Of a stretch of DNA of 64,000 nucleotides, positions 1 to 64,000 are shown one piece after another; within the stretch, counting starts at the first letter, position 1, and each line of letters starts with the position of its first letter. Origin of the DNA: Patescibacteria group bacterium (GTDB taxonomy: Bacteria > Patescibacteriota > Patescibacteriia > UBA9934). The notes beneath the pieces are model-generated. The model worked only from the letters and a program-made list of their open reading frames with translations, was not told where the DNA came from and searched no databases. The translations under genes and the position numbers were made by a program. The stretch spans positions 288,992 to 352,991 of the forward strand of contig JBAQTB010000001.1 in NCBI GenBank assembly GCA_049296775.1, written 5' to 3'.

Positions 1-4
1 AGAT

Positions 5-2056
5 TTGTTTGGAGATGGAGCTACGTATAATGCTGGTGCTGACTATGCTGAGTTCTTCTATACCTTAGATAGTTCACTGACGGATCACCAGGTGGTGTGT
101 CAGGATACTTTGAACAATTTAGCGGTGAAGAAGTGTGGCGCTGGTGACAAGAAAATTGTGGGTGTGGTGTCTGTGCAGCCGGGCTTTGTGGGAAACAACA
201 TTCCAGGTGCAGATGGTAACTTGGATGACAATCCAAATTACCGGATTGTTGGTTTGGAAGGACAGATTGATACTTACGTGACCGCTGCAGACGGGCCGAT
301 TGCGGTGGGTGATGCTTTGACAACGTCAGCGGTGACGGCAGGATATGCCGGTAAGGCTAGTGCAGCGGGTAGGGTGGTGGGTTATGCGTTGCAACCCATG
401 GCGGCTGGTAGCGGTCTGATGACGGTGCGTGTGTCACCGGGTTGGGATGCAGGGAATGTGATCACGCCGACGGGTGGAGTGACGAGTTTCACCAATACTT
501 TAGCTTTGGAATCCCTATCGACCGCGACGGCTGCAGCTCCAGCTTCTCATTCAAACGCCTTAGCTTTCCGTGGCTCGGCTTGGAATGGCAGCGCCGCTCA
601 GACCGTGGCGATGACGTTGTCGAATAAGGTGACTAGTTCAAGTAGTTACAAATTGTCAGTCGCTAATGACGCGGGGGCGGAGGTGGCTTACATTAATAAC
701 CTCGGAGATTTGGTGTTGTCGGGTAAGTTGTACCCATCTAATCAAGGTGTTGCCCAGACTTCTGCGTATATTTATTACGATAGCAGCGGTGTTGGTTATA
801 TGCGTACCAATGCAGCCGGTTGGGGAGTGGGTTCTTATGACTTTGCCGAGCTCTTCCCGTCACCTCAGGTGCTGACGCCGGGTGAAGTGGTGGTGTTTGG
901 TGACGGTGATGAGCAGGTCAAGCGGTCTACGGGCGCTACTTACGACGATAGGATCGCTGGTGTCGTATCGACACGTCCGGGCTTCTTGGCCGGTACTTAT
1001 AAGCCGGGTGATAGCCCGATTGCGTTAAGCGGCCGTGTACCAACCAAGGTCAATACTCAAAACGGCAGTATCGCGATTGGTGACCCGTTGACGACTTCCA
1101 GCACTCCGGGAGTCGCTATGAAGGCGACTCAACCTGGCCCAATTGTCGGTTATGCCTTACAGAACTTCTCTGGCACTAACGGAATGATTTCGGTCTTCAT
1201 CCGCGCCTCTTATTATGATGGTGATGGTAGCCAGGTTCCAGCTATGGCCGCGGCACCGGTGTCTGGTGTGGGCAATACGGCTGATTTGACCAGTTTGAGT
1301 TTGAATGGTGGTCCGATTACTTCAGTGGCCTCCATTACGGGTCTCGGTAACACTTGGCGCTTAACGGAGATTGGCGACTTTATTACACGTGGTCGAGTGG
1401 TACAGTTGGTTAAGTCACACCAGAATGAGGATGTTGAGACTTACATGGTGGCGGCTAGGGAGATGACCATTCAGTTATCTGGTACCGCTACGTTGAGCGG
1501 GAATACGGCTGTAGTCACTTTTGACGATATCGATCCTCAGTTTAACGATGTGATTAGCACCATGGCGCCGTACCGTGTCCTAGTGACACCATCCGGAGTG
1601 ACTGGTCAGTTGTATGTGACTAACAGGACGACGACCGGCTTCACAATTAGTGCAGAAGGTGCTGCAAATGGTGTGATCGTGGATTGGTTAGTGATTGCTT
1701 ACCATAAGGATTACGAACCAACGCCAACAGTAGCCACAGACGAGCCTGTCGATCCACAGCCAGAGGAAGTTGTACCACCAGAGCCTGAAGTAGCTGGTGA
1801 GGCGACGGAAACAACCACCCCTAGCCCCTCCGTGGCCGGAGGGGAAGGTGAGGTGACTGAGGAGCCGGTCATTGAGACGCCGGTGGACGAGCCAATTGTT
1901 GAGCCGGAAACAGAAGAGCCTGCTACAGAAACGACCACCCCTAGCCCCTCCGTGGCCGGAGGGGAAGGCGAAGTAACTGAGGAGCCACCGGTGGAAGAGT
2001 CGGCAGTCACTGAGCCAGAGCCAGAAGTCACACCTGAAGTACCCGTTGGCGGCTAA
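5..2056 (+). CDS. Secreted/cell-surface repeat protein (5' partial; the N-terminus lies upstream of the window)
   Basis: The ORF is open to the window edge. There is an internal duplication: the VVGVVSVQPGFVGN...IVGYALQ block recurs as IAGVVSTRPGFLAG...IVGYALQ. The C-terminus is Pro/Glu/Thr-rich and carries the unit ETTTPSPSVAGGEGEVTEEP twice. No recognisable enzymatic motif. Confidence 0.5.
   Translation: MFGDGATYNAGADYAEFFYTLDSSLTDHQVVCQDTLNNLAVKKCGAGDKKIVGVVSVQPGFVGNNIPGADGNLDDNPNYRIVGLEGQIDTYVTAADGPIAVGDALTTSAVTAGYAGKASAAGRVVGYALQPMAAGSGLMTVRVSPGWDAGNVITPTGGVTSFTNTLALESLSTATAAAPASHSNALAFRGSAWNGSAAQTVAMTLSNKVTSSSSYKLSVANDAGAEVAYINNLGDLVLSGKLYPSNQGVAQTSAYIYYDSSGVGYMRTNAAGWGVGSYDFAELFPSPQVLTPGEVVVFGDGDEQVKRSTGATYDDRIAGVVSTRPGFLAGTYKPGDSPIALSGRVPTKVNTQNGSIAIGDPLTTSSTPGVAMKATQPGPIVGYALQNFSGTNGMISVFIRASYYDGDGSQVPAMAAAPVSGVGNTADLTSLSLNGGPITSVASITGLGNTWRLTEIGDFITRGRVVQLVKSHQNEDVETYMVAAREMTIQLSGTATLSGNTAVVTFDDIDPQFNDVISTMAPYRVLVTPSGVTGQLYVTNRTTTGFTISAEGAANGVIVDWLVIAYHKDYEPTPTVATDEPVDPQPEEVVPPEPEVAGEATETTTPSPSVAGGEGEVTEEPVIETPVDEPIVEPETEEPATETTTPSPSVAGGEGEVTEEPPVEESAVTEPEPEVTPEVPVGG
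1790..2030 (+). repeat. Tandem direct repeat of about 120 bp, two units, inside the 3' end of the surface-protein CDS
   Basis: The near-identical stretch ccacccctagcccctccgtggccggaggggaagg... occurs twice (around 1815 and 1935). This is the DNA basis of the duplicated TTTPSPSVAGGEGEVTEEP peptide. Confidence 0.6.
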
Positions 2057-2082
2057 ACTGTGGCATCATACTAAGGACGCGC

Positions 2083-4416
2083 TTGAGTCGCGTCCTTATA
2101 GTTATGACTAGACACTGGATTGAGAGACTACAAATCGCCGCTAAAGGCTTAGTTTTAGCCAGTATTGTTTTGGTGCCAGTGACGGTACTGCCGTGGACGA
2201 GTGATATTTTTGAAATTAATAAGCAATTAGTTTTCATTTTAAGTGTTGGGAGTGGAGCGGCGTGTTACATGTTGTCATTGCTTTTAGGCCGGCAAGCTAT
2301 CAAGTGGCCAAATGTTTTGATCCTCTTGCCGCTCCTCATGATTTTAGCCACGGCCATGAGTGCTGCGTGGTCAGTGTCACCGATAGTGAGTTGGTTGGGG
2401 CAGGGCGGTCAAGAATATGCGAGCGTTTTGAGCTTGATTGGTTTTGTGGGCGCATTTTTGCTGATTAAAACGTTGTCGGCCACAGAGCGATTTACGGGTT
2501 GGATATTTTTGAGTTTATTGACTGCGGCTGGTGTGGTGGGTGTGGCGTTGATACCGACATTTCTGGGTTTTAGTAGCTTGAGTTTTGGGAATTTGCTTGG
2601 CACGCCGCATGCCTGCGCGGTGTATTTGTTGATCGTGAGTACTTTAGCGTGCGGCTTGTGGCTAGTTAATTACACGCCGGCGGTAGTTGGGATGTGGCGT
2701 TGGTTGAAGGTTACTATGGGTGTCACGTTAACCATGACAGTGTTGACGTTGCTGGCACTTGATTCAAGTTTGCTGTGGGGCTTAGCGTTAGTGAGTTCTG
2801 GTAGTTTGCTGCTGATAACTTTTTGGCAAGCGGATAAATTTAAAGACTCATTACGTTTTGCGCCGGCAATTTTGCTCTTTGTCTTGGCGGCTGTATTCAT
2901 TGTGTTGCCGACACCCCTGGCTTCACCGTTTGTGCAGGAGATTTCTCCCAATTTATCCACGAGTTTAGGTGTGGCGACGGGGGCTTGGAATGAGGGAAGT
3001 GTGGCTTTTGGGTCAGGACCAGGGACTTTTGCCTTAGTTTATCCCAAGTACGCTCCGCTCAGCATTAATGAGAGTGATTTTTGGAATTTCAATTTTGATC
3101 GCGGGAATGCGTTTTTGGTGACACAGTTAGCGACCAATGGGTTGGTCGGCGTGCTTGCTTGGGTATTCTTTGTGACCGTGATCATTGTGTTGAGTTTACG
3201 ACATTTGGCCAAGGCTGAGGTAAAATCGTCAGTAGTGATTCCAACATTTGCTAGTTGGCTCGTTTTGGTGGTGGCAGCGGCGGTGTACCCGTACAACTTT
3301 ACTTTGACTTATTTGTTTTGGATCTTGTCGGCGGTTTTGGTGACTGGATTGCTGCACGGCGAGCATGTAGCTGGGTTGAGTACTTCAAGGCAGCGTCTAG
3401 CGACGGTGTTTGTGAGTATTTTAGTGTTTGTCGGAGTGCCAACGGCTTTGTTTTTGACCATGCCTGAGTATATTTCTCAAGTAGCTTTTGCTAAGGCCAT
3501 CAAGCTTAATACTGAGGCTAAGACTCCAGAACAGGTCGACGACGTTATTTTGTTGTTAGACAAGGCGGCCGTGGGTAATCCGCGTCATGATGTGTATTAC
3601 CGCAATTTAGCCGGTGCCTTTTTGCGACGTTTATCTGTACTCACGTCCGCAGAAGCTGGTGATGACCAGTATGTACAATCCGTCATCGCTTCTACGATTG
3701 CAGCCGCGACCAAGGCTACAGACATTGGACTCAACAATGTTTTGAATTGGGATGTCAGAGGGATGGTATATCGAGATTTATTGCCCATCGTTCCAGATGC
3801 AGATTTGCCGGCCATCGAGGCGTATGAGATGGCGATTAAACTCGCACCCACTAACCCGAGTTACCGCGTAGAGGTCGCTAGAGTTTATTTGAGCATGGCG
3901 GATGCGCAAACTCCTTTAATGCAAAATGAAGACAAAGCGGTCGCCAATCAGGCCCAGGCAGATAAAGATCTGGCCTTGGCTAAGGCTGAAGAGCATTTAG
4001 TTACGGCTATCGCCTTAAAATCGAATTATCCTTTAGCTCAGTATTACTTGGCGTTACTTAAGGAGAGACAGGGTGATTACGCTGAGGCGGTGCGAGGTTT
4101 AGAATATGTAAAATCACAAGTGCCCGGAGACGTGGGTGTGGGGTTGCGTTTGGGTTTGCTGTACCTGCGACAAGGAAAGCAAGATTTAGCGCAGGTCGAA
4201 TTGCAGCGCGTGGTTAATCTTGCCCCTGATTACGCCAATGCTCATTGGTACTTGTCAGTAGCTTTTGAACAAAAAGGCGATCTTACGAGCGCCATTGCGG
4301 AGGTCGAAAAAGTTCTAGCTACCAATCCGGATAACGTCTCAGTTAAAACCCGTTTAGAGCGTTTGAAAGCTGGCGAGACCTCAGCACAAATTCCCGATCC
4401 AATCGGCTTGAACTAG
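2083..4416 (+). CDS. Polytopic membrane protein with C-terminal TPR repeats (O-antigen ligase/Wzy-like architecture)
   Basis: The N-terminal ~450 aa is a run of hydrophobic helices. The C-terminal ~300 aa has repeated A..Y/L..G TPR-like helical pairs (YYLALLKERQGDYAEA, ANAHWYLSVAFEQKGDL). Confidence 0.55.
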   Translation: MSRVLIVMTRHWIERLQIAAKGLVLASIVLVPVTVLPWTSDIFEINKQLVFILSVGSGAACYMLSLLLGRQAIKWPNVLILLPLLMILATAMSAAWSVSPIVSWLGQGGQEYASVLSLIGFVGAFLLIKTLSATERFTGWIFLSLLTAAGVVGVALIPTFLGFSSLSFGNLLGTPHACAVYLLIVSTLACGLWLVNYTPAVVGMWRWLKVTMGVTLTMTVLTLLALDSSLLWGLALVSSGSLLLITFWQADKFKDSLRFAPAILLFVLAAVFIVLPTPLASPFVQEISPNLSTSLGVATGAWNEGSVAFGSGPGTFALVYPKYAPLSINESDFWNFNFDRGNAFLVTQLATNGLVGVLAWVFFVTVIIVLSLRHLAKAEVKSSVVIPTFASWLVLVVAAAVYPYNFTLTYLFWILSAVLVTGLLHGEHVAGLSTSRQRLATVFVSILVFVGVPTALFLTMPEYISQVAFAKAIKLNTEAKTPEQVDDVILLLDKAAVGNPRHDVYYRNLAGAFLRRLSVLTSAEAGDDQYVQSVIASTIAAATKATDIGLNNVLNWDVRGMVYRDLLPIVPDADLPAIEAYEMAIKLAPTNPSYRVEVARVYLSMADAQTPLMQNEDKAVANQAQADKDLALAKAEEHLVTAIALKSNYPLAQYYLALLKERQGDYAEAVRGLEYVKSQVPGDVGVGLRLGLLYLRQGKQDLAQVELQRVVNLAPDYANAHWYLSVAFEQKGDLTSAIAEVEKVLATNPDNVSVKTRLERLKAGETSAQIPDPIGLN

Positions 4417-4451
4417 GCAAAAATGGTTAAATCGCATAGACTAGGCCGCGT

Positions 4452-5528
4452 ATGTTAAATGTTGGCATTGTTGGGTTACCGAACGTGGGCAAATCTACTT
4501 TATTTACGGCACTTACCAAGAAACAGGTAGATTGTGCTAATTTTCCGTTTTGTACCATTGAGCCGAATGTGGGCGTGGTTGAGGTGCCAGATGTTAGGAT
4601 CGATATTTTGAAAGACATGTCTCATAGTCAGAAGACTATCAAGACCGCTATTGAGTTTGTAGATATTGCCGGATTGGTTAAGGGAGCGCACAAGGGAGAA
4701 GGGCTTGGCAACAAGTTTTTATCCAATATTCGTGAGACGGACATGATTGCGCACGTGGTGCGATCATTTAAGAATGACGATATTATTCACGTGGACGGTT
4801 CGGTGGATCCAATTAGAGATGTAGAAGTGATCGAGCTTGAATTGGCCATGGCCGATCATGCGACCGTGGGTAAAATGTTGGATGGAGTGAAGAATAAGTT
4901 GAAGTCAGGCAAGGATCCGGAGGTAGTGGCGCAAGTTTCCGCTTTTGAAAAATGGTTAGCCGCGTTGTCTGCAGGCAAATTGGCGAGAACGGTGGAGTTT
5001 ACTGATGAAGAATTATTAGCGATTAAGGGGATTCGTTTGTTGACCAACAAACCGATTTTGTACATTGTTAACGTCAACGAGGCGGAGGCGAATGATCCAG
5101 CCTGGGTGTCGCCGCTTGGACCTGAGCGTTTAGCGGTGCCAATTTCTGTAAAAATCGAGGCGGAATTAGCCGGACTACCATCTGAGGAGGCGGTGGATAT
5201 GTTGTTAGCGCTCGGTATGACTGAATCTGGTTTAGATAAAGTCATTAAAAAGTGTTACCAGCTTTTGAATTTGATTACTTACATCACGACCGGTGAACAG
5301 GAAACTCGCGCTTGGACAATTGAGGGGGGCACAAAGGCGCCACAAGCTGCCGGCGTAATTCATACTGATTTTGAAAAGAATTTCATTCGGGCTGAAGTCA
5401 TTGCTTACACGGATTATATTGAATGCGGGGGAGAGTCTGGCGCTAGAGACAAGGGCAAGTTACGCATTGAGGGCAAAGATTACGTGATGCAAGATGGAGA
5501 TGTTTGTCATTTTAGAATTGGGGGCTAG
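4452..5528 (+). CDS. ychF: Ribosome-binding ATPase YchF (Obg-family GTPase)
   Basis: GIVGLPNVGKSTLFTALT P-loop; NFPFCTIEPNVGVV; C-terminal TGS-like region DFEKNFIRAEVIAYTDYIE. Confidence 0.9.
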   Translation: MLNVGIVGLPNVGKSTLFTALTKKQVDCANFPFCTIEPNVGVVEVPDVRIDILKDMSHSQKTIKTAIEFVDIAGLVKGAHKGEGLGNKFLSNIRETDMIAHVVRSFKNDDIIHVDGSVDPIRDVEVIELELAMADHATVGKMLDGVKNKLKSGKDPEVVAQVSAFEKWLAALSAGKLARTVEFTDEELLAIKGIRLLTNKPILYIVNVNEAEANDPAWVSPLGPERLAVPISVKIEAELAGLPSEEAVDMLLALGMTESGLDKVIKKCYQLLNLITYITTGEQETRAWTIEGGTKAPQAAGVIHTDFEKNFIRAEVIAYTDYIECGGESGARDKGKLRIEGKDYVMQDGDVCHFRIGG

Positions 5529-5593
5529 GGGTTGACGTACGCCTGATTTTTTGTCAGACTGTAGTGTCTACCTTGTCTGATAGGGGGTGACAT

Positions 5594-6049
5594 GTGAGTA
5601 CGGAGGTCTTAATCGCTCTGGGATCTGGGGTTGTGTTAACAGTGATTTATTCGCTGTTAGGGACGGCATATGCCTGGTGGCGTTTGGGGGCGTGGTTGCG
5701 GGTACACCGTGACCATTACGCCGAGCCGCAAGTGAGCTCAGACATTGAATTGTGGTTTCTGTTCCCGAGCGAGTCGTGGAATAGGACATTGGGATTATCT
5801 GATCTGCACGCAGGATCACCGCTGCATTTGGCGGCGCACTCCTGGGAGGCTAGAGGGATCAATCGTCAGGTCAGATTGCATCATCTGAGGCACTATCTAG
5901 CGTTGACGCGCTGGGTGTGGCCGTTCTTGGTGGCTCGTAACATTGCTCTTTGCGCGTATTACGTGCCTTGGTTGGTAGCTTTGCTGATTATGTCAGTATG
6001 GCCGCCGGTAAAAGCGCGTCGTCCAAAGGGCGAGCGTCCGCATTACTAA
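5594..6049 (+). CDS. Hypothetical small membrane protein (GTG start)
   Basis: GTG start preceded by AGGGGG about 7 nt upstream. Hydrophobic segments. Visibly GC-richer than the neighbours. No recognisable domain. Confidence 0.3.
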   Translation: MSTEVLIALGSGVVLTVIYSLLGTAYAWWRLGAWLRVHRDHYAEPQVSSDIELWFLFPSESWNRTLGLSDLHAGSPLHLAAHSWEARGINRQVRLHHLRHYLALTRWVWPFLVARNIALCAYYVPWLVALLIMSVWPPVKARRPKGERPHY

Positions 6050-6110
6050 ACTCTGGATGGAGACAGTCAGCTGACCGCCTAGCGTCTAGGCGGTCTTTTC
6101 TATGTAAACA

Positions 6111-6140
6111 AAAAACCGCCGTCTCAGTGAAGACAGCGGC
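6111..6140. terminator. Hairpin between convergent genes
   Basis: ccgccgtctcagtgaagacagcgg is an imperfect palindrome preceded by an A-run. Confidence 0.35.
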
Positions 6141-6145
6141 AGGAG

Positions 6146-6766
6146 CTAGTTGGTGCTGAGCCTGGTAGCGGCTAGTACCTTGACCACATATTTGGGGAAG
6201 TCGGAATGATCTCCGACCTCCACGTTGCCGGGGCCTTGGTTGTAGGCCTCGAGACCGTCGGCGACGTTGCCGAAGCGATTGGTGTAGTCCTGGAGCATGA
6301 CGGCTCCAAGGACGATGTTGTGTTTGGAGTTGGACTGGTAGTCCAGTTTTCCAGCCTGCAAGCCGAGCAGCCGAGTGGCCGCGATCACGTGCCGTTGGCC
6401 GGGCAGATCGATCTGCATGATGCCCTTGGCATGCCCGGTGCCAAAGTTTTGGCAGCCACCGGATTCGATGGTGGCGAGTCCGATTAGGAGCTCGACGGGC
6501 TGATTGGTCAGTCGCGCAGCAAGCTCAAAGTCTGACTTATAGTTCAGACAGTTTTTGAACTGTTTGTCTGTCTTCCGAGCTCGTTCGACCGGTATTTGCT
6601 CGGTGACGAGCTCGTCGAGACGGTCAATCGACCGTTCTTCGGAGGGGGTGATCACCTGAATGACGATTTGAGGTTTTGTTTGGGCTTCAAATGTCGGCAG
6701 GGGCATCTTGAGGATCAGTAGAAGGGCGGCCAGGCTGGCCAAAAGGCGGGCGGTAGCGGTGAGCAT
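6146..6766 (-). CDS. Lytic transglycosylase (SLT domain) with N-terminal signal/anchor
   Basis: ESGG catalytic region; IMQID; the AYNQGPGNV motif typical of the SLT family; hydrophobic N-terminus MLTATARLLASLAALLL. The ORF extends to 6820, but the internal Met at 6766 is the likelier start. Confidence 0.7.
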   Translation of the reverse strand: MLTATARLLASLAALLLILKMPLPTFEAQTKPQIVIQVITPSEERSIDRLDELVTEQIPVERARKTDKQFKNCLNYKSDFELAARLTNQPVELLIGLATIESGGCQNFGTGHAKGIMQIDLPGQRHVIAATRLLGLQAGKLDYQSNSKHNIVLGAVMLQDYTNRFGNVADGLEAYNQGPGNVEVGDHSDFPKYVVKVLAATRLSTN

Positions 6767-6835
6767 GGGGACTCCAAGTGGGACATGAGTATAGCAAAAA
6801 ATCGCCATTTTGTCAAGCAAAAATGGCTAAAACTA

Positions 6836-6866
6836 ACAAAAAAACAGCCCGCTTGGGCTGTTTTTT
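6836..6866 (-). terminator. Rho-independent terminator downstream of the methyltransferase gene
   Basis: aaaaacagccc gctt gggctgtttttt: a perfect stem flanked by A and T runs. Confidence 0.6.
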
Positions 6867-6875
6867 ATCGGCTAC

Positions 6876-8057
6876 TTACTGGGGGAGTTTGAAGCGGAGA
6901 ATCTGGCGACCAACGTGCTGATCGGCATGGCGATACACCATGTTATCGCAGGCGGTAGGCGCGGCTGTAAAGCTAAGCTTATGCAGAATGTCGGTGACGG
7001 GTACAAAATAAGGTTGTTCATTGACGTAGTGGACAGGGGCGGCAATGACGAGCACGCCACCGGGTTTGAGAACAGCCTTTAAAGCGGCGAAACTTTCCGT
7101 GTATAAGGTTTCTAGATATTTGATCGCCTCTTCAATATCTGAGACTGATTCTACACCGCGGCGTGGTCGGCCGAGATATGTTTCTGTCACAATGGCATCA
7201 ACGCTAGCGGCTTCTAGGTGGTCGTTGACGTCTTTAGCCTGACCTAGATAAGTGCGTAGCTCGCCAGTTTTGAAGCCTTGCGCAGCTAACCAGTCTTGGT
7301 TGGCTTCTGTGTCACTAATGGCAACATCGTTAATGTCACCGCCGATGAGTTGAGAAAAACCACACAACCCAGCTTCCATGAGGACGGTGCCACTGCCACA
7401 GAAGGGATCGAGTAAAGTTTTGCCGCCGCCGTACAAGCCGGTCAAGTTCACCATGATACGCGCTAGTTTAGGAGGTAACATGCCTTGTTTGGCATTGCGT
7501 CTCGGACGGTTGAAATCACGGTTGGCCCAGTCATCAATGTTTTGTACGGCACCAGTGCGTCCAATGACAATGTCGTTATCTCTGACGATCAAAACGTATT
7601 CAGCTCCTTTACTGAGCAAATGATTACTGACAACTACAATAGCGGATAGGGTTGCCTCCTTGGAGATGACGTATCTAGCGCTGCGACCGGCTTCTTTTAG
7701 ACGTGATTTTGTTTCTAGACCTAGGTTTTTGGTAGCTGTACGCACCTGATCGAGCTTGGATTGATTGGCACCGTAAACACTTAACCCGAAATTGAGCTTA
7801 CCTTCTGGGTGGTTGGCTATAAGATCATTAGCTAAAAAAGCGGCTAATTCTTTTTGATCAGTGGTTGTAACTGTACCAATGACAGTCCCGAGCTTCTGAG
7901 TGCCACCTAAGCGGAACTGTAAAGCATTGAGATCGGTATCAATATCGTCAAACAGCGCTAATTGACCAGCACGCCAGCTAGGAGAAGAGGTGGTAACAAC
8001 GCCAATTTCCGCGATCGAGAGATCGGGATGGGCACCCAAGAGAGCAAAGATTTGCAT
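6876..8057 (-). CDS. SAM-dependent RNA methyltransferase, UPF0020/THUMP-type (Trm11/RlmL-like)
   Basis: LLDPFCGSGTVLMEAG motif I and a DAIVTE-type motif IV region. The N-terminal MQIFALLGAHPDLS region resembles the THUMP-like N-terminus of this family. Confidence 0.6.
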   Translation of the reverse strand: MQIFALLGAHPDLSIAEIGVVTTSSPSWRAGQLALFDDIDTDLNALQFRLGGTQKLGTVIGTVTTTDQKELAAFLANDLIANHPEGKLNFGLSVYGANQSKLDQVRTATKNLGLETKSRLKEAGRSARYVISKEATLSAIVVVSNHLLSKGAEYVLIVRDNDIVIGRTGAVQNIDDWANRDFNRPRRNAKQGMLPPKLARIMVNLTGLYGGGKTLLDPFCGSGTVLMEAGLCGFSQLIGGDINDVAISDTEANQDWLAAQGFKTGELRTYLGQAKDVNDHLEAASVDAIVTETYLGRPRRGVESVSDIEEAIKYLETLYTESFAALKAVLKPGGVLVIAAPVHYVNEQPYFVPVTDILHKLSFTAAPTACDNMVYRHADQHVGRQILRFKLPQ

Positions 8058-8149
8058 ATTGGCGTGATGTTAGCAGACTTATGGAATTTTGGCTAGTCTT
8101 TAGGATTATTTGCGTCTTGGTCGGTTCAGATAAGTTTATGGCCTGGAGC

Positions 8150-8178
8150 TTGACCAAAGTCTAGAACTCGGCTAGGAT
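8150..8178 (+). promoter_or_regulatory. Candidate sigma70-type promoter of the rpsF operon
   Basis: TTGACC, a 17-nt spacer, then TAGGAT, about 95 nt upstream of the rpsF ATG. The leader contains the hairpin ctactttc...gaaagtag. Confidence 0.4.
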
Positions 8179-8273
8179 TCCGACACTTATTCTTGTCCAT
8201 GATCGTCTACTTTCCTTTAGGTAAGCGAAAGTAGTTTGATCGCCCGTCCTAGAGACGAGGCCGAGTCAACACT

Positions 8274-8765
8274 ATGTTGTACGAAATCATGACCATTTTG
8301 CCGTCTCAGTACGCTGACACGGAGGTAGATGGTGTTGTAGCTACAGTGAGCGCGGTGCTTGAAAAGTCAGGCGCTAAGGTAGAAAAGAGCCATTCTTTTG
8401 GGAAGATTAAAATGGCTTACCCAATTGAGCGTCAGCGTTACGGTACGTATATCTTGTTCTACGTTCAGGCCGAGCCTGAGATGTTGAAGAAGTTAGACCT
8501 AGATATGCGTTTGACTGAGGAGGTTTTGCGTCATATGGTCATTGCTCGTCCAGACGGCATGCCAAAGGGAGAGTTCAAGTTAGTTCAATACACTCCACCG
8601 TTGACCCCAGAAGGTCGCCGTGCAGGTGAGCGTGATGAGCGGACTGATCGTCCAGAGCGTACAGGTAAGCCAGTTGCCACCGAGGCTGCTGGTAAGGTGA
8701 CCACTCAGGAACTTTCAAATAAGTTGGACCAGATTCTAGACTCAGATATCATGAAGAATATCTAA
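8274..8765 (+). CDS. rpsF: 30S ribosomal protein S6 with charged C-terminal extension
   Basis: Conserved operon rpsF-ssb-rpsR. The N-terminus has MLYEIMTILPSQ... with the S6 pattern. The C-terminal tail is rich in R/E/D. Confidence 0.85.
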   Translation: MLYEIMTILPSQYADTEVDGVVATVSAVLEKSGAKVEKSHSFGKIKMAYPIERQRYGTYILFYVQAEPEMLKKLDLDMRLTEEVLRHMVIARPDGMPKGEFKLVQYTPPLTPEGRRAGERDERTDRPERTGKPVATEAAGKVTTQELSNKLDQILDSDIMKNI

Positions 8766-8808
8766 TTCAAACTGGTCACAATTGAGGAGATCCTCAATAC
8801 AAAAACTT

Positions 8809-9276
8809 ATGGCTTCTTCATTGAACAGAGTTACCTTGATTGGTAACCTCACCCGTGACCCAGAGTTACGTAAGACCACCGGCGGACAGTCAGTAGCTTC
8901 CTTCACGATTGCGACTAATCGCGCTTACACTAGCTCAGATGGTCAAAAGAAAGATCAGGCGGATTACCATAGTTTGGTAGCCTGGGGCCGGTTGGGTGAA
9001 ATTTGTGCGCAGTACCTAGTGAAGGGCAAGAAGATTTACGTTGACGGTAGATTGCAGACCCGTGAATGGGATGGACAAGATGGCCAGAAGCGTTATCGCA
9101 CTGAGGTGGTGATTGAGAACATGATCATGTTGGATAGATCCGGCCAGGTCAGTGGGGCACCAAAGTCACTAGACGCAGCTGACGCTGCTGCTGAGGCCGC
9201 TGCCGCTCCGATCATGACAGATGAGCCATCACAGGCACCTAATGAAGAAATTAAACTTGAAGACATTCCCTTTTAA
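8809..9276 (+). CDS. ssb: Single-stranded DNA-binding protein
   Basis: LNRVTLIGNLTRDPELR OB-fold start and the C-terminal acidic tail ending DIPF. The ORF track starts at a TTG at 8782; the ATG at 8809, preceded by GAGGAG, is preferred. Confidence 0.9.
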   Translation: MASSLNRVTLIGNLTRDPELRKTTGGQSVASFTIATNRAYTSSDGQKKDQADYHSLVAWGRLGEICAQYLVKGKKIYVDGRLQTREWDGQDGQKRYRTEVVIENMIMLDRSGQVSGAPKSLDAADAAAEAAAAPIMTDEPSQAPNEEIKLEDIPF

Positions 9277-9282
9277 TCCTCT

Positions 9283-9513
9283 ATGATGAACAATAAAACA
9301 ACTGCCAAGGGCGAGCGTTATTGCTTCTTCTGTGTGAACAAAGATGTAGTCATCGACTACAAGCACACAGAGTTGCTCCGCCGTTTCTTGTCCTCTTACG
9401 GAAAGATCGTGCCACGCAAGCGCAGTGGAGTCTGTGCTACTCACCAGCGCCAAGTAGCTGCCGAGATCAAGCGCTCACGTATCATTGGCCTGTTGCCATT
9501 CGTACTTAAATAA
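9283..9513 (+). CDS. rpsR: 30S ribosomal protein S18
   Basis: CFFC...IDYKHTELLRRFLSSYGKIVPRKRSGVCATHQRQVAAEIKRSR is the canonical S18 sequence. Confidence 0.9.
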   Translation: MMNNKTTAKGERYCFFCVNKDVVIDYKHTELLRRFLSSYGKIVPRKRSGVCATHQRQVAAEIKRSRIIGLLPFVLK

Positions 9514-9517
9514 GTGC

Positions 9518-9546
9518 TAGCAAAGCGGCTTCGGCCGCTTTTTGCG
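9518..9546 (+). terminator. Terminator after rpsR
   Basis: aaagcggc ttcg gccgcttttt. Confidence 0.5.
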
Positions 9547-9550
9547 TCTT

Positions 9551-10501
9551 ATGTTATCTAAGGACGATCTTCAATTGCGCGCAAAACTTTGGAACGATGT
9601 ACAAGCATCGATTCATGGTTTTTTTGCGTCGCGTGGGTATCTGAATGTGCAGACTCCGCTCATTGTTCGTTCGCCAGGGATGGAGCCGAATCTTGATCCG
9701 GTTGGTGTTGATTTGCGTGTGCTGGGCGGAGCGCTCCCACCCCTTAGCAAGGGGGGGAATGAAGGGGGGGTCGTTACCTTGCGCGGAGGACTTATCACGA
9801 GTCCTGAGTATTCAATGAAGAAATTATTAGCTGGGGGACTGGAAAAGATTTATACGTTGACCCCGGTCTTTAGGAATGTCGAGAAAATGGGGGAGCGTTG
9901 GAGTGTGGAGTTTACAATGTTGGAGTGGTATCAGCAGGGGCAGAATTACGAGGCGTGTATGGTTGAGACTGAGGAGCTGGTGAATGCTCTTTTAGGGGCA
10001 ACTCCGCCTTGGCCGCGCATTAGTTATGTGAAAGAGTTTGAGAAGGCTTTTGGTTATCACCCCGCCGATGCTACTCCGGAACAAGCTAGCAAGGTCGCTG
10101 ATCTGTTTCAGTTTGAAGTCATGCCTAAGCTTGAGGCCGAGCACGCACGCTTTTTCTTGACGGAGTATCCCGTGGCCGAGGCCGCCCTCGCTCAAAAGAA
10201 CCCCGACGGTCGCTCAGCTCAGCGCTTTGAGGCTTATGTTAATGGTCTCGAGATCTGTAATGGTTTTACGGAGTTAGTTGATCCGGTTGAGCAACGGGCC
10301 AGATTTGAGCTGGAAGCGGCTGAGCGTTTAGCGGCTGGTAAGGAGGTCTTTCCAATTGACGAAGACCTCTTGTCTGGGCTAGGATCTATCACATCGCCGA
10401 GTTTTGGCAATGCCTTGGGGGTTGATCGTTTGATCATGCTTAAGGCAGGCGTTAAGACAATTGACGCCATTCACTTATTTCCACCTTCACTCAGGTTTTA
10501 G
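9551..10501 (+). CDS. epmA: EF-P (R)-beta-lysine ligase EpmA (PoxA/GenX; a LysRS class II catalytic-domain paralog)
   Basis: SPEYSMKKLL, FRNVE, FTMLEWY, FEAYVNGLEICNGFTEL and GVDRLIML all match the truncated lysyl-tRNA synthetase paralog. The gene sits directly upstream of efp. Confidence 0.75.
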   Translation: MLSKDDLQLRAKLWNDVQASIHGFFASRGYLNVQTPLIVRSPGMEPNLDPVGVDLRVLGGALPPLSKGGNEGGVVTLRGGLITSPEYSMKKLLAGGLEKIYTLTPVFRNVEKMGERWSVEFTMLEWYQQGQNYEACMVETEELVNALLGATPPWPRISYVKEFEKAFGYHPADATPEQASKVADLFQFEVMPKLEAEHARFFLTEYPVAEAALAQKNPDGRSAQRFEAYVNGLEICNGFTELVDPVEQRARFELEAAERLAAGKEVFPIDEDLLSGLGSITSPSFGNALGVDRLIMLKAGVKTIDAIHLFPPSLRF

Positions 10502-10557
10502 TTATTTTACCCTTACATCTAATCTCTAATAACTAAATTCTAAATTCTTCTGTTAAT

Positions 10558-11124
10558 ATGGCCTCTCCAAATGACATCAGAAAAGGGACAGTTATCAATC
10601 TTGATGGCGAATTGTGGGCGGTAGCTAGCTTCCAACGTGTATCACCGGGCAAGGGCAGCTCATTTGTGCGTACCAGAATTAAGTCTTTGTCTAGCGGTAA
10701 GGTGGTAGAGCATAACTTCAAGTCAGCAGAAAATCTGACCTATGAAGATGTGGGCTACAAGAAGATGCAATTTATCTTTGCAGATGACAACACTTTGACC
10801 TTCATGGACGGCAACACTTACGAACAGGTCATGATCGGACGTGACATGGTGGGAGATGACGCTAAGTATTTGAAGGAAGGTTTGGAAGTCACAGTAGTCA
10901 TGCATAACGATAACGCCATTGCCATGGAGTTGCCACTCAAAGTGCAATATACCGTGAAGCAAACTGATCCAGCCGTGGCTGGCAACACTGCCTCTGGCAA
11001 CGTCCTCAAAGATGCTTTGACAGATAACGACCTAGCCATTAGGGTACCAATTTTCATTAAAGAGGGTGATGATGTAATGATTAGCACAGAAACTGGCGAT
11101 TACGCCGAGCGCGTTGCTAAGTAA
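10558..11124 (+). CDS. efp: Elongation factor P
   Basis: IRKGTVINLDGELWAVASFQRVSPGKGSSFVRTRIKSL contains the conserved KGxxF loop region; length about 188 aa. Confidence 0.9.
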   Translation: MASPNDIRKGTVINLDGELWAVASFQRVSPGKGSSFVRTRIKSLSSGKVVEHNFKSAENLTYEDVGYKKMQFIFADDNTLTFMDGNTYEQVMIGRDMVGDDAKYLKEGLEVTVVMHNDNAIAMELPLKVQYTVKQTDPAVAGNTASGNVLKDALTDNDLAIRVPIFIKEGDDVMISTETGDYAERVAK

Positions 11125-11127
11125 ATA

Positions 11128-11158
11128 AAAATCCGCCATTATCGGCGGATTTTTATTT
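11128..11158 (+). terminator. Terminator after efp
   Basis: aaaaatccgcc atta tcggcggattttt. Confidence 0.6.
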
Positions 11159-11177
11159 CTGATACAATGGTTTTGTT

Positions 11178-13526
11178 ATGGCTAAAAAGGTGAAACGTAA
11201 ATCCTCGGCAACAGACTATTCTGAGCCACTGTTATCTAGCGAGGTCAAACACAGCGCTTTAGCCATTTTGATGATGGCTTTGGGAGCCATTATGTTGTTG
11301 GCGGTGTTTGGTTTAGCTGGTGGCGTTGGTGACTGGGCCGATGATCACATGGCACGCTTTTTGGGTATTTCACGAGTAGTTGTGCCGGTGCTCTTGATGT
11401 TAATGGGGGCTAGTGTGGTCATGAAAGAGTCGAGTTTAGTGAGTGTCCGAGGTTTATTGTCATTACTTGGGTTTATTTTAGGCTTTAACGGAATCGCGAA
11501 TTTACTCTTTGCAGCCGATTCGGCAGATAAGGTGGCGGTGGCTAAGGCTGGAGGTGTGGTTGGTCTTTTGACTTCCGATCTGTTAGTGGGCGCCATGGGT
11601 TTTTGGGTGGCTTTAATTATTGCGATCACCGTGTTTTTAGTGTCTGTCATGGTACTTTTCAATGCGTCCGCTCAGTCTGTGTTGGGTGCGCCGTTGCGTT
11701 TCTTGAAGGCTAGGGAAAGCGAGGACGTTGATGGCGAGGAAGTGGATGAGGATGAAGAACCAGCTGAAGAAGATCTTGAGGAAACTGATGAGGAAGTTGA
11801 GGAAGAGGCTGAGGAAGAAATGCCAGCGCCAGCGGCCGGCAAGTTAGGTAAGATCGCTGCAGCTTTTAGAGCTAAGAATGACGAAGAACAGGTCATGACC
11901 ACCAGAGAGCAGCGTAAAAGTACAATTTCGCTTGATCTTTTAGATAACAAACGATCAGATGGTAAGGCGGGCGACATTGAGCGTAACCAAGAGATCATTT
12001 CTAAAACGCTAGAGCAGTTTGGCATTCATGTCGAGATGAGTGAGGTCAGAGTGGGGCCAACCGTGGCTCAATACGCTTTCCGTCCAGCACAGGGTGTGAA
12101 GTTGGCTAGAGTGGTGGCTTTGCAGAATGATTTAGCTTTGGCGTTAGCTGCGCACCCCATTAGAATTGAGGCGCCAATCCCAGGCAAAGCGTTGGTTGGC
12201 GTTGAGGTTCCCAACCAAACTTGTGCCAGAGTTGGTTTGCGGGAGGGCATGGAGTCAAAAGAGTACATGGCGCGTAAATCAAATTTTGCGGTGCCGCTTG
12301 GTAAAGATATTTCTGGTGGAACGCCGCTCTTATACGTGGAGAAGGCTCCACATATGTTAGTGGCTGGTGCGACCGGTTCGGGTAAGTCCGTATGTTTAAA
12401 CGGGATTATTATTTCGTTGTTGTACCAGAACGGTCCAGATGAGCTGAAGTTCATCATGGTTGATCCTAAGCGGGTTGAGCTTGGCGTCTACGCAGGTATC
12501 CCACACTTATTAGTGCCCCCAATCGTTAAGGCGGATGAGGCCGTGAATGCACTTAAGTGGGCGGTTAGGGAAATGGAACGCCGACTTGATTACCTGTCTA
12601 AGTTTGGGGCGCGGGATATCGATTCATATAACGCTAAGAGCAAGGAGAAGCTGCCAAGAATCGTGATTGTCATTGATGAGTTAGCAGATTTGATGATTCA
12701 GAATAAGCGTGAAGTCGAGGCGGTGATTGTGCGGATCGCCCAAATGGCACGTGCGGCCGGTATTCATTTGATTTTGGCGACACAGCGTCCGTCAGTGGAT
12801 GTGATTACCGGTACCATTAAGGCAAATATTCCAACACGTCTAGCGTTTGCGGTGGCGTCACAGGTGGACTCTAAAACGATTTTGGATACAGCCGGTGCGG
12901 ATAAATTGTTAGGTCGGGGTGACATGTTGATGTCGACACCAGAGATGAGTAAACCACGGCGTGTACAGGGTGCCTTTGTATCAGATGTAGAGATCGAAAA
13001 AGTTGTAAATTTCCTTAAAAAAGAAAGTGCTCCGGATTATAATTACCAAATTACGGAAGGCGGTAATGGGGGATCTGGTGGCTCAGCGTACAATTCTGCA
13101 GATAAGGATGAATTACTGGAAGACGCAATTAAGATTGCGATTGATGCTGGCCGGGTTTCCACCTCATTCTTGCAGCGTAAGATGAAGATTGGTTATTCAC
13201 GGGCTGCCAGAATTGTAGATGAGATGCAGGAAATGGGTGTCGTTGGTGCCGCAGATGGCTCCAAGCCAAGAGAAGTGCTGATTTCTGAGTGGCCACCGGC
13301 TGGATTGAACGTTGGTCCGGATGAAGATTTTGATGAAAATGGTGCTGGCGATGACAACGACGAATCCGAGGCGCCGGAGGAGTTAGATGAAGACGTCATG
13401 GACGAGATCATGGAAGATGCTGAGCCGAATGAGGAGTTAGTTGATGACGCGGACGAGGAGGATGAAAGTCTCGATGAAGAGGATGACGATGAGGAAGAAG
13501 TTGATGAATCCGAAGATAAAAAATAA
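11178..13526 (+). CDS. ftsK: DNA translocase FtsK/SpoIIIE
   Basis: N-terminal TM helices; Walker A VAGATGSGKSV; the ILATQRPSVDVITG motor; a C-terminal gamma (winged-helix) domain LQRKMKIGYSRAARIVDEMQ. Two long poly-acidic segments (the linker and the C-terminal tail DEEDESLDEEDDDEEE). Confidence 0.9.
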   Translation: MAKKVKRKSSATDYSEPLLSSEVKHSALAILMMALGAIMLLAVFGLAGGVGDWADDHMARFLGISRVVVPVLLMLMGASVVMKESSLVSVRGLLSLLGFILGFNGIANLLFAADSADKVAVAKAGGVVGLLTSDLLVGAMGFWVALIIAITVFLVSVMVLFNASAQSVLGAPLRFLKARESEDVDGEEVDEDEEPAEEDLEETDEEVEEEAEEEMPAPAAGKLGKIAAAFRAKNDEEQVMTTREQRKSTISLDLLDNKRSDGKAGDIERNQEIISKTLEQFGIHVEMSEVRVGPTVAQYAFRPAQGVKLARVVALQNDLALALAAHPIRIEAPIPGKALVGVEVPNQTCARVGLREGMESKEYMARKSNFAVPLGKDISGGTPLLYVEKAPHMLVAGATGSGKSVCLNGIIISLLYQNGPDELKFIMVDPKRVELGVYAGIPHLLVPPIVKADEAVNALKWAVREMERRLDYLSKFGARDIDSYNAKSKEKLPRIVIVIDELADLMIQNKREVEAVIVRIAQMARAAGIHLILATQRPSVDVITGTIKANIPTRLAFAVASQVDSKTILDTAGADKLLGRGDMLMSTPEMSKPRRVQGAFVSDVEIEKVVNFLKKESAPDYNYQITEGGNGGSGGSAYNSADKDELLEDAIKIAIDAGRVSTSFLQRKMKIGYSRAARIVDEMQEMGVVGAADGSKPREVLISEWPPAGLNVGPDEDFDENGAGDDNDESEAPEELDEDVMDEIMEDAEPNEELVDDADEEDESLDEEDDDEEEVDESEDKK

Positions 13527-13528
13527 CC

Positions 13529-13792
13529 ATGGAGAATTTTCAAAAAGAGTGGAAATCTTTTAAGCTCGATTTAATGCAATCGATGCATGACGCCTTTCGA
13601 GATAATAATGAGCTCATTTTTCAGGAGATTCGAGCGACTAAAACTGAGTTGCGTCGGGAGTTGATACAGGGTCTTAGGACAACCAAGATTGATCTCATCA
13701 GTGAGATCACTGATTTTATTGGTGATCGACTTCTGCCACAGCTTGACGATCATGAGCGGCGTTTGGTTAAGCTTGAAGCTAAAATCATTTAA
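13529..13792 (+). CDS. Small helical protein, paralog family member 1 of 4
   Basis: 87 aa. It ends ...LLPQLDDHERRLVKLEAKI, which matches ...ILPQMDNHEDRLVVLETKI of the 36670 copy. AFRDNNELIFQEI matches KFRVNNEQLIQMM. It starts 3 nt after the ftsK stop and is followed by a terminator. Confidence 0.55.
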   Translation: MENFQKEWKSFKLDLMQSMHDAFRDNNELIFQEIRATKTELRRELIQGLRTTKIDLISEITDFIGDRLLPQLDDHERRLVKLEAKII

Positions 13793-13797
13793 CTACA

Positions 13798-13826
13798 TGA
13801 AATCCGGCCAGGTGGTCGGATTTTAG
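13798..13826 (+). terminator. Terminator after paralog 1
   Basis: aaatccg gccaggtggtc cggattt, then tt. Confidence 0.5.
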
Positions 13827-13868
13827 TTTGCAAAACAGACAGCTTGGAGTAAAATTACTCTGATCTTT

Positions 13869-14591
13869 ATGGTGTTTGTTAAACGTAAGTTGGATTCTGT
13901 TCCAGAAACACTGGGGGAGAAATTGCGAGCGCTGAGGCGTACTCAAGCGGTGAGTTTGCCAATGTTGGAGCAGATGACCAGAATTCAAAAACGTTATTTA
14001 GAAGCTTTGGAGCATGCTAGGTATGACGAATTGCCTGAGCCGCTGTATACACGTAATTTTTTAAAGGCTTACGCTAGGGCGCTTGGGGCTGATGAGGATT
14101 ATTTTTTAGAGTTGTATGAGGAAGAGGTGGGCCGGACAGATCTGCTGGGCCCGCATCGGCTGCCGCGGATGAGGGTTAGAAAGGGCAGATTTTTTGTACT
14201 CTCGAGAGTTACAACTGGGATTTCTGTGGCTTTGCCAGCGCTAGCAATTGTGATTTATTTATTGGCACAAACTTCTGCGTTATTGAAATCGCCGGAGATT
14301 ATTGTCGAGAGTCCCGTTGATCAATCTGCGGTTAGAACAGCAATTTTGTCAGTTGAGGGTTATGTGACGACAAACGATGTTACCGTGACGGTGAATGACG
14401 AGACGGTCATTGTGGGGGAGGATTTGCGATTTACAACAGAGGTCGATTTATCTAGGGGACTGAATATCATTACCGTAGCGGCTAAACGTAGATATTCACG
14501 TTCGAACGTGATTTATAGGCGAGTAATTTTTGATTCTAACCTCTCAAGTTTTTTACAGGGGATAACTTTCGTGAGCTTTCAAAAAAAGTAA
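13869..14591 (+). CDS. RodZ-like HTH (XRE-type) membrane protein
   Basis: The N-terminus LGEKLRALRRTQAVSLPMLEQMTRIQKRYLEALEHARYDELPEPLYTRNFLKAYARALG resembles the RodZ/HTH_25 N-terminus. It is followed by a single TM segment LPALAIVIYLL. Confidence 0.5.
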   Translation: MVFVKRKLDSVPETLGEKLRALRRTQAVSLPMLEQMTRIQKRYLEALEHARYDELPEPLYTRNFLKAYARALGADEDYFLELYEEEVGRTDLLGPHRLPRMRVRKGRFFVLSRVTTGISVALPALAIVIYLLAQTSALLKSPEIIVESPVDQSAVRTAILSVEGYVTTNDVTVTVNDETVIVGEDLRFTTEVDLSRGLNIITVAAKRRYSRSNVIYRRVIFDSNLSSFLQGITFVSFQKK

Positions 14592-14687
14592 GGTAGACTT
14601 CGTTCGTATTCTGTTCGTATGTCATTTGCTCCTTTTTAAACTTAAATGATTACGAATTAACCTTTAATTAAGTTTTAGTTTGCGTGT

Positions 14688-15752
14688 ATGGCAAAAGCAG
14701 GAGTAAATCCAAGATTAGCAGCGGCCGCAGAAGCGATGAATCAGATCAAGGAACGTTTTGGTGAGGGGAGTATTATGCGTTTTGGTGAGGCTAAGTCTAC
14801 CAACGTAGACGCCGTGCCGACCGGTTGTTTGTCATTAGATCTGGCGCTCGGAGCTTTGGGTGTGCCAAGAGGTCGGGTGATTGAAATTTACGGACCTGAA
14901 TCCTCAGGTAAGACCACCTTGGCTCAGCACATCATTGCAGAATGCCAGAAGGCGGGTGGAATTGCGGCTTTCGTGGATGCTGAGCATGCCCTAGATCCTG
15001 ATTACGCTAGAAAAATCGGAGTGAATGTTGATGAGTTGTTCATTTCTCAACCAGACACGGGTGAACAGGCATTGGAAATTGTAGAAACCTTGGTACGTTC
15101 CAATGCGATTGATGTAATCGTGGTGGACTCGGTGGCAGCTTTGACACCTAAGGCGGAAATTGAGGGCGAGATGGGGGATAGCCACATGGGTCTGCAGGCG
15201 CGTTTAATGAGCCAGGCTTTGCGTAAACTCACTGGGACACTATCTAAGACGGGTACGGTGCTGGTTTTCATTAACCAGATCCGTATGAAGATTGGCGTGA
15301 TGTTCGGTAATCCAGAAACCACTCCGGGTGGTAACGCGCTTAAGTTTTATGCTTCGGTGCGTATGGAGATCCGTAGAGCAGCTCAAATTAAGCAGGGGGA
15401 CAAAGTCATTGGTAACCGGGTCAAGGTTAAGATTGTAAAAAATAAGGTCGCGCCGCCTTTCCGAACAGCAGAATTCGATATTATGTACAATGAAGGAATT
15501 TCTGTGGCTGGCGATATGTTGGACCTTGGGGTGACGGTCGGGTCTTTGGATAAGCGTGGTAATAGCTATGTTTTTGGAGAGGAAAAGCTTGGAGTTGGTC
15601 GTGAGGTAGCCAAATTGTACTTGCGTGAACATCCTGAAACCATGGAAAAACTACGCGGTAAAACTCGAGAAGCAGCTTTGAAGGCTGAGGGTTTGCTCCC
15701 AGTAGCTTCTGAGCTGGATGAGGCAGAATCACCGGTGGCAGAGGTTGTTTAG
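14688..15752 (+). CDS. recA: Recombinase RecA
   Basis: [18 protein letters not shown] Walker A; FVDAEHALD; [28 protein letters not shown]. Canonical throughout. Confidence 0.95.
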
Positions 15753-16024
15753 CGCCATTGGCTTAGAGCAGGTGCGGTGTTATACTGGAGACGAGCTCGT
15801 TTCCAGTATTTGCGGGACAAGACGCGATATTTTCTGACTAGTTATAAAACGCAGTCGGGGTTTAGTCCCTGGCAATCTCTCTCCTCGTGTTTTGGCGCTC
15901 GCTTCAGATTTCTTTCTCTTCGTAGTTCTTGTCCTGCATGTTCTGGCTGTGAGCTGAGTGTTGATGAAGTTTTAGAGTGGCTAAAATTAGCCAAATTTAT
16001 ACCCACTCTTACGGTTGACGTTTA

Positions 16025-16053
16025 CTTAGTCCTTTGATATACTTCCGGACACT
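16025..16053 (+). promoter_or_regulatory. Candidate promoter for rpoBC, followed by an untranslated leader of about 180 nt
   Basis: TTGACG, a 17-nt spacer, then TATACT. No rplKAJL genes lie upstream. The 480-bp gap between recA and rpoB has no convincing ORF. Confidence 0.35.
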
Positions 16054-16233
16054 TGCGCCACCTTACTTGGGGTAGGGGGTCGCGATGTAAAAAAATCTTT
16101 ACTCGTTTAGGCATGTTTGTGAGCCGCCTGAACGCTGCCGCAGTTGGTTTAAATACCACTGTCGTGGCGCCGGAACAAAACGAGCGATAGGAATCAGGAC
16201 ACCAGCCTTTTGGTATGGTGCCTTTTGCGTTTT

Positions 16234-19200
16234 ATGTCAAAAACCATCATTACACAGATTGGAAATAGAAAGGCATTCGCTGCTCTTAACACAGCTGCGG
16301 ATTTGCCAGACCTGATCGAGATCCAGAAGTCATCGTATGACTGGTTCTTAGAGGAAGGTATTCGTGAACTTTTTGATGAAATTTCTCCCATCAAGGACTT
16401 CATTGGTAGGGATCTTGAGCTGACGCTTGAGAATTACTACCTAGATGAGCCGAAATTTGATGAATCTACCAGTCGCGCTAAGAACGTGACTTTTGAAGCT
16501 CCTTTACGTGTTAAGGCTAAGCTTAGGAATTTGCGTAATGAGGACAGTAAGGAGCAGGAGATCTATTTAGGCGATTTGCCGGTCATGACACCGCGCGGCA
16601 CGTTTATTATCAACGGCGTTGAGCGCGTGGTTGTGTCGCAGCTGGTCCGTTCTGCTGGTGCCTTTTTTACAGCCGAAGTTTTGCGTGGTCGTCGTTATTA
16701 CGGTGCTAAGATTATTCCAAATCGGGGTGCCTGGTTAGAGTTTGAAACTGATGCCAAGAACGTAATTTGGGTTAAGATTGATCGTAAGCGTAAGGTGGCT
16801 GTGACCGCTTTGATGCGTGCTTTTGGCTACACCACTAATGAAGAAATCAGCTCTTTGTTTACGGATGTCGATGTTCACCCAGCTATTAAGTACATTGAAG
16901 CAACTTTGCAGAAAGATGTTTCTACCAATGAAGAAGAAGGTTTGCGCGAAGTTTATAAGCGTATCAGACCGGGTGACTTGGCTACGGCTGACAACGCTCG
17001 TCAGTTGATCCACGCCATGTTCTTCAAGTTTGATCGTTATGACTTGGGAGCGGTGGGTCGGTATAAGTTTAATTTGCGTTTTGGAGTTGAAAACCCAGAT
17101 GACAACGTTACTGTTGAAGAACGTCGCATTTTGACTAAGGAAGATTTGGTCGCCATTGTGCGCGAGATCATCCGCCTCAACATTACGCAGGACGAACCGG
17201 ATGATGTTGACCACTTGGGAAATCGCCGTGTGCGTTCAGTGGGCGAGTTGTTGCAGTCACGTTTCAGAATTGGTTTGGCCCGCATGGAGCGGATTGTGAA
17301 GGACAGAATGTCCACTCAGGACATTGATTCTTTGACGCCAGGCAAGTTGATTAACGCCCGTCCAGTTATTGGTGCCGTGCGTGAGTTCTTCATGTCTTCT
17401 CAGCTGTCACAGTTCATGGACCAGACCAACCCGTTGGCTGAATTGGAGCACAAGCGCCGTTTGTCAGCCATGGGTCCTGGAGGTTTGTCACGTGAACGAG
17501 CTGGTTTTGAAGTTCGTGACGTGCACACCACGCACTACGGACGTATTTGTCCAATTGCAACTCCTGAAGGTCCGAACATTGGTTTGGTGGGTCACTTGGC
17601 TAGCTATGCCCGCGTGAACCCTTACGGTTTTATTGAAACTCCTTACAGAAAGGTGGTTAAAGTTGGTGACAGAGCTCAGGTTAGTGAAGAAATGGTGTAC
17701 TTGAATGCTTTCACAGAAGAGAAGGCGGTCACTTGTCCGGCTACCATTATTATTGATGCCAAGGGCTTTTTGGTGGATGAATACGTAGAAGGTCGTGAGC
17801 ACGGTGAGCCACGTTTGGTGCGCTCACGAGACGTTGAGTACATGGACGTGTCTACCACTCAGATTGTGTCAGTAGGTACGGCTTTGATTCCTTTCCTTGA
17901 GCACGACGACGCTACCCGTGCTCTGATGGGTACGAATATGCAACGTCAGGCTGTGCCAACAGTTAAGCCACAGGCGCCACTTATTGGTACGGGCATGGAG
18001 CGCCGCGCCGCGCTTGATTCTGGTCACGTTTTAGTGGCAGAAGAAGACGGTAATGTTACTGAAGCTGATGGCGTTAAGATCACCGTGGATTACAAGAAGA
18101 AGGGCATGGTGACTTACAAGTTGAACAAGTATTTACGGTCTAACAACTCAACAGCGATCACTCAGCGCCCTACCATTGTGGCGGGCATTAAGGTCAAGAA
18201 GGGTGACGTTTTGGCTGATGGTCCGTCTGTTCAGAATGGTGAATTGGCACTCGGTCAGAACATGCTCGTAGCCTTTATGAGCTGGGGTGGTTACAACTAC
18301 GAAGACGCTGTGATCATGTCAGAACGCGTGGTTCAGGATGACCGTTTCACCACCATTCACTTGGAGCACCTCACCTTAGATGTGCGCGATACCAAGCTTG
18401 GTCCTGAGGTGGTAACATCTGACATTCCAAACGTGTCTGAAGAAAAATTGAAGAATTTGGATGCTGAAGGTGTTATTCGCGTGGGTGCAGAGGTTAAGAG
18501 TGGTGACATTTTGGTAGGTAAGATTACCCCTAAGGGTGAGACCGAGCTGTCTGCTGAAGAAAAATTGTTGCGTGCCATTTTCGGTGAAAAAGCACGTGAG
18601 GTGCGTGACTCTTCCTTGTATTTAGAGCATGGTCGTAAGGGTAAGGTGGTAGATATCAAAGTCTTCTCTAGAGAAGAGGGGGACAATTTGCCTCCAGGAG
18701 TGATCAAATCTATTCAGGTTACCATTGCCGACCTCCGTAAGTTGCAGGCCGGTGACAAGGTAGCTGGAAGACACGGTAACAAGGGTGTGGTGTCGATTGT
18801 AGTGCCGGTTGAAGACATGCCATTCACTGAAGATGGTAGACCAGTTGACGTGATTTTGACTCCGCTTGGTGTGGTGTCACGTATGAACTTGGGTCAGATT
18901 CTTGAAGTTCACTTGGGTCTTGCGGCCGATAAGCTAGGTTTCAATGTGGCTACACCAGTTTTTGCTGGAGCTCCAGACGTAGCTATCAGAGAGCAGTTAG
19001 TGGCCGCTGGTTACCCAGAGAGTGGTCAGTTGCGCTTGATTGACGGTCGTACCGGTGAAGCTTTTGATCATGCGGTGACCGTGGGTATCATGTACATGCT
19101 CAAGTTGAACCACATGGTTGAGGATAAGATGCACCAGCGCTCTATTGGTCCATACTCGCTCATTACTCAGCAGCCACTTGGTGGTAAGGCTCAGTTTGGA

Positions 19201-19476
19201 GGTCAGCGTTTTGGAGAAATGGAAGTTTGGGCGTTGGAGGCCTACGGCGCAGCGCACACCTTGCAAGAGATTCTGACGATTAAGTCAGATGACGTACCGG
19301 GCCGTGCCAAAGCTTACGAGGCGATCATTAAGGGGGAGATCATTACTAAGGTGAATATTCCAGAGTCCTTTAACGTGTTGATTCGTGAGTTAAAGGGTCT
19401 TGGTCTTGATGTTGAACTATTGAAAAATACCAAGAAAGTCGAGTTTGGAGATGACAAGCCTAACCGACGCGCCTAA
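16234..19476 (+). CDS. rpoB: DNA-directed RNA polymerase subunit beta
   Basis: Canonical beta motifs throughout (RxxPGDL..., [17 protein letters not shown]). The ATG at 16234 is preferred over the ORF-track start at 16210. Confidence 0.95.
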
Positions 19477-19487
19477 CCTCAAGCCTT

Positions 19488-22400
19488 ATGTCGATGAAAT
19501 TCGAAACCCTAAAATCTACCGACTTTGACTCGATTAAGCTCAAAGTTGCTTCTCCGGACGTGATTCGGAGTTGGTCATATGGTGAGGTTAGTAAGCCTGA
19601 AACCATTAACTACCGAACTCAGAAGCCTGAAAAACAGGGATTGTTTGCTGAAGAAATTTTCGGACCGTCTAAGGACTGGGAGTGTTACTGTGGTAAGTAC
19701 AAAAAGATCCGTTACAAGGGTATCGTATGTGATAAATGTGGCGTAGAAGTTACGCAGACCTCAGTGCGCCGTGAGCGCATGGGTCATATTGAGTTGTCTG
19801 CTCCAGTCACACATATTTGGTTCTTGCGCGGCGTACCCTCAAAGATCGGTACGGTCTTGGACATGAGTGTTCAGCAGATCGAAAAAGTTGTGTACTTTGG
19901 CGCCTTCATTATTACGGACGTAGTTGAAGAGGCTAGAGTGCAGACTTTGGAGCAAGTAAAAGAGGAGTACAAGGCTAAGAAGAAGATGATTGAGGGTGAA
20001 GTCAAGCGTGATTTGGCGCGTGCAGAAGAAAAGTTGGCAGATGATAAAGCTGGTTTGAAGGCTGAAATCAAGCGTATTAATGAGATCTCTGAGGCTAAGC
20101 TTGAGGAACTTGAGACTGACTTTATCCAGGTAGATAAGGATTTGAAGGAGCTAGCGCCACTCAAGGTTATTAGCGAGGCTACTTACCATGACTGGTCCAT
20201 GCGCTACGGCCACATTTTTGATGCTGGTATTGGTGCCGAGGCCATTGCTAAGTTGCTTGAGCGCGTGAATATCCCAGAAACAGTTAAGGTCTTAAACGAG
20301 GAGCTAGAGAATACCTCTTCAAAGGCTAAGTATGACCGCATCATGCGTCGTTTGAAGTTGTTTAAGGCTTTGAACAAGAATGATGTTAACCCAGGTTGGA
20401 TGATTACGCGCGTGTTGCCAGTGATCCCTCCAGATTTGCGTCCAATGGTGCCGCTCGATGGTGGTCGTTTCGCTACCTCTGATTTGAACGATTTGTATCG
20501 ACGCGTCATTAACCGCAATAACCGTTTGCGCCGCTTGTTCGCTTTGAACGCACCTGAAGTTATTACTAGAAATGAGAAGCGCATGTTGCAGGAGGCAGTT
20601 GATGCTTTGATCGATAACTCAGCCAGACAGTCTAAGACAGTTATCGCAGCCACGGGTAAAAAGCGCCAGTTGAAGTCTTTGGCCGATATTTTGAAGGGTA
20701 AGCAGGGTCGTTTCCGCCAGAACTTGCTCGGTAAGCGTATCGACTACTCCGGTCGTTCAGTCATTGTGGTTGGACCACATCTGAAGTTGTCTGAGTGTGG
20801 TATTCCAAAGAAGATGGCGTTGGAATTGTTCCGCCCATTCGTGATCGCTAAGTTAATTGGTCGCGAGTACGTGCATAACATTCGTTCAGCGAACCGGTTC
20901 ATTGAAAGTGATCGGGCTGAGGTTTGGGATATTTTGGAAGAAGTCACTAAAGATAGCTACGTGCTCTTGAACCGTGCTCCAACTTTGCACCGTTTGGGTA
21001 TTCAGGCCTTTAGACCGAAATTGATTGAAGGTAAGGCGCTGCAGATTCATCCTTTAGTGTGTGAAGCATACAACGCTGACTTCGACGGCGACCAAATGGC
21101 GGTCCACGTGCCTTTGACGGCCGAGGCTCGTTATGAGGCTGAGCATTTGATGTTGTCTATTCGTAACTTACTGAAGCCATCTTATGGTGGACCGGTAGCT
21201 ACGCCTGGAAAAGATATTGCTTGGGCCTGTTTCTACTTGACCTCAACGCATACCGAGGCTGATGAGAAGGATCTATTCTCATTTGCAGATGAAGATGAAG
21301 CAATTTATGCGCAGGAGGCAGGTGTAGTGAAACTACAGGATTGGATTCGTGTGCAGCGTAACGGTGAGAATTTGGTGACCACGGTTGGTCGTATCATCGT
21401 TAACCGCATGTTCCCGGAGAAGATCGGCTATCAGAACAAGATTTTGGCCAAGAAAGAGTTGGCTAACATTATTCGCGATATTCTTGAGTATTACGGTCAG
21501 GAATTTACGGCGGGTATCTTGGATGAATTGAAGGAGCTTGGCTTTAAGTACGCCACGGCCTCCGGTTATTCATGGGGTATGGGCGGTTTGCCTGAGGTGG
21601 TTGGTAAGAAAGAGTTGATTGAGGATGGTGATAGACGCATTTTGGAAGTTGAGAATTATTACGAGCAAGGTTTATTGACGCAGAGTGAGCGTCATAGCCA
21701 GATCATCAAGATTTGGACTGAGATCAAGGATAGTATTGCTGAGTTAGCTAAGACATCTTTGCCACATACTAGCTCTGCTTACACCATGATTGAATCTGGT
21801 GCTCGTGGTGCTTGGGGTCAGTTGACTCAGATGATCGGTATGATTGGTCTGAAGAGCTCACCATCTGGAGACATTATTGAATTGCCGGTGAAATCTTCCT
21901 TCAAGGACGGCGTGTCTGTGCTGGAGTTCTTCATCTCTAGCCACGGTGTGCGTAAAGGTCTAACCGATACCGCGCTTAAGACCGCTAATGCTGGTTATTT
22001 GACCCGTCGTTTGGTGGATGTGGCTCAGGATGTGGTGGTGCGTGAAGTAGATTGTGGTGATGATAAGGGCGTATTGCTGACCAGAACTGAATCTGAAGAA
22101 ATTGGTGAGGCTTTGCTGATCCGTATTCTTGGACGCATGGCGTTGTCTGATGTTTTGATGCCAGGGGAGCGCAAGGCCATTATTCAGGCGGGAGAATTGA
22201 TCACAGAAGATCATATTCGTGAGATGAAGAAGTCTGGTAAGGAGCTAGAAGAGGCACATGTGCGTTCAGTTATGACCTGCCGAATTCGTCGGGGTGTGTG
22301 TCAGAAGTGTTACGGATATGACTTGGCACACAACAAGTTGGTCAAAATGGGAACAGCGGTAGGTATTATGGCCGCTCAGTCTATTGGTGAGCCGGGTACA

Positions 22401-23513
22401 CAGTTGACCATGCGTACCTTCCATACTGGAGGTGTGGCTGGAAAAGATATTACTCAAGGTTTGCCGCGCGTTGAAGAATTGTTCGAGGCACGTTTGCCTA
22501 AGCGTAAGGCCGTCATGAGTGAAGTATCCGGTAAGATTGAGATTGAAAAGGCGGCTAGAACGGTAGTGCAGGCGAATACTGGCAAGGAAATGGTCGACAC
22601 TACGCCTGGTCAGAAGATCGTCAAGATTCGCCACGCAGCTGTAGAAGAGAAGACTTTCTTGTTCGGCAGAGGCGGTAAAGCCTTGGTAGCCGAGGGGGAG
22701 AAGGTAGTTGCCGGTCAGGCGATTGCGGAGAAGACTAAGGGTGAGAAGGTACTCGCCGATGTCGATGGTATTGCTAAGTTAGGCAAGACCAACGTGCTCG
22801 TGGTGCACGATTCTGAAAAGACTCGTGAATATATCATTCCACACGGTTACACCTTGTACGTTAAGGACGGTGATGAAGTGGTGGCTGGTGACGCGTTAAC
22901 TGATGGTCACTTGGACTTGCAGGCTCTGTTTAAAGCCAAGGGTCAATACGCCGTGCAGAAGTATTTGTCTAAAGAGATGCAGTTCATTTACTCTTCTCAA
23001 GGACAGAAGCTGAATAACAAGCATATTGAGGTGATTATTCGTCAGATGTTTAGTCGCGTACGCGTTGATGATCCGGGTGATACTGATTTGTTGCCAGGTG
23101 AGATCATTGAAAAGGCGACTTTGCTAGACGAGCAAGACCGAATTGATGCCATTGGCGGTAAATTGTCTGGTTTTGAACCGTTATTGCTTGGTGTGACGAA
23201 GGTATCTCTATCTACTGAAAGCTGGTTGTCTTCAGCCTCTTTCCAGGAAACGGCTAGAGTACTGATCAATGCTGCGGTGACTGGCAAGGTGGATGAGTTG
23301 GCTGGTCTGAAGGAGAACGTGATTATTGGTCGTTTGATTCCAGCTGGTACTGGTTTTGAAGGCAATGAAGTAGTCATTGATTATCCTAAGAAGATTTACG
23401 AACAACCCGTTGAATTGAGCCCAGCTGTAGCTGCAGAAATTAAGCTAGAAGGTCCACAAACTGGAACTATAGCAGCAGAAGATTCCATGCAAGCTCCAAA
23501 ATCAGAAGAGTAA
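19488..23513 (+). CDS. rpoC: DNA-directed RNA polymerase subunit beta'
   Basis: Zn-finger CxxC...CDKCGVEV; the NADFDGDQMAVH catalytic triad; trigger-loop and bridge-helix regions. 1341 aa. Confidence 0.95.
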   Translation: MSMKFETLKSTDFDSIKLKVASPDVIRSWSYGEVSKPETINYRTQKPEKQGLFAEEIFGPSKDWECYCGKYKKIRYKGIVCDKCGVEVTQTSVRRERMGHIELSAPVTHIWFLRGVPSKIGTVLDMSVQQIEKVVYFGAFIITDVVEEARVQTLEQVKEEYKAKKKMIEGEVKRDLARAEEKLADDKAGLKAEIKRINEISEAKLEELETDFIQVDKDLKELAPLKVISEATYHDWSMRYGHIFDAGIGAEAIAKLLERVNIPETVKVLNEELENTSSKAKYDRIMRRLKLFKALNKNDVNPGWMITRVLPVIPPDLRPMVPLDGGRFATSDLNDLYRRVINRNNRLRRLFALNAPEVITRNEKRMLQEAVDALIDNSARQSKTVIAATGKKRQLKSLADILKGKQGRFRQNLLGKRIDYSGRSVIVVGPHLKLSECGIPKKMALELFRPFVIAKLIGREYVHNIRSANRFIESDRAEVWDILEEVTKDSYVLLNRAPTLHRLGIQAFRPKLIEGKALQIHPLVCEAYNADFDGDQMAVHVPLTAEARYEAEHLMLSIRNLLKPSYGGPVATPGKDIAWACFYLTSTHTEADEKDLFSFADEDEAIYAQEAGVVKLQDWIRVQRNGENLVTTVGRIIVNRMFPEKIGYQNKILAKKELANIIRDILEYYGQEFTAGILDELKELGFKYATASGYSWGMGGLPEVVGKKELIEDGDRRILEVENYYEQGLLTQSERHSQIIKIWTEIKDSIAELAKTSLPHTSSAYTMIESGARGAWGQLTQMIGMIGLKSSPSGDIIELPVKSSFKDGVSVLEFFISSHGVRKGLTDTALKTANAGYLTRRLVDVAQDVVVREVDCGDDKGVLLTRTESEEIGEALLIRILGRMALSDVLMPGERKAIIQAGELITEDHIREMKKSGKELEEAHVRSVMTCRIRRGVCQKCYGYDLAHNKLVKMGTAVGIMAAQSIGEPGTQLTMRTFHTGGVAGKDITQGLPRVEELFEARLPKRKAVMSEVSGKIEIEKAARTVVQANTGKEMVDTTPGQKIVKIRHAAVEEKTFLFGRGGKALVAEGEKVVAGQAIAEKTKGEKVLADVDGIAKLGKTNVLVVHDSEKTREYIIPHGYTLYVKDGDEVVAGDALTDGHLDLQALFKAKGQYAVQKYLSKEMQFIYSSQGQKLNNKHIEVIIRQMFSRVRVDDPGDTDLLPGEIIEKATLLDEQDRIDAIGGKLSGFEPLLLGVTKVSLSTESWLSSASFQETARVLINAAVTGKVDELAGLKENVIIGRLIPAGTGFEGNEVVIDYPKKIYEQPVELSPAVAAEIKLEGPQTGTIAAEDSMQAPKSEE

Positions 23514-23522
23514 GCTGATCAC

Positions 23523-23557
23523 AAAATCGGTCCCCATGCGGGATCGATTTTGTTTTT
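23523..23557 (+). terminator. Terminator after rpoC
   Basis: aaaatcggtccc catgc gggatcgatttt, then gttttt. Confidence 0.5.
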
Positions 23558-23605
23558 GCGTCAGGGTATGATGTCTGTAGCTCCCCAGCCTTTGATTATT
23601 TATTT

Positions 23606-23869
23606 GTGTGTATGTTTGATCGGCAGACACTTGATCAACTGCGTGGGGTAATGAAGGAGGTTATTCGTGCAGAGGTCCCTCCAATTGTTAAAGACATTGT
23701 CCAAAAAGAAATTTCTGAGCTTATGGAATATCAGATTATTCCACAATTTAACGATATCCATCGTGAATTAGCCTGGATCAAGAATCGTATGGTCACCAAA
23801 GATTTTCTTGAAGAGCGATTAGAGAGATTTCGAGTTGATCTGGGACTGAAATATCGAGCTGTTACCTAA
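23606..23869 (+). CDS. Small helical protein, paralog family member 2 of 4
   Basis: 87 aa. IIPQFNDIHRELAWIKNRM parallels LPQLDDHERRLVKLEAKI of members 1 and 3. It lies downstream of rpoC with its own terminator (ggacgag...ctcgttttt). Confidence 0.5.
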   Translation: MCMFDRQTLDQLRGVMKEVIRAEVPPIVKDIVQKEISELMEYQIIPQFNDIHRELAWIKNRMVTKDFLEERLERFRVDLGLKYRAVT

Positions 23870-23932
23870 AAAGCCTTACAGGACGAGTTTTAATGGCTCG
23901 TTTTTGTTTTTGTAACAAGGTATTATGTAGGT

Positions 23933-24433
23933 ATGCAGGCCAAGTCAGGAAAAATTATTTTAGGTCTTGATCCTGGGTATGGGCGCTTGGGTTTTGGGGT
24001 GATTGCTGCTGATGAGCGGAGGAAGCTGAGTTACGTGGGTTGTGGCGTGATTACCACCGCTAAAGGTGTGGTGCACCGGGACAGGCTGTTTGAAATCGCT
24101 AAGGATTTAGAGGCATTAATTGCTAGATATAGTCCCACTTTGATTGCAGTTGAGGAGTTGTTTTTTGTTAAGAATATAACTACAGCCTTAAAAGTTGCAG
24201 AAGTTCGGGGGATTATTTTGTATTTGTCAGCTAAGTATCAGATTGATCTCATTGAGATTAAGCCGACCGAGATCAAGATGGCGGTGAGTGGAGACGGGCA
24301 TGCAGATAAGTTGCAGATGCAAAAAATGATCACGATGTTGCTAAAATTAGCTACGGTACCACAGCCGGATGACGCTGCGGATGCTTTGGCGGTGGCGTGG
24401 GCGGGGGAGGGTAAGTTTAGGGTGTTGGATTAG
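23933..24433 (+). CDS. ruvC: Holliday junction resolvase RuvC
   Basis: ILGLDPGYGRLGFGV catalytic Asp region; a C-terminal DDAADALAVA acidic motif. Confidence 0.85.
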   Translation: MQAKSGKIILGLDPGYGRLGFGVIAADERRKLSYVGCGVITTAKGVVHRDRLFEIAKDLEALIARYSPTLIAVEELFFVKNITTALKVAEVRGIILYLSAKYQIDLIEIKPTEIKMAVSGDGHADKLQMQKMITMLLKLATVPQPDDAADALAVAWAGEGKFRVLD

Positions 24434-24454
24434 AGAAAATGTTATACTTGAGCC

Positions 24455-24913
24455 GTGAAAATCTTAACGCGTAAAATTGGAAAAGTGCGATTGGTGGTGA
24501 TAGTTTCGGTATTTTTGTCATTACTATCGATGAATTTGACCGGAGTTTTATTGGCCGTCACGGATCCGTTCAGACCTCCAGAGTTTGTGCCACCACCCAC
24601 GCCGCGTGAGTACTTGGCGGAGCGTTGTGAGGAGGTGGGCTGTGATTTTGTCTTACTCGACACGATTATTTTTTGTGAAAGTACTTGGAGAATGGTGAAA
24701 AATTCCAGTTCTTCGGCGTTTGGATATTTTCAAATTATTGATGGTACGGAAAAGACCACTCCGCAGTATGCGGCCGGCCTGCGCAAGTTTGATCCGTACG
24801 CGAATATCGACATGGGCATTTATCTCAACAGCAAACGCGGCACCAATCCGTGGAATGAGTCAAAAGGTTGTTGGCAGTGGCGTTACAGGCAAGCAATGGC
24901 AGAGCTCGAGTAA
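24455..24913 (+). CDS. Small transglycosylase/lysozyme-like (SLT-type) domain protein with N-terminal TM anchor
   Basis: CESTWR catalytic Glu region and a GYFQI (GLMQI-like) motif. The hydrophobic N-terminus LVVIVSVFLSLL. Confidence 0.55.
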   Translation: MKILTRKIGKVRLVVIVSVFLSLLSMNLTGVLLAVTDPFRPPEFVPPPTPREYLAERCEEVGCDFVLLDTIIFCESTWRMVKNSSSSAFGYFQIIDGTEKTTPQYAAGLRKFDPYANIDMGIYLNSKRGTNPWNESKGCWQWRYRQAMAELE

Positions 24914-24982
24914 ACAAAAAACTCATTAGGTCCCTCGCGTTCGCTCGGGACAAAAAAATCCTGGTTAAAACCAGGATTTTTT

Positions 24983-25057
24983 TGGAGCGGGTGGAGGGAG
25001 TCGAACCCTCATCATCAGTTTGGAAAACTGAGATAATAACCGCTATACGACACCCGC
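24983..25057 (-). tRNA. tRNA-Trp (anticodon CCA)
   Basis: Reverse complement is GCGGGTG...CAGTT TTCCAAA AACTG...GGTTCGACTCCCTC CACCCGC T CCA. The anticodon loop reads UU CCA AA. The CCA end is encoded. Confidence 0.8.
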
Positions 25058-25223
25058 TTACCTGCTCGCTATTACTTTCGTCCCATATTTTGTCGCCGGC
25101 CTCCGGGCCTCGTCTACGTACCTATCAGTACGTCTCCTCGGTCCTCGGTCGTCTCCTCATCTGGAACGAAATTAATACGCTCGCATGTGATTGGCTCGTG
25201 AAGAGCGAATCAAGGGTAATTTA

Positions 25224-26234
25224 TCAGATAGTGGGATTTCTTTCAACTAGCCAGGTGCCATTTAGGGCTTTGAGCTTGGCATTCGGGATTTTGAAGCCGG
25301 CAGCCAGCTTGTGCCCACCACCTCCGTATTTATCCTCAGCTAATTTGGCTACGTCTCGGCCACGGCTACGCATGCTACCCTTCACGGCTCCATCAGCTGT
25401 TTCTCTGTACACGACCACGACTTCATGGTGACCGTCTAGCATGGCGTGTAGAAACCCAGAGATGCCCCCGATGTCGTCTTCTGTGCCTTTATACAGCTGC
25501 ATATCCCTAAGAGTGATGGCAGTGGCCGTAGCGTTGAGCTCAGTGTCATGAAAGAGCCGTTGCATAGCCAATCCCCAGAGCTGCAAAGAGGCCAGCGAGC
25601 GTTGCATGAGGGTGTGGTGCACGACGATTTTTAAATCGGCACCAAGTTGCACTAGTTCAGACGAAGCATCTAGGGCAGCAGTGGTGGTATTCGGGGTGGA
25701 AAATAGCACCGTATCCGTACAGATGCCGGTAAGTAGACATTGGGCTGCATCGGGAGATACCGGCCAGTTGGTAGCTTTTACAAAACGCCAAACTACATCG
25801 GCACTGGAAGCGGCCTGCGGTTCCACCAGGTTGACAGTGCCATACTTGGGATTGGAGGCGTGATGATCAAAAACGACCACTGGTACTTTATGCGCCATGC
25901 TTGGGAGGAGGGCTTTGATATATTCGCCGTCTGAGCAGTCCGAAATAATCACGAGGTCGATGGTAGTTTGTTTAAAAACCTCTACATCCCGACGAATGAC
26001 ATCAATGGCGGGAATGAATTTGAAAGTCTCTGGTAAGGGCTTAGGGGAAAATACTTCCACGAGACGCTGTTCACCTGTTAAGGGGTGATTATGGGGGGCA
26101 AGGTTATTTAAAACATGATACAGTCCCATGGTTGAGCCAATGGTATCGCCGTCGATACGTTCGTCTGTCAATAATAAAATATGTCTAGCATTAGCGATTA
26201 AATCTTGGATTTTTTGATAAATTAAGTTAGTCAT
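25224..26234 (-). CDS. nrnA: DHH/DHHA1 phosphoesterase NrnA-type (oligoribonuclease / pAp phosphatase)
   Basis: DGDTIGS, VVFDHHASN (the DHH motif), and GGGGHKLAAGF (the DHHA1 GGGH motif). Confidence 0.75.
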   Translation of the reverse strand: MTNLIYQKIQDLIANARHILLLTDERIDGDTIGSTMGLYHVLNNLAPHNHPLTGEQRLVEVFSPKPLPETFKFIPAIDVIRRDVEVFKQTTIDLVIISDCSDGEYIKALLPSMAHKVPVVVFDHHASNPKYGTVNLVEPQAASSADVVWRFVKATNWPVSPDAAQCLLTGICTDTVLFSTPNTTTAALDASSELVQLGADLKIVVHHTLMQRSLASLQLWGLAMQRLFHDTELNATATAITLRDMQLYKGTEDDIGGISGFLHAMLDGHHEVVVVYRETADGAVKGSMRSRGRDVAKLAEDKYGGGGHKLAAGFKIPNAKLKALNGTWLVERNPTI

Positions 26235-26357
26235 ACGCTGCTCGCCTATCAGTGTAGGGGATGAGTAAGTGTAGCTGAGTGGTGGCTAAGGGTCAAGCTT
26301 TGGGGTTTGACAAAGCTGGGGATTAGGCTAGTTTATACAGGTCTTTTGGGGGTAGCG

Positions 26358-27008
26358 ATGGAGAACGAAAGTGATGAGTGGGCGCATTTGTCTAATGAGA
26401 TCAAGGACAAGATTGCACTTAACGTGGGGCGGTTGATCATTCAGGCCCTACAGAAGGGCGGAGGTGCGGTGTTGGATGCCGTCGCCCTCGGGTTTGATGA
26501 CGGTTCGCTTAAACTGGCTGAGATTGTAAAGATCTTGGTAACAGATATCAGTATTACAAACTTCACCGTCGAGCTACAGCCAGGTATCCCTTGGCAGGTT
26601 CGACTCTCTGAACTCAAGCTACAAGGTATAGGCAGATTGGTCACAGAGACTGATTTCCCTTTGACCTTGGTGCCCAAAGCTACCGTTAGACAATTGAAGC
26701 TCGTGTCTCTCGGACGTCAAATTGACGAGGATGACGTTGAGGCCTGTTTGAGGGATATGGGGCTGCGTTCTGCGAGTACGTCGGAGTTGCTGGCCCATGC
26801 GGCTCAATACAGCTTTCAAGTCCGCATGCGGATGCTGGGGGCGTTAGCGCGAAATCAGACCCATCGTCGCAATCTGGTATTAGTGACAGAACCAGGCGAA
26901 CATGGAGAGCCGTGTCGACGCTACCTGTACGGTGAAGAATCGCCGTTCAGTCAAAGAGTACGTTTACCCGCGGGTACTAACATTCTTGCCGCCTTACTTG
27001 AGGAGTAA
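26358..27008 (+). CDS. Hypothetical protein, paralog of the 42307 gene (shared ELLAHAA motif)
   Basis: ATG at 26358 preceded by GGGGG. The C-terminal half TSELLAHAAQYSF...HRRNLVLV aligns with VHELLAHAANRPD...NRRVALL of the 42307..42951 product. Function unknown. Confidence 0.45.
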   Translation: MENESDEWAHLSNEIKDKIALNVGRLIIQALQKGGGAVLDAVALGFDDGSLKLAEIVKILVTDISITNFTVELQPGIPWQVRLSELKLQGIGRLVTETDFPLTLVPKATVRQLKLVSLGRQIDEDDVEACLRDMGLRSASTSELLAHAAQYSFQVRMRMLGALARNQTHRRNLVLVTEPGEHGEPCRRYLYGEESPFSQRVRLPAGTNILAALLEE

Positions 27009-27165
27009 GCCAGGATATGGCACGTACCGCAGGACTTGCCCGCTTATGTCTACTGATCCTAGGTCGGGAGACAATGAGCGGGTTTTTGAATTCAAGAATG
27101 GCCTAAGGTTAAGCAGTCTTTATGACTAGGCTAGGGCTTAAAATTAGGTTACAATACTTGCAACT

Positions 27166-29493
27166 ATGTATCTCCAGCGCTTAGAAGTTCAGGGGTTTAA
27201 GACCTTTGCCAAGAAGACAGTTTTGGAGTTTCCGGCGCCACAGGCGGGGTCGAATCCATTAACAGTGGTGGTGGGGCCGAATGGTTCGGGTAAATCTAAC
27301 TTGTCTGACGCTATCCGGTGGTGTCTCGGTGAACAGTCGATGAAACAACTGCGGGGCAAGGAATCGCAAGATATTATTTTTTCTGGTTCTGAAGGGCGTG
27401 GTCGCGCTAATTTTGCGGAAGTAACTTTGACCTTCAATAATGAAGACAAGAGCATGCCGAGCATTGAGGCGAGTGAGGTCACAATAGCGCGTCGGCTGTA
27501 TCGGGATGGGGAATCGAGTTACATGATGCAAGGAGCTGAAGTTAGGTTGAGCGATATTCAATTGACTTTGGCTGAAGCAGGTGTGGGTCAACGCTCGTAC
27601 GCGGTGATCGGTCAGGGTATGGTTGACCACATTTTGACCTCATCACCAGAGGAACGCAAGATTTTTTTCGATGATGCTACGGGCGTGCGTGGTTTGCAGA
27701 TCAGACGTCACCAATCGATGCTTAAGTTAGAGCGTTCGGCTAAGAATTTGGCTGATGTTGAGCTCCTTTTACAGGAACTTGAACCACGTTTGAATTTACT
27801 TAAGCGCCAAGTGAAGCGTTTGAATGAGCGTGAAAAAGTAGAAGCGGAGCTCAAGGAAATCTCAGCGAACTATTTTGGTACTCAATTTTGGAACTTGCAA
27901 GATGAGAAACTAGCTATCGACACCAAGGTGCAATTAGCCCTCCAAAAAGTGGAAGCTAAGAAGTCTGAGTTGATGGCCGGAGATGCCAAACTGGCAGAGA
28001 TGGAAAAGGCTGAGGCTGGTAAGGTGACGGATACTAGCGGCGTGCAAGAATACCAGTCGGCGTACAAGACGGCGCAAGAAGAGTTGGCGGCTGCCCGTAA
28101 GGCGCACTTTGCGATTGAGCGTGAAATTGAACTGGCTAAGGTCAGAGCTCAGTCATCTTGGGCGCCTTTACCGCTGACTGACATTATTGGGGAGGTGAAG
28201 GAGCTGGCCAGTTTGCATGAGCGTTTGTTTGCTATCGTAAAGACGTGGGGACGGGTCGTCGACCCATCCGTACGTGAAGGCGAGATTCAGAATGTGGTGC
28301 AGGAGATTGAGGCGGCGCTCGGCCGGTCGAGCAAGCTGCGGGATCGCCTGATCAAGCCGAATCCTGAAGATTTCAAGGTCGATCCTAAACATAAAGCAGA
28401 TCTAGATAATGCTAACGGGTCGATTAAAGCCGCTGAGGCCAAGGTTAAAGAGGCTGAACAGGCTATGGATGCTAAGGCCAGAGAAGCCTCGGCCTCTAAG
28501 AGCGAAGTATTTGCTTTTCAGCGGTCTTTACGCCAGTTGCAGGCCGAGGTGATGCAGCTAGAAAATGAGCGCAATGCACATAGCGTGGAATTAGCGCGCG
28601 TAGAAACTCGGATTGAGTCGCTCATGGTTGAGTCACGTGATGCTATTGGGGAGCAGCGCACTGAAGACATGATCCGTACCGCGCCTGAGACTCGGGCTGT
28701 GAACATTCATGAGCTACATGACAAGATGGTCCGTGTGCGTCATCAACTTGAGATGATCGGCGGCATCGATCCGGAGGTCGTGAAAGAACATGATGAAGTT
28801 AATGAACGGTTTACGTTTTTGTCGACTCAGGTATTTGATTTGCGCGGTGCGATTAAGGCGACTGAACGGGTGGTGGATGAATTGGATCAAGAAATCAGAT
28901 CCCAATCAGAACGGGCCTTTAAATCGATTAACGAACATTTCCAGAAATATTTCAAAGTGTTGTTCGGTGGGGGTTCATGTTCACTCGTTAAAATGACGCA
29001 GGATGATGTTTCTAGTGAAAATCAAGTTGTTTTAGATAGAGCCATGGAGCAAGTGGCGGGGGAGCATAACGAACAAGAGGAGTCTTCAGAGAGAATTTCA
29101 GAGCGTGTGGCTAACCGTAAAGAGGCTGTGGCGGGAATTGATATTCAAGCCACGCCACCTGGCAAGAAATTGAAGGCGCTGAATTTGCTGTCTGGCGGTG
29201 AGCGCGCTTTGACGTCGATTGCGTTGTTGTCTGCCATCATGGAAACCAATCCGTCGCCGTTTGTGGTATTGGATGAGGTTGATGCCGCGTTGGATGAAGC
29301 GAATACCGTGCGTTTTGCGAATATTTTGAATGAATTACGTTTGCATACGCAGTTTATTGTCATCACACACAATCGCGCGACCATGGAAAAGGCCGATACG
29401 TTGTACGGCGTCACCATGGGGGATGAGGGTATTAGTTCGTTATTATCGGTGCGATTGGAGGATATCGCGGGGGGCGATTCGGCGCGGCGGTAG
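27166..29493 (+). CDS. smc: SMC-family chromosome-condensation ATPase, short form (775 aa, no recognisable hinge)
   Basis: The N-terminus MYLQRLEVQGFKTFAKK...VVGPNGSGKSNLSDAIRWCLGEQS and the C-terminus LSGGERALTSIALLSAIME...VVLDEVDAALDEANT...FIVITHNRATMEKADTLYGVTM are canonical SMC head motifs. The middle is coiled-coil-like with no glycine-rich hinge block. Confidence 0.8.
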   Translation: MYLQRLEVQGFKTFAKKTVLEFPAPQAGSNPLTVVVGPNGSGKSNLSDAIRWCLGEQSMKQLRGKESQDIIFSGSEGRGRANFAEVTLTFNNEDKSMPSIEASEVTIARRLYRDGESSYMMQGAEVRLSDIQLTLAEAGVGQRSYAVIGQGMVDHILTSSPEERKIFFDDATGVRGLQIRRHQSMLKLERSAKNLADVELLLQELEPRLNLLKRQVKRLNEREKVEAELKEISANYFGTQFWNLQDEKLAIDTKVQLALQKVEAKKSELMAGDAKLAEMEKAEAGKVTDTSGVQEYQSAYKTAQEELAAARKAHFAIEREIELAKVRAQSSWAPLPLTDIIGEVKELASLHERLFAIVKTWGRVVDPSVREGEIQNVVQEIEAALGRSSKLRDRLIKPNPEDFKVDPKHKADLDNANGSIKAAEAKVKEAEQAMDAKAREASASKSEVFAFQRSLRQLQAEVMQLENERNAHSVELARVETRIESLMVESRDAIGEQRTEDMIRTAPETRAVNIHELHDKMVRVRHQLEMIGGIDPEVVKEHDEVNERFTFLSTQVFDLRGAIKATERVVDELDQEIRSQSERAFKSINEHFQKYFKVLFGGGSCSLVKMTQDDVSSENQVVLDRAMEQVAGEHNEQEESSERISERVANRKEAVAGIDIQATPPGKKLKALNLLSGGERALTSIALLSAIMETNPSPFVVLDEVDAALDEANTVRFANILNELRLHTQFIVITHNRATMEKADTLYGVTMGDEGISSLLSVRLEDIAGGDSARR

Positions 29494-29518
29494 GGACGGG
29501 GGATGCAAATCCCATACC

Positions 29519-29613
29519 GTAGAGACGGCCGTGAGGCCGTCTCTTACACATCGCGCGGGTGCATGCGTGATCGCGGGTGGAAAAGCGCGAGACGGCCAGA
29601 AGGCCGTCTCTAC
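29519..29613. repeat. Inverted doublet of REP-like palindromes (GTAG-initiated)
   Basis: Hairpin 1 (29519-29546) is GTAGAGACGGCC gtga GGCCGTCTCT. Hairpin 2 (29589-29613) is GAGACGGCC agaa GGCCGTCTCTAC, which is the same unit in the opposite orientation. Between them atcgcg(c)gggtg occurs twice. Confidence 0.5.
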
Positions 29614-29626
29614 GGCGATATGCAAT

Positions 29627-30136
29627 ATGCCAAATGACAGATTCCGTGATCGGTATCGTATTTCGTCGCCCCGATTATTGGGGTGGAATTATGCCAAATC
29701 GGGTTGGTATTTTGTGACGATATGCACAAAAAATCGTAATCATTATTTTGGTGATATCGTTACGATGCCTGATGGTATTGCTGGTATGGAATTAGGGCTT
29801 GCAGGTGATATTGCCTTAAGGGAAATTATGGCCCTGAAGACTCGCAGGCCGAATATAAACGTTGATACCTTTGTAGTCATGCCGAATCACGTGCACTTAC
29901 TGATTCAACTTGGAAAGCAGAATAACTCTGCACTTGGTGTCATAATTGGCCAATTAAAGGCGGGGATCACGCGCTGGGTTACGGATGCCGGGATGACTGA
30001 TTTTGCTTGGCAGGAGAGATTTCATGAGAAAATATTGCGATACGGTTTAGGCGTGGATGAGGTCCGTGCCTATATCCGTAATAATCCTAAGCAATGGCTT
30101 AAAGACCGCAATAACCCCCTGGGCATTTACATGTAG
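29627..30136 (+). CDS. HUH single-strand (Y1) transposase, IS200/IS605 TnpA or REP-associated tyrosine transposase (RAYT)-like
   Basis: WYFVTICTKNRNHYFG; the HUH motif MPNHVHLLIQL; a C-terminal catalytic-Tyr region RAYIRNNPKQW. About 170 aa. It lies immediately downstream of the palindrome doublet. The ORF-track start at 29330 overlaps the smc 3' end and is rejected in favour of the ATG at 29627. Confidence 0.65.
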   Translation: MPNDRFRDRYRISSPRLLGWNYAKSGWYFVTICTKNRNHYFGDIVTMPDGIAGMELGLAGDIALREIMALKTRRPNINVDTFVVMPNHVHLLIQLGKQNNSALGVIIGQLKAGITRWVTDAGMTDFAWQERFHEKILRYGLGVDEVRAYIRNNPKQWLKDRNNPLGIYM

Positions 30137-30163
30137 TATGCTTTACGCTAAGATCCCAAGCTT

Positions 30164-31057
30164 ATGGTATTTGGTTTTAAAGGTGAAAATAATCAGCCCG
30201 CTAGACGGCCCGGAAGAAGCCCGAATGCTTCAGGTAGACCGCACAAGCAAGGTCGAAGGCCGAATGCTAGCCAATCTAAGGCCCCAGTGGCTGCTGCCAA
30301 AGGTGCTAAAGGTTCATGGGAGCCGGTGGCTAAATGGTACGGTAAACATCTAAAAGAAGAGGATACTTTTCAATCTGAGGTGATTTTTCCAGGTTCTTTG
30401 CGTTTGTTGTATCCCGTAAAAGGCAAAAATTATCTCGATATTGCTTGTGGTGAGGGATCATTTGCCCGGGCGGTGGCGAATACGGGGGCTATGGTGATTG
30501 GTTTTGATATTTCTTCGACCTTGATTAAGCAGGCTGAGGCCAAAAAAATCAAAGGGGCAACTTTCCGTGTCGCCAACGCTATCGATTTTGCCAGATATTA
30601 CGACCAGGCGACCTTTGATGGCGCTGCTTGTAACCTGGCTATTCAAAATATCGATGAGTTTGCGGCCGTGTTCAAGGATGCTGGCAGAGTGTTAAAGTCA
30701 GGCGCTCCATTCGTGATTGTGCTGAATCACCCTATGTTCCGTATTCCTCGGCAGACTGGTTGGGGTTGGGATGAGGGTAGAGGCTTGCAATTCAGACGCA
30801 CTGACGCGTATTTGTCGCCGAATGAAATCCCGATTGTCGCTAATCCGGGGGAGGGCGCTAAAAGTAAGGTAACCTATTCGTATCACAGGCCACTTGAGAC
30901 TTACATCAAGGAGCTAGCTAATGCAGGTTTCATGGTCGATGCTATCGAAGAATGGATCTCACACCGCAACAGCGATAGTGGCCCTAGAGCCAAAGCCGAG
31001 AACCGCGCCCGCCAAGAGATCCCAATGTTCATGGCAATTCGAGCGATTAAGAAGTAA
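30164..31057 (+). CDS. Class I SAM-dependent methyltransferase with basic low-complexity N-terminal extension
   Basis: YLDIACGEGSFARAV and MVIGFDIS (motifs I and II). The N-terminal ~60 aa are Arg/Pro/Lys-rich with the repeat RRPGRSPNASGRPHKQGRRPNAS. The start codon is uncertain. Confidence 0.65.
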   Translation: MVFGFKGENNQPARRPGRSPNASGRPHKQGRRPNASQSKAPVAAAKGAKGSWEPVAKWYGKHLKEEDTFQSEVIFPGSLRLLYPVKGKNYLDIACGEGSFARAVANTGAMVIGFDISSTLIKQAEAKKIKGATFRVANAIDFARYYDQATFDGAACNLAIQNIDEFAAVFKDAGRVLKSGAPFVIVLNHPMFRIPRQTGWGWDEGRGLQFRRTDAYLSPNEIPIVANPGEGAKSKVTYSYHRPLETYIKELANAGFMVDAIEEWISHRNSDSGPRAKAENRARQEIPMFMAIRAIKK

Positions 31058-31058
31058 T

Positions 31059-31364
31059 ATGAAAATTTCGAAGCATCAGCATCGTTTTCTTCTTGGAGCA
31101 GGGTTGATTACGGTTTATACGTTGGTAGCTGGTTTTATTACGATGTCATCAGAACGTTTTTCGTTCTTGACTTTCCCACTGGCCCCTGGTGTTGTCGCTC
31201 CATTTCTTGTAGCCGAGGGGTTGTCGATAGACGTGTCATGGGAGAGCGGTGTCGTACCTTTTTTGATCACCATGTTTTTAATCGACGCTATCTTTTATGG
31301 ACTCGTCGGTGTGCTTGTAGGTTGGTTGGTCGATAAATATCGATCCATGAAGCAGCCATGTTAG
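31059..31364 (+). CDS. Small integral membrane protein
   Basis: 101 aa with three hydrophobic helices. The ATG is 2 nt after the methyltransferase stop. Confidence 0.4.
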   Translation: MKISKHQHRFLLGAGLITVYTLVAGFITMSSERFSFLTFPLAPGVVAPFLVAEGLSIDVSWESGVVPFLITMFLIDAIFYGLVGVLVGWLVDKYRSMKQPC

Positions 31365-31403
31365 CCTTGGCCTCTTAAGATTTCTCACTTTCGTTCGAAA
31401 TAT

Positions 31404-31667
31404 ATGTTCAAACTTGGAGCGCAATGTCAGAGCTGTGCGATGCCGATGTCGAAGGATCCTGAGAATGGTGGGCTGAATGCTGATGGTACAAAATCGACAG
31501 ATTATTGTAGTTTTTGTTTGAGAAACGGTGAGTTTTGTGCTAAAGAGACTTTAGAAGATTTTCGTAAAGGGCTTGATGAGATGTTAAAGGCTAAGGGTCT
31601 GTCCTGGTGGATTCGTAAATTGACCTGGTATCAGTTGCCGACTTTGAAGCGCTGGAAGCAGAAATAG
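31404..31667 (+). CDS. Zinc-ribbon domain protein (CxxC...CxxC)
   Basis: CQSCAMPMSKDPENGGLNADGTKSTDYCSFCLRNGEF is the pattern of the putative zinc-ribbon family common in Firmicutes. Confidence 0.55.
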   Translation: MFKLGAQCQSCAMPMSKDPENGGLNADGTKSTDYCSFCLRNGEFCAKETLEDFRKGLDEMLKAKGLSWWIRKLTWYQLPTLKRWKQK

Positions 31668-31678
31668 TGATTGCAAAT

Positions 31679-31708
31679 AAACTCGTGACATTGGTCACGA
31701 GTTTATTT
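31679..31708. terminator. Bidirectional terminator between convergent genes
   Basis: aaactcgtgac attg gtcacgagttt: a perfect 11-bp stem. Confidence 0.6.
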
Positions 31709-32716
31709 AATTCGACACAAATGTTTTAAGGCAGAAATGTCGGCGTCACTGAGTTCGCTGCTTTCACCTTCATTTAGCCGATACATCATCGCCGTTGGAT
31801 CTTCTACGTGATCCAGGCCGAGAGCGTGGCCAAGTTCATGAGCTAAAACGCGGATGAGTTTGTCTTGATTTTCAAATTGATAAATATTGATCTCGTCACC
31901 GTTATTGCTGGCGCCAAAAGTACCTTCTACAAATTCGTCACCGAGAGCATCGCCGATAGTGTTGTATCTGGTGGCGGTGAGGTTAAGTTTTTCTGATAGG
32001 TCATTTAAGGCATCAGCTAAAGTGTTGACGGTGTCGGCTGAGTCATTGATTGCGAGGACTTGTTCATTGATCACTGCCGCTTCGGCATTTACAGCCTCTC
32101 TTTCCGCAACTATTTCCTGTTTGTCTTTTGGCTTGATGCTGTCTTCTGTTTTTAAGGCATCCAAGCGTGCTTCATAAGCTTTGGCCCGGGCTTCATGGTC
32201 TTTGAGCTGTTGATCTAAAGTGGCTTTTTGATCTAAATAAGTTTGATAAGCAGATGCGTATTCATCTTTGAGAGCATTGTAACTGGCATTGTTGGTTTCA
32301 ATGGTGAGTCCGAGCTGGCTGAGACGCTTGGTACTTTCTTGGCGATAATCGTAAATTAAATTTATAGACAAATCTCCGTTTCCTTTGTGTATAAAAAGTT
32401 CTTTACCAAGAGAATCTTCCCAGATACTTTCGGCGGCTAAAATGGCAGCGGCGAATTGTTCTTCTGTGAGGTTGAAGCGGGGATCGACTGACTTGATAGA
32501 GTAGCTGATGGGGGACTTGCACGGAAAGAACGAGTGGCGTAAGTCTTGAAGAGTAGAGAGTTTGAAATAATCACGATAAATAAAGATGACCCCAACGAGT
32601 ACAATACTAAGCAAGCCTAGCCAGATGACATCAAGGACGCTTTTGATCTGATTACGCTTGGGACGTTTGAACATAAAATTAGCATACCTCATTATGGCTA
32701 AAATAATCCATAACAA
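31703..32716 (-). CDS. Membrane-anchored zinc metalloprotease, matrixin-like (HExxHxxGxxH plus Met-turn)
   Basis: VLAHELGHALGLDHVEDPTAMMY: a zincin motif with three His and an AMMY Met-turn. An N-terminal TM segment and a central coiled-coil (KDHEARAKAYEARLDALK). The true start is probably an internal Met (32692 or 32674). Confidence 0.65.
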   Translation of the reverse strand: MLWIILAIMRYANFMFKRPKRNQIKSVLDVIWLGLLSIVLVGVIFIYRDYFKLSTLQDLRHSFFPCKSPISYSIKSVDPRFNLTEEQFAAAILAAESIWEDSLGKELFIHKGNGDLSINLIYDYRQESTKRLSQLGLTIETNNASYNALKDEYASAYQTYLDQKATLDQQLKDHEARAKAYEARLDALKTEDSIKPKDKQEIVAEREAVNAEAAVINEQVLAINDSADTVNTLADALNDLSEKLNLTATRYNTIGDALGDEFVEGTFGASNNGDEINIYQFENQDKLIRVLAHELGHALGLDHVEDPTAMMYRLNEGESSELSDADISALKHLCRIK

Positions 32717-33038
32717 GCTGATAAGAGATAAGATTCCAGAGATTTTAAGGCGTAAACAAGTACTGTTTGAATTGAAGCAACTGACTGAGAATGTGGAGTT
32801 TGAACAGGCTTTACGCGGGAAATTGGTTGAGGAAGCTGCGGAGGTTGCGGCTACATTAGATCATGAGGCTTTAGTGACAGAGCTGGCGGACGTGGCTGAA
32901 GTGGTGAAGTCTTTATGCGTATTGAAAGGGATTACAGCCGAGGAGATTGAACGGGCGAGAGCGCAGAAATTTACGGAGCGAGGTGGTTTTGATGAGCGGA
33001 CCTGGCTCATGTGGAGTGATGAAACTGAGAAAAAATAA
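32694..33038 (+). CDS. MazG-like nucleotide pyrophosphohydrolase (small all-alpha NTP-PPase)
   Basis: IIHNKLIRDKIPEI...KLVEEAAEV...ELADVAEVV matches the EExxE metal-binding helices of the MazG-like family. Divergent and overlapping with the metalloprotease gene start. Confidence 0.55.
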   Translation: MAKIIHNKLIRDKIPEILRRKQVLFELKQLTENVEFEQALRGKLVEEAAEVAATLDHEALVTELADVAEVVKSLCVLKGITAEEIERARAQKFTERGGFDERTWLMWSDETEKK

Positions 33039-33088
33039 GACGCCGCGTCCTCGGAGCAAGGCTCAGACGAGGACGCGGCGTACGGCTA
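33013..33088 (+). repeat. 76-bp direct repeat, copy 1 (contains a strong hairpin and the last codons of the MazG-like gene)
   Basis: ggagtgatgaaactgagaaaaaataagacgccgcgtcctcggagcaaggctcagacgaggacgcggcgtacggcta. The internal palindrome is gacgccgcgtcctcg...cgaggacgcggcgt. Confidence 0.85.
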
Positions 33089-33113
33089 CTTGGAATTTTG
33101 TTTCCAGAACCTC

Positions 33114-33638
33114 TTAGGTAGGATCGTCAATACCGACGATAATCTTTTCACCCTGCGGATTGAAGGCTGTACGGGGCCGGTAAGCTCCGTACAGATCTGA
33201 GTGGAAATCTCCACGGACGGGCTCTGGGGTGAGACCGAGCGCTACCAGTACGGTAGCTATGAAGGATGATCCTTCACTCGTGCCAGAGTTCCACTCGACT
33301 CGAGAGTCGGAGTGGAATCGTACAAAACGACCAGACTCCTTGCCTCCCTGAAAGGGGTACCAGGTCATTGTTGACCCGTCCTCCTCCATGGTGGCGTTGG
33401 TTCTATCGCCTCCCTCCTCACAGAGGATTTCGAGATCCGTCCAAGAGGGGTCGGGCAGCTCAGGTACGCGACCGTCGCGCCAGTATTGATCCCCTGTAAT
33501 CAGGGCGGCAGCTACGCGTACCGCATATTGCGGTGCGACGGTGGTCCCAGTGGCGCTGACGACGGTATTCATGCTAACTCCTCGAGCGTTAGCTCTGGCG
33601 AATTGCCAGAGTGATGTCGCTCTCGCTCGTTCTATCAC
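33114..33638 (-). CDS. Hypothetical protein, GC-rich orphan (between the direct repeats)
   Basis: 174-aa ORF with codon usage visibly GC-richer than the flanking genes. No recognisable motif. Confidence 0.4.
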   Translation of the reverse strand: MIERARATSLWQFARANARGVSMNTVVSATGTTVAPQYAVRVAAALITGDQYWRDGRVPELPDPSWTDLEILCEEGGDRTNATMEEDGSTMTWYPFQGGKESGRFVRFHSDSRVEWNSGTSEGSSFIATVLVALGLTPEPVRGDFHSDLYGAYRPRTAFNPQGEKIIVGIDDPT

Positions 33639-33889
33639 AAATTGCGATAGAAAGAATGAGAGCGTCAGCAGAAATGCAGGCTAGGAGATATATTTTAGGT
33701 CAGTATTCAATTGTGATGATACAGATCAAATGACGTGGAATCTTAATTTTTCCAGTTTATTTTGACGAAGAACTATAGCATTTTTTAGTAGAAATGTCAA
33801 TCAAATTATGACAATTATGCTAAAAACTAAGCAAAATAAGTGTATTGTTCGCAACTATACTGCCATTGTTTTAATGACATACTGAGTAC

Positions 33890-33965
33890 GGAGTGACGAA
33901 ACTGAGAAAAAATAAGACGCCGCGTCCTCGGAGCAAGGCTCAGACGAGGACGCGGCGTACGGCTA
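33890..33965 (+). repeat. 76-bp direct repeat, copy 2 (one mismatch to copy 1)
   Basis: Identical to 33013-33088 except t to c at the eighth base. It is preceded by an AT-rich non-coding stretch of about 250 bp (33640-33889). Its last three bases form the stop codon of the 33963..34751 gene. Confidence 0.85.
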
Positions 33966-34751
33966 GTTGCCGAACTCTGCTTTCAATTCTTCATGCGTGA
34001 AGCCTTGTTGAGCGAAACACATAAACTTTTCTCGATCCATTGCCTGGAGGCGTGGAGTCCCGATATGCGGGAGCACATTACGGCTCCAGGCTAATTCAGT
34101 CGCCACTACCCGGGAATTTGGGTCTGTACGCGTGTAGTGGAAGCATTGTCCGGCGTGGACCTGTTGAGCGGGGATTCCGCTACTCAGGGTTGACCTGATC
34201 TTACTCGGCCACGGTCGTTCGAGCATGATCTGGAAGGCGAGCAGCGTGTCGATGTCGCCAACGATGAGCGCGTTGCTATGTCCAGAGTCGTTGCTCTGGA
34301 TTAGCTCCGTGAATAATGGCAACAGGCGAATAATGACTTGGTTTGGGGGCTCAAATTTTGGAGGTGCCCAGTAGCGCAAGTCTCGATTTGGTTGCGCGGT
34401 AAGCTCAGTTGCACAACCAGAGTAGCGATCGCGGTTCCCGATGGGACCGATGTGTTCCCATGTGTGTCCGGTCAGTTCTGATCTGACGTTCCATTCGGCG
34501 TCCTCGAAGCCTAAGCGGTAAGCTGTTTCTCGTGCAGGTCTCGATTCAGGCATCAGGCATTGGTCGAAGTTTTTCAGGCCATTGGCTCTGAGCCAGTTCC
34601 CGGTAGCTATGACTTGAGAGGTGCCTACAGACGTGAGTGTGGCTGTGTGTTGTCGGTCATGCCGATTAGGCAAGTCCTCGACGCTTTTTGGTACATTGGT
34701 ACCGATATGCCAGTCACCTACGCACACCAGTACCAAATTCATTGGTCCCAT
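33963..34751 (-). CDS. Hypothetical protein, GC-rich orphan (possible phosphoesterase-like; uncertain)
   Basis: 262 aa with GC-rich codon usage. Weak GDxHxG-like (CVGDWHIG) and IVGDID motifs. No confident family assignment. Confidence 0.45.
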   Translation of the reverse strand: MGPMNLVLVCVGDWHIGTNVPKSVEDLPNRHDRQHTATLTSVGTSQVIATGNWLRANGLKNFDQCLMPESRPARETAYRLGFEDAEWNVRSELTGHTWEHIGPIGNRDRYSGCATELTAQPNRDLRYWAPPKFEPPNQVIIRLLPLFTELIQSNDSGHSNALIVGDIDTLLAFQIMLERPWPSKIRSTLSSGIPAQQVHAGQCFHYTRTDPNSRVVATELAWSRNVLPHIGTPRLQAMDREKFMCFAQQGFTHEELKAEFGN

Positions 34752-34956
34752 TTTTACCCCCTAACAGTTGTGAGAATGTTCGCGTTGAGTGGTGATAGTT
34801 TATAGCTACAAATCTAGCTAAAGTCAAATATGTTTAGGTTATTTGCCCCGACAGGCCTTGACAAAGATTGCTGACAAAGCTACTCTTTGGCGACTAAACT
34901 TTATTTACTTTCAGATTTTGGACGCTTTTAGCCGCATCCGAATTCTGACCTTGATT

Positions 34957-35343
34957 ATGTTGACTATCCGTTTGTCGCGCACTGGAAAGCGCAAGCAGCC
35001 TTACTACCGTATTGTTTTACAGGAACAGACTCGTGATCCATGGTCTCCTGCTATCGAAATTTTGGGCCAGCTTAACCCACGCAATGATCGTTCTGAAGCC
35101 GAGTTGGATTTGGAGCGGATTAAGTACTGGCTAGGCAAGGGTGCTAAGCCATCTAAGGGCTTGTACAACTTGTTTGTAGATAAGCAGTTGATTAAGGGCG
35201 ATAAGGTTAACAACATTAGTTTGACTGCTAAGCGTCGTAAGGCTATTGAAGATGCTAAGCCAAAAGCTCCTGAGCCTAAGGCGGAAGAGGTGAAGGTAGC
35301 CGAGCCAGCAGCTGAGGCGCCAAAAGCAGAAGCAGCAGTATAA
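34957..35343 (+). CDS. rpsP: 30S ribosomal protein S16 with Lys/Ala/Glu/Pro-rich C-terminal tail
   Basis: MLTIRLSRTGKRKQPYYRIV is the canonical S16 N-terminus. The ORF track begins at 34843, but the ATG at 34957 fits. A candidate promoter TTGACA-17-TACTCT lies near 34858. Confidence 0.85.
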   Translation: MLTIRLSRTGKRKQPYYRIVLQEQTRDPWSPAIEILGQLNPRNDRSEAELDLERIKYWLGKGAKPSKGLYNLFVDKQLIKGDKVNNISLTAKRRKAIEDAKPKAPEPKAEEVKVAEPAAEAPKAEAAV

Positions 35344-35442
35344 TTGTTGTATAATGTAGTTATTCGAGTGTCTTTGAGTCTTAGAACTTAATGAGTTCTA
35401 AACTTTAGTGGCTTGAATCCTAGAATACTGAAACCTGAATGT

Positions 35443-35817
35443 ATGGAATTTGATCAGGAGTTTGTTGAGTACATTGTTAAGGCGCTAGTTAACAAGCCAG
35501 AGGAAGTTAAGTCAGACCGCAAGGTTGATGAACAGGGTGTGTTGATCACCGTGCATACGTCACCTGAAGATACTGGTTACGTGATTGGTAAGGGCGGTAA
35601 GACCGCAGTGGCTATCCGGACCTTATTGGCGACGCTTGGTGCTAAAGGTAATCTACGTATCAGTTTCCGGATTGATGCTCCAGATAACGGCAAGCGCCGT
35701 ATGCCTGAGGCCACCGGCGGAGAGACAGCCGTAGCTGAGCCGGTAGGTATGTCAGCTCCAGTAGCTGACACATCTCCAGACATGGATGAAGCCTCAGTCG
35801 ACAGTTTGACGTTCTAA
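35443..35817 (+). CDS. KH-domain RNA-binding protein (YlqC/UPF0109-like) with C-terminal extension
   Basis: VIGKGGKTAVAIRTLL has the GxxG KH loop. This is the conserved rpsP-KH-(rimM)-trmD neighbourhood. Confidence 0.7.
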   Translation: MEFDQEFVEYIVKALVNKPEEVKSDRKVDEQGVLITVHTSPEDTGYVIGKGGKTAVAIRTLLATLGAKGNLRISFRIDAPDNGKRRMPEATGGETAVAEPVGMSAPVADTSPDMDEASVDSLTF

Positions 35818-35938
35818 GCAAGAAAAACCAGTCCGCAAGGGCTGGTTTTGCATTTTTGTATGATCATGTGTGGATCGCAAACAACGCCAGAGGTTTATTT
35901 ACAGAAGAGATCGATAGTTATAGTATGCTTTATCAAGT

Positions 35939-36655
35939 ATGAAACGTTTTGATGTCATTACGATTTTTCCAGAAGTGATCGCCCCGTATGCGGAGGCGTC
36001 GATTTTAGGTAAGGCTCAGAAGAAGAAGCTTTTGAAGATTGAGGGACATGATTTGCGCCAGTACTCCAAGGATAAACATAAGAAGGTCGATGATACTCCG
36101 TATGGCGGGGGAGCTGGTATGGTGATGACCGTACAACCGTTCGAGGCCGCTGTGCATGCCGTTAAGCAAAGAGACGGGTCGGCGACCCGTCTTTACCGTG
36201 CAGTGCGCGGGGTCAAGCGCAAGGGCGCCCGTGTCATCCTCACGTCTGCTTCCGGCAAACGCTTTACTCAGGCTGATGCCAAACGTTTGGCGGAGTACGA
36301 TCAAGTGATCTTTTTGTGCGGACGTTATGAAGGCGTTGATCACCGAGTTCAGGAAGCTATCGCTGATGAGGCGCTCTCAATTGGGGATTATGTTCTGACG
36401 GGAGGGGAGCTGCCGGCACTCGTGATGATTGATGCGATTGCTAGAAACATCCCAGGTGTTTTAGGCAACGCTGAAACTTTGACTGAAGAATCACATGGCG
36501 CTGACGGTGAGCTTGAGTACCCGCAGTACACTAAGCCTGAGAGTTACAAGTTCAAAAATCGAAAGACTTTAGCGGTGCCACCTGTACTCTTATCAGGTAA
36601 TCATAAAGACATTGAAAAGTGGCGAAAGGAGCAGATGCGATCCAAGGAGATGTGA
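35939..36655 (+). CDS. trmD: tRNA (guanine37-N1)-methyltransferase
   Basis: MKRFDVITIFPE, GGGAGMVM, LCGRYEGVDHRV, and the GDYVLTGGELPALVMIDAIAR SPOUT knot motifs. Confidence 0.9.
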   Translation: MKRFDVITIFPEVIAPYAEASILGKAQKKKLLKIEGHDLRQYSKDKHKKVDDTPYGGGAGMVMTVQPFEAAVHAVKQRDGSATRLYRAVRGVKRKGARVILTSASGKRFTQADAKRLAEYDQVIFLCGRYEGVDHRVQEAIADEALSIGDYVLTGGELPALVMIDAIARNIPGVLGNAETLTEESHGADGELEYPQYTKPESYKFKNRKTLAVPPVLLSGNHKDIEKWRKEQMRSKEM

Positions 36656-36669
36656 TAAACTATTTGTAT

Positions 36670-36978
36670 ATGGAGATGACCAAGGAACAATTGAAAGATG
36701 TTTTCAGCGAAGTGATGGATGAGAAGTTCAGGGTGAATAATGAGCAGTTAATCCAGATGATGGACGATGAGTTTAGATATAATAATGATTTATTGTTGCA
36801 AGAGATGAGGGCGGTCGAAAATAGGATAGAGAAAAATTTTGATAACAAGCTTACGGTTACAAAAGATGAAATTTTAGCTGGGGTCGCTGACCTAGTAGGC
36901 GGGAGTATCCTGCCTCAAATGGATAATCATGAGGACCGATTGGTAGTCCTTGAAACGAAGATTTCGGTCAAAGGTTAG
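36670..36978 (+). CDS. Small helical protein, paralog family member 3 of 4
   Basis: 102 aa. FRVNNEQLIQMM and ILPQMDNHEDRLVVLETKI match member 1. It starts 12 nt after the trmD stop. Confidence 0.55.
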   Translation: MEMTKEQLKDVFSEVMDEKFRVNNEQLIQMMDDEFRYNNDLLLQEMRAVENRIEKNFDNKLTVTKDEILAGVADLVGGSILPQMDNHEDRLVVLETKISVKG

Positions 36979-37152
36979 CTTGTAGATTTTTCGTAGGTAC
37001 GGGTCAAGCAGTTGGCTGCGAATTTGATAAAATGACATTTTTTGGCTGATTTTGGCCACGTGAGATAGGGGCTTTTTAGGGCATCGCGATTGGGAGGTCG
37101 ACCAGACTTGAAAAGGGCCTGTTTTCATCCCCAGAAAATAGAGGTGTAACGC

Positions 37153-37181
37153 TTGACAGGGTTTTTTATATCGGTTAAACT
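37153..37181 (+). promoter_or_regulatory. Candidate rRNA promoter
   Basis: TTGACA, a 17-nt spacer, then TAAACT, about 400 nt upstream of the mature 16S 5' end. Confidence 0.45.
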
Positions 37182-37579
37182 GCCGCTCGTCGCTGAAAGA
37201 TCCTTAGTCCTTTCCCATTCGGTCCATTTTCGACTCACGAAGCCTCGGCGGTTTCGTCTACGTAGTATTCACTACGTTTCCTCACCGCCACTCCGTTTAT
37301 CGAAACTAGCCTCGAATGAGAAAGTCCTAATGTCAAAATCTTCTGGACGTGGACTTTCACAATTTAGATAACCATATCAAAACGATGTATCAACCCCACA
37401 GTAGAAGCTTCGCTTCACTGTAGGGCTAAGCAATGATTAATTGTGTGATTACAACGTCCTATTCCAAAGTCCTAAACCCTCGGGTTTAGGCGACTATGAG
37501 GTGATACGTAAGTATCTACTTAATGGTTTAGCAGATACCCCAAACGTAGCTCCGCAAGGAGCGAAGTGGGGGTGTTTTT

Positions 37580-39071
<1,492 letters not shown>

Positions 39072-39191
39072 TCAAAGGAATTTTCCTTTATCGGTCGAGA
39101 TCATAGAGTCGTACGTAAGTATGACTTTACGATACACGGGACGTTGTAATCACAGAGTTAGTCATTAGAGCATCGCTTGATTGGTATCAAA

Positions 39192-39240
39192 CAAAAAACT
39201 ACCCTGATCAGCTAACCTGACCGTTGCGGGTAGTTTTTTG
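39192..39240 (+). terminator. Terminator downstream of 16S
   Basis: aaaaactaccc ...ccgttgc gggtagtttttt. Confidence 0.5.
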
Positions 39241-39270
39241 TTTTATGAGATATCGAGATTATCGGAAACG

Positions 39271-39302
39271 AAAAAACAACGTCCAGAGACGTTGTTTTTT
39301 GG
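39271..39302. terminator. Second, bidirectional terminator
   Basis: aaaaaacaacgtc cagag gacgttgtttttt: a perfect 13-bp stem. Confidence 0.55.
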
Positions 39303-39396
39303 TGTCATAAAGTAGTCATCGCTTTGCTCTGACACTTTATGACTATCACGAAGAGGGACGAAAACAAAAAAGAAATCCGTTTGGATTTCTACTTTG

Positions 39397-39471
39397 TGGT
39401 GCCGGGAGACAGGATCGAACTGTCGACACAAGGTTCTTCAGACCTTTGCTCTACCACTGAGCTACCCCGGC
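39397..39471 (-). tRNA. tRNA-Phe (anticodon GAA)
   Basis: Reverse complement is GCCGGGGTAGCTCAGTGGTAGAGC...AAGGT CTGAAGA ACCTT...GGTTCGATCC...CCCGGC A CCA. Its own hairpin plus T-run (agaaatcc gttt ggatttct) lies at 39368-39396. Confidence 0.85.
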
Positions 39472-39774
39472 GTAAGGAAGATTCATTTAAATAACCCCTC
39501 TCCTTTGTTGCGGGTCCCTGATTTTTATTCACCGTATGGTTACATACGCCTCATAAAAATCTTTCCCGCGCCTCGGATAGAATTATTTAAATGAATCTTC
39601 CTGAGGGTATTGAATTTAACGGATCTTCTTGATGTTTGTCTGCGTTGTGAAAAGTTGATTTAAACAGTTGGATACGAGGAGTCGACTGAGTAAGGACGAA
39701 GCGTATATGGAATACGGTGAGTCCGACGGAAGGCGACGACAATGTAGCCGGCTGTTTAAATCAACTTTTCTTAC

Positions 39775-39851
39775 TGGTGGGTGTGGATGGATTCGAACCA
39801 TCGACCTCTTCCTTATCAGAGAAACGCTCTAACCAACTGAGCTACACACCC
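39775..39851 (-). tRNA. tRNA-Ile (anticodon GAT)
   Basis: Reverse complement is GGGTGTGTAGCTCAGTTGGTTAGAGC G TTTCT CTGATAA GGAAG ... GGTTCGAATCC ... CACACCC A CCA. Confidence 0.85.
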
Positions 39852-39934
39852 AAAATGTCAAAGAATAACGAGGATATAGTAATGCTAAAATGGGGTATCG
39901 TCAAGCGTGCAGTAGCTTGCTATAATGCTCAGGT

Positions 39935-40891
39935 ATGTTTTCAAATATCCACAAATTTACTAGCTTAGCCTTATTGTGCGCCGTGGGCCTAGGCCTGGCG
40001 CCACAAGTACGTGCTGTTGACCTATACGCTAATGAGGCCGTAGCCTACTCCTTTGCCGATCTCTGGAGTCCGCAGAATGCCGTAGGGGCCCCAGACCAGT
40101 TGTATACGGACTTCAGAAGCGCGAATACGTATGTGAAGCTAGATATGGGCGAGGGTGAAGAGGGTCGAGATGGTGTGACCTTATTTTTTCAATCTTTGCA
40201 GTACGGAGCCAGGGTAGTCGTAACTTTCTATTCAGTGGACAATGTGATCGTGGGCACTGCGAATACTTTGTTTACTCCTGGTCAGGTGGAGTGGACCGCC
40301 AGCTACTTCGGTGAGGAATCATTCCGATACGTGAAGATTGAGTCGCCTGAATCTGAGCAGTGGAAATTGGATGCCATCCAGGCTTCAGCCATTAGTACCC
40401 CCGTAGCTGATGAAGAGCCAGTGGTGGACGAGCCGGTGGTTGATGAAGAACCTGTAGCAGAAGAGGAGAGTGATTCGAATAAGCTAATTAAATTAGCCTC
40501 AAGTGATGCCGTGTACGTGATCGGGGATGACGGTAAACGCCACCCGTTCCCGAATGAAGTAACTTTTACGTCCTGGGGATACTCGTTTGCTGATGTAGAA
40601 ACGGTTGACTCGACGACCATGGCTAGCTATTTGATTGGTGGCAGTGTCACGGTGAAGCCTGGTACGTATTTGGTGAAAATTCAGAGCGTGCCCAAGGTGT
40701 ATGCTGTGGCACCAAACCGGACATTACGCTGGATTTATACTGAGGATATCGCCATTGAATTGTTTGGGGAGCAGTGGGCTAGCGAGGTGATTGATGTCTC
40801 TGATGCCTTTTGGCCAGATTATCAATCAGGAGAATTGATTAACTCCGCCTCAGATTTAGTGGGTTGGGAAACAGAAACGCAGCCGTTTTAA
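39935..40891 (+). CDS. Secreted hypothetical protein with signal peptide and acidic PVVDE repeats
   Basis: The N-terminus FTSLALLCAVGLGLAPQVRA is followed by a cleavage-like AVD. The central acidic repeat is PVADEEPVVDEPVVDEEPVAEEE. Confidence 0.5.
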   Translation: MFSNIHKFTSLALLCAVGLGLAPQVRAVDLYANEAVAYSFADLWSPQNAVGAPDQLYTDFRSANTYVKLDMGEGEEGRDGVTLFFQSLQYGARVVVTFYSVDNVIVGTANTLFTPGQVEWTASYFGEESFRYVKIESPESEQWKLDAIQASAISTPVADEEPVVDEPVVDEEPVAEEESDSNKLIKLASSDAVYVIGDDGKRHPFPNEVTFTSWGYSFADVETVDSTTMASYLIGGSVTVKPGTYLVKIQSVPKVYAVAPNRTLRWIYTEDIAIELFGEQWASEVIDVSDAFWPDYQSGELINSASDLVGWETETQPF

Positions 40892-40997
40892 GCTGGTAAT
40901 ATCAACGATTATGACCGGCTCTTCAGGGGCCGGTCTTGATTTTTACGCGATTTTGTGCTATTATTTAATGTCCCTTAACTCAGTATCTGGAGGTTGA

Positions 40998-41222
40998 ATG
41001 ACGATTGATAAGGTGATGACGAAAGATGAAAAGGCACAAGCGCAGCTTCGGTTGCAGGATCAGTCTTACCTGAAGCTGGTGGGCTTGCTGGCGCTATTAC
41101 TCGGGCTAACGCTCGTGCCGGACTGCTTACCATTCGTGGACGAGGCGATTCTCGTGGCGATGAGTGTGCCGGTTCAGATGGCGATTGTTCGTAAGTTTTT
41201 GACGGACATTGGTCTTCTCTAG
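40998..41222 (+). CDS. Small hypothetical protein (one TM helix)
   Basis: 74 aa, with GGAGG 6 nt upstream of the ATG. No homology recognised. Confidence 0.25.
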   Translation: MTIDKVMTKDEKAQAQLRLQDQSYLKLVGLLALLLGLTLVPDCLPFVDEAILVAMSVPVQMAIVRKFLTDIGLL

Positions 41223-41352
41223 GGGCTGGCTGGGTGCATCTGCATTCGGCCGGCCACGTTTCTTTACTTATTCTAGGAATTTGCCTAAAATATCCCCTTG
41301 GGGTATTATTTGGCCGCACAAGTCTAGCGGATTTATTGAGTGTTAAGAGTAT

Positions 41353-41428
41353 CGGGCTGTGGCGCAGTTGGTAGCGCGGCTGGTTTGGGACCAGCAGGTC
41401 GCAGGTTCGAGCCCTGTCGGCCCGACCA
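41353..41428 (+). tRNA. tRNA-Pro (anticodon TGG)
   Basis: CGGGCTG T G GCGC AGTTGGTA GCGC G GCTGG TTTGGGA CCAGC AGGTC GCAGG TTCGAGC CCTGT CGGCCCG A CCA. Confidence 0.85.
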
Positions 41429-41430
41429 CA

Positions 41431-41462
41431 AAAAGCATGACTTCGGTCATGCTTTTTGTGTT
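41431..41462 (+). terminator. Terminator after tRNA-Pro
   Basis: aaaaagcatgac ttcg gtcatgcttttt. Confidence 0.55.
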
Positions 41463-41517
41463 TACAGCCGAAGCAGGCCAATAGTTTGGCCTGCGGCATG
41501 GTCGTTACAGCGTATTT

Positions 41518-42186
41518 TTGATGACGTGCTACAATCACATTATGAAATACCCGTCAGTGACGATGGAATTGCAGATGGTAGCTGGGGGATATCCGGTGGT
41601 GATTGGAGTTGATGAAGCGGGGAGAGGGTGTTTGGCGGGGCCGGTAATCGCGGCGGCGGTGGTGTTTGAATGGGGGAGTGAGATGCAGAAAGCGCGACGT
41701 GAGCTGAAAAAGCTCGTGCGGGACAGTAAATTGTTGCCACGTGAGACCCGCAGAGAAGCTAATGCTCTTATTCGGGCGCATGCTCAGGCTTTTGCGATTG
41801 GCTCCAGTGAGGCGGATGAGATCGACCGGATCAATATTCTCCAAGCGACGTTTGTGGCTATGAATCAGGCGGTGAGCAGAGTAAAAGAGCAGTTGCCGAC
41901 TCAGGATATGTTTATTTTGGTGGACGGTAATAAGACCATCCCGGGTGTTGGAGGGATGCAGGAGGCAATTATTGATGGCGATGCCAAGATTTTTACCATT
42001 GCGGCAGCTTCGATTATTGCTAAGGAGCACCGGGATAGCCTCATGGAGAAGGTGCATGAGATGTATCCTCAGTATAATTTTGCTAAACACAAAGGTTACG
42101 GCACCCTAGAACACCGCCGAGCCATTGAACAACACGGCATGTCGCCCGTCCATCGTCTAACCTTTACCGTAAAGAATACCCGGTGA
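41518..42186 (+). CDS. rnhB: Ribonuclease HII
   Basis: VVIGVDEAGRGCLAGPV catalytic DEAGRG motif; DSKLL; EIDRINILQAT. The start is uncertain; the Met at 41578 is plausible. Confidence 0.85.
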   Translation: MMTCYNHIMKYPSVTMELQMVAGGYPVVIGVDEAGRGCLAGPVIAAAVVFEWGSEMQKARRELKKLVRDSKLLPRETRREANALIRAHAQAFAIGSSEADEIDRINILQATFVAMNQAVSRVKEQLPTQDMFILVDGNKTIPGVGGMQEAIIDGDAKIFTIAAASIIAKEHRDSLMEKVHEMYPQYNFAKHKGYGTLEHRRAIEQHGMSPVHRLTFTVKNTR

Positions 42187-42306
42187 GACTTGTATTTTTA
42201 TTATAATTGAGGTACATTCATTGGTCCTAGCAATAGGATAAATGACTAACCTTGGGCCTGGACATAGTGTCTGGGTGTGGGGGTTGGCCAATTTGCGAGG
42301 TGTTAG

Positions 42307-42951
42307 ATGAGCAGCAAAAATGTGTCCTGGATGGCGATGCTTGGTCAGGTGTCCAACTTTTTGGCGGTACTTTTGAAGGCCGTGGAGGAGATGGGCGGTT
42401 CCGAGGCCGATCTGAACGTCGCATCGGCCAATCTCACGAAGATGCGTGATCTGGCCGCTCACATCATGGGCATGCCTTGTACGCTGGCCCCGGTCACGAT
42501 TTTCGTGACCATAGTCCGGTACGTTATACCGAGCTTCGATGAATTGCAGCGTCAGTTCGATCGGGTGGATCTAGGGTTCGATCGAGCGCAATTCGATTCC
42601 GTCGACGAATGCAAGAATGTTGGAACCGTCACTCGCCAGCGTCAGTTCGTCTACATTCATCTGGGACGCCACGCCTCGGATGCCGAAGTGCTGGCCGAGC
42701 ACAAGCTTCGGGGGGTTCGTCCAGCCACCGTCCATGAGCTCTTGGCACATGCAGCTAATCGGCCCGATGATCAATATGAGTTTACGATCGTGGCCTTGGG
42801 CTCGGTCGTGGTTGACGGGAAAAACCGCCGTGTCGCGCTCCTGCATGGCGATACTCGTGGTCGAGCTCTTGTTCTGTTTCCGATGGACTACGGTGGTTGG
42901 CACGGAGACTACCGGTTTCTCGCCGTTCTCGAGGCGCCGATGGCCATTTAG
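42307..42951 (+). CDS. Hypothetical protein, GC-rich, paralog of the 26358 gene
   Basis: 214 aa. VHELLAHAANRPDDQYEF...KNRRVALL aligns with TSELLAHAAQYSFQV...HRRNLVLV of the 26358 product. Visibly GC-richer than the flanking rnhB and sufB. Confidence 0.45.
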   Translation: MSSKNVSWMAMLGQVSNFLAVLLKAVEEMGGSEADLNVASANLTKMRDLAAHIMGMPCTLAPVTIFVTIVRYVIPSFDELQRQFDRVDLGFDRAQFDSVDECKNVGTVTRQRQFVYIHLGRHASDAEVLAEHKLRGVRPATVHELLAHAANRPDDQYEFTIVALGSVVVDGKNRRVALLHGDTRGRALVLFPMDYGGWHGDYRFLAVLEAPMAI

Positions 42952-43124
42952 TCCTCGGCGTTGGCCTTGGGCTCTTGGTCGGGTCGTGACGTACACGGCC
43001 TGACCGCACGAACCGTCTTCATGCGCGTGCATGGGACGGTTCTTCTTTTTTAGACTTCACGAACGGGGGCTTTTTAGGTAGGCTAGACGTCTTCCTTGGT
43101 CTTATGTGACCAGGGGCAGGGACT

Positions 43125-44507
43125 ATGCCAATTTCTAGGGAGGTTTTTGAAAATGCATCAGAACATGAGCCTAAGTTTAAGGCTCCGTTTGGGTTAAGTC
43201 GAGAGACGATTATCGATATTTCAACGCAAAAAGGTGAGCCAGATTGGATGTTAGACAAGCGGTTGCGGGCTTTTGAGTTTTTTGAAAAAGCTCCCATGCC
43301 AGGCTGGGGACCGTCACTAGCTGGCCTCGACCTTAAGGCGATTACATATTTTGTACGACCAGATACGGCGGAGTCTAAAACCTGGGCGGAGGTGCCGGAG
43401 GAGATTAGGGAGACGTTTGAGAAGCTGGGTATTCCAGAGGCGGAGCGTGAGGCGCTCGGGGGAGTGGGGGCACAGTATGACTCTGACATGGTGTATCACA
43501 ATTTGAAGGCGGAGTTGTCTGCCAAGGGGGTGATTTTTGAGAACATGGACGTGGCGGTGCGGGAACACGCGGAGCTGGTTAAGGAGTATTTCATGACCCA
43601 GTGTGTGCCTATTCATGATCATAAGTTTGCCATGTTGCATGCGGCGGTATGGAGTGGTGGCACGTTTATTTATGTGCCTAAAGGTGTCCAGGTCGACATT
43701 CCTCTGCAGGCGTATTTCCGGATGAACACGGAACGGGGTGGACAGTTTGAACACACGTTGATTATTGCGGATGAAGGGAGTGATGTACATTACATTGAAG
43801 GTTGCTCGGCGCCTAAGTTTCAGGCCGCGGCGTTGCATGCGGGCTGTGTGGAGATTTTTGTGAAACCAGGGGCTAGAGTGCGGTATTCAAGTATCGAAAA
43901 TTGGAGTAAGAATACGTTCAATTTGAACACTAAACGAGCTGTGGTTGATGCCGGCGGCCGGATTGAATGGTTGAATGGGAATATGGGGAGTGGTACCACC
44001 ATGCTGTACCCGATGAGTGTGTTGCGTGGGAGGGGTGCCAAGAGTGATTACCTAGGGATTGCCTTTGCTGGCCCGTTACAACATCAGGATACCGGTCATA
44101 AGCTGGCGATAGTGGCGCCGGAGTGTGCGGCTACGGTGTTATCTAAGAGTATTTCTGGCGGCGGCGGAAGATCGACCTACCGCGGCATCGTGAAGGTGAC
44201 AGCTGGGGCGGAAAGAGCTAAAGTGAGGGTTCAATGTGACGCGTTAATGCTAGATGGCGCCTCAAGTTCAACCACGATTCCGGTCATGCGCGTAGAGAAC
44301 GAGAGTGCGAGTGTGGCGCATGAGGCGTCAGTGGGTCGATTAGGTGAAAAAGAGCTGTTTTATTTGCAGTGTTTGGGCCTGACTGAACAGGCGGCGGTGA
44401 GAATGTTGGTGGCCGGTTTTTTGGAGCCAGTGGTTAAGGAATTGCCGCTCGAGTACGCGGTGGAGTTAGTGAAGTTGATTGAATTAGAGATGGAGAGTGT
44501 GGGTTAG
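43125..44507 (+). CDS. sufB: Fe-S cluster assembly protein SufB
   Basis: HTLIIADEGSDVHYIEGCSAP and the C-terminal ...ELPLEYAVEL; about 460 aa. Confidence 0.9.
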   Translation: MPISREVFENASEHEPKFKAPFGLSRETIIDISTQKGEPDWMLDKRLRAFEFFEKAPMPGWGPSLAGLDLKAITYFVRPDTAESKTWAEVPEEIRETFEKLGIPEAEREALGGVGAQYDSDMVYHNLKAELSAKGVIFENMDVAVREHAELVKEYFMTQCVPIHDHKFAMLHAAVWSGGTFIYVPKGVQVDIPLQAYFRMNTERGGQFEHTLIIADEGSDVHYIEGCSAPKFQAAALHAGCVEIFVKPGARVRYSSIENWSKNTFNLNTKRAVVDAGGRIEWLNGNMGSGTTMLYPMSVLRGRGAKSDYLGIAFAGPLQHQDTGHKLAIVAPECAATVLSKSISGGGGRSTYRGIVKVTAGAERAKVRVQCDALMLDGASSSTTIPVMRVENESASVAHEASVGRLGEKELFYLQCLGLTEQAAVRMLVAGFLEPVVKELPLEYAVELVKLIELEMESVG

Positions 44508-45321
44508 TATGCAGACACAAGCGAATGCAGTATCGACTAGATTGATCCCGCTATCAGAAGATAGCCGGTTGAGTTTGGCGTTGCCGCGAGAGTTGCGGGT
44601 CATGGCTGGTGAGACGCATGTGTGGGATGAGGTGACTGTGATTGCGCGGGGGGAGCGGAGGGTGATTAGTTTGGATGTGCAGCTGGAGGCGGGGGCCGTG
44701 GGTCAGATGACGAGGATCTTTGAAGTGCCGGAAGGGGCGCGATTGCATATTTTTCACCAGGTGCAATTGGAGGCGGGGGCGAGTTGGCAAAATGCCTTGT
44801 GCATCCGGGGGAGTGGCGAGGTAACCATTCGTCGAGCTATAAAAGTATCCGGAAATGGAGCGCGAGTAGCTTTGGCCTGTGCGGCAGTCATGGATAAAAA
44901 GAGCCATATTTCCGTGGCGGATGAAGTGTTTGTCGAGTCCCCAAATGTGCAAGCCAAGGTCGACACAAAAATTGTGCTCAAGCAGGCGGCTAAATCTGAG
45001 GTCAGGGCTAGGCAAGTTGTTGGTCATGAGGCGCGGGGGAGTTTGGCTTACGAACGCGTGGGTCATTTGCTGTTAAGCCCTCAGGCCGTGGCGGCGTGTA
45101 TTCCAGAATTGGAAGTGAAGACAGATGAAGTGGAGTGTGGTCATGCGGCAACTTTTAGTGAGCCGGATGAAGCTGAGATTTTTTATTTGATGAGCCGGGG
45201 GCTGATTAGAGAGGTGGCCCTAGGAGTTGTGGCCAGAGGTTTTGTGAATGCGGCTTTGAGTGCGGTGACTGAGCCGTGGCGAGAGAAGGCTAGTCAGGTG
45301 TTATTTGCGGATTATGTTTAA
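44497..45321 (+). CDS. sufD: Fe-S cluster assembly protein SufD
   Basis: SufB/SufD beta-helix family. The C-terminus is EVECGHAATFSEPDEAEIFYLMSRGL. It overlaps the sufB stop. Confidence 0.75.
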   Translation: MWVSMQTQANAVSTRLIPLSEDSRLSLALPRELRVMAGETHVWDEVTVIARGERRVISLDVQLEAGAVGQMTRIFEVPEGARLHIFHQVQLEAGASWQNALCIRGSGEVTIRRAIKVSGNGARVALACAAVMDKKSHISVADEVFVESPNVQAKVDTKIVLKQAAKSEVRARQVVGHEARGSLAYERVGHLLLSPQAVAACIPELEVKTDEVECGHAATFSEPDEAEIFYLMSRGLIREVALGVVARGFVNAALSAVTEPWREKASQVLFADYV

Positions 45322-46516
45322 CGTCCAAAAGATTAAACGCGATTTCCCGGCTTTGAGAGCAGGGGGAGTGTATTTGGATAATGCCGCTACCACTCAGATG
45401 CCGGAGGTGGTCTGGGAAAGTATGCAGGCGTATTTAGTGGCGGGTAGAGGTAATCCGCACCGCGGTTTGCACGCTTGGGCTGAACGAGCCTCAGGGGCGT
45501 TGCAGGAGTCCCGGAGACAGGTGGCGGCTTTGCTTGGAGCTGAGCCAGACGAGTTGCTGTTTACTAAAAGTGCCACCGAGGGACTGAATTTATTAGCGAC
45601 ATCTTTAGCGGCACATTTGGGTCCAGGTGACGAAGTTTTACTGAGCATTTTTGAGCACCACGCAAATTTGTTGCCGTGGCGAGAGTTGGCTAAACGTCAG
45701 GGTTTTAGTCTGCGGTATATGCCCATGGCGCAGGACGGATCGGTGGATCTCGACCTTGTAAAGGGTATGGTGACGGCGGCTACCAAGGTGATCTCGATCA
45801 CGTACGCATCAAATGTTTTGGGGGTAATTTTGCCAGTGGCTGAGATTACCCGTTTAGGTCATGCGGTGGGGGCGTTGGTGATTGTGGATGCGGCGCAAGT
45901 AGTTGGGCATGTACCCGTTGATGTTAAGATTCTTGGTTGTGATGCGCTAGTTTTTGGTGCTCATAAAATGTACGGGCCGGATGGCGTGGGGGCGGTGTAT
46001 GTGAACGGTAATTTGAGGAAGATGCTGAAGCCGTTTCTGTATGGCGGCGGGATGGTGACGGAGGTTTTAGATGACGAGATTCATTATGCTGACGATCTCC
46101 GTTTATTTGAGGCGGGTAGCCCAAACGTGACCGGAGCAATTGGACTGGCAGCTGCTTGCAAGTATTTAATGTCACTCGGTTTAGCGGAGATTCAGCAGCA
46201 TGAAGCCGGGCTAACACAGGAGCTGATGGCTCGTTTGGTGGAGGTACCTGAGGTTAAGGTTTATGTTCCCAATCCTAAGTTTGGCAGGCTTGGTGTAGTG
46301 TCTATGAGTCTTGAGGGAGTACATTCGCATGATCTAGCGCAGGTGTTAGCTGACCAGGGGATTGCGGTTCGGGCTGGTTATCATTGCGCTGCGCCTTTGA
46401 CGAGATGTTTGAATGTCAGCGGCACCGTGAGAGTCAGTTTGGGTGTTTACAATGACCTAGCCGATATTGAGCAATTGGTGACGGGGATTGAAACGGGTTT
46501 GAAACGTTTGGTATGA
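45305..46516 (+). CDS. sufS: Cysteine desulfurase SufS (class V aminotransferase)
   Basis: YLDNAATTQ; GNPHRGLH; SAHKMYGPDGVG, where the PLP Lys lies in ...FGAHKMYGP; active-site HCAAP... near the C-terminus. Confidence 0.85.
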   Translation: MRIMFNVQKIKRDFPALRAGGVYLDNAATTQMPEVVWESMQAYLVAGRGNPHRGLHAWAERASGALQESRRQVAALLGAEPDELLFTKSATEGLNLLATSLAAHLGPGDEVLLSIFEHHANLLPWRELAKRQGFSLRYMPMAQDGSVDLDLVKGMVTAATKVISITYASNVLGVILPVAEITRLGHAVGALVIVDAAQVVGHVPVDVKILGCDALVFGAHKMYGPDGVGAVYVNGNLRKMLKPFLYGGGMVTEVLDDEIHYADDLRLFEAGSPNVTGAIGLAAACKYLMSLGLAEIQQHEAGLTQELMARLVEVPEVKVYVPNPKFGRLGVVSMSLEGVHSHDLAQVLADQGIAVRAGYHCAAPLTRCLNVSGTVRVSLGVYNDLADIEQLVTGIETGLKRLV

Positions 46517-46884
46517 GCGACATGTACCGGGAGCAATTATTAGAGCACGCCCGTAGCCCCCGTAATTACGGACGCTTAGAGGCGGGGGCGTTGACTTGTC
46601 ATCTAGCTAATCCGTCATGTGGTGACGTGATTGATGTGTTTATACGTTTGGATGCCGATCAGAGGATTGTCGAGGTGTCGTTCACTGGTCAGGGCTGTGT
46701 TATTAGTCAGGCCGCTACGTCAATTTTGCTAGAGAGTGTGCTAGGTAATCGGCTTGACGAAGCGGCGGGTATAGATCAGGCTAGGGTCCTGGAGTTGTTA
46801 GGCGTAATTCCTGGTCCGATGCGTATGAATTGTGCTTTGCTACCTCTCAAAGCCTTACAGAAAATTTATGTTGACTATAAGTAA
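46513..46884 (+). CDS. sufU: SufU/NifU-like sulfur acceptor
   Basis: NPSCGDVIDV and GQGCVISQA carry the conserved Cys pair of the SufU family. Confidence 0.8.
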   Translation: MSDMYREQLLEHARSPRNYGRLEAGALTCHLANPSCGDVIDVFIRLDADQRIVEVSFTGQGCVISQAATSILLESVLGNRLDEAAGIDQARVLELLGVIPGPMRMNCALLPLKALQKIYVDYK

Positions 46885-47542
46885 TTTGAGTGTGCAGCGG
46901 GCCGGCAAGTCAGTGTTGCTAGATTTTAGTTTGCAGCTAGCGGCAGGGGAGTTGGTGGCGGTCGTTGGTCCCAATGGTGTTGGTAAATCCACCTTGGCTT
47001 TGGCCTTGCTTGGGCATCCAGACTGCATGATTACGTCCGGGCAGGTAGATTTGGATGGCCAGGATTTGTTAAGTTTGAAAACTGCGGAGCGCGCTAAGCT
47101 GGGTTTATTTTTGGCGCATCAAGAGCCGCCAGCGATTGCGGGGGTGACTTTGGCGAGTGTCTTGCGGGCTGCGAGTGATGCCACTAGATCGACGCCTTGG
47201 AGTACGGCTGAATTTTTCGATAGGTTAAGGGCTGTGACTGTTAGATTAGGGCTTGGCACAGACTTTGTGAATAGAGATTTACATGTGGGGTTGTCTGGGG
47301 GAGAGAAGAAACGGGCCGAGCTCCTGGCACTGTTAGTCTTGCAGCCTAAGTATGCCATTTTGGATGAGATAGATGCGGGTATGGATACTGAGGCGCGTAC
47401 TTTGACTCAAGAAGTTTTGGCTGAGTTGCGTGCGGCGGGCACGGGCTGTTTGGTTATTTCTCATAATGAAAGTTTTATACATGGATTGAATGCGACTTGT
47501 CAGCTTTCACTCCAATCCTTAAGCGGGGATAAGCGTCTTTGA
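46868..47542 (+). CDS. sufC: Fe-S cluster assembly ATPase SufC
   Basis: GPNGVGKSTLA Walker A; LSGGEKKRAELL signature; ILDEIDAGMD Walker B. The ATG at 46868 is preferred over the ORF-track start at 46832. Confidence 0.9.
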   Translation: MLTISNLSVQRAGKSVLLDFSLQLAAGELVAVVGPNGVGKSTLALALLGHPDCMITSGQVDLDGQDLLSLKTAERAKLGLFLAHQEPPAIAGVTLASVLRAASDATRSTPWSTAEFFDRLRAVTVRLGLGTDFVNRDLHVGLSGGEKKRAELLALLVLQPKYAILDEIDAGMDTEARTLTQEVLAELRAAGTGCLVISHNESFIHGLNATCQLSLQSLSGDKRL

Positions 47543-47574
47543 TAAATCTTATAAGGAGCGTATATTTTTGCAGT

Positions 47575-47802
47575 ATGTCTGATTTTTCTAGAGAACAAAT
47601 AAACATTTTGACCTCAATTGTAGAAAGGGTTGTTGAAGCTAACAACCGCTCGCTCGAGAGATCTTTTGAGTCTAAGCTTGAAGCGAGTAATCGCTCGCTA
47701 GAGCGGTCGGTGGTGAAGGGCGTCTCGGGACTGGTGGATCGATCGATTGAAAGTGAGGGGAGAGATATTCGTGATTTTATTGAGCGCAAGCTTAAAACTT
47801 AG
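47575..47802 (+). CDS. Small helical protein, probable paralog family member 4 of 4
   Basis: 75 aa with the internal repeat NNRSLERSFESKLEASNRSLERS. It is positioned after sufC, as the other members are after ftsK, rpoC and trmD. Similarity to the others is weaker (the ANNRSLE motif aligns with VNNEQLI). Confidence 0.4.
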   Translation: MSDFSREQINILTSIVERVVEANNRSLERSFESKLEASNRSLERSVVKGVSGLVDRSIESEGRDIRDFIERKLKT

Positions 47803-47879
47803 GCGTAAGATTTGGCTAAGAAATAATTTGCACTCTCATGGGGAGTCTGCTAATATGAACAGGTAATCTTGTTTATATT

Positions 47880-48500
47880 ATGCAAAATTCTCCTAGGGCT
47901 GAACACTCTCAATATTTGATTCCAACCGTGATCGAGAAGACGAATTACGGCGAACGCGCTTACGATATTTACTCACGCCTACTGAAAGATCGCATTATCT
48001 TTTTGGGTACGGCGATTGATGATGGGGTGGCGAATGCGGTGATTGCTCAGTTGCTGTTTTTAGAGAGCCAAGACAAGGCTAAGGACATTAAGATTTACAT
48101 CAACAGTCCGGGTGGTTCGGTGTCAGCTGGTTTGGCGATTTATGACACCATGCAATACATCGGTCCAGATGTTTCTACTATCTGTGTGGGTATGGCAGCG
48201 TCGATGGGAGCGTTCTTATTGGCGGCTGGAGCTCCGGGCAAGCGTTTTGCTCTGCCAAATTCTGAGATCATGATTCACCAAGTGTTGGGTGGGGTTCAGG
48301 GTCAGGCGACAGATATTCAAATTCACGCAGAAAGAATTTTGCAGCTTAAAAAGACTTTGAATGAGCTGTTAGCGCATCATACTGGCCAGACCGTGACTAA
48401 GGTGACTGAAGATACTGAGCGCGATAACTTCATGGTGGCTAAGCAGGCTCAGAAGTACGGCTTGATCGATAAGGTCATTAGAAAGGCCTCCGAGACCTAG
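47880..48500 (+). CDS. clpP: ATP-dependent Clp protease proteolytic subunit
   Basis: [43 protein letters not shown] (active-site Ser) and MIHQVLGG (His). Confidence 0.9.
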
Positions 48501-48718
48501 GTTTTGGCGGAAAGCTTGACGTATTGCGAATTACCAGGTAATTTACCCCCTTCGCTTGGGAGGGCTAGTAGCGAATCGGGGGGTCTGGTGAGCGCGATAC
48601 TGCGGTCACGACAAGCATGGGGATGTATGAGTTGTATTTCCTGGATCCGTCTGGGCAATCACAGCAAATGTATCTTCTTGACCGCAGTATCGCGAATATC
48701 AGCTGAGGTTAAGAAATA
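48501..48718 (+). ncRNA. Candidate structured ncRNA in the clpP-proximal intergenic region
   Basis: A 220-nt non-coding gap. CGCGATACTGCGGTC (about 48597) is the exact reverse complement of GACCGCAGTATCGCG (about 48680), closing a loop of about 68 nt. The strand is not determined. The 71-codon ORF at 48504..48719 has no coding-like features. Confidence 0.25.
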
Positions 48719-48752
48719 ATTAAAAAACAGAGCAAATTGCTCTGTTTTTTAA
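48719..48752. terminator. Bidirectional terminator
   Basis: aaaaaacagagcaa att gctctgtttttt. Confidence 0.6.
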
Positions 48753-48753
48753 G

Positions 48754-50715
48754 TTATATCGGCTCGTCTGAGATGCCTTGGACTTCACCGGAGGACGTAT
48801 CTCCACCCGGACTCCCGACCCCCACGAGACATATAGTCGGTAGAGATCTGTAAGTTGAGAAGAATTCTCTGGTTTTGAGGGTGCCGTCAGGCATGATGAT
48901 GTTGTAATCAAAGGTGGTAGTAGCCCCAGGGTGAGCGGCTTGGCATTTGCGGACGCCAGGAGCTAGGGTTGTAGTGGGCTTTTCTACAGTTGCACCGTAG
49001 CCAGTCCAGCTGAGGACCACTGGCGGCGTGTATGAAGCTTGGCGACCATCTGAGGTGCCCCAGAAGGTAAAGACCAGCTCATTGGTGGCTGAGTCTACGT
49101 GGGTAGCGAGCATGACGTAATTGCCGGTGTCATTGGTGATTTTGAGGTCTGGCGAGGGGTCGTAAAGAGTAGCGTCAGTTCCCGGGTTATTGTTGGAGGG
49201 GTCGTTGTAATAGCTAACCACAAGTGAGTGATTGCGACGTTCAGCGATGTCTAGTCCTGAGTTCATGGCGGCTCTGAAGGTTGTGGTACCAATTTGGCAC
49301 AAGCCACCTCCGATTTCCGGGATGATCTGATCGCCCTTGATAACTAATTCTGGGAGATAGCCGTCGGCAACGGTGAAAGGTTTGAGATGCTCGATTAGAG
49401 AGAGCGTTTCACCGGGAGCAACTAGGAGGCCGTTTAGTTTATCGGCGCCGTGGCGAATGTTGGCGCGACGATTGGCTGGGCTGCCGGCAAAGCTAGAAAA
49501 ACCAACGCCTAAGACTTCTTTGATACCTAAGTCATTGGCGCTGCCGGTTGGAATGGCGGGTTCGGTTTTTTCGGCGGCAATGGTGATGGTGGAGTTTGGT
49601 GTACCAAAGACGGCGAGTAAGTCATCTAGCACGGTATCATCTTTGATCACAAAACCATCGCGGCTTTCTGAGAATTCAATTACGCGATCACCTTCAACCA
49701 CGAACTTAGCGTCTTGTGGCGCGATATCGATGTCAGTGTGAATCTCGTTCAGAAAGGCTTCCATGGCAGCCGTATCTAAAGTTAGACTTGGGTTGCCTTC
49801 TGCGTCTTTGGTAGGGAGGAGCCAGATTTCTAGATCCTTGCCAGTAATCGGGTAGGTGAGCGCCTGGCCATACTCTGGAGCAAAGCTGAGCGTATACGGC
49901 GCATTCTCAACCGCGGCAGTGGCGTCTGGAATCAGGGTTTCGGCTTCTGATTTGGTAATGCCGGCTGAGCGTTCAATGAGTCTTAAAGACAAGGTATCCA
50001 AGTGTAAATCTTGGGCGTCAGTGGTGAGTTCAGTTAGTCCAGTTTCAAGATCGATGACGGCACCTTCTACGGCTTCAACTACGCTGACTGACAAGCTGTC
50101 ACCACTGCCGACAAACACAAAGTCAGTCGGTGTGCCAGAGGACTCAGCATTTGGGAAGGCTTCACGTATGGCGGCCTCGAGCTTGGTTTCTGCTAGCACG
50201 TAATGAGCGTCTAAGTGTTTAGGCGCGACGGTGAAATGATAGAGGGGAGAGAAGAAGTTTTGGAGTTGGTGGTCTGATCTGCCAACGGCCAGGGCTTCAT
50301 CGACGCTGGCGTTAACATCCCAATCAATGAGTTGATAAACTAGGTCAGGATCAGTGGCGACGTTGGTTCTGAGGTCGAGATGTTGTGTGGTGTTATAGAG
50401 CTCAACGTCAACGCCGGCATCCACCATGTCATCAAAAGAGTTCTGGAGGAGTTCGGTGGCGGCCAAACGATCCAGCCCACCAACCCGCACGCCGGCGACA
50501 GTAGTACCAGGTAAAATTAAATCTTGGGAGTAAGCGTAAGTGGCGCCAGCAGCACCGACCACTATAAAGCTACCAAAAATTAAAATGATCACGGCAATTT
50601 TAGCCGCTCTGATTTTCCCAGAGCCTGGAACCTTGGGAGAATCTACTTTAAAAACTTGGGGAGTATCTTCAGAGTGTGAGCTTGGGGCGGTGGGGTGAGG
50701 GGTATGTTTGCTCAT
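48754..50715 (-). CDS. VanW-family protein with N-terminal TM anchor
   Basis: GGGLCQIGTTTFRAA is the VanW signature. A Pro/Ser-rich N-terminus is followed by a TM helix, and the extracytoplasmic region is large. Confidence 0.65.
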   Translation of the reverse strand: MSKHTPHPTAPSSHSEDTPQVFKVDSPKVPGSGKIRAAKIAVIILIFGSFIVVGAAGATYAYSQDLILPGTTVAGVRVGGLDRLAATELLQNSFDDMVDAGVDVELYNTTQHLDLRTNVATDPDLVYQLIDWDVNASVDEALAVGRSDHQLQNFFSPLYHFTVAPKHLDAHYVLAETKLEAAIREAFPNAESSGTPTDFVFVGSGDSLSVSVVEAVEGAVIDLETGLTELTTDAQDLHLDTLSLRLIERSAGITKSEAETLIPDATAAVENAPYTLSFAPEYGQALTYPITGKDLEIWLLPTKDAEGNPSLTLDTAAMEAFLNEIHTDIDIAPQDAKFVVEGDRVIEFSESRDGFVIKDDTVLDDLLAVFGTPNSTITIAAEKTEPAIPTGSANDLGIKEVLGVGFSSFAGSPANRRANIRHGADKLNGLLVAPGETLSLIEHLKPFTVADGYLPELVIKGDQIIPEIGGGLCQIGTTTFRAAMNSGLDIAERRNHSLVVSYYNDPSNNNPGTDATLYDPSPDLKITNDTGNYVMLATHVDSATNELVFTFWGTSDGRQASYTPPVVLSWTGYGATVEKPTTTLAPGVRKCQAAHPGATTTFDYNIIMPDGTLKTREFFSTYRSLPTICLVGVGSPGGDTSSGEVQGISDEPI

Positions 50716-51083
50716 ATATCTGGGTCACGGCGCACGTGCAGACGTACGCTGTCACTGGCTTTAGGGATCGAAATAGTTAAAATGCCATTTTTTAAAGCGG
50801 CCTCAGCTTCATCAGCTTTGACACGACACGGTAGGATCACGGAACGAGAAAAGGCCCCCCAGAAACACTCTTCATAATGCACCGTAGCACGCACAGGTAC
50901 GGCGTCAACATGGCGCTCGCCACGAATAGTGACCAGGTCTTCATTGACATGAATATCCAGGTCTTGTTCTTTTACCCCGGCGATAGCTGAACGTATCAAA
51001 ATAGTGTCAGGGGTTTCAACTACGTCGATGGCTAATTGTCCTTCGTCATTTTTCCAGGCGAAGTCTTCAGGTGACGTCTTCAT
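50712..51083 (-). CDS. Small heat-shock protein (Hsp20/alpha-crystallin)
   Basis: The alpha-crystallin domain reads AIDVVETPDTILIRSAIAGVKEQDLDIHVNEDLVTIRGER...NGILTISIPK. Confidence 0.8.
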   Translation of the reverse strand: MKTSPEDFAWKNDEGQLAIDVVETPDTILIRSAIAGVKEQDLDIHVNEDLVTIRGERHVDAVPVRATVHYEECFWGAFSRSVILPCRVKADEAEAALKNGILTISIPKASDSVRLHVRRDPDI

Positions 51084-51164
51084 ATTTGATTGTATTTTAC
51101 GCGAAAAAAATGACTTTGAGAAGTTGGTTGTGAGTTACGGGGAGAAAGTGTAAAATATCCGTGT

Positions 51165-52280
51165 ATGCAGACACAAACTTGTGCTGTCAGGACACAGACT
51201 CCGCTCACGTTGCAGCGTGTAATGTTGGGTGTGATGGCCGTAGTGATCGCGTATTTTAGTTTACAGGTTTCTGGGATTTTGACGTTTTCACCTCAGGTGA
51301 CCACGGCCACAAATTTAGGGGCCGTGTTACTTGTTGGATTGGTGGCGTCATTATCTTCTTGCACGGCCATGGTGACGGGGGTGGTGGCGGCCGTGTCAGC
51401 TACACAAGTAAAAGTGAGTTCACATGTGTATTTTCACGTGGGGAGATTACTTGGGTTTGCGGGTTTGGGGGTAGTGGTTGGTTGGCTAGGGCAGATGGTG
51501 AGTTTATCCGTTACGGCGAATAGTTTGTTAGTGATTGTGATCGCACTCCTCATGTTAACGCTAGGCGTACATTTAATGCGGCTTCTGCCGCCAGGTGTGT
51601 GGTTCTTTGCGCCACCAGCAAAATTAACTCAAGCGATTACGGCTTTAACGACCAGTCATAATCCGTTGATTCCTGGTGTGATTGGCGTTTTGACCTTCTT
51701 TTTGCCGTGTGGTTTTACGCAATCTATGCAGTTGTATGCCTTGTCTACGGGAAGCCCCGTGCAAGCGGCCTTGATCATGACGGTATTTGCGATAGGTACT
51801 TTGCCGTCATTGGCGGGCATTAGTTTACTCGCGAGTAAAGTGACAGGTACCAGTAAAGTGAGGATGAATTATGCAGTGGGGGCCGTGGTAGTGGCGCTTG
51901 GGATTGCGAATTTACATAACGGTTTAACCTTGCTGGGGTGGACTGGCTTCAGAGCTGACTACGCGCCGGTGGTGATGGCGGCTGTGATTTTGCCAGATGG
52001 CAGTCAACGGATTGAAATGGAAATTACACCAGCGGGTTACGCTCCAAAAAATCTGACAGTGGTTGAAGATATTCCAGTCACTTGGGAGATTTATGGGACT
52101 GAGCAGTTGGGGTGTGCCGATACGCTAGTGTCTCAAACTTTTGATTTAGCTGAAAATATTCAGCCAGGGTTTAATCAAATTATGTTCACGCCAACCGAGC
52201 CTGGGGTGTACGCGTTTAGTTGTTCCATGGGCATGGTGCGCGGTACCATGACTGTTTTACCGGGGGAAAATACCTTGTAA
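51165..52280 (+). CDS. Integral membrane protein (DsbD_2/TauE-like TM core) with C-terminal extracytoplasmic beta-sandwich domain
   Basis: Eight hydrophobic helices including FFLPCGFTQSMQLYAL. The soluble C-terminal ~110 aa is cupredoxin-like. Function unknown. Confidence 0.5.
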   Translation: MQTQTCAVRTQTPLTLQRVMLGVMAVVIAYFSLQVSGILTFSPQVTTATNLGAVLLVGLVASLSSCTAMVTGVVAAVSATQVKVSSHVYFHVGRLLGFAGLGVVVGWLGQMVSLSVTANSLLVIVIALLMLTLGVHLMRLLPPGVWFFAPPAKLTQAITALTTSHNPLIPGVIGVLTFFLPCGFTQSMQLYALSTGSPVQAALIMTVFAIGTLPSLAGISLLASKVTGTSKVRMNYAVGAVVVALGIANLHNGLTLLGWTGFRADYAPVVMAAVILPDGSQRIEMEITPAGYAPKNLTVVEDIPVTWEIYGTEQLGCADTLVSQTFDLAENIQPGFNQIMFTPTEPGVYAFSCSMGMVRGTMTVLPGENTL

Positions 52281-52441
52281 AGAGGTGGGATTACTTGATA
52301 TTGCCACATTAAAATGGCTATGTTACGCTTGTTTTGCTAAGCATCCGTGTGACGTGACTTCTCCGCTGAAAATTCTGCATTAACTTTCAGAATTCACCAA
52401 TCGTGAGAGTACACCACAATCGGAGAAGTAATTTTGCCCTT

Positions 52442-52705
52442 ATGGCAGATGACGCACGTGTGTTCGTTGGTGGTATTCCTTATGCCGCTACCGAAGATGA
52501 GTTGAAAGCACATTTTGGTGCTGCAGGTGAAGTAGTTTCTGTCTTCCTTCCGATTGAAAAGGAGACCGGTAGAAAGCGCGGCTTCGGTTTTGTTGAATTC
52601 AACACCGCTGAAGAGCAGGCTAACGCCGTTAAGATGTTTGATCGCACCGATCTTGGTGGCCGCTCCATTAGCGTCAGCCCAGCTCGCGCCCGCGATAACG
52701 CTTAA
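52442..52705 (+). CDS. RRM-type RNA-binding protein
   Basis: RNP-2 VFVGGI and RNP-1 RGFGFVEF. The long 5' leader has a small hairpin. Confidence 0.75.
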   Translation: MADDARVFVGGIPYAATEDELKAHFGAAGEVVSVFLPIEKETGRKRGFGFVEFNTAEEQANAVKMFDRTDLGGRSISVSPARARDNA

Positions 52706-52769
52706 GAGTTACAGAAGAAAGTCTCCGCCCCTAGTGGTGGAGATTTTTGTTTGTTATGATGTACGTAAT

Positions 52770-53828
52770 ATGCAAACTATTTCTCATTCGGTGATCGCGC
52801 GTTGGTTTTTCCTACTTTTAGCCTCGGGAATCATTTACTTATACTGGCAGATCATCTCCCCGTATATTATTGTGCTGATTACAGCGGCAATTGCAGCCGT
52901 GATTTTAGCTCCAATTGAGAGCAGGATCCGTAAAGTGGTAAAAAGCCCTAAATTATCTGCAGTGTTGATGATACTTTTGGTGCTGATTGCGATTGTTGGC
53001 CCACTGATTGCGATTAGCGCCGTCATGGTCAACCAAATTAACGATATCGCTAATCAAACTTTAGGTAATCCTGAATGGCGAGCAGATTTCGATTTTAGAA
53101 ATTTGGAGATTGTCGACAGATTGCCGGAGCCTTTGAAGCAACAAGTGTTAGCCCAGAATCCAGCTGACATTTTTAACTCGGCCTTGAGTTGGATCCAGGT
53201 ACATATTGGGACGATTTTCTCGAGTGGAGCCACAGCTTTATTCAAGACAGGTATCTTCTTCATCTGTTTGTTCTTCTTCTTGCTGGATCGGGAAAGAATT
53301 TACAAGGAGTTATTGGCATTGAGCCCTCTGAAAGATGCAGTAGATAGGAGTATCGCGACGCGCATGATTGAAACGGTGAGGGGAGTGGTTTTTGGGGCTT
53401 TAGTGGTAGCGGTTACTCAAAGCGTGGTGGCTGCTATTGGATTGACGATCTTTGGAGTGCCGGGTGCTCTAATTTGGGCAGCTCTAGTCATTATTACGGC
53501 ACAGATTCCAATGCTTGGCAACGCCTTGATTATGGGCCCGGCAGTAGCTTACTTGTTACTGACAGGGCATGAGGGTGCGGCCCTAGGTTTGGCGATTTGG
53601 GCGGTGGTCGCCGTTGGTTTGATTGATAACCTCTTGAGTCCGTTAATTGTTGGCAAGCGGACCAGGATGCACGCGTTGTTAATTCTGTTGTCGATTTTGG
53701 GTGGTTTGGAATATTTTGGCCCAATCGGCTTTATTCTTGGTCCAACCTTATTAGCGGCGTTGTTGGTAGTCGTGGAATTATATAAAGCGGGGATTATTGA
53801 GCATGGCGCCTCCGCTCAGTCGGCTTGA
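52770..53828 (+). CDS. AI-2E family transporter (PerM/YdiK-like)
   Basis: Eight TM helices and a Gly-rich C-terminal block LGGLEYFGPIGFILGPTLLA typical of the family. The ATG at 52770 is preferred over the overlapping ORF-track start. Confidence 0.7.
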   Translation: MQTISHSVIARWFFLLLASGIIYLYWQIISPYIIVLITAAIAAVILAPIESRIRKVVKSPKLSAVLMILLVLIAIVGPLIAISAVMVNQINDIANQTLGNPEWRADFDFRNLEIVDRLPEPLKQQVLAQNPADIFNSALSWIQVHIGTIFSSGATALFKTGIFFICLFFFLLDRERIYKELLALSPLKDAVDRSIATRMIETVRGVVFGALVVAVTQSVVAAIGLTIFGVPGALIWAALVIITAQIPMLGNALIMGPAVAYLLLTGHEGAALGLAIWAVVAVGLIDNLLSPLIVGKRTRMHALLILLSILGGLEYFGPIGFILGPTLLAALLVVVELYKAGIIEHGASAQSA

Positions 53829-53862
53829 GGCTAGAGTAAGTTAGTGCTAGGCTGATAAATAT

Positions 53863-54264
53863 ATGAATAAACGTGTTGCCATTGTTTTAGGACAATTTCA
53901 TAAAGTGTACGCCGAACGCATGTTGGTCGAGGCTAAAACGGCCTTGCTGGCGGCTGGTCTAGAGGTGATTTCAGAAGTTTGGGTGCCGGGATCTCTGGAA
54001 AAACCCTTAGCTTTGAAACGTTTATTGTTGCGTTCGGATATTGATGGTGCGGTAGTCCTTGGGATTATTGAGCGGGGGGAGACTAAGCATGGTTTAGTGA
54101 TGGGGGAGGTAGTGATGCAGGCGATTGTGGATTTACAGTTGCAGACCATGAAGCCAGTTGGAGTTGGTATCTTGGGCCCAGAAATTTTACCCGATCAAAT
54201 CGAACCCAGACTATTACCCTACGCCAAAGCCGCCGCCGAGGCCCTAGGGGTGATGTTGAAGTAG
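53863..54264 (+). CDS. ribH: 6,7-dimethyl-8-ribityllumazine synthase-family protein (RibH-like)
   Basis: VAIVLGQFHKVYAERMLVEA...WVPGSLEKPLALKRLL...DGAVVLGIIERGETKHGLVMGEV has the flavodoxin-like lumazine-synthase pattern. No other rib genes are nearby. Confidence 0.6.
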   Translation: MNKRVAIVLGQFHKVYAERMLVEAKTALLAAGLEVISEVWVPGSLEKPLALKRLLLRSDIDGAVVLGIIERGETKHGLVMGEVVMQAIVDLQLQTMKPVGVGILGPEILPDQIEPRLLPYAKAAAEALGVMLK

Positions 54265-54399
54265 CCCAAACGAGGGCGTGATCGCAGAGTTTTACCTCAG
54301 ATATAAGCATCCACTTGATGGGTGCTTTTCGTGGTCTTTCCTTTCTCTACATGTATCAAGGAATTTAGCCAATTATAGCTAAATAATAGCATTTTTCTC

Positions 54400-54428
54400 T
54401 TGACAAAATGTCCGAAAAGTAGTATGGT
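54400..54428 (+). promoter_or_regulatory. Strong candidate promoter driving the GC-rich orphan gene through a structured leader of about 165 nt
   Basis: TTGACA, a 17-nt spacer, then TATGGT. The leader has two copies of the (t)tcgtggtt(c)tcgt motif and the RBS AGGAGG. Confidence 0.45.
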
Positions 54429-54593
54429 TGTTTGTCGAACAATCGAAACATGGGAGGTTTTCGTGGTTCTCGTCCGGTAGGTCAAAATAGGCCTTTCGAG
54501 CAAGAACCCATGAGGAGAGAATCTCGTGGTTTCGTAACCGCTGGCATGCGCTAGCGTTCGGAGACATCCGAGCCAACACGATAGGAGGCAAAT

Positions 54594-55043
54594 ATGTCCA
54601 GATTCATCCACGGTAACGACGCGACCAACAACATGAGTATCTTTCGCGGTGGGCGCCAGCTCATCGTCCAGAACGTCTACAAGCGCGCCGGCTCCCAGGA
54701 GTCGGTCGCGTTCCTGACCTACAAGGACGCGGCCGAGAAGCCGCGGTCCTCGTACCATTTCGATCAGTGGTGCGAGGATGAGGTGATCCTCATCCTCGAG
54801 CCCAGCCAGGGACCCTACCTCCCGGCGCAGGTCGGGGACGAGATCCGTCATGTGGACGGGGGTCTCTCGATCGGCTATCGGTGGCGCCACGTCGTCACGG
54901 AGGACGACCTGGACCGCGGCTACGTGGTCGGCGGCGAGTACCAGGGCGTCCGCTCTGGCCGGCTCGAGCATCCGGTTTTCCTCCGGCCGCGGACGTTCTA
55001 CCAGCGTGGGAACGCGGAGAGGGCTTCCCAGTCCGTTTTCTAG
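54594..55043 (+). CDS. Hypothetical protein, strongly GC-rich orphan
   Basis: 149 aa. GGAGGC RBS 7 nt upstream. Third-codon positions are almost all G/C, unlike the flanking genes. A terminator follows. Confidence 0.5.
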   Translation: MSRFIHGNDATNNMSIFRGGRQLIVQNVYKRAGSQESVAFLTYKDAAEKPRSSYHFDQWCEDEVILILEPSQGPYLPAQVGDEIRHVDGGLSIGYRWRHVVTEDDLDRGYVVGGEYQGVRSGRLEHPVFLRPRTFYQRGNAERASQSVF

Positions 55044-55164
55044 CCCGGAGGTTCTAGGCCTCCGCCACCATTCATTCCTACCGAGCCGGCCATCCTAGAC
55101 AGGCCGAGCTCAAACCCTCCCCGTGCACGGATCGCATGGAAACGGAGATCACTGGATCCAACTC

Positions 55165-55206
55165 AAACCCGGGAAGCGCTGCACTTGCGCGACCCGGGTT
55201 TTTTAT
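55165..55206 (+). terminator. Terminator after the GC-rich orphan
   Basis: aaacccggg aagcgctgcacttgcgcga cccgggtttttt. Confidence 0.55.
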
Positions 55207-55699
55207 TTCCGGTTATTTTCTCAAACTCAATTTAATCGTTGGTTGATTGAAGGTTAATTCTTGGATAGTCGTTGCTCTTTAAAACAAAAAAGACCACCTT
55301 TCGGTGATCTTTTTTGTGGTGACCCCACGCTGACTGGCCATGAACTTTTCAAAAAGTTCCAAGGAGTTGACCCCACTTTTACTTATCTGGAATGGCGAGG
55401 TTTCACGCTTTCTACAAAGCGAGCGCAAGCCCAAAGAATTTGCAGTAACCTACTAAAAAAAATCGTATAATTAAAGAAAATATCTCATATTTATCTATGA
55501 AAAATTCGCGCAATGACAATTTAACAGATGTTGTTCAAAATCTTCCTACTGCTGCAAGTACTGGAGGAAACAAACCAGCTGGTACGGTCACTACCAGTGA
55601 CGGAACTCAGGTTACTTTGGGCCGCCGCGGTGGAAATTTCAAGCCCCTTTCCTCTCCTCAGAGAGGAATGAACTTGAAGCTCTAGATCACTGGTCTCTA

Positions 55700-57127
55700 C
55701 TAGGCAAGTAAAAAATAACTGTGCGGGACACTCACTACTAATAAATCATCACAGATTGATAGACGATCTTTATTGATAGTGAGTCCATACTTACACCCCC
55801 TATCATTGGCGGTATTCCTTGCCTGTGCAGTCCCTTTATCGCCACTTCCAACTTCTATGGCGATAGGTTTTGATCTCTGAGGCGTCAATATAAAGTCAGC
55901 CCTATTTTCAGCTGCTTCGTAAGTCAGGATTCCTGTTCCAGGATTGACGAACTCTCTATAGAAGTGCAGAGCCGCAATATCTTCCATAAGGCATCCCTTG
56001 AAGTCCAACGGATCCACCTTTATTGAATAAACCTTAATTAATGCCGCTCTGATATTCGGCGTCATAAAAAGGAACTTCGCGGGTTTTCTCGCCTTTGCAG
56101 TGCTAGATCCTTGTGGTGGTACTTTAATGATGAGCTCAGCTTGTACGAGTGCATCCATCACTCCCGTTACTGTTATTGGATGCATCTTTATATCCTGAGC
56201 AAGTTTAACGATACTGACTACGTCCTTATCTGATAAGTATAGCGCTATTTGTTTGATCTTTTTTAAAGTCTCTGGGTCAAAACGCTTAATCGCCACCAAG
56301 TCGTTATTTATAATTCTATCAATCAGACCATTGATCTGATTGTAAGCCGTCATGGTGTCCGTATATGTGGCGGTAAAGGGTAATGTTCCAATTTCAAAAT
56401 AATGCTCCACCTGAGTCTGATCGACTTGAGACCAGTATTCATCTACTTCATTTTTTAATACCTCAAGACGCGTAAAACATTCCTCTGCAGAGTCTGAATA
56501 GTAAAGAGCTTCCCTAAGTTTATTTTTTAAACCTTTTTTAGGGAAAATACGATTTTTTATTAATTGATACTCGACGAAGCTAAGCGGATATAATTTCTCC
56601 AGCTTACTACGCCTCGCAATATCTGGGTTCGCCTGTAACTCTAACGCCGAAGATCCTGTACAGAAAATAAATATCTTTTTATTTTTATCGAAAACAGCCT
56701 TTAAAATCTTCCCCCAGTTACTATCTGTTTGAGTTTCATCAATTAGAATAAACGTTCTATTTCTCAGACCCTCCAGACTAACGCCTTTTATAGTCTCAAA
56801 GGCCTCAAGAACTTCGTTTAGAGTAAATCCTGCTACTTCAATTTGATCTACGGAGAAATATAGAATATCCTCTTTCTCAACACCATTTCTTATAAGCTCA
56901 AGATAGGTTTGAGCCATAATCGTGCTCTTTCCTACACCTCTCAGGCCGATCATAATCAGCCACCGTATATCAGACTTATTTGTTAAAAAATCCTTTACAT
57001 ACTGCTTACTTTTCACAAACATGTGACGCTCAAAATACTCCCTTCCAGTGGAGTCAGTCGCTAGACCCTTTGCGATAATAGGGCCGTTCTCAAGTCGTTG
57101 TTTAACTAAATTATCTAAACTAGGCAT
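55700..57127 (-). CDS. AAA+ ATPase of the AAA_14/DUF4143 (COG1373) family
   Basis: IGLRGVGKST Walker A and ILIDETQ Walker B, with a C-terminal winged-helix-like region. The gene and its surroundings are visibly AT-richer than the rest of the window. Confidence 0.7.
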   Translation of the reverse strand: MPSLDNLVKQRLENGPIIAKGLATDSTGREYFERHMFVKSKQYVKDFLTNKSDIRWLIMIGLRGVGKSTIMAQTYLELIRNGVEKEDILYFSVDQIEVAGFTLNEVLEAFETIKGVSLEGLRNRTFILIDETQTDSNWGKILKAVFDKNKKIFIFCTGSSALELQANPDIARRSKLEKLYPLSFVEYQLIKNRIFPKKGLKNKLREALYYSDSAEECFTRLEVLKNEVDEYWSQVDQTQVEHYFEIGTLPFTATYTDTMTAYNQINGLIDRIINNDLVAIKRFDPETLKKIKQIALYLSDKDVVSIVKLAQDIKMHPITVTGVMDALVQAELIIKVPPQGSSTAKARKPAKFLFMTPNIRAALIKVYSIKVDPLDFKGCLMEDIAALHFYREFVNPGTGILTYEAAENRADFILTPQRSKPIAIEVGSGDKGTAQARNTANDRGCKYGLTINKDRLSICDDLLVVSVPHSYFLLA

Positions 57128-57238
57128 AAATTTCTCTTATACAGTATAGTATATAAGAGTCATAAATAAAGCAATCCTTAGCTTATATTAGCCAATATTA
57201 CTTCTCACTTGTTTTTAAAATGACCTGTCTTTTAAATT

Positions 57239-57421
57239 ATGAATGGACAGATTGGACGAAATATCACTCCATTGACGCTTGTGCAGTGGGAGAGGACTAG
57301 AGATTCAAAAGCGCGATTTCTAGTTTATTACGGCTCTCATCTCACCTCCATTTCAGGGGCTTGTAGTGCCGTCTCCATTGCCCGCTCCACCTTTTATAAC
57401 TGGATAGGTACAGATGCTTAG
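57239..57421 (+). pseudogene. Fragment of an IS3-family-like transposase (HTH only)
   Basis: ISGACSAVSIARSTFYNWI resembles the HTH of IS3 OrfA (...ACRxFGISRxTFYRW...). The reading frame stops after 60 codons. A further 35-codon piece (MFDKLIAAGDGHSIRYF...) follows in another frame. Confidence 0.4.
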
Positions 57422-57675
57422 TTTAGGGGCACTATTAGTGATTGAGAGGTTGCACAGGTAGATTTCGCGGAAGATATGTTTGACAAGCTTATAGCGGCCG
57501 GAGACGGTCATAGCATTCGCTACTTCTTGGACCGACGTTCAGACCGCTGGAAACAAAAGAAAAGCGGCTTCGCGACATCGTGAAGCCTGTTTGCGGTATT
57601 CGGTAGGTTGACAGAGGGGGTGTGCTAGCCACCCCCTCACCCATTCATTCGTTGTCAGAACAGGGTTGAAATAGT

Positions 57676-57906
57676 ATGAAGAACGGACAACATGTTGTTC
57701 CTTACGGGACTGATTGGGCGGTGCGTCGTGCCGGGTCGGATCGAGTAACTTCGGTTCATTCGACTCAAGCAGCGGCGTATGACGCAGGACGTGACATCGC
57801 GCGCAATCAGGCCACGGAGGTTTTCCTGCATGGACGTGACGGACGCATTCGGGATCGTGAAAGTTTCGGCAACGATCCGCGCAGCTCCCACGATACCAAG
57901 CACTAG
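57676..57906 (+). CDS. DUF2188-family small protein
   Basis: MKNGQHVVPYGTDWAVRRAGSDRVTSVHSTQAAAYDAGRDIARNQATEVFLHGRDGRIRDRESFGNDP matches the DUF2188 consensus (...W.V..eG....s.f.Tq.eA...areiAk...sELvIHg.DGrIr...SyGnDP). GC-rich. Confidence 0.6.
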   Translation: MKNGQHVVPYGTDWAVRRAGSDRVTSVHSTQAAAYDAGRDIARNQATEVFLHGRDGRIRDRESFGNDPRSSHDTKH

Positions 57907-58019
57907 GAGTACTCATCCCCGCCCATTCGTGGTGCGGGGATGTTGTTTGAACGCTCATTTATCTTCCCCTAATTGCTCATCGGGTGTAAGCTAGATCAAA
58001 GTATAAGTTTTAGATCAAT

Positions 58020-58970
58020 ATGAGAAAAGAACTTGGACAAATTGAGCCAGTTCGTTTGCGTGATGTTTGGGCGACTGAACCAGAGTTTACGCGTTGGCTT
58101 GCGCAGAAAGATCATTTAACTGCGTTAGGAGAGGCACTTGGTTTAGATTTGACTCTTCTTGAAACAGAAGCTGGAGTTGGAGATTTTAGTGCAGATATTT
58201 TGGCTGCGACAGCGGAAGGGGGTGCAAGCGAGGAAAAGGTTATTATTGAAAATCAGTTTGGCACAACTGATCACGATCATCTAGGTAAGTTATTAACTTA
58301 TTCATCTGGTCGAGATGCGAGTTATATCGTATGGATTTTTGAGAACATAAGAGAGGAGCATAGACGGGCCATTGATTGGCTTAATGAGAACACAACTGAT
58401 GAAGTTTCTTTTTTTGCTGTACAGCTAGAGCTTTGGCAGATCGGTGTATCACTTCCCGCGCCGAAGTTCAGTGTTGTATGTCGACCTAATGATTTAGCAA
58501 AGACAGCTAAACGCCAAGCGGCAACTCGAGCTGAAATGAGTGAGGGTAAATTGCGGCAGCAGGAGTTTTGGGAGCAGTTTCGCGCCTTTGGTACTGAGCT
58601 TCAATCTGATCTCCGTTTCCGTACGCCACGACCGCAACACTGGTATGATCTTAGTATTGGTAGTAGTGATGCACGTATTTCACTTACCGTGAACACGAGG
58701 GAAGGGTTCATCGGTTGCGCTATTTATATTCCTGACAACAAGGAATTATTCGCCTTTCTTCAACAGGAGAGTGAGTCGATAGAAAGGGAGCTTGGTACAA
58801 GGCTTGAGTGGGTCGATCCGCCTGGTAAAAAAGCAGCGTATGCGATTCAGTATTTTACAGATTTTGATATTTTAGATGTCGCAAAGTATCCTGAGTGCTT
58901 CGACTGGTTGATTGGTCGTGCTACCGCTTTTCACCAAGTATTTGCACATCGAATTAAAAACCATGGGTAG
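58020..58970 (+). CDS. Hypothetical protein with PD-(D/E)xK-like nuclease motif arrangement
   Basis: GDFSADIL...VIIENQFGTTDHDHLGKLLTY: a D...ExQ arrangement reminiscent of PD-(D/E)xK folds. There is a second conserved-looking block IVWIFENIREEHRRAIDWLN. The assignment is weak. Confidence 0.4.
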   Translation: MRKELGQIEPVRLRDVWATEPEFTRWLAQKDHLTALGEALGLDLTLLETEAGVGDFSADILAATAEGGASEEKVIIENQFGTTDHDHLGKLLTYSSGRDASYIVWIFENIREEHRRAIDWLNENTTDEVSFFAVQLELWQIGVSLPAPKFSVVCRPNDLAKTAKRQAATRAEMSEGKLRQQEFWEQFRAFGTELQSDLRFRTPRPQHWYDLSIGSSDARISLTVNTREGFIGCAIYIPDNKELFAFLQQESESIERELGTRLEWVDPPGKKAAYAIQYFTDFDILDVAKYPECFDWLIGRATAFHQVFAHRIKNHG

Positions 58971-59004
58971 CGACTTCGATGCATGAAGTTACTCATCGTC
59001 ATTC

Positions 59005-59040
59005 ATCAAAAAAATCACCTGCCGAAGCAAGTGATTTTTT
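59005..59040. terminator. Bidirectional terminator
   Basis: aaaaaatcac ctgccgaagcaa gtgatttttt. Confidence 0.5.
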
Positions 59041-59114
59041 GGTGACCTCACCGGGAGTCGAACCCGGGTTACAGGCTTGAAAAGCCCGTGTCCTAACCAT
59101 TAGACGATGAGGCC
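59040..59114 (-). tRNA. tRNA-Glu (anticodon TTC)
   Basis: Reverse complement is GGCCTCA T CGTC TAATGGTTAGGACA CGGGC TTTTCAA GCCTG ... CCGGG TTCGACT CCCGG TGAGGTC A CCA. Confidence 0.85.
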
Positions 59115-59215
59115 AAGATGATCTTAGCCGCGAAAGAATACCTAAAAAAGCGTCTGTGGTCAAGCTGCGGTCTGGCGGGTGTTACGGCCAAGCAATTTCA
59201 AGCTTGTAAATTTGT

Positions 59216-59797
59216 TTAAGCTGCAAAACGTGAGTTTAGTTTTTCCCAATTTAAAGTCTGCATGAAGGCGTTGATGTAGTCGGACTTTTGGGCCGGCATA
59301 TAGTCGACCATGAAGGCGTGCTCCCACATGTCCATGGCCAAGATAACGGGCAGTCCGGCGAGGTGGCCAAGTTCATGATCGCTGACCCAGACGTTGTGAA
59401 AAGTGCTGGTTTTAGGGTCGAGGGTTAAAAGCACCCAGCCGATACCGCGCATCATGCCGATAGCTTTGAATTCTTGGGCCCAAGCTTCAAATGAGCCCCA
59501 TTGTTTGCTGAGGGCATCGACCAGTGTGCCGTTTGGTTGTCCGTCACCGCCGAGGGATTCAAAATAAAGTTCGTGTAAACGCATGCCGTTAAATTCAAAC
59601 CCAAAACGGCGCTTGAGCTCAGATAGGGCTAGGGCATTGGCTTCAGAATCGCTCATGAGCTCAGCGATTTTTGCAGTGATAGTGTTCACGTTTTTTACGT
59701 ATCCAGCGTAAAGTTTGAGGTGGACTTCTAGCTGTTTAGCAGATAGTCCTTGGACATTGTCTAGAGCGAAGGTTTGTTCAACGTAGGTCATAAACAT
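59216..59797 (-). CDS. sod: Fe/Mn superoxide dismutase
   Basis: DMWEHAF (Asp and His metal ligands) and the N-terminal EVHLKLYAGYVKNVN helix (His ligand). 193 aa. Confidence 0.85.
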   Translation of the reverse strand: MFMTYVEQTFALDNVQGLSAKQLEVHLKLYAGYVKNVNTITAKIAELMSDSEANALALSELKRRFGFEFNGMRLHELYFESLGGDGQPNGTLVDALSKQWGSFEAWAQEFKAIGMMRGIGWVLLTLDPKTSTFHNVWVSDHELGHLAGLPVILAMDMWEHAFMVDYMPAQKSDYINAFMQTLNWEKLNSRFAA

Positions 59798-59923
59798 CTC
59801 AAATTTAAGCTGGAATCTTCTGGTATTCAGGGTACAGGAATTTGCCCAATCACGCTATATTGCCAGGCATCATTGAGGTAATCACGCATGGACAGACTCA
59901 AGTTTATTCAGTAAAATTGCGTT

Positions 59924-60937
59924 ATGCGTATTTTAGCGATTGAAAGTAGCTGTGATGAAACTGCTGTAGCCATCCTGACTGGGGAGGGAGAGGTTTTGAC
60001 GTTGGAGAAGTCGATTGTGAGATCGCAAATTGAGTTGCATGAGACTTACGGTGGGGTGGTGCCGGAAGTGGCGGCGAGAGAGCATTTGCAGCTCATGGTG
60101 CCAAGTTTGCATCAGGCGCTAGCGTCTGTGCTTGATGGGGAAGTCGATCTGATCGCCGTGACGGCTGGTCCGGGTTTAGCTCCGGCTTTGCGGGTAGGGG
60201 TGGAGACGGCGAAGGCTTTGGCGTGGGCTTGGAATAAACCGTTGGTGGGGGTGTGTCATTTGGAGGGGCACATGTATGCGCCGTGGTTGGGCGAGAGTGT
60301 ACCGATGTTTCCGGCTTTGGCTCTGATTGTGTCAGGCGGACATACGGAATTGGTTTTGATGAAGGCTCATGGTCAGTTTGAGAGGCTGGGGGAGACGCTG
60401 GACGATGCTGCTGGAGAGGCTTTTGATAAGGTGGCAAAAATGTTGGGGCTTGGTTACCCGGGCGGACCAAAAGTTGCTCAGTTGGCGGAGAGCGGTAATG
60501 CTAAAGCTTTTGATTTTCCACGGGCCATGCTGGACAAGGACAATTTAGTGTTCAGCTTTGCGGGGTTGAAGACATCTGTTTTGTATACGCTCCGCAAACA
60601 TGAAGACCAGCTGAATGATCCCAAGTTTAAGGCCGATATTGCCGCGTCTTTTCAGGAAGCGGTGGTGGATGTGCTCGTCAAGAAAACTCTGCGAGCCATT
60701 GGGCAGGTTAAACCGGCTTCAGTAATTTTGGCCGGGGGAGTGGCGGCGAATTTGGCTTTGCGCGCACGACTTGACGAGGCTTGTAGTAGCGTCGACGTCC
60801 CGTTGTTCGTGCCCGAGTTCCAATACGCCATGGACAACGCCGCTATGATCGCCGTGGCCGGTTATTTTAGGGCTTTGCAGGGAGACTTTATCGACCCTGT
60901 GCTCTTGCAGGCTGATCCCAACATGGACATTCTTTAG
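59924..60937 (+). CDS. tsaD: tRNA N6-adenosine threonylcarbamoyltransferase TsaD (Kae1/YgjD)
   Basis: MRILAIESSCDETAVAI, CHLEGHMYA (HxxH metal site), SGGVAAN. Confidence 0.9.
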   Translation: MRILAIESSCDETAVAILTGEGEVLTLEKSIVRSQIELHETYGGVVPEVAAREHLQLMVPSLHQALASVLDGEVDLIAVTAGPGLAPALRVGVETAKALAWAWNKPLVGVCHLEGHMYAPWLGESVPMFPALALIVSGGHTELVLMKAHGQFERLGETLDDAAGEAFDKVAKMLGLGYPGGPKVAQLAESGNAKAFDFPRAMLDKDNLVFSFAGLKTSVLYTLRKHEDQLNDPKFKADIAASFQEAVVDVLVKKTLRAIGQVKPASVILAGGVAANLALRARLDEACSSVDVPLFVPEFQYAMDNAAMIAVAGYFRALQGDFIDPVLLQADPNMDIL

Positions 60938-61034
60938 ATAGCCACGATTGTTTGACCATCCTGAGGCGAATGCCGAAGGACGGGGTCTCGGTGGCCGGCT
61001 GCTAATCCTTCGTTACCTCAGGATGGGTAAAAAT

Positions 61035-61454
61035 ATGACATACACTTCCAAGTCTGCTGAAGATACGCAGAAAATTGCCGCTGACTTTGCCAAGACTCTA
61101 AAAGGTGGTGAGTTTATTAGTTTGATCGGAGATTTGGGAGCAGGGAAGACGACCTTTACGCGAGGCCTGGTTGAGGCCTTGGGCGGCACGGTCCGCGTCA
61201 AATCACCGACCTTCACCATCATGAACGAATATCCGGTTGATTTCGGTAACATTAAACGTGTCGTTCATATCGACTTTTATAGATTTTCTGATACTTCAGA
61301 ACTGGAGGCCCTGTCACTAGAAGACGAACGCCGGCCGGATACTGTCATTTTAGCCGAGTGGCCAGATGCCCTCTTCGGATATGAATTGAAGTCTAATTTG
61401 CTGGTTAGATTATATTTAATTACAATGAATGAGAGGAAGATTGAAATTATTTAA
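61035..61454 (+). CDS. tsaE: t6A biosynthesis ATPase TsaE (YjeE)
   Basis: LIGDLGAGKTTFTRGL P-loop and SPTFTIMNEY...HIDFYR. The ATG at 61035 is preferred over the ORF-track start at 60948. Confidence 0.8.
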   Translation: MTYTSKSAEDTQKIAADFAKTLKGGEFISLIGDLGAGKTTFTRGLVEALGGTVRVKSPTFTIMNEYPVDFGNIKRVVHIDFYRFSDTSELEALSLEDERRPDTVILAEWPDALFGYELKSNLLVRLYLITMNERKIEII

Positions 61455-61457
61455 TTT

Positions 61458-62021
61458 ATGGTTGAAAAAAGGGGCGGCTCACGTGAATTTTATTCTGGTA
61501 GAGAATTGGAAGTGGACGTATTCGGTAAGCCTAAGTTTCCCACCGAGTATGAACAGGCGTATCGGCGCCTAGCAAAGGAACGTGGCGGGTACCTGCCTTA
61601 CGAAAAGGCTCAATCTTTGATACGAGAGTTTACACCTGATGATCCAACTAACCCAAGTAAGGAATTTGCACGTGATTTGCGTTTAGCTATTTGCGAGATC
61701 TTGGAGCTGGAAGGGGAAGAGGCCGATATCGTTAAGATTTACAGTGCGCTTGGAACGGCATTAGATATTTACCATGGGGTGGATGCATGGATTGAGATTG
61801 ATCTAGATGGTTTGCATGCTGAAGCGAGTATGGATGTTACTCATAGAAGTGATAAGTTAGATGATGGACATAAGGCGGATGTAATTTTAGGCGACATCCT
61901 GGAGCCAGAAAACGCAAAGTACCTGGCTGAAGTAGATAAATACGCGGAGACTGTTGCGGATGTGTTGTTGGATGGACTTAGAAACGCTAGTAAAAAGGGA
62001 GTTAGAGCCGTTAGGAGATAA
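61458..62021 (+). CDS. Hypothetical protein
   Basis: 187-aa ORF tightly following tsaE and ended by a strong terminator. No recognisable motif. Confidence 0.45.
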   Translation: MVEKRGGSREFYSGRELEVDVFGKPKFPTEYEQAYRRLAKERGGYLPYEKAQSLIREFTPDDPTNPSKEFARDLRLAICEILELEGEEADIVKIYSALGTALDIYHGVDAWIEIDLDGLHAEASMDVTHRSDKLDDGHKADVILGDILEPENAKYLAEVDKYAETVADVLLDGLRNASKKGVRAVRR

Positions 62022-62026
62022 TATTA

Positions 62027-62066
62027 AAAGACCGCTATAGATTGACAAGGCGGTCTTTTTTTGTTA
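62027..62066 (+). terminator. Terminator
   Basis: aaaagaccgc tatagattgacaag gcggtctttttttg. Confidence 0.55.
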
Positions 62067-62095
62067 CTCTGTCCAGTTCCTAACTGGAGGTAGTT

Positions 62096-62374
62096 GTGGA
62101 AAATCAATGCATCGCTTGTGGGACCGGGCGTGGAGCTCGACCGGTAATCTGTGGTGATTGCGTCGATCCATCAGGGGTCTCTACTTACTGCAGGGGTTGT
62201 GGCTTTAGAATGCCTTTAGAGATCGCTGATGTTGGGTTACTCATGGACCATCTTGAGACTGAAATCGAGGTTCCGATGGGAACGGTACTAGTGTACCTCG
62301 TGCGGTGTCCGTTGTGTAGAGACACACATGATCCGTGCATATACCCGCAAAGACTCTTTTCGGTGATCGCGTGA
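62096..62374 (+). CDS. Small Cys-rich protein with four CxxC pairs (zinc-ribbon-like)
   Basis: CIAC, CGDC, CRGC, CPLC within 92 aa. GGAGG lies upstream. Confidence 0.45.
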   Translation: MENQCIACGTGRGARPVICGDCVDPSGVSTYCRGCGFRMPLEIADVGLLMDHLETEIEVPMGTVLVYLVRCPLCRDTHDPCIYPQRLFSVIA

Positions 62375-62386
62375 AGATCACGTATC

Positions 62387-62413
62387 TGGACCCACAAGTG
62401 GTGGGTCCTTTTT
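62387..62413. terminator. Bidirectional terminator between convergent genes
   Basis: ggacccac aagt ggtgggtcc tttttt. Confidence 0.55.
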
Positions 62414-63117
62414 TATCCAAACCGCAATAAAGTAGTCCCTACAATCGCGGCGGTTTCGGCGCGGAGGATGAGGTTGCCGAGGGTGACAATATGCGCTTGA
62501 GAGTTTTTAGCGAGGGTGATTTCTGGATCGGAAAAGCCGCCTTCTGGGCCAATGAATAAAGCGACCTCGCTAGATTTATGGAGTTTTGGCAGTTTTTCGC
62601 CACCGGATTCATGAAAGAAGAGGCGGATTGATTTTTCTGTGTAGGCCATGGCTTCACCGAGTTTGAGGGGTTCGGTGATGGTTGGCAGGGTCGTCCGACC
62701 GGATTGTTCGGCTGCTTCCCTCACAATATCGTTCCAACGTTTTGGAGTATCTTTTGGTCTTTTGATGACACGATCGGTGAGGAGGGGGATGAACTTAGCT
62801 GCTCCGAGTTCAGTGCATTTTTGCAGAGTCCATTCAAAAGTATCGCGTTTGGTCATGGCAGCACAGACGGTGATGCTGGGAAGAATCGGCTTTGAGATGT
62901 TTGAGCTACCGATCATGCCCATGATGGCAGTTTTGGTAATGTTGGTGATTTGGCCTTCTAGCTCTTCGCCGTCACCAATCATGAGACTGATGGGGTCGCC
63001 AAGTTTCATGCGTAGCACGGTGGAGATCTGTTTGTGTAGACTGCCGGCGGGGATACAAAAAGCTTCCGCTGATTTAGCGATCCATTCGGCGGGAACAAAG
63101 AACCTGGCGGTACGCAT
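62413..63117 (-). CDS. rsmE: 16S rRNA (uracil1498-N3)-methyltransferase RsmE
   Basis: PUA-like N-terminus; LFIGPEGGFS; LGNLILRAETA (SPOUT knot). Confidence 0.85.
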   Translation of the reverse strand: MRTARFFVPAEWIAKSAEAFCIPAGSLHKQISTVLRMKLGDPISLMIGDGEELEGQITNITKTAIMGMIGSSNISKPILPSITVCAAMTKRDTFEWTLQKCTELGAAKFIPLLTDRVIKRPKDTPKRWNDIVREAAEQSGRTTLPTITEPLKLGEAMAYTEKSIRLFFHESGGEKLPKLHKSSEVALFIGPEGGFSDPEITLAKNSQAHIVTLGNLILRAETAAIVGTTLLRFG

Positions 63118-63999
63118 TTAAATTCCGATAATTTTCTTAACTTCTTCCACTGAGGTTAACCCATCTACGGCCTTTAGTAAACCGTCTTGAGCCATGGTGA
63201 TCATGCCTTGAGCTTTAGCGACATCACGCATTTCGTATTCGGAAATACTGCCCTTCAGGATAGCTTGTTCAATAGCCTGGTCCTTGATCAGGATTTCGTA
63301 AATACCCAAACGGCCTTTATAGCCGCTGTCATTGCATTTATCACAGCCTTTTGGGCCCATGAATTGGACTTTGCTTAGATCGACCTTGGCTTCACCGGAG
63401 GCTTCCGAGATGTTGTCTAATTGAGCTTTAACTTCAGCGAGCAATTCTGGTTCCAGTGTAGTTGGTTGTTTACACGCGCATAAACGTCTGATGAGTCTTT
63501 GGCCCATGATGGCGTTGATAGCGGGGGCTAGGAGGTGAGGAGCTACGCCCATGGAGAGGAACCGTGGCACGGCTCCGGCGGCGTCATTGGTGTGAATAGT
63601 GGACAGGAGGAGATGACCGGTTAAAGCGGCTTGAATGGCAATTTCAGCCGTTTCAAGATCACGAATTTCTCCCACCATGACGATATCAGGATCCTGACGC
63701 AGAATCGAACGTAAGCCTTTAGCAAAAGTGTAGTCCTTGCTGTAATCAATCTGGCTTTGATTGAGACCTTTGACTTTATATTCAACCGGATCTTCCAGGG
63801 TAATGATTTTTACGTCTTTGGTGTTGAGTTTGCTCAAAATCGCGTAGAGCGTAGTGGTTTTACCGGAGCCAGTTGGTCCGGTGGTGATGATCATGCCGTT
63901 TGGACGCTCGATCTCTCTTGTTAGGCGCTTCAGGGAGGCCGGTCTAAAACCAAGTTTTTCGAATTCTAACGCAATCGTGTCAGGATTCAGTAAACGCAT
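63118..63999 (-). CDS. Type II secretion / type IV pilus assembly ATPase (GspE/PilB family), C-terminal part only; the N-terminus lies beyond the window edge
   Basis: TGPTGSGKTTTL Walker A; the VGEIRD Asp box; the ATGHLLLSTIHTNDA His box; a C-terminal CDKCNDSGYKGRLGIYE Zn-binding motif. Its stop is 1 nt from the rsmE start. Confidence 0.8.
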   Translation of the reverse strand: MRLLNPDTIALEFEKLGFRPASLKRLTREIERPNGMIITTGPTGSGKTTTLYAILSKLNTKDVKIITLEDPVEYKVKGLNQSQIDYSKDYTFAKGLRSILRQDPDIVMVGEIRDLETAEIAIQAALTGHLLLSTIHTNDAAGAVPRFLSMGVAPHLLAPAINAIMGQRLIRRLCACKQPTTLEPELLAEVKAQLDNISEASGEAKVDLSKVQFMGPKGCDKCNDSGYKGRLGIYEILIKDQAIEQAILKGSISEYEMRDVAKAQGMITMAQDGLLKAVDGLTSVEEVKKIIGI

Positions 64000-64000
64000 G

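Follow-up and report, generated by a model that had tools for sequence, protein, structure and literature searches.

Four small genes dispersed through a 64,000-nt window of a Patescibacteria MAG (GCA_049296775.1, contig JBAQTB010000001.1, positions 288,992–352,991 of the forward strand) belong to a real, undescribed multigene family that is lineage-restricted, its members coming chiefly from Candidatus Uhrbacteria and from related Patescibacteria. The reading that best accounts for the observations as a whole, to which we assign a probability of about 0.6, is that the products are single-helix rods that would assemble as parallel trimers and that the genes encoding them are ordinary chromosomal genes.

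Membership of the family

The four open reading frames reported in an earlier note on this DNA are all present in the window, and each is annotated as 'hypothetical protein' by NCBI. Two are canonical members, m1 (87 aa; 13529–13792, + strand; WAZ14_01480, MFZ2681747.1) and m3 (102 aa; 36670–36978, + strand; WAZ14_01595). The others are m2, a divergent member (85 aa; 23612–23869, + strand; WAZ14_01505), and m4, which is divergent and orphan-like (75 aa; 47575–47802, + strand; WAZ14_01665). The m2 frame stands as described, but the GTG at 23606 first proposed as its start lies 6 nt too early relative to the NCBI start at 23612. Searches with m1–m4 and with the family profile found no fifth copy, either elsewhere in the window or in the adjoining 9 kb on its right side.

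The relationship of m1 to m3 that the earlier note had read from shared motifs is borne out: a 72-aa alignment of the two is 43% identical, and phmmer gives E = 5e-17 when the 1082 six-frame ORFs of the window are searched. Their nucleotide sequences are 52% identical overall and 34% identical at third positions, and they are therefore old paralogs rather than a recent repeat, as had been proposed. An exhaustive HMMER search returned ~99 further clusters at E ≤ 1e-3, all of 47–173 aa, and the resulting 100-sequence profile defines the family; m1 and m3 match it with E = 1.9e-26 and E = 4e-31, respectively. Both proteins end in the signature h-h-P-Q-h-D-[DN]-H-E-x-R-h-x-x-L-E-x-K, which contains an R-hxxhE motif. 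We also checked whether the family is a known annotated domain, and found no Pfam or NCBIfam model for m1–m4 or for 98 relatives.

The positions of m2 and m4 are less secure. In pairwise phmmer comparisons alone neither is significant (E = 0.16 and 2.9); membership gains support from the family profile, for which m2 and m4 are the two top non-family matches among 1086 window targets (E = 0.0047 and 0.0041, next decoy 0.27), and by composition-preserving shuffles, 0 of 2000 of which reach their scores. Bridging members connect each to the family (m2 to P0099, E = 2.3e-7; m4 to P0010, E = 3.4e-4). It could be argued that only m1, m3 and the canonical family are related and that m2 and m4 are unrelated charged helical proteins sharing a coiled-coil composition. 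Consistent with this, hhalign against the family gives P ~ 1e-4 for both but probabilities of just 37% (over 17 columns) and 53%, both proteins lack the histidine and the R-hxxhE motif of the C-terminal module, and a search of 5.8 billion proteins for m4 homologs recovered only m4 itself. We nevertheless consider this alternative doubtful. Dozens of family members outrank every window decoy, and the similarity to the family is collinear at both ends of each protein: m2 has an N-terminal LRGxxKEVxxxEVPxIV segment in common with P0099 together with the hinge–PQ–heptad core, and m4 has an N-terminal MxDFSxxQIxxLxxVV segment in common with P0010 and P0066 together with a GVxxLVDxSI hinge. Thus, m2 and m4 are probable, though not proven, divergent members as judged from their sequences. 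Within m2 the hinge, the hh-P-Q-h (Pro-Gln) element and the heptad core (IIPQFNDIHRELAWIKNRM) are retained, with isoleucine at the histidine position, no R...E pair and a 25-aa C-terminal extension. In m4 the family-like parts are the N-terminus (MSDFSREQINILTSIV...ANN) and the hinge GVSGLVDRSI, and the PQxDxHE/R-hxxhE module is degenerate (SIESEGRDIRDFIERKLKT).

Helical body and C-terminal module

Family proteins are ~75–120 aa long, acidic (pI ~5) and hydrophilic. The AlphaFold model of m3, run as a monomer, is one unbroken helix over residues 5–101 (pLDDT 96.3), whereas m2 is modeled poorly (pLDDT 53); each protein is essentially one long α-helix according to these predictions, and the earlier description of small helical proteins encoded by old, dispersed paralogs holds. 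Two regions differ in their hydrophobic periodicity, which is 3.67–3.75 residues in the N-terminal body and 3.46 in the C-terminal module. The body is made of 15-residue repeats, of which m3 carries two copies (FRxNNxxLxQxM), and the number of repeats varies between members, as is seen on comparing m3 with m1 or P0003 with m2.

The C-terminal 18 residues have the pattern P-Q-h-D-D/N-H-E-x-R-h-x-K-L-E-x-K, with the proline located 18 residues from the C-terminus in most members. As delimited by motif position and column frequencies, the m1 module comprises aa 70–87 (13736–13789, + strand; PQLDDHERRLVKLEAKII) and contains the proline cap, the core histidine and the trimerization motif RLVKLE; that of m3 comprises aa 82–102 (36913–36975, + strand; PQMDNHEDRLVVLETKISVKG), with RLVVLE as its R-hxxhE motif. 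When columns are anchored on the proline, hydrophobic residues occupy positions +2, +5, +9, +12 and +16, with arginine at +8 and glutamate at +13, a spacing that places the arginine at g and the glutamate at e of a heptad. Position +5 is histidine in 84% and leucine in 16% of members, as expected of a core position. Of the 100 members, 90, including m1 and m3, carry R-hxxhE within their final 22 aa, an enrichment of ~60-fold over window ORFs. The Arg, hydrophobic and Glu residues of the motif are the most conserved in the family, and in 90% of members they fall at the proper heptad positions.

R-hxxhE is a published motif for parallel trimers (defined, with its experimental grounding, in PMC3653964 and PMC6173795), for which PMC3653964 cites Kammerer et al. 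2005 and notes exceptions that include dimers and antiparallel trimers. The family has the form Arg(g)-[ILV](a)-x-x-[LIV](d)-Glu(e) in common with coronin-1, ccbeta and the FapF periplasmic domain, a shared structural determinant rather than shared ancestry. The family differs from these trimers in that the motif is fused to PQxDDHE with a core histidine and to a non-heptad body of 15-residue repeats.

On the strength of this module, the family helices probably form three-stranded rods. In the arrangement that we envisage, the helices would assemble into parallel three-stranded coiled coils in which the variable N-terminal body, with its 3.75-residue hydrophobic period, would set the length of the rod and could be lengthened or shortened by repeat duplication. 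A Gly/Asp/Ser hinge would follow the body, and the proline-capped C-terminal helix, with its canonical heptads, would nucleate the trimer and lock it in place by way of its invariant Arg(g)-h(a)-x-x-h(d)-Glu(e) motif. The same helix would contribute one histidine per chain to the preceding core layer, making a three-histidine ring with Asp, Asp and Glu alongside, which might serve, purely as a conjecture, as a metal- or proton-binding site. In the cell such a rod might act as a spacer of structural kind, as an adaptor or in some other way. This mechanism may not extend to m2 and m4, because both lack R-hxxhE and the core histidine.

Could the proteins instead remain monomers, as amphipathic helices like those of apolipoproteins, LEA proteins or perilipins that lie on a membrane or lipid surface and do not self-associate? 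The body periodicity of 3.67–3.75 resembles that of 11-mer amphipathic repeats, and the hydrophilic, acidic character of the proteins and the multi-copy nature of the family would fit. In addition, 4 of the 98 relatives, and none of m1–m4, weakly match Pfam Apolipoprotein (PF01442; best E = 1.2e-4), and single members match Perilipin or ApoLp-III. These Pfam matches are all sub-threshold and sporadic, however, and the most conserved element of the family is a heptad module with a trimer-specific R-hxxhE and a His/Leu core, features that a surface-lying helix does not explain; the helix predicted by AlphaFold is also straight and very confident. We judge a lipid-surface role improbable and prefer the trimeric rod.

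The suggestion that these might be tail-anchored factors is not sustained, because no transmembrane segment is present: the maximal 19-residue Kyte–Doolittle mean is 0.35–1.03 in m1–m4, without a hydrophobic segment or C-terminal TM helix. A value above 1.6 is reached in only one family representative, within an N-terminal extension that is probably mis-called. We infer a cytoplasmic location for m1–m4.

Likeness to XhlA and to viral fibers

Among the closest known systems is XhlA (Pfam PF10779, gathering threshold 34.7 bits), a family whose members, like the Patescibacteria proteins, are small and have a coiled coil at the N-terminus. In lysis by PBSX, the membrane protein XhlA acts together with a holin, XhlB (PMC5589764). 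A group of XhlA-like proteins of uncultured phages (L009, L019/L030, L020/L022, L032 and L035) carries the same 16-residue signature, P-Q-h-D-D-H-E-x-R-I-x-x-L-E-x-K, as the Patescibacteria family. The architectures differ, however. In the XhlA-type proteins a C-terminal TM helix follows the motif, whereas the Patescibacteria proteins end 3–5 residues past it and have none; the genes for the former belong to lysis cassettes, where endolysin or holin genes adjoin them, and those for the latter lie among housekeeping genes. The Patescibacteria family also has a long variable repeat body, is multi-copy and has no member at the Pfam gathering score. None of m1–m4 matches PF10779; one of 98 relatives does (E = 3.7e-5), and other relatives score 12–15 bits.

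These similarities raise the possibility that phage XhlA-like proteins are the source of the family or its target, soluble copies co-assembling with the membrane-anchored phage protein by way of the C-terminal module common to both and so modulating or poisoning lysis, as a decoy or anti-phage factor. Such a link to the XhlB-partnered lysis system (PMC5589764) would account for PQ(I/L)DDHExRIxxLExK in TM-anchored proteins on viral contigs, for a motif protein that also adjoins an NlpC/P60-SH3 endolysin-like gene and for a profile–profile probability of 96.7% over the motif. That hhalign score is circular, however, because the TM group had itself been collected in a scan for that motif. The contigs that encode the TM-anchored proteins are Clostridia-like and high-GC ones, not those of Patescibacteria, and even these proteins score just 14–21 bits, below the Pfam XhlA threshold in every case. 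There are no PADLOC or cultured-phage matches (PADLOC models gave just scattered single weak coiled-coil matches to the family, the best being 2e-5 to ZorA for one member), and the genes are syntenic in housekeeping regions, not in defense islands. A phage-directed role therefore seems very improbable to us.

Other viral resemblances are confined to the coiled coil. Over the C-terminal module, the family profile matches heptad repeat A of the pneumovirus bovine RSV F protein ('KNYIDKELLPQLNNHDCRISNIETV'; E = 0.002), and the TM-anchored group matches the P22/Sf6 tail needle gp26 (E ~ 0.001); Pfam Phage_tail_NK gives weak matches (0.009–0.16). RSV F heptad repeat A and gp26 are trimeric coiled coils, and to that extent the matches accord with the proposed trimer. 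The matches to phage and viral fibers span 20–30 residues, are sub-threshold and entail no wider architecture in common, and they are most simply explained as convergent trimer-type heptads. Weak matches to two further Pfam models, DUF7310 (a functionally uncharacterized coiled-coil region) and DUF16, recur over the C-terminal region (E = 0.004–0.2), scoring 14–17 bits against a gathering threshold of 40 and having no signature motif in common with the family. DUF16, a paralogous coiled-coil family of Mycoplasma, is likewise multi-copy and composed of small proteins in a reduced genome.

Genomic setting of the genes

The earlier note placed each gene a few nucleotides after the stop codon of a conserved gene, closed by its own terminator. 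Spacing of this kind is found for m1 (2 nt after ftsK), m3 (14 nt after trmD) and, loosely, m4 (32 nt after an ABC-ATPase gene, SufC-like), but not for m2, which starts 98 nt 3′ of the rpoC stop with a terminator hairpin intervening. Terminators of their own were found for m1 and m2 only; none was found 3′ of m3, where a lone 16S rRNA gene lies ~600 nt downstream, or 3′ of m4. The m1 hairpin (13798–13825, + strand), recognized by sequence inspection and RNAfold (dG ~ -18.6 kcal/mol for the region), has a 12-bp stem followed by UAGUUUG and is absent from the terminator scan output because its U-tract is one U short. Both m1 and m3 are probably co-transcribed with their upstream genes.

The intrinsic rpoC terminator (23521–23553, + strand; 14-bp stem and U-tract, dG -19.7) is kept with compensatory changes at the orthologous locus L001 of a related genome. 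The terminator 3′ of m2 (23880–23904, + strand), identified by the terminator scan and this comparison, is conserved there too. Immediately 5′ of the m2 start codon, a 27-nt element (CCAGCCTTTGATTATTTATTTGTGTGT; 23585–23611, + strand) is identical in the L001 genome, although synonymous sites of the neighboring genes are saturated. We regard it as a candidate promoter of m2 or a candidate element for initiating its translation; the scan found no match to the sigma-70 consensus. The m1 ortholog of a relative (P0008, 70% identity), in a shared efp-ftsK-X-HTH-recA-rpoB synteny, has terminators on both flanks, one of them between ftsK and P0008. Thus m2, like the m1 ortholog, is a separate terminator-bounded unit.

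These observations bear on the model advanced in the earlier note, in which the proteins are modular factors functionally coupled to essential operons and co-transcribed as their tails. The short same-strand gaps upstream of m1, m3 and m4 and the maintenance of the m1 and m2 positions in relatives are in its favor. As a rule it lacks support: terminators intervene between rpoC and m2 and between ftsK and the m1 ortholog, and family members are also found at the 5′ ends of units, behind divergent genes (P0099 and P0013), and as tandem pairs (L033 and L036). At 24 loci, 75% of the genes immediately upstream share the strand of the family member, which is on a par with the baseline of 71% for any adjacent gene pair in the window, and the upstream gaps at these loci are mostly 70–150 nt. 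The slot that P0013 occupies in one genome is empty in the present one. Neighbors of m1–m4 encode FtsK, an HTH_25 protein, RpoC, RuvC, TrmD, 16S rRNA, Suf proteins and ClpP, and relatives adjoin, or follow, genes for GroEL, Pth, a tRNA synthetase, GyrA, a flavoprotein and a SufS-like protein; at the loci examined, of m1–m4 and of relatives, no conserved gene neighbor offers a functional clue. We give the coupling of these proteins to essential operons hardly any credence.

The suggestion that these might be selfish small genes is not supported either, since the orthologs of m1 and m2 are syntenic and under purifying selection. Syntenic orthologs of m2 sit between rpoC and ruvC, and m2 and its L001 ortholog are 91% identical in amino acid sequence with dN/dS ~0.04. 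Rather, m1–m4 are ordinary, vertically inherited genes that are under purifying selection and occupy short slots between housekeeping operons.

A family of small single-helix proteins

The window lies on a 455,697-bp contig assigned to a MAG of the Patescibacteria (candidate phyla radiation), and the four ORFs reported in the earlier note are all present on its plus strand, each annotated by NCBI as a hypothetical protein: m1 (13529–13792, 87 aa, WAZ14_01480), m2 (23612–23869, 85 aa, WAZ14_01505), m3 (36670–36978, 102 aa, WAZ14_01595) and m4 (47575–47802, 75 aa, WAZ14_01665). The m2 ORF exists, but its start is an ATG 6 nt after the GTG originally chosen, as indicated by both the NCBI annotation and the orthologues. 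Pfam supports the assignment of the upstream core genes as FtsK, RpoC, TrmD and an ABC ATPase (SufC-like), the last being the final gene of the suf cluster; the downstream neighbors are an HTH_25 protein (m1), RuvC (m2), a lone 16S rRNA gene (m3) and ClpP (m4). Neither the rest of the window nor the adjoining 9 kb on its right contains a further family copy.

Judged from their sequences, m1 and m3 are unambiguous paralogues, with 43% identity over 72 aa and a phmmer E-value of 5e-17 among 1082 six-frame window ORFs. At the DNA level they are 52% identical, and 34% identical at third codon positions; they are therefore old copies, as had been proposed. The relationship of m2 and m4 is more distant. 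A profile built from m1 and m3 does not match them significantly (E = 0.16 and 2.9), and a family profile of 100 sequences searched against 1086 targets ranks m4 (E = 0.0041) and m2 (E = 0.0047) right behind m3 and m1, with the next decoy at E = 0.27. Searches started from m2 or m4 place dozens of family members ahead of the first window decoy, the best being P0099 for m2 (E = 2.3e-7) and P0010 for m4 (E = 3.4e-4). None of 2000 shuffles attained the real profile score of m2 or m4, and their likeness to the family is collinear at both protein ends. Comparison by hhalign gives a probability of 53% for m4 (P = 1.4e-4, 57 columns) and 37% for the m2 orthologue group (P = 3.7e-4, 17 columns). The alternative that m2 and m4 are not related to the family is credible but unlikely; we regard the membership of m1 and m3 as real and that of m2 and m4 as probable, so that the claim of a four-member family stands firmly for one pair and with this grading for the other. 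The C-terminal module of m4 is degenerate, and this gene may be a decaying or fast-evolving copy.

When the m1+m3 profile was run exhaustively with HMMER against 1.84 billion representatives, 99 clusters scored E ≤ 1e-3, 25 of them E ≤ 1e-10, and all 99 comprise proteins of 47–173 aa. The family is detected by this exhaustive search only: word-indexed searches recovered m3 alone, m4 alone (among 5.8 billion proteins) and, for m2, four orthologues. No family-level match was obtained for m1–m4 in Pfam or NCBIfam, or for 98 relatives in Pfam, PHROGs or PADLOC, which bears out the view that this is not a known annotated domain. Strong PHROG matches (to 6.5e-10) all come from the N-terminal QRFDGMD repeats of a single relative, P0083, and lie outside the family motif. 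A PDB profile search returned nothing beyond short coiled-coil matches, and Foldseek with a single-helix model gave no match, as anticipated. Among the PDB matches, heptad repeat A of bovine RSV F (5tdg_A, residues 171–202, KNYIDKELLPQLNNHDCRISNIETV) aligns with the family module at E = 0.002, over hinge-P-Q-h-x-x-H-x-x-R-I-x-x-h-E; the likeness is probably convergence of trimeric coiled coils. The trimeric coiled coil of the P22/Sf6 tail needle gp26 is likewise a weak match, and both are most simply read as convergent. We conclude that the family is a genuine, undescribed, lineage-restricted group of small proteins with a clear signature.

The distribution of the family was also surveyed with a degenerate pattern that captures the C-terminal motif at the DNA level and is expected to give less than one chance match; because it detects only ∼30% of members, copy numbers per genome are lower bounds. 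Thirteen loci were found in GTDB species genomes, nine of them in Candidatus Uhrbacteria (two genomes with two loci each), one in another Patescibacterium, two on contigs labelled Gammaproteobacteria and one in a Clostridia MAG, and metagenome contigs contributed more family members. The two genes on 'uncultured Gammaproteobacteria' MAG contigs (L013 979–1311 and L014 49–300; GC 45–46%) are of the family type, without a transmembrane helix; one lies two genes from dnaA and the other adjoins tgt. These contigs reflect either mis-binned Patescibacteria or a wider distribution.

Comparison with orthologues points to m1 and m2 as real, constrained and vertically inherited genes. For m2, dN = 0.044 and dS ≈ 1.09 (dN/dS = 0.04), and its amino-acid identity to the orthologue is 91%; the last 300 residues of RpoC are 86% identical and RuvC 64%. 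The m2 orthologue was recovered from the Hainich H41 wells, an example of Uhrbacteria-rich groundwater. For m1, pN is 0.17 and synonymous sites are saturated; its orthologue P0008 is syntenic, in the order efp-ftsK-X-HTH-recA-rpoB. On this substitution pattern, the genes are not spurious ORFs, RNA elements or selfish mobile genes. An RNA element, specifically, is ruled out by saturation of synonymous sites while the protein sequence is conserved. The suggestion of a selfish small gene is abandoned, as the orthologues are syntenic, selection is purifying, and neither repeats nor mobility genes are present.

Genomic position of the family genes

The four genes had been described as lying a few nucleotides after the stop of a core gene, each closed by its own terminator. 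The first statement holds for m1, which starts 2 nt after ftsK, for m3, with a gap of 14 nt to trmD, and loosely for m4, 32 nt from the SufC-like gene; it fails for m2, which begins 98 nt after rpoC. The second is convincing for m1 and m2 but not for m3 and m4. Between rpoC and m2 lies a 14-bp terminator hairpin with a U-tract, and in a related groundwater genome (L001 5871–6000, compared with window 23514–23611) this hairpin is kept through compensatory base changes. The 27 nt directly 5′ of the m2 start (CCAGCCTTTGATTATTTATTTGTGTGT) are identical in L001, although synonymous sites of the neighboring genes are saturated, and an additional hairpin is inserted in L001 between the rpoC terminator and this element. 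Such conservation suggests that the 27-nt element may be a promoter or leader of m2; no sigma-70 consensus was detected.

Other family members occupy varied positions. P0008 of the related genome L037 is separated from ftsK by 88 nt and flanked by strong terminators, and further genes follow a SufS-like gene, GroEL, Pth or a flavoprotein. Two open a unit behind a divergent gene, P0099 ahead of a tRNA synthetase and P0013 ahead of a gyrA cluster. Tandem pairs on the same strand, ∼140 nt apart, occur at L033 235–984 and L036 8829–9581, the second gene in each carrying the variant motif QPQLNSHNxRIIRLE. P0013 (L045 803–1054) is upstream of a 228-aa gene, a Lactamase_B_3 gene, a 125-aa gene and gyrA. 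The genome of the window has an empty 171-nt spacer at this slot (L040 3800–3971), which shows that family copies are gained or lost at single sites.

Across 24 non-redundant loci, gaps to the upstream gene are mostly 70–150 nt and the upstream gene is co-oriented in 75%, versus 71% for any adjacent pair in the window. Location 3′ of a core gene is what is expected for any small gene in a compact, co-oriented genome. The rule that the family rides on operon tails thus fails on the rpoC–m2 terminator, the terminator-bounded P0008, the 5′-end and tandem members and this near-equal co-orientation. A special link to essential operons is not supported, the coupling model built on it is hardly credible, and neither a new type of genetic element nor a new mode of operon organization emerges from the finding.

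Several features of the neighboring genes are also worth recording. In FtsK, the gamma domain (residues 642–702) is followed by a tail of ∼80 residues (window ∼13290–13526) that is extremely acidic and rich in Asp and Glu, and the end of this tail is 2 nt from the m1 start. Called from the GTG at position 46832, the SufC-like ORF would share 53 nt (46832–46884) with the SufU-like gene before it; the true start of the SufC-like gene is probably an internal Met (MLTISNL...) ∼36 nt downstream. The 16S rRNA gene (37577–39072) has no adjacent 23S or 5S gene, and rRNA genes are often unlinked among candidate phyla radiation bacteria. At 37153–37181 there is a promoter-like TTGACA-17-TAAACT, and genes for tRNA-Phe (39397–39471) and tRNA-Ile (39775–39851) are both on the minus strand, opposite to the 16S rRNA gene.

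The C-terminal module and a trimer model

The family proteins are acidic (median pI 5.2), and no hydrophobic segment was found in them. AlphaFold predicts m3 (98-sequence alignment) as a single continuous helix spanning residues 5–101 with a pLDDT of 96.3; the prediction for m2 (four-sequence alignment) is of low confidence. The C-terminal signature is h-h-P-Q-h-D-[DN]-H-E-x-R-h-x-K-L-E-x-K-x-x (h, hydrophobic), with the proline 18 residues from the C-terminal end in most members. Directly N-terminal to it is a hinge rich in Gly, Asp, Asn and Ser, preceded by a conserved segment, I-[IL]-x-G-V-x-D-h-I.

Counting from the proline (0), hydrophobic residues fall at +2, +5, +9, +12 and +16, in canonical heptad spacing. 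As is typical of a core position, +5 is occupied by His in 84% of members and by Leu in 16%. [quoted passage not shown] The pattern R[ILVM]xx[LIV]E occurs in the last 22 residues of 90 of 100 members, and R-hxxhE is enriched ∼60-fold per residue relative to window ORFs. It reads RLVKLE in m1 and RLVVLE in m3, and is absent from m2 and m4.

The hydrophobic pattern repeats every 3.75 residues in the helix body and every 3.46 in the C-terminal module; the body is built of units of ∼15 residues, such as FRxNNxxLxQEh. The 'NN' block, noted before as a motif shared with m4, is one of these repeat units, present once in m1 and twice in m3; m4 has two similar A(N/S)NRSLERS units. Unit number varies among paralogues and even among orthologues. 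The m2 orthologue P0003 (L001 6001–6294) has an extra 12-residue unit, EVPPLVRKIVRE, a duplicate of the neighboring EVPPIVKEIVQKE, so that repeat number has changed between these orthologues despite very strong purifying selection.

We favor a model in which the proteins form parallel trimeric rods, to which we assign a probability of roughly 0.6. The C-terminal heptad module would be the trimer-specifying nucleus and would place a buried His3 layer with flanking acidic residues, and the repeat body would set the length of the rod. The alternative that these are amphipathic helices of the apolipoprotein or LEA type, lying on membrane surfaces, would also suit the periodicity of the repeated body; given a module that carries R-hxxhE, we consider it improbable.

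XhlA-like proteins and possible roles

The Clostridia locus, two IMG/VR viral matches and three metagenome contigs encode the motif (KPQLDDHEARIRELEGK) followed by a C-terminal transmembrane helix, and one of these TM-anchored genes adjoins an NlpC/P60-SH3 endolysin-like gene. The TM-anchored proteins match Pfam XhlA (PF10779) below the gathering score. Profile–profile comparison of this group with the family gives a probability of 96.7% over 22 columns, a partly circular value, since the motif itself served to find the group. Searching m3 and the TM-anchored form against cultured phages by tblastn gave no match. PBSX XhlA is a membrane protein working with the holin XhlB (PMC5589764). Loci L009 5733–6720, L019 1089–1304, L020 9580–9819, L032 1689–1904 and L035 1069–1494 encode small phage or prophage proteins of the XhlA-like type, in which two R-hxxhE motifs in a row are combined with a TM helix at the C-terminus. 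All of them score below the Pfam XhlA gathering score, one is adjacent to an NlpC/P60-SH3 gene, and the group may represent a branch of the XhlA family that lacks a model.

XhlA membership was considered for the Patescibacteria proteins and rejected: they stay below the gathering score, have no TM helix and lie outside lysis cassettes. Failing every testable XhlA feature, they have in XhlA the closest known relative of their C-terminal module only: theirs is an XhlA-like module in a coiled-coil protein without a membrane anchor. A reading of the whole family as a phage-lysis-related decoy draws on the shared module and is, in the face of these differences, very improbable. A broader proposal starts from the near-invariance of the module, by which paralogues of a single cell could form mixed trimers of varied length (combinatorial rods) and co-assemble with membrane-anchored XhlA-like phage proteins bearing the same module, the buried His3/Asp/Glu layer acting as a metal or pH assembly switch. 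We consider this a long shot; if the co-assembly were true, soluble copies would be decoys or regulators of phage lysis in these ultra-small bacteria.

Independently of that proposal, the family now has a defined signature and profile, together with a testable structural model, an R-hxxhE-nucleated parallel trimer with a core His layer. No description of what the XhlA cytoplasmic coiled coil does was found in the literature, and a module common to the family and the XhlA-like lysis proteins could illuminate it. Patescibacteria have tiny genomes in which much of the gene content is unannotated, and four 'hypothetical proteins' now become tractable for structural and biochemical work. With four copies per 64 kb of a very small genome, the family likely does something that these cells need.

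Follow-up and report, generated by a model that had tools for sequence, protein, structure and literature searches.

A probable RAYT gene with one adjacent REPIN at the smc locus of a Patescibacteria genome

Introduction

A REPIN is composed of two cognate REP hairpins in inverted orientation, and in the REPIN-RAYT systems of Pseudomonas this doublet is the mobile unit. In the classification of Quentin et al. (2018, BMC Genomics 19:475), the TnpA-REP proteins of subclass 2.4 are characterised by the motifs NH[IFV]H, WQ and YIxNNP, and those of subclass 2.7 by the tyrosine motif YI[LR][NQ]NP. Subclass 2.4 systems with GTAGAGACG... REPs are already known from several phyla, Cyanobacteria, Chloroflexi and Bacteroidetes among them (Quentin et al. 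2018). REPs of the form GTAGAGACG...CGTCTCTAC are present in the supplementary REP table of that study, where the matches listed carry the label of subclass 2.4; for Chloroflexus aggregans ACL24330.1, a member of this subclass, the REP given is GTAGAGACGCACGGCCGTGCGTCTCTAC. In the E. coli TnpA-REP protein the GTAG tetranucleotide is recognised by W94, Q95, E100, H101 and R104 (Quentin et al. 2018). Full-text literature searches with GTAGAGACG returned unrelated primer sequences only, and the motif does not occur in the supplementary files that accompany Di Nocera et al. (2013). No published report of a REP/RAYT or REPIN system in Patescibacteria or the candidate phyla radiation was found in full-text literature searches.

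Here we describe a locus in a 64-kb stretch of DNA (hereafter the window) from a 455,697-bp contig of a Patescibacteria (CPR) metagenome-assembled genome. An earlier reading made from the letters of the window alone (the sequence-only reading) had proposed it as a candidate REP/RAYT locus, and the claims of that reading are taken up below together with the results that bear on them.

Results

An inverted pair of GTAG-footed hairpins between smc and a Y1 gene

Two perfect hairpins of the form GAGACGGCC-N4-GGCCGTCTC were found at positions 29522-29543 and 29589-29610, between smc and an ORF of 169 aa (Table 1). Hairpin A can be extended to AGAGACGGCC-GTGA-GGCCGTCTCT, a perfect 10-bp stem at 29521-29544 with CCGT just before it, and its GTAG foot occupies 29519-29522. 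The stem of hairpin B is 9 bp long (29589-29610) and is followed by TACGG, which gives a CTAC foot at 29610-29613. The tails after the two stems are TTACACAT and TACGGCGA. The inverted arms, of 27 nt each (29517-29543 and 29589-29615), are 89% complementary and lie 45 nt apart. The sequence-only reading had described an inverted pair built from one unit between the smc stop and the ORF, the first hairpin starting with GTAG and the second ending with CTAC, and this description was confirmed. Both hairpins are GT[AG]G-footed and are located 11-108 nt 5' of the RAYT start codon, i.e. well within ~1 kb of it; the distance from the end of REP B to the start codon, which is 11 nt in the window, is 11-23 nt across all lineages. 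No hairpin or REP was present in the 27-nt gap between the RAYT stop and the methyltransferase ATG. The textbook REP/RAYT layout that had been claimed for the locus was only partly found: an inverted pair does adjoin the gene, but both REPs are upstream of it, and the REPs on either side that mark the textbook REPtron are not seen.

Table 1. Positions of the features of the locus in the window.
Feature	Position	Strand	Remark
smc, short (775 aa), SMC_N	27166..29493	+	Upstream neighbour in all syntenic relatives
Entire REP doublet, 99 nt, REPIN-like, GTAG feet outward	29517..29615	+	Folds as one long hairpin when single-stranded
REP A, CCGTAG foot then GAGACGGCC-GTGA-GGCCGTCTC	29517..29543	+	Stem and foot 96-100% identical in five syntenic lineages
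Inter-REP spacer, 45 nt	29544..29588	+	Unconserved among lineages: 45-77 nt, ~55% pairwise identity
REP B, inverted REP unit, GAGACGGCC-AGAA-GGCCGTCTC then TACGG	29589..29615	+	
RAYT / TnpA-REP-like gene, 169 aa, putative Y1 HUH endonuclease, subclass 2.4-like	29627..30136	+	
HUH motif codons N87-H88-V89-H90	29885..29896	+	Aligns with HMH of E. coli TnpA-REP
W128-Q129...E134-K135...R138 codons	30008..30040	+	Aligned counterparts of E. coli W94, Q95, E100, H101, R104
Tyrosine motif codons Y149-I-R-N-N-P	30071..30088	+	Y149 aligns with catalytic Y115 of E. coli TnpA-REP
Class-I SAM methyltransferase	30164..31057	+	Downstream neighbour in all syntenic relatives

When the core pattern was searched with up to 3 mismatches, 2 matches were obtained in the 64 kb as compared with 0.01 expected, and 2 matches were reached in 0/100 shuffles; the doublet is therefore not a chance occurrence. 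These two sites were the only matches in the window, in agreement with the earlier statement that the palindrome does not recur there. When the doublet was folded as single-stranded DNA, a single long hairpin was obtained (-38.4 kcal/mol, z = -6.2), and with its two inverted REPs, short spacer and long hairpin it has the structure of a REPIN. The loops of the window REPs, GTGA and AGAA, are not complementary and leave an interior mismatch of four positions in the long hairpin. The spacer contained neither promoter-like nor terminator-like sites, the number of terminator-like sites with a T-tract in the region 29300-30300 was 0, and the doublet had no match in Rfam. An assembly artefact was considered and rejected, since Logan contigs of run SRR28012402 (which may share the reads of the source MAG) are 100% identical over 5,887 nt with the doublet included, and related organisms from other samples carry the doublet as well.

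The adjacent ORF resembles RAYT-type Y1 HUH proteins

The ORF matched the Pfam family Y1_Tnp, titled 'Transposase IS200 like', with 33.4 bits (cutoff 23). With the NCBIfam models, REP_Tyr_transpos (NF047646, an equivalog) gave 58 bits, which is under the curated cutoff of 80, and the IS200 model NF033573 gave 16.5 bits versus a cutoff of 55. REP_Tyr_transpos was matched by 43/43 aligned homologues (E <= 0.001) and the IS200 model by 1/43. Given that the ORF scores below the NF047646 cutoff and that all 43 homologues match this model, the protein is, as judged by these profiles, related to the equivalog set yet outside it.

Six residues are invariant across the 43-member family (H88, H90, W128, Y149, N153 and P154); within the HUH motif N87 is likewise invariant in the 43 homologues and V89 nearly so (at least 90%). 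A single-sequence phmmer search against PDB gave marginal matches only, and the 43-sequence family profile was needed to reach the E. coli TnpA-REP structure 4ER8 (E 7.7e-6, with the ISDra2 transposase at E ~0.9). The alignment to 4ER8 takes in the HUH motif, W94/Q95/E100/R104 and Y115, and the residue mapping to E. coli was taken from this profile alignment (offset 34). In the mapping W128, Q129, E134 and R138 are conserved among the GTAG-recognition positions, and K135 stands in place of the E. coli H101. The earlier HUH assignment holds on alignment, with H88 and H90 placed on the HMH of 4ER8; the motifs that had been pointed out (MPNHVH and RAYIRNNP) are present too, in an ORF of 169 aa and not of 170 aa as had been stated.

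The AlphaFold2 model of the protein (pLDDT 85.3) had 4er8_A as its top Foldseek match in PDB (E 2.1e-7, TM 0.57-0.59), and the IS200-family TnpA structures (IS608 and ISDra2) ranked closely behind. By alignment and model the protein thus carries a HUH metal-binding motif, a Y---NP catalytic tyrosine motif and the GTAG-recognition residues, and is predicted to have the TnpA-REP fold. The Y---NP motif, the profile match to 4ER8, the REP_Tyr_transpos matches and the best fold match to 4ER8 together support the prediction that the ORF encodes a RAYT-type and not an IS200-type Y1 HUH enzyme. The motifs NHVH, WQ and YIRNNP correspond to the subclass 2.4 set and, taken with the family of homologues and the type of REP, appear to fit this subclass (Bertels group 4); YIRNNP also fits subclass 2.7, and 2.4 was assigned over 2.7 by motifs and family features.

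Gene and doublet are inherited together in a Patescibacteria clade

The gene order smc, Y1 gene, methyltransferase is kept in the relatives L121-L126 and L146. In four further related Patescibacteria lineages (five with the window) the Y1 gene is found at the same place and with the same doublet, and the stems and feet are 96-100% identical among the five lineages versus 55% for the spacer. Synonymous sites are saturated between the lineages (dS). The omega value of the Y1 gene was 0.14-0.27, estimable in 3/6 lineage pairs, and its dN was 0.31-0.50 with a nonsynonymous rate 3-7 times that of its neighbours; this fast evolution could reflect relaxed constraint. One copy in the window, synteny in five lineages and the omega values indicate a single- or low-copy gene that is vertically inherited. 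Gene and doublet are therefore co-inherited at a fixed chromosomal position in this clade, and the stems have remained constant despite saturated neutral divergence.

The loops behaved differently from the stems, being complementary to each other inside a lineage and different between lineages. This was the case for 4/5 lineages with three distinct pairs (GTAA/TTAC, CTCT/AGAG and GGCA/TGCC, the last shared by L125 and L146), the window being the exception; a hand count gave Watson-Crick pairing at 12/12 loop positions in the three distinct complementary pairs and at 1/4 in the window. L122 and L121 differ solely by a 73-nt deletion, which has left a 'double-foot' REP in place of the doublet; the double-foot form was also seen in many metagenomic copies. 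L128, a sister population from the sample of L125, has a solo REP with a loop identical to that of L125.

Gene callers extended the ORF through the REPIN, giving lengths of 201, 231 and 268 aa for a protein that should have 169-180 aa. A restriction-site or DNA-methylase link to the downstream neighbour was rejected, as this gene encodes a class-I, UbiE-like methyltransferase of the small-molecule or RNA type and its position is ordinary synteny.

Occurrence of the palindrome with Y1 homologues outside the Patescibacteria

Homologous genes with the palindrome were found in Acidobacteriota, in Chloroflexi and in one deltaproteobacterial MAG, and at L007, L008, L031, L164, L195 and L200 the homologous genes adjoin or contain it. 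The doublet architecture recurs at unrelated loci in other contigs, and in other metagenomic organisms the palindrome is dispersed in many copies. Among the matches listed, which come from genomes of many phyla, 38/148 core palindromes had GTA/TAC feet, compared with ~4.6 expected by chance. Given that the GTAG-footed palindrome lies next to homologous genes from phyla and contexts that are unrelated and is conserved with the gene in the syntenic relatives, these sequence comparisons support the window hairpins as the cognate REPs of the Y1 protein.

No further REP copies were found in the 73.1 kb of the contig that were read (the window and 9.1 kb past its 3' end), and the Y1 gene has one copy within the window. 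The repetitive property that defines REPs was not observed in the 73.1 kb covered, where a single doublet is visible, and the REP population of this genome is probably tiny.

Discussion

We consider it highly probable that the locus consists of a RAYT (TnpA-REP) gene, closest to subclass 2.4 or Bertels group 4, and of one REPIN whose cognate REP hairpin is GTAGAGACGGCC-loop-GGCCGTCTC. Against this reading speak the single doublet in 73.1 kb, the score below the REP_Tyr_transpos cutoff, the REPs on one side of the gene only, the missing variable insertion, a tyrosine motif that suits subclass 2.7 as well, the non-complementary loops of the window REPs and the fast evolution of the gene. The candidate put forward by the sequence-only reading has in this respect stood up, with YIRNNP and the best match to 4ER8 marking the protein as RAYT-type and the palindromes beside homologous genes marking the hairpins as its cognate REPs. 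That reading had left two alternatives, of which a lineage with few REPs is now favoured and a solitary IS200-like relic is rejected. The setting had been called unusual, and a Patescibacteria host does appear to be unreported, but the system is less exotic than supposed given that subclass 2.4 is known in several phyla.

By analogy with E. coli TnpA-REP and IS608, the protein would bind the REP hairpin in single-stranded DNA, for example in the lagging-strand template, and would read the GTAG foot. It would then make a cut close by, in which Y149 forms a 5'-phosphotyrosyl link and the metal ion is bound by H88 and H90, and rejoin the strands so that REP units may be moved, copied or deleted. 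We speculate that the doublet, placed between the smc stop and the RAYT start, is probably in addition an operator or structured barrier by which expression of RAYT through read-through from smc is kept in check.

The doublet is fixed at smc and the RAYT gene, its stems are frozen and its loops change in concert, which could suggest a RAYT with a REPIN 'population' of about one, i.e. a self-contained unit in which the REPIN is operator or sole substrate, serving a host function. The arms would in that case be kept matched by RAYT-mediated or hairpin-templated copying. Such a unit seems unlikely to us; if it were true, it would contrast with the replicating REPIN population that is assumed in current REPIN-RAYT models to be necessary for long-term persistence.

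A related explanation, which we regard as quite unlikely, is that the RAYT has been domesticated and has in the adjacent REPIN its main or even sole substrate or operator, the pair being kept in these reduced genomes for a host function (autoregulation, or processing of single-stranded DNA that is tied to replication or, next to smc, to the handling of the chromosome) rather than for the spread of REPs. It is compatible with the smc-adjacent position fixed in five lineages, the perfectly conserved stems despite saturated dS, the one doublet in 73 kb, the 11-23 nt between REP B and the start codon in all lineages and the spacer devoid of promoter-like sites. However, a solo REP with the same loop occurs elsewhere in the sister population L128, the doublet-to-single deletion polymorphism suggests ordinary low-copy REP dynamics, the fast evolution of the gene is unlike that of a core host function, and the smc adjacency may just mark the ancestral insertion site.

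It is very improbable that the hairpins are smc transcription terminators or mRNA-stabilising structures lying beside a Y1 gene by coincidence. Hairpin A does start 25 nt past the smc stop codon, and in other bacteria REPs act also at the RNA level (Di Nocera et al. 2013), but neither hairpin is followed by a T-tract, the GTAG-footed palindrome lies beside homologous Y1 genes in other phyla with no smc nearby, and for termination neither a second, inverted copy nor co-varying loops would be needed. The reading as a solitary element of the IS200/IS605 type or its relic, with an ordinary TnpA and hairpins that are the left and right ends of a decayed IS, has almost no probability left and is largely refuted: the Pfam family title and the IS608 and ISDra2 structures close behind 4ER8 speak for it, but the tyrosine motif is YIRNNP (class 2) and not Y[IV]ENQ, the IS200 model score is far below its cutoff, both hairpins are upstream as inverted copies of one unit with none downstream, tnpB is absent and the neighbours are smc and a methyltransferase, the 64 kb contain a single copy, and the gene is intact and syntenic in five lineages past synonymous saturation with omega <1.

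The locus is most probably a real RAYT with a single REPIN, a kind of system that has already been described and that brings no new mechanism. Its host, a small-genome groundwater bacterium, adds a Patescibacteria (CPR) genome to those with REP/RAYT systems, and the orthologous loci with the same doublet, frozen stems and loops that change in concert between the arms form a natural series for the study of REPINs. The strain-level deletion from an inverted dimer to a 'double-foot' REP corresponds to the route proposed by Quentin et al. (2018). With regard to annotation, the label 'transposase' hides a single-copy and vertically inherited gene.

Comparison with known systems

With the IS200/IS605 TnpA proteins (IS608, ISDra2; subclass 1.1) the locus shares the HUH/Y1 core fold and, by analogy, recognition of hairpins in single-stranded DNA, but the window locus has no Y---Q motif, no hairpins at both gene ends, no near-identical multiple copies in 64 kb and no tnpB partner.

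The REPIN-RAYT systems of Pseudomonas (Bertels and Rainey 2011; group 3 or subclass 2.5) are similar in the inverted REP pair forming a hairpin, in the single-copy, vertically inherited RAYT and in the two arms that stay matched. They differ in RAYT subclass and REP sequence, and their REPINs are present in hundreds whereas one doublet is visible here.

E. coli TnpA-REP (YafM; 4ER8; subclass 2.2, RAYT group 2) has the same HUH/Y1 fold, with counterparts of its Y115, W94, Q95, E100 and R104 in the window protein, and in both cases a GTAG foot precedes the cognate hairpin on its 5' side and inverted REP pairs adjoin a single-copy gene. The two proteins are ~19% identical, with K135 here versus H101 in E. 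coli. In E. coli the stems of the REPs are long, bulged and of another sequence, the REPs occur in hundreds of copies, and the E. coli REPtron gene is flanked on both sides, unlike the window gene.

The nearest system is subclass 2.4 (Quentin et al. 2018; group 4, Bertels et al. 2017). The locus departs from it in its Patescibacteria (CPR) host, in a stem GTAGAGACGGCC that is absent in this exact form from the table of Quentin et al. (2018), in a single upstream doublet that includes both REPs, where subclass 2.4 genes have REPs on either side, and in having no dispersed copies in 73 kb. The window protein and its syntenic orthologues also have no beta3-alphaC variable insertion (often an in-frame REP); many other members of the search family do have one (VET...S[TL] segments; L031 and L008). 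The shared features are the NHVH, WQ and YIxNNP motifs, a length of ~170-200 aa with no C-terminal extension, a low gene copy number, REPs that start with GTAGAGACG and end with CGTCTCTAC and belong to the long or 'double-foot' GTAG type, and the formation of a double-foot REP through central deletion of an inverted dimer, as seen here between L121 and L122.

Structure and copy number of the REP doublet

The interval between the smc stop codon and the ATG of the Y1 gene was found to contain two perfect stem-loops, REP A and REP B, which are built from one repeat unit. When extended by flanking bases these form inverted 27-nt arms, so that the outer end of A has a GTAG foot and that of B a CTAC foot. 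The 99-nt doublet, when folded as single-stranded DNA, gives a single long hairpin (-38.4 kcal/mol, z = -6.2). Neither a T-tract terminator nor an Rfam family was detected in the doublet region, and the spacer contained no promoter-like site. With up to three mismatches allowed in the core palindrome, no site beyond the two hairpins was found in the 64 kb (0.01 expected by chance), and a looser query, GTAGAGACGNNC, gave no additional hairpin-forming copy there. Both points made in the sequence-only reading, an inverted hairpin doublet with GTAG/CTAC ends upstream of an HUH ORF and the absence of the palindrome elsewhere in the 64 kb, were borne out. Similarly, no extra copy was present in the 9.1 kb past the 3' end of the window (contig L216, overlap 100% identical), so the density is no higher than one doublet in the 73 kb covered of the 455,697-bp contig. 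Logan contigs of run SRR28012402, a separate assembly of the same organism that may share its reads with the source MAG, matched the window at 100% identity across 5,887 nt that include the doublet, which makes it unlikely that the doublet is an artefact of one assembly.

Several other features of the window were observed. The SMC protein has only 775 aa (773-786 aa in all relatives), with the Pfam SMC_N match spanning residues 2-757; canonical bacterial SMC proteins have about 1,100-1,200 aa. The complete 16S rRNA gene has no 23S rRNA gene next to it in the window and is followed by tRNA-Phe and tRNA-Ile genes on the opposite strand, indicating that the rRNA operon is unlinked. An acidic repeat, ATETTTPSPSVAGGEGEVTEEP, occurs twice in the C-terminus encoded by the ORF that enters from the window start.

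Coordinates of the features in the window and in contigs from other genomes, metagenomes and assemblies
Feature	Sequence	Position	Description
Hairpin A	window	29521-29544	AGAGACGGCC-GTGA-GGCCGTCTCT
Hairpin B	window	29589-29610	GAGACGGCC-AGAA-GGCCGTCTC
Inverted arm, A side	window	29517-29543	CCGTAGAGACGGCC...
Inverted arm, B side	window	29589-29615	...GGCCGTCTCTACGG
smc	window	27166-29493	stop codon 29491-29493
Y1 gene	window	29627-30136 (+)	169 aa
Methyltransferase gene	window	30164-31057	class I
Overlong RAYT call	window	29330-30136	268 aa
Overlong RAYT call	L124	2423-3118	231 aa
Overlong RAYT call	L218	2368-2973	201 aa
Doublet	L121	2873-2977	
Double-foot palindrome	L122	2944-2977	CCGTAGAGACGGCCGTAAGGCCGTCTCTACGG
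Anomaly between REPs	L123	1740-1855	
In-frame palindrome in gene	L031	570-592, also 510-545	loop after HUH strand; more copies outside
In-frame palindrome in gene	L008	5214-5236	arrangement as in L031
Solo REP	L128	843-867	GGCA loop
16S rRNA gene	window	37577-39072	complete
tRNA-Phe	window	39397-39471	
tRNA-Ile	window	39775-39851	
ORF entering from window start	window	5-2056	

The RAYT protein

The exact product of the Y1 gene is on record at NCBI as 'MAG: transposase [Patescibacteria group bacterium]'. It passed the threshold of Pfam Y1_Tnp (33.4 bits, threshold 23) and fell below the cutoffs of both NCBIfam REP_Tyr_transpos (58 bits, cutoff 80) and the NCBIfam IS200 model (16.5 bits, cutoff 55). 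A search at E <= 0.001 gave 414 homologues. Among 43 aligned homologues M85-P86-N87-H88, H90, W128, Y149, N153 and P154 were invariant and Q129 almost so; REP_Tyr_transpos was matched by 43/43 of them and IS200 by 1/43. The profile built from this alignment matched E. coli TnpA-REP (PDB 4ER8; E 7.7e-6), and the ISDra2 transposase at only E about 0.9. The 4ER8 alignment covered the HUH strand and W94-Q95...E100-H101...R104...Y115, whose six counterparts in the window protein are W128/Q129/E134/K135/R138/Y149. The best PDB match of an AlphaFold2 model (mean pLDDT 85.3) was again 4er8_A (E 2.1e-7), with IS200/IS605 TnpA structures ranking close behind.

Gene callers were observed to start the RAYT ORF too far upstream, running through the REP doublet, so that the calls exceed the 169-180 aa of the actual proteins and gain spurious N-terminal peptides (e.g. 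...VETAVRPSL...).

Conservation of the locus in relatives

The nearest homologues, 48-56% identical to the window protein, came from Hainich groundwater assemblies, one NCBI MAG and one Logan assembly. All of them shared the gene order of the window, with SMC_N followed by the Y1 gene and a class-I methyltransferase, and had the same REP doublet in the interval from smc to the start codon of the Y1 gene; Zn_ribbon_2 followed the methyltransferase in contigs L121-L124, and Peptidase_M10 was nearby in L121-L123 and L125. No hairpin was found downstream of the Y1 gene in any relative, where the sequence-only reading had proposed looking for a second pair.

Over five syntenic lineages (the window, L121, L124, L125 and L146) the stems and feet were 96-100% identical, as against about 55% for the spacer (45-77 nt) and about 58% for third codon positions of the Y1 gene. 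Given that synonymous divergence among the lineages is saturated (dS 0.9 to >4), the constancy of the stems is non-neutral. The loops vary between lineages and are exact reverse complements within 4/5 of them (three distinct pairs: GTAA/TTAC in L121, CTCT/AGAG in L124, GGCA/TGCC in L125 and L146), unlike the window, where GTGA and AGAA are non-complementary. Complementary loops indicate that the two arms are kept matched, which could occur through selection for arm-to-arm pairing, hairpin-templated conversion or re-copying.

The Y1 protein was intact in every lineage; omega could be estimated for three of the six lineage pairs and was 0.14-0.27. Its non-synonymous change was 3-7 times faster than that of SMC or the methyltransferase (dN 0.31-0.50 versus 0.04-0.12; amino-acid identity 46-60% versus 84-94%), and despite this fast evolution the catalytic motif residues stayed invariant.

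Contigs L121 and L122, from two Hainich H41 samples, encode the same protein and have flanks 99.1-99.9% identical; the sole structural difference is an exact 73-nt deletion between the hairpins in L122, which fuses the doublet into one double-foot palindrome. In L123 (GCA_964357745.1, CAYHMP010000025.1) poly-G/poly-C junk and an N run lie exactly between the REPs, as if assembly or scaffolding had broken off at the inverted repeat.

The palindrome in other organisms

Scanning one genome per species, the core palindrome was found in many phyla among the matches listed. A GTA or TAC foot was present on 38 of the 148 copies listed (about 4.6 expected by chance), and a homologue of the window protein was encoded right at the palindrome in three of the 120 loci listed. 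In an Acidobacteriota contig (L007; homologue 32% identical) palindromes lie on both sides of the gene, and in a deltaproteobacterial MAG (L031) and a Chloroflexi MAG (L008) a GTAGAGACGGCCC...GGGCCGTCTCTAC palindrome lies in frame within it, translating as ...(V)ETA(Q/R)RAVST.... A VET...S[TL] segment was seen in many homologues of alignment A1, and Quentin et al. 2018 give such an in-frame intragenic REP as a feature of TnpA-REP subclass 2.4.

A metagenome scan with GTAGAGACGGCC-N4-GGCCGTCTC returned 89 stretches, which form four groups. In a high-GC population the loop is always GTCA, on at least a dozen contigs from one sample, and a 33%-identical homologue is nearby in L195. In a set of contigs with about 50% GC, unrelated loci contain a 95-nt doublet built like that of the window, with similarity limited to the element. 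Also in this set, in L164 and L200, these REPs flank homologues that share 38-39% identity with the window protein. L128, a contig from the sample that yielded L125, holds a solo REP with the loop of the L125 doublet; this REP abuts an unrelated gene whose TAG stop codon is contained in the GTAG foot, and may be a copy dispersed in a sister genome. Taken together, the copies in other phyla and metagenomes indicate that in other hosts this REP class is repetitive and mobile, and that it travels with the window-protein family.

A longer unit, about 45 nt in length (e.g. TTTGGGAGCGGAGAGACGGCCTGAGGGCCGTCTCAGCTTGGCAGG), occurs many times in the Acidobacteriota MAGs SMAG_U4618 and SMAG_U4681 (contigs L007, L014, L016, L032, L040, L041, L057, L065 and others), with the same core palindrome and a foot mostly GGAG instead of GTAG. 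This unit is often doubled, 42-67 nt apart, and flanks the L007 homologue.

Identity and proposed mechanism

The locus is identified as a RAYT/TnpA-REP gene accompanied by a single REPIN, based on the catalytic and GTAG-recognition motifs, the predicted fold, the GTAG-footed hairpins, the co-inheritance of gene and doublet, the constraint on the hairpins and the way the gene and the palindrome occur together across phyla. REP dynamics at a low level are seen in the deletion to a double foot and the solo copy elsewhere. An IS200/IS605 element, which the sequence-only reading had entertained as a solitary IS200-like relic, was rejected on the tyrosine motif, model score, hairpin arrangement, copy number in the 64 kb, absence of tnpB and synteny.

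By analogy with the structure and activity of E. coli TnpA-REP and with IS608, the RAYT would bind the folded REP on single-stranded DNA, read the GTAG foot, cleave via Y149 with H88 and H90 holding a metal ion, and rejoin the strands. Given that the spacer has no promoter-like site and that REP B ends close to the start codon (11 nt in the window, 11-23 nt in relatives), we speculate that the doublet may also throttle RAYT expression from smc read-through.

Comparison with known systems

Members of TnpAY1 subclass 2.4, which corresponds to Bertels group 4, share the motifs NH[IFV]H, WQ and YIxNNP; their median length is 194 aa, genomes carry about 1.5 copies of the gene, and the hosts belong to Cyanobacteria, Bacteroidetes and a range of further phyla (Quentin et al. 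2018, PMC6006769). The supplementary REP table of that study includes GTAGAGACG...CGTCTCTAC REPs in rows labelled subclass 2.4 (e.g. Chloroflexus aggregans), and the exact GTAGAGACGGCC stem is not among its entries. Group 4 is rare in Proteobacteria and occurs in 17 bacterial classes, and its flanking 16-mers are scarce, with about 14 occurrences (Bertels et al. 2017). At the sequence level the window locus fits this description, with the caveats that the protein scores below the NCBIfam cutoff and is without the insertion, that YIRNNP is compatible with subclass 2.7 too, and that 73 kb of this genome hold a single doublet and no dispersed REPs.

In a full-text literature search no account of REP/RAYT or REPINs in Patescibacteria came up, and the single joint mention of RAYT/REP and Patescibacteria/candidate phyla radiation terms concerned an archaeal locus. 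The type of system is thus already known, and no earlier published description was found for a Patescibacteria host. For specialists the locus offers an orthologous series with frozen stems and loops evolving in concert, a natural polymorphism between doublet and double-foot form, and a RAYT that, judged from 73 kb, apparently persists with a REPIN population of about one.

Follow-up and report, generated by a model that had tools for sequence, protein, structure and literature searches.

How did the end of a MazG-like gene come to be present twice in the genome of an uncultured, Uhrbacteria-like member of the Patescibacteria, once in its own gene and once beyond a gene of the opposite strand, and does this duplication mark a mobile element? 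We analysed a window of 64 kb (the whole stretch of DNA studied, to which all positions refer), and the features of the locus are collected in Table 1. The repeat search gave a pair of direct repeats of 80 nt with 2 mismatches (98% identity) and a spacing of 877 bp, which become 76 nt with 1 mismatch when trimmed to 33013-33088, just as a first, sequence-only reading of this DNA had described them. The mismatches lie at 33020 (T/C) and 33089 (C/G), and an exact core of 68 nt (33021-33088) remains between them. This is the sole long near-perfect repeat pair within the window; its 43-nt hairpin core occurs exactly twice there, and 0 of 100 shuffles matched. In an independent k=31 Logan assembly of SRR28012402, two flanking contigs stop at the last 31-mers that hold each mismatch, which is the pattern expected of a genuine two-copy repeat.

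Table 1. Features of the repeat locus and of its surroundings in the window (predicted roles are read from sequence)
Feature	Position	Strand	Remarks
RecA gene	14688..15752
RuvC gene	23933..24433
Hairpin beside Y1 gene	29521..29544
Y1_Tnp (Y1 HUH) gene	29534..30136
MazG/PRA-PH-like NTP pyrophosphohydrolase gene	32694..33038	+	114 aa; last 26 nt = left part of copy 1
Repeat copy 1	33013..33092	.	MazG 3' end, stop codon, hairpin, ACGGCTA, CAAG/TAG remnant
Hairpin 1	33040..33081	-	then CTTATTTTTTCTC on the minus strand; predicted intrinsic terminator of ORF152
ORF152, orphan protein gene	33114..33572	-	GC 0.57; GAGGAG RBS 5 nt upstream of ATG
Structured leader, ~190 nt	33573..33766	-	upstream of ORF152; predicted fold pairs RBS region with upstream CUCCUAG
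Predicted sigma-70 promoter, TTGACA-17-TG-TATAGT	33772..33800	-	aimed at ORF152; in AT-rich spacer (GC about 0.30)
Repeat copy 2	33890..33969	.	first 26 nt = dead MazG-like 3'-end fragment; last bases = ORF262 Asn-stop
Hairpin 2	33917..33958	-	identical U-tract follows; predicted intrinsic terminator of ORF262
ORF262, degenerate histidine-phosphatase (His_Phos_1) homologue	33963..34751	-	RHG motif, second catalytic His and RER motif all replaced
Probable ORF262 promoter, TTGACT-17-TATAAA	34799..34827	-	read from sequence
rpsP promoter block, conserved (CAGGCCTTGACAAA)	34834..34872	+	blastn vs L004, L005, L009

The MazG-like gene tells which copy holds its genuine end. Its protein matches the Pfam families PRA-PH (1.7e-4) and MazG (1e-3), and every one of its 114 homologues shares 49% identity or less with it. 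The C-terminus WSDETEKK agrees with the family in length and composition, and the syntenic MazG homologue in a related genome (L004, 38% identity) ends in LLWSEDD... Since copy 1 thus carries an authentic, family-typical gene end, it is copy 2 that holds a 26-nt gene fragment, in which the change from GAT to GAC is synonymous. At the other side, the stop codon of ORF262 (33963-33965) lies within copy 2, in line with what had been claimed for the next gene. The duplication keeps both the MazG-like gene and ORF262 intact, and by its content the repeat is native host sequence, not an imported unit.

Each copy is centred on a hairpin, which folds into a perfect 14-bp GC stem (not 15 bp, as had been stated from the letters), a 3-nt bulge and a 4-bp inner stem, with an RNA dG of -35.3 kcal/mol (z = -5.3). 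A U-tract follows 3' of the hairpin on the minus strand only, where the stem-loop runs into CUUAUUUUUUCUC, and hence the hairpin is predicted to be an intrinsic terminator of leftward genes; the earlier assignment to the MazG-like gene is reversed by this orientation. The U-tract of hairpin 1 is complementary to the Lys-Lys-stop codons with which the MazG-like gene ends. The stem-loop stands 4 nt past the ORF262 stop and 32 nt past the ORF152 stop, so that, as judged from these signals, rho-independent termination of the leftward gene just upstream would take place at each copy, at copy 2 for ORF262 and at copy 1 for ORF152. A GC-rich stem-loop directly before a U-tract is what rho-independent terminators generally show. 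The stem is longer (14+4 bp) than in the short bidirectional A-tract/T-tract terminators that are typical of this genome and occur elsewhere in the window. In addition, the U-tract reaches into the end of the convergent MazG-like coding sequence.

The DNA between the copies is 797 bp long and contains one gene, which does not encode a recombinase. This gene had been given as an ORF of 174 aa, while 152 aa is more likely, because the ATG at 33572 is preceded by GAGGAG and the NCBI call is identical. Its description as an orphan holds: among 5.8 billion proteins ORF152 matches only itself, it has no match in Pfam, NCBIfam, PHROG, PADLOC or PDB, tblastn against phage and plasmid records returned nothing, and an exact-protein look-up in the Logan assemblies recorded neither the 152-aa nor the 174-aa version. 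In its reading frame, GC2 is the lowest of the codon positions. The predicted promoter of ORF152 has 11 of 12 consensus matches and an extended -10, and the leader, folded from 33560 to 33766 (including the first 13 nt of ORF152), has a dG of -58.1 (z = -4.2). An Rfam search of the region at E<=1, leader included, gave no meaningful match, and the AT-rich spacer has no residual similarity to MazG, to the region upstream of ORF262 or to relatives. With promoter, structured leader, RBS and ORF152, the insert has the predicted parts of a complete expression unit.

ORF262, which had been taken for a second orphan, turned out to have 201 remote homologues by phmmer (best E = 1.3e-18, P0117). These homologues score PF00300 at 1e-24 to 1e-34, which places the protein in the histidine phosphatase superfamily; a direct Pfam search with ORF262 gave no match. 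In alignment A2, RHGES stands opposite CVGDW of ORF262 and CHGE opposite VGDI, and the catalytic residues are absent. ORF262 is therefore likely to be inactive as a phosphatase, as far as the alignment can tell. Its probable promoter was omitted by the promoter scanner since the -10 ends in A. Neither ORF152 nor ORF262 has a defence or phage match in PADLOC, PHROGs or NCBIfam. An origin of the two genes by tandem duplication was considered and rejected, as BLASTP finds no similarity between them. Single-sequence AlphaFold2 models of the ORFs reached pLDDT of 29 and 36 and were unusable.

Composition says little about where the insert came from. ORF152 has a GC content of 0.568 and ORF262 one of 0.534; the 55 window ORFs average 0.492 (sd 0.037), which puts the two genes at +2.0 sd and +1.1 sd. 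The insertion had been called GC-rich; the values are indeed above the mean, but the offset is modest and the term overstated. A check of codon adaptation had also been proposed for both genes, and their codon usage is typical of minus-strand genes. Codon usage as a sign of foreign origin was rejected because all minus-strand genes of the window score low. Overall, GC content and codon usage are weakly atypical, and the evidence of foreign origin from composition is weak.

The collections contain no close relative; the best TrmD match is 75% and the best MazG match 49%. The nearest relatives are Ca. Uhrbacteria, and the gene order SMC-(Y1)-MT297-[variable]-rpsP-KH-trmD is found in about ten Uhrbacteria-like loci. 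ORF152 and ORF262 are absent from all of these, and the syntenic loci lack the MazG-ORF262 arrangement, with the exception of the MazG homologue in L004. On the right, the lineage-specific DNA ends at the conserved rpsP promoter block, where sequence common to relatives restarts. In Uhrbacteria-like genomes, the stretch from a conserved methyltransferase gene to rpsP is a hotspot in which the genes present vary. Looking at the locus in relatives was a check proposed at the outset, and it supports the idea of gained DNA: the content of the interval varies, and the bracketed DNA occurs in none of the syntenic relatives, a geometry like that of a duplicated target or attachment site.

Further copies of the hairpin were searched for in large collections. 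It has 0 matches in 185,579 species genomes, a set without the source MAG, and 0 in IMG/VR; of the source genome itself, the search covered the 64-kb window. The JGI metagenomes contain 1 match (L087), which covers the 14-bp stem only and not the loop. The contig of this match is high in GC, and by reading the genes on its two sides resemble those for a succinate-dehydrogenase Fe-S subunit and for an AlkB-type oxygenase. We judge this match to be at chance level, as a rough estimate for GC-rich hairpins gives about 0.1-0.7 matches of this kind. As to enzymes, Pfam scans and Logan annotations revealed no tyrosine or serine recombinase, integrase or DDE transposase in the ORFs checked across the window, which does encode RecA and RuvC. 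There is a Y1_Tnp gene 3 kb from the repeat. The only hairpin beside it is unrelated in sequence to the repeat hairpin, and the related genome L010 has the Y1 gene in synteny, an indication that the gene is resident and not an IS.

Taken together, these results make it somewhat probable that host recombination, either of the Campbell type or illegitimate, inserted the ORF152 unit and thereby duplicated a native junction of convergent genes. The native junction would have combined the final 26 nt of the MazG-like gene with the strong hairpin and the ORF262 stop codon, and the 797-bp unit would have recombined into it. By the geometry, a single crossover would have taken place inside the 68-nt identical core, and the partner, with 68-80 nt of homology, would have been either a DNA circle of small size or the chromosome of a sibling; mismatches at both repeat edges around an exact core are what is expected from such a crossover. 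Alternatively, an illegitimate join might have stacked two cassettes behind one terminator, which yields an equal structure. Host recombination functions would perform the event, and the insert would supply no recombinase. The incoming piece may have been the block with ORF152, or else the one that joins ORF262 to the MazG fragment. From the letters we infer the crossover mechanism, the block that arrived last and the use of the terminators and promoters. We found neither an empty site nor a circle, nor any other context in which the insert occurs, and the insertion itself is deduced from one genome. The earlier view of an insertion scar stands in so far as host sequence is duplicated and the bracketed DNA is absent from relatives, while no dedicated site-specific or replicative enzyme for it is present in the window. 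A parallel is the H47 island of E. coli, which lacks an integrase, has long flanking repeats and is moved by host functions (PMC5426353). Both are small islands with extensive direct repeats that have no recombinase of their own and depend on the host, but H47 is 13 kb long with imperfect multi-block repeats and experimentally shown excision, whereas the repeats here are near-perfect and known from sequence alone (PMC5426353).

Host recombination is not the only way to such a structure. Direct repeats that take in the 3' end of a gene are the classic att arrangement; here, repeats of 80 nt with the MazG-like 3' end surround 797 bp that relatives lack, and mismatches flank an exact core. The copies might be attL and attR of an 877-bp, CIME-like element without an integrase, served in trans by a recombinase from elsewhere in the genome or from a phage. 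CIMEs are elements derived from ICEs or IMEs that keep attL and attR and have lost the integration and transfer genes (PMC5704250). In this locus the repeats are present and mobility genes absent, and nothing points to descent from an ICE or IME. Like islands at gene 3' ends under the Campbell model, the repeats flank lineage-specific DNA, leave the target gene intact and show an exact core with diverging edges. Unlike them, the insert is a single gene unit with no integrase near, and its flanking repeat, at 76-80 bp, is long and has a terminator hairpin at its centre. We consider the trans-acting integrase unlikely, given that neither the insert nor the window has a tyrosine or serine recombinase, that so short an insert bears no remnants of mobility genes, and that the att-like sequence occurs in no other genome or virus collection. 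An assembly artefact, in which two strain variants, or an 877-bp circle and an empty site, were joined via the 68-nt core, is quite improbable. The k=31 assembly fails to resolve the repeat and breaks exactly there, and the Logan genes do not include the middle segment; yet the junction of AT-rich spacer and copy 2 must occur in the reads, a read of about 100 nt or longer could cover the core with both mismatches (70 nt), and the NCBI contig is 455,697 bp long.

The hairpin unit had also been suspected to be a small mobile repeat in its own right. It might then be of the REP/RAYT, IS200/IS605 PATE or MITE kind, with the Y1 HUH protein as enzyme and the MazG-like C-terminus supplied by the element. 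Two identical hairpins in the same orientation around an ORF do resemble an LE/RE architecture, and a Y1 gene is near, as with PATEs and REP/RAYT. But this idea does not fit two adjacent copies in the whole window and none in the large collections, a repeat that reaches into a host gene with family-typical MazG coding sequence, or a Y1 gene that is apparently resident and has an unrelated hairpin at its flank; the insert is also confined to a single locus, its ends are without terminal inverted repeats and there is no short target-site duplication. We regard it as very improbable. The order of units on the minus strand (ORF262-repeat-ORF152-repeat) recalls an integron-like cassette array, in which tandem single-gene units below 1 kb, with a hairpin-forming repeat behind every one, are captured at the hairpin site, and the 877-bp unit has the size of a cassette. 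This reading is already largely refuted and has hardly any probability left: there is no IntI in the window, no R''/R' core sites (RYYYAAC/GTTRRRY) are present and the edges CGGCAAC and CTTGGAA / GTTGCCG misfit the consensus, the stem is perfect over 14 bp with one 3-nt bulge where attC folds are imperfect with extrahelical bases, the cassette has a strong predicted promoter of its own, and host coding sequence lies in the repeat. Equally improbable is that CPR bacteria have an uncharacterised way of capturing cassettes without an integrase, with the 76-nt hairpin unit as recombination site and with single promoter-ORF units that settle beside a terminator hairpin. If this were true, cassettes would carry a hairpin copy along, the neighbouring single-copy Y1 HUH protein might act on the extruded hairpin, and terminators would form the basis of an integron-like hotspot.

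On the best reading, the locus bears the common kind of scar that recombination leaves, placed in a hotspot of variable genes, and not a new mobile element. With insertion by host recombination, it shows a streamlined Patescibacteria genome gaining a single-gene expression unit without a recombinase encoded by the element. The gain spares both convergent neighbours, and each leftward gene gets an identical terminator. The exact direct repeats of 68 nt predict, in addition, that the insert is reversible by deletion.

The repeat search of the window returned one direct repeat of 80 nt with 98% identity and a start-to-start spacing of 877, and no further long near-perfect repeats in the 64 kb. 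The copies differ at 33020 (T/C) and 33089 (C/G; 33966 is its copy-2 counterpart), so the exact core between the mismatches is 68 nt long. These positions agree with the 76 nt and one mismatch given by the sequence-only reading, which turned out to be accurate. The hairpin it reported is also there, with 14 perfect base pairs in place of the claimed 15, followed by a 3-nt bulge and a 4-bp inner stem (RNA dG = -35.3 kcal/mol, z = -5.3). The window contains its 43-nt core exactly two times, and 0 shuffles reproduced it.

Copy 1 starts within a Trp codon of the MazG/PRA-PH-like gene and continues through SDETEKK-stop. The C-terminal tail keeps an equal length and acidic/basic character across 23 homologues, several of which show W-S/T at the corresponding position, and in relative L004 the syntenic homologue terminates LLWSEDD...; therefore, copy 1 is the authentic end of the gene and copy 2 holds a dead 26-nt fragment, in which the sole difference (GAT->GAC) is synonymous. 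The opposite repeat edge is the ORF262 stop codon, which bears out the earlier claim that copy 2 supplies the stop of the next gene, and copy 1 retains the corresponding CAAG-TAG. Thus the unit is the whole junction of two convergent genes. The U-tract following the hairpin exists on the minus strand only (CTTATTTTTTCTC), while the plus-strand sequence is ACGGCTAC, which makes the hairpin a predicted intrinsic terminator of leftward genes. On the opposite strand, the bases of this U-tract form the Lys-Lys-stop codons that end the MazG-like gene. The repeat hairpin is unlike the remaining terminator-like hairpins of the window, most of which are short bidirectional structures of the A-tract/stem/T-tract type. 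At its other end, the MazG-like gene (plus) diverges from an M10 peptidase gene (minus), with starts abutting or overlapping at 32692-32716 and essentially zero intergenic room for promoters.

Features of the repeat locus and of the recombination genes in the window
Feature	Position	Strand	Remark
RecA	14688-15752		encoded in window
RuvC	23933-24433		encoded in window
Y1_Tnp-like (IS200-like) gene	29534-30136		between SMC and methyltransferase
MazG/PRA-PH-like gene	32694-33038	plus	
Repeat copy 1	33013-33092		
Exact core (copy 1)	33021-33088		68 nt
Copy 1 as predicted ORF152 terminator	32 nt past ORF152 stop	minus	
ORF152	33572-33114	minus	start agrees with NCBI call
GAGGAG RBS	before ORF152	minus	
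Leader, ~190 nt	upstream of ORF152	minus	folded segment 33560-33766
ORF152 promoter, TTGACA-17-TG-TATAGT	33800-33772	minus	near-consensus, 11/12 matches
Repeat copy 2	33890-33969		
ORF262 stop codon (CTA)	33963-33965	minus	
ORF262 probable promoter, TTGACT-17-TATAAA	34827-34799	minus	beyond copy 2

Between the copies, the folded segment of the ORF152 leader is far stabler than shuffles (z = -4.2), with a predicted pairing of the RBS region that sequesters the RBS. The leader, which matched no Rfam family, could be cis-regulatory. A long imperfect hairpin lies at about 33610-33655 of this leader. The ORF152 frame shows the usual GC minimum at codon position 2. Searched against 5.8 billion proteins, ORF152 matched only itself, and nothing was found in Pfam, NCBIfam, PHROGs, PADLOC, PDB sequences, phage records or plasmid records. 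The description of two orphan genes therefore holds for ORF152 and fails for ORF262, which also matched only itself in a word-indexed search; in a full HMMER scan, 1.84 billion representatives yielded 201 homologues (best 1.3e-18, 25-33% identity). These belong to branch 1 of the histidine phosphatase superfamily (PF00300 at 1e-24 to 1e-34). When aligned with them, ORF262 has other residues in place of the RHG motif, the second catalytic histidine and the RER motif; it is a degenerate, probably inactive member. The two ORFs are mutually unrelated. The closest active homologue (His_Phos_1, about 270 aa; L083 6001-6810) lies inside a NAD-salvage gene cluster with NAPRTase, NAD synthase, CN hydrolase, isochorismatase-type, ADP-ribosylglycohydrolase and CTP_transf-like genes, and another family member (P0122) is fused with a NAD kinase domain; the homologue subfamily may have a role in NAD(P) metabolism.

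Both ORFs had been labeled GC-rich. Their GC (0.568 for ORF152, 0.534 for ORF262) is indeed above the mean of 55 window ORFs (0.492, sd 0.037), but modestly, and other window genes are equally high. Synonymous codon usage gave z = -1.5 and -1.7, respectively. Low scores, and a poorer fit than that of plus-strand genes, are shared by all minus-strand genes of the window, where the plus strand carries most genes, and therefore the two are no outliers for their strand; the proposed codon-adaptation check does not set them apart, and this bias between strands confounds every attempt to recognise foreign genes by their codons here. Over the profiled 30-38 kb, the plus strand has a positive GC skew.

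The source, a Patescibacteria MAG at NCBI (locus tags WAZ14_01570 and WAZ14_01575, on a 455,697-bp contig), is absent from the GTDB-representative collection used for genome comparison. A TrmD search led to Ca. Uhrbacteria-like genomes (61-75% identity), which conserve the order SMC-(Y1)-methyltransferase-[variable]-rpsP-KH-trmD. The variable slot is empty in L008 and L010, holds a 38%-identical MazG and an unrelated 123-aa ORF in L004, and in L005 and L006 is occupied by further unrelated ORFs, one resembling OMP-decarboxylase (pyrF) by reading. Sequence common with the relatives restarts within the conserved rpsP promoter block, near position 34834. None of the relatives compared has ORF152 or ORF262; therefore, the conservation in place that would have refuted the sequence-only reading is not seen. 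The M10 peptidase is likewise missing from them. By these gene orders, the methyltransferase-rpsP interval is a variable-content hotspot in Uhrbacteria-like genomes. It spans about 0.1 to 3.8 kb (window 31058-34833 versus L004-L010) with cargo differing per genome, and holds six lineage-specific genes in the window.

The layout runs from the host junction to a foreign unit and to the host junction again, with host gene ends in both copies and both mismatches flanking the core. A single crossover within the core would give exactly this layout, with a partner that bore the same core, either a circle or a sibling chromosome. Alternatively, an illegitimate join would yield the same structure by stacking two alternative cassettes, each behind a MazG terminator. 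Either the ORF152 block or the MazG fragment-hairpin-ORF262 block could be the later arrival. We lean, with modest confidence, towards insertion by host recombination as the origin of the structure. The integrase-less E. coli genomic island H47, with long flanking repeats and moved by host functions, is a documented precedent (PMC5426353), and cis-mobilizable elements, CIMEs, are known that lack integration genes but keep attL and attR (PMC5704250). From the direct repeats with their exact 68-nt core, deletion of the 877-bp unit is predicted, which would restore MazG-hairpin-ORF262.

An integrase acting in trans is unlikely: direct Pfam scans and precomputed Logan annotations detected no tyrosine/serine recombinase, nor a DDE transposase, in the window ORFs. 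The only HUH protein of the window is Y1_Tnp-like; L010 has a 38%-identical gene at the equivalent place, and the window gene looks resident, possibly domesticated, rather than an active IS. The hairpin beside it is unrelated to the repeat hairpin. That the pair arose in assembly is quite improbable. In the k=31 Logan assembly of SRR28012402, one contig stops at the last 31-mer retaining the 33020 mismatch and another at the last retaining the 33966 mismatch, the behaviour expected of a true two-copy repeat and an independent check; the pair is real and was correctly described. The other idea of the sequence-only reading, that the hairpin is a small mobile repeat, has very little probability, as there are only two adjacent copies in 64 kb, and the stem pattern (14-bp stem, any loop of 3-24 nt) had 0 matches in 185,579 species genomes (source MAG not among them) and 0 in IMG/VR. 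One match came from 241 million JGI metagenome records (L087 431-468), with the same 14-bp stem and flanking G and AC, a different 10-nt loop and a terminator-like form, on a high-GC contig between unrelated genes, which we take to be a succinate-dehydrogenase Fe-S subunit and an AlkB-type oxygenase; it is compatible with chance and probably a coincidence. Integron-like capture is hardly credible. We read the locus as an ordinary scar of recombination within a hotspot of variable content, with its terminator duplicated; it is no new kind of element and, on the 64 kb and the collections searched, no multi-copy repeat.

Besides, a stand-alone 16S rRNA gene (37577-39072) lies 2.8 kb right of the locus, and for 23S rRNA no match was reported in the entire window. 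An inverted repeat (arms 37432-37459 and 39139-39166; 28 nt, 89% complementary) brackets it, presumably as a processing stem, and Logan contig L001 terminates just inside this region. At 1781-1986, an 86-nt unit is repeated with 120-nt spacing and 81% identity, as an in-frame coding tandem repeat in an ORF (5-2056, 683 aa) with a Peptidase_G2-like N-terminus.
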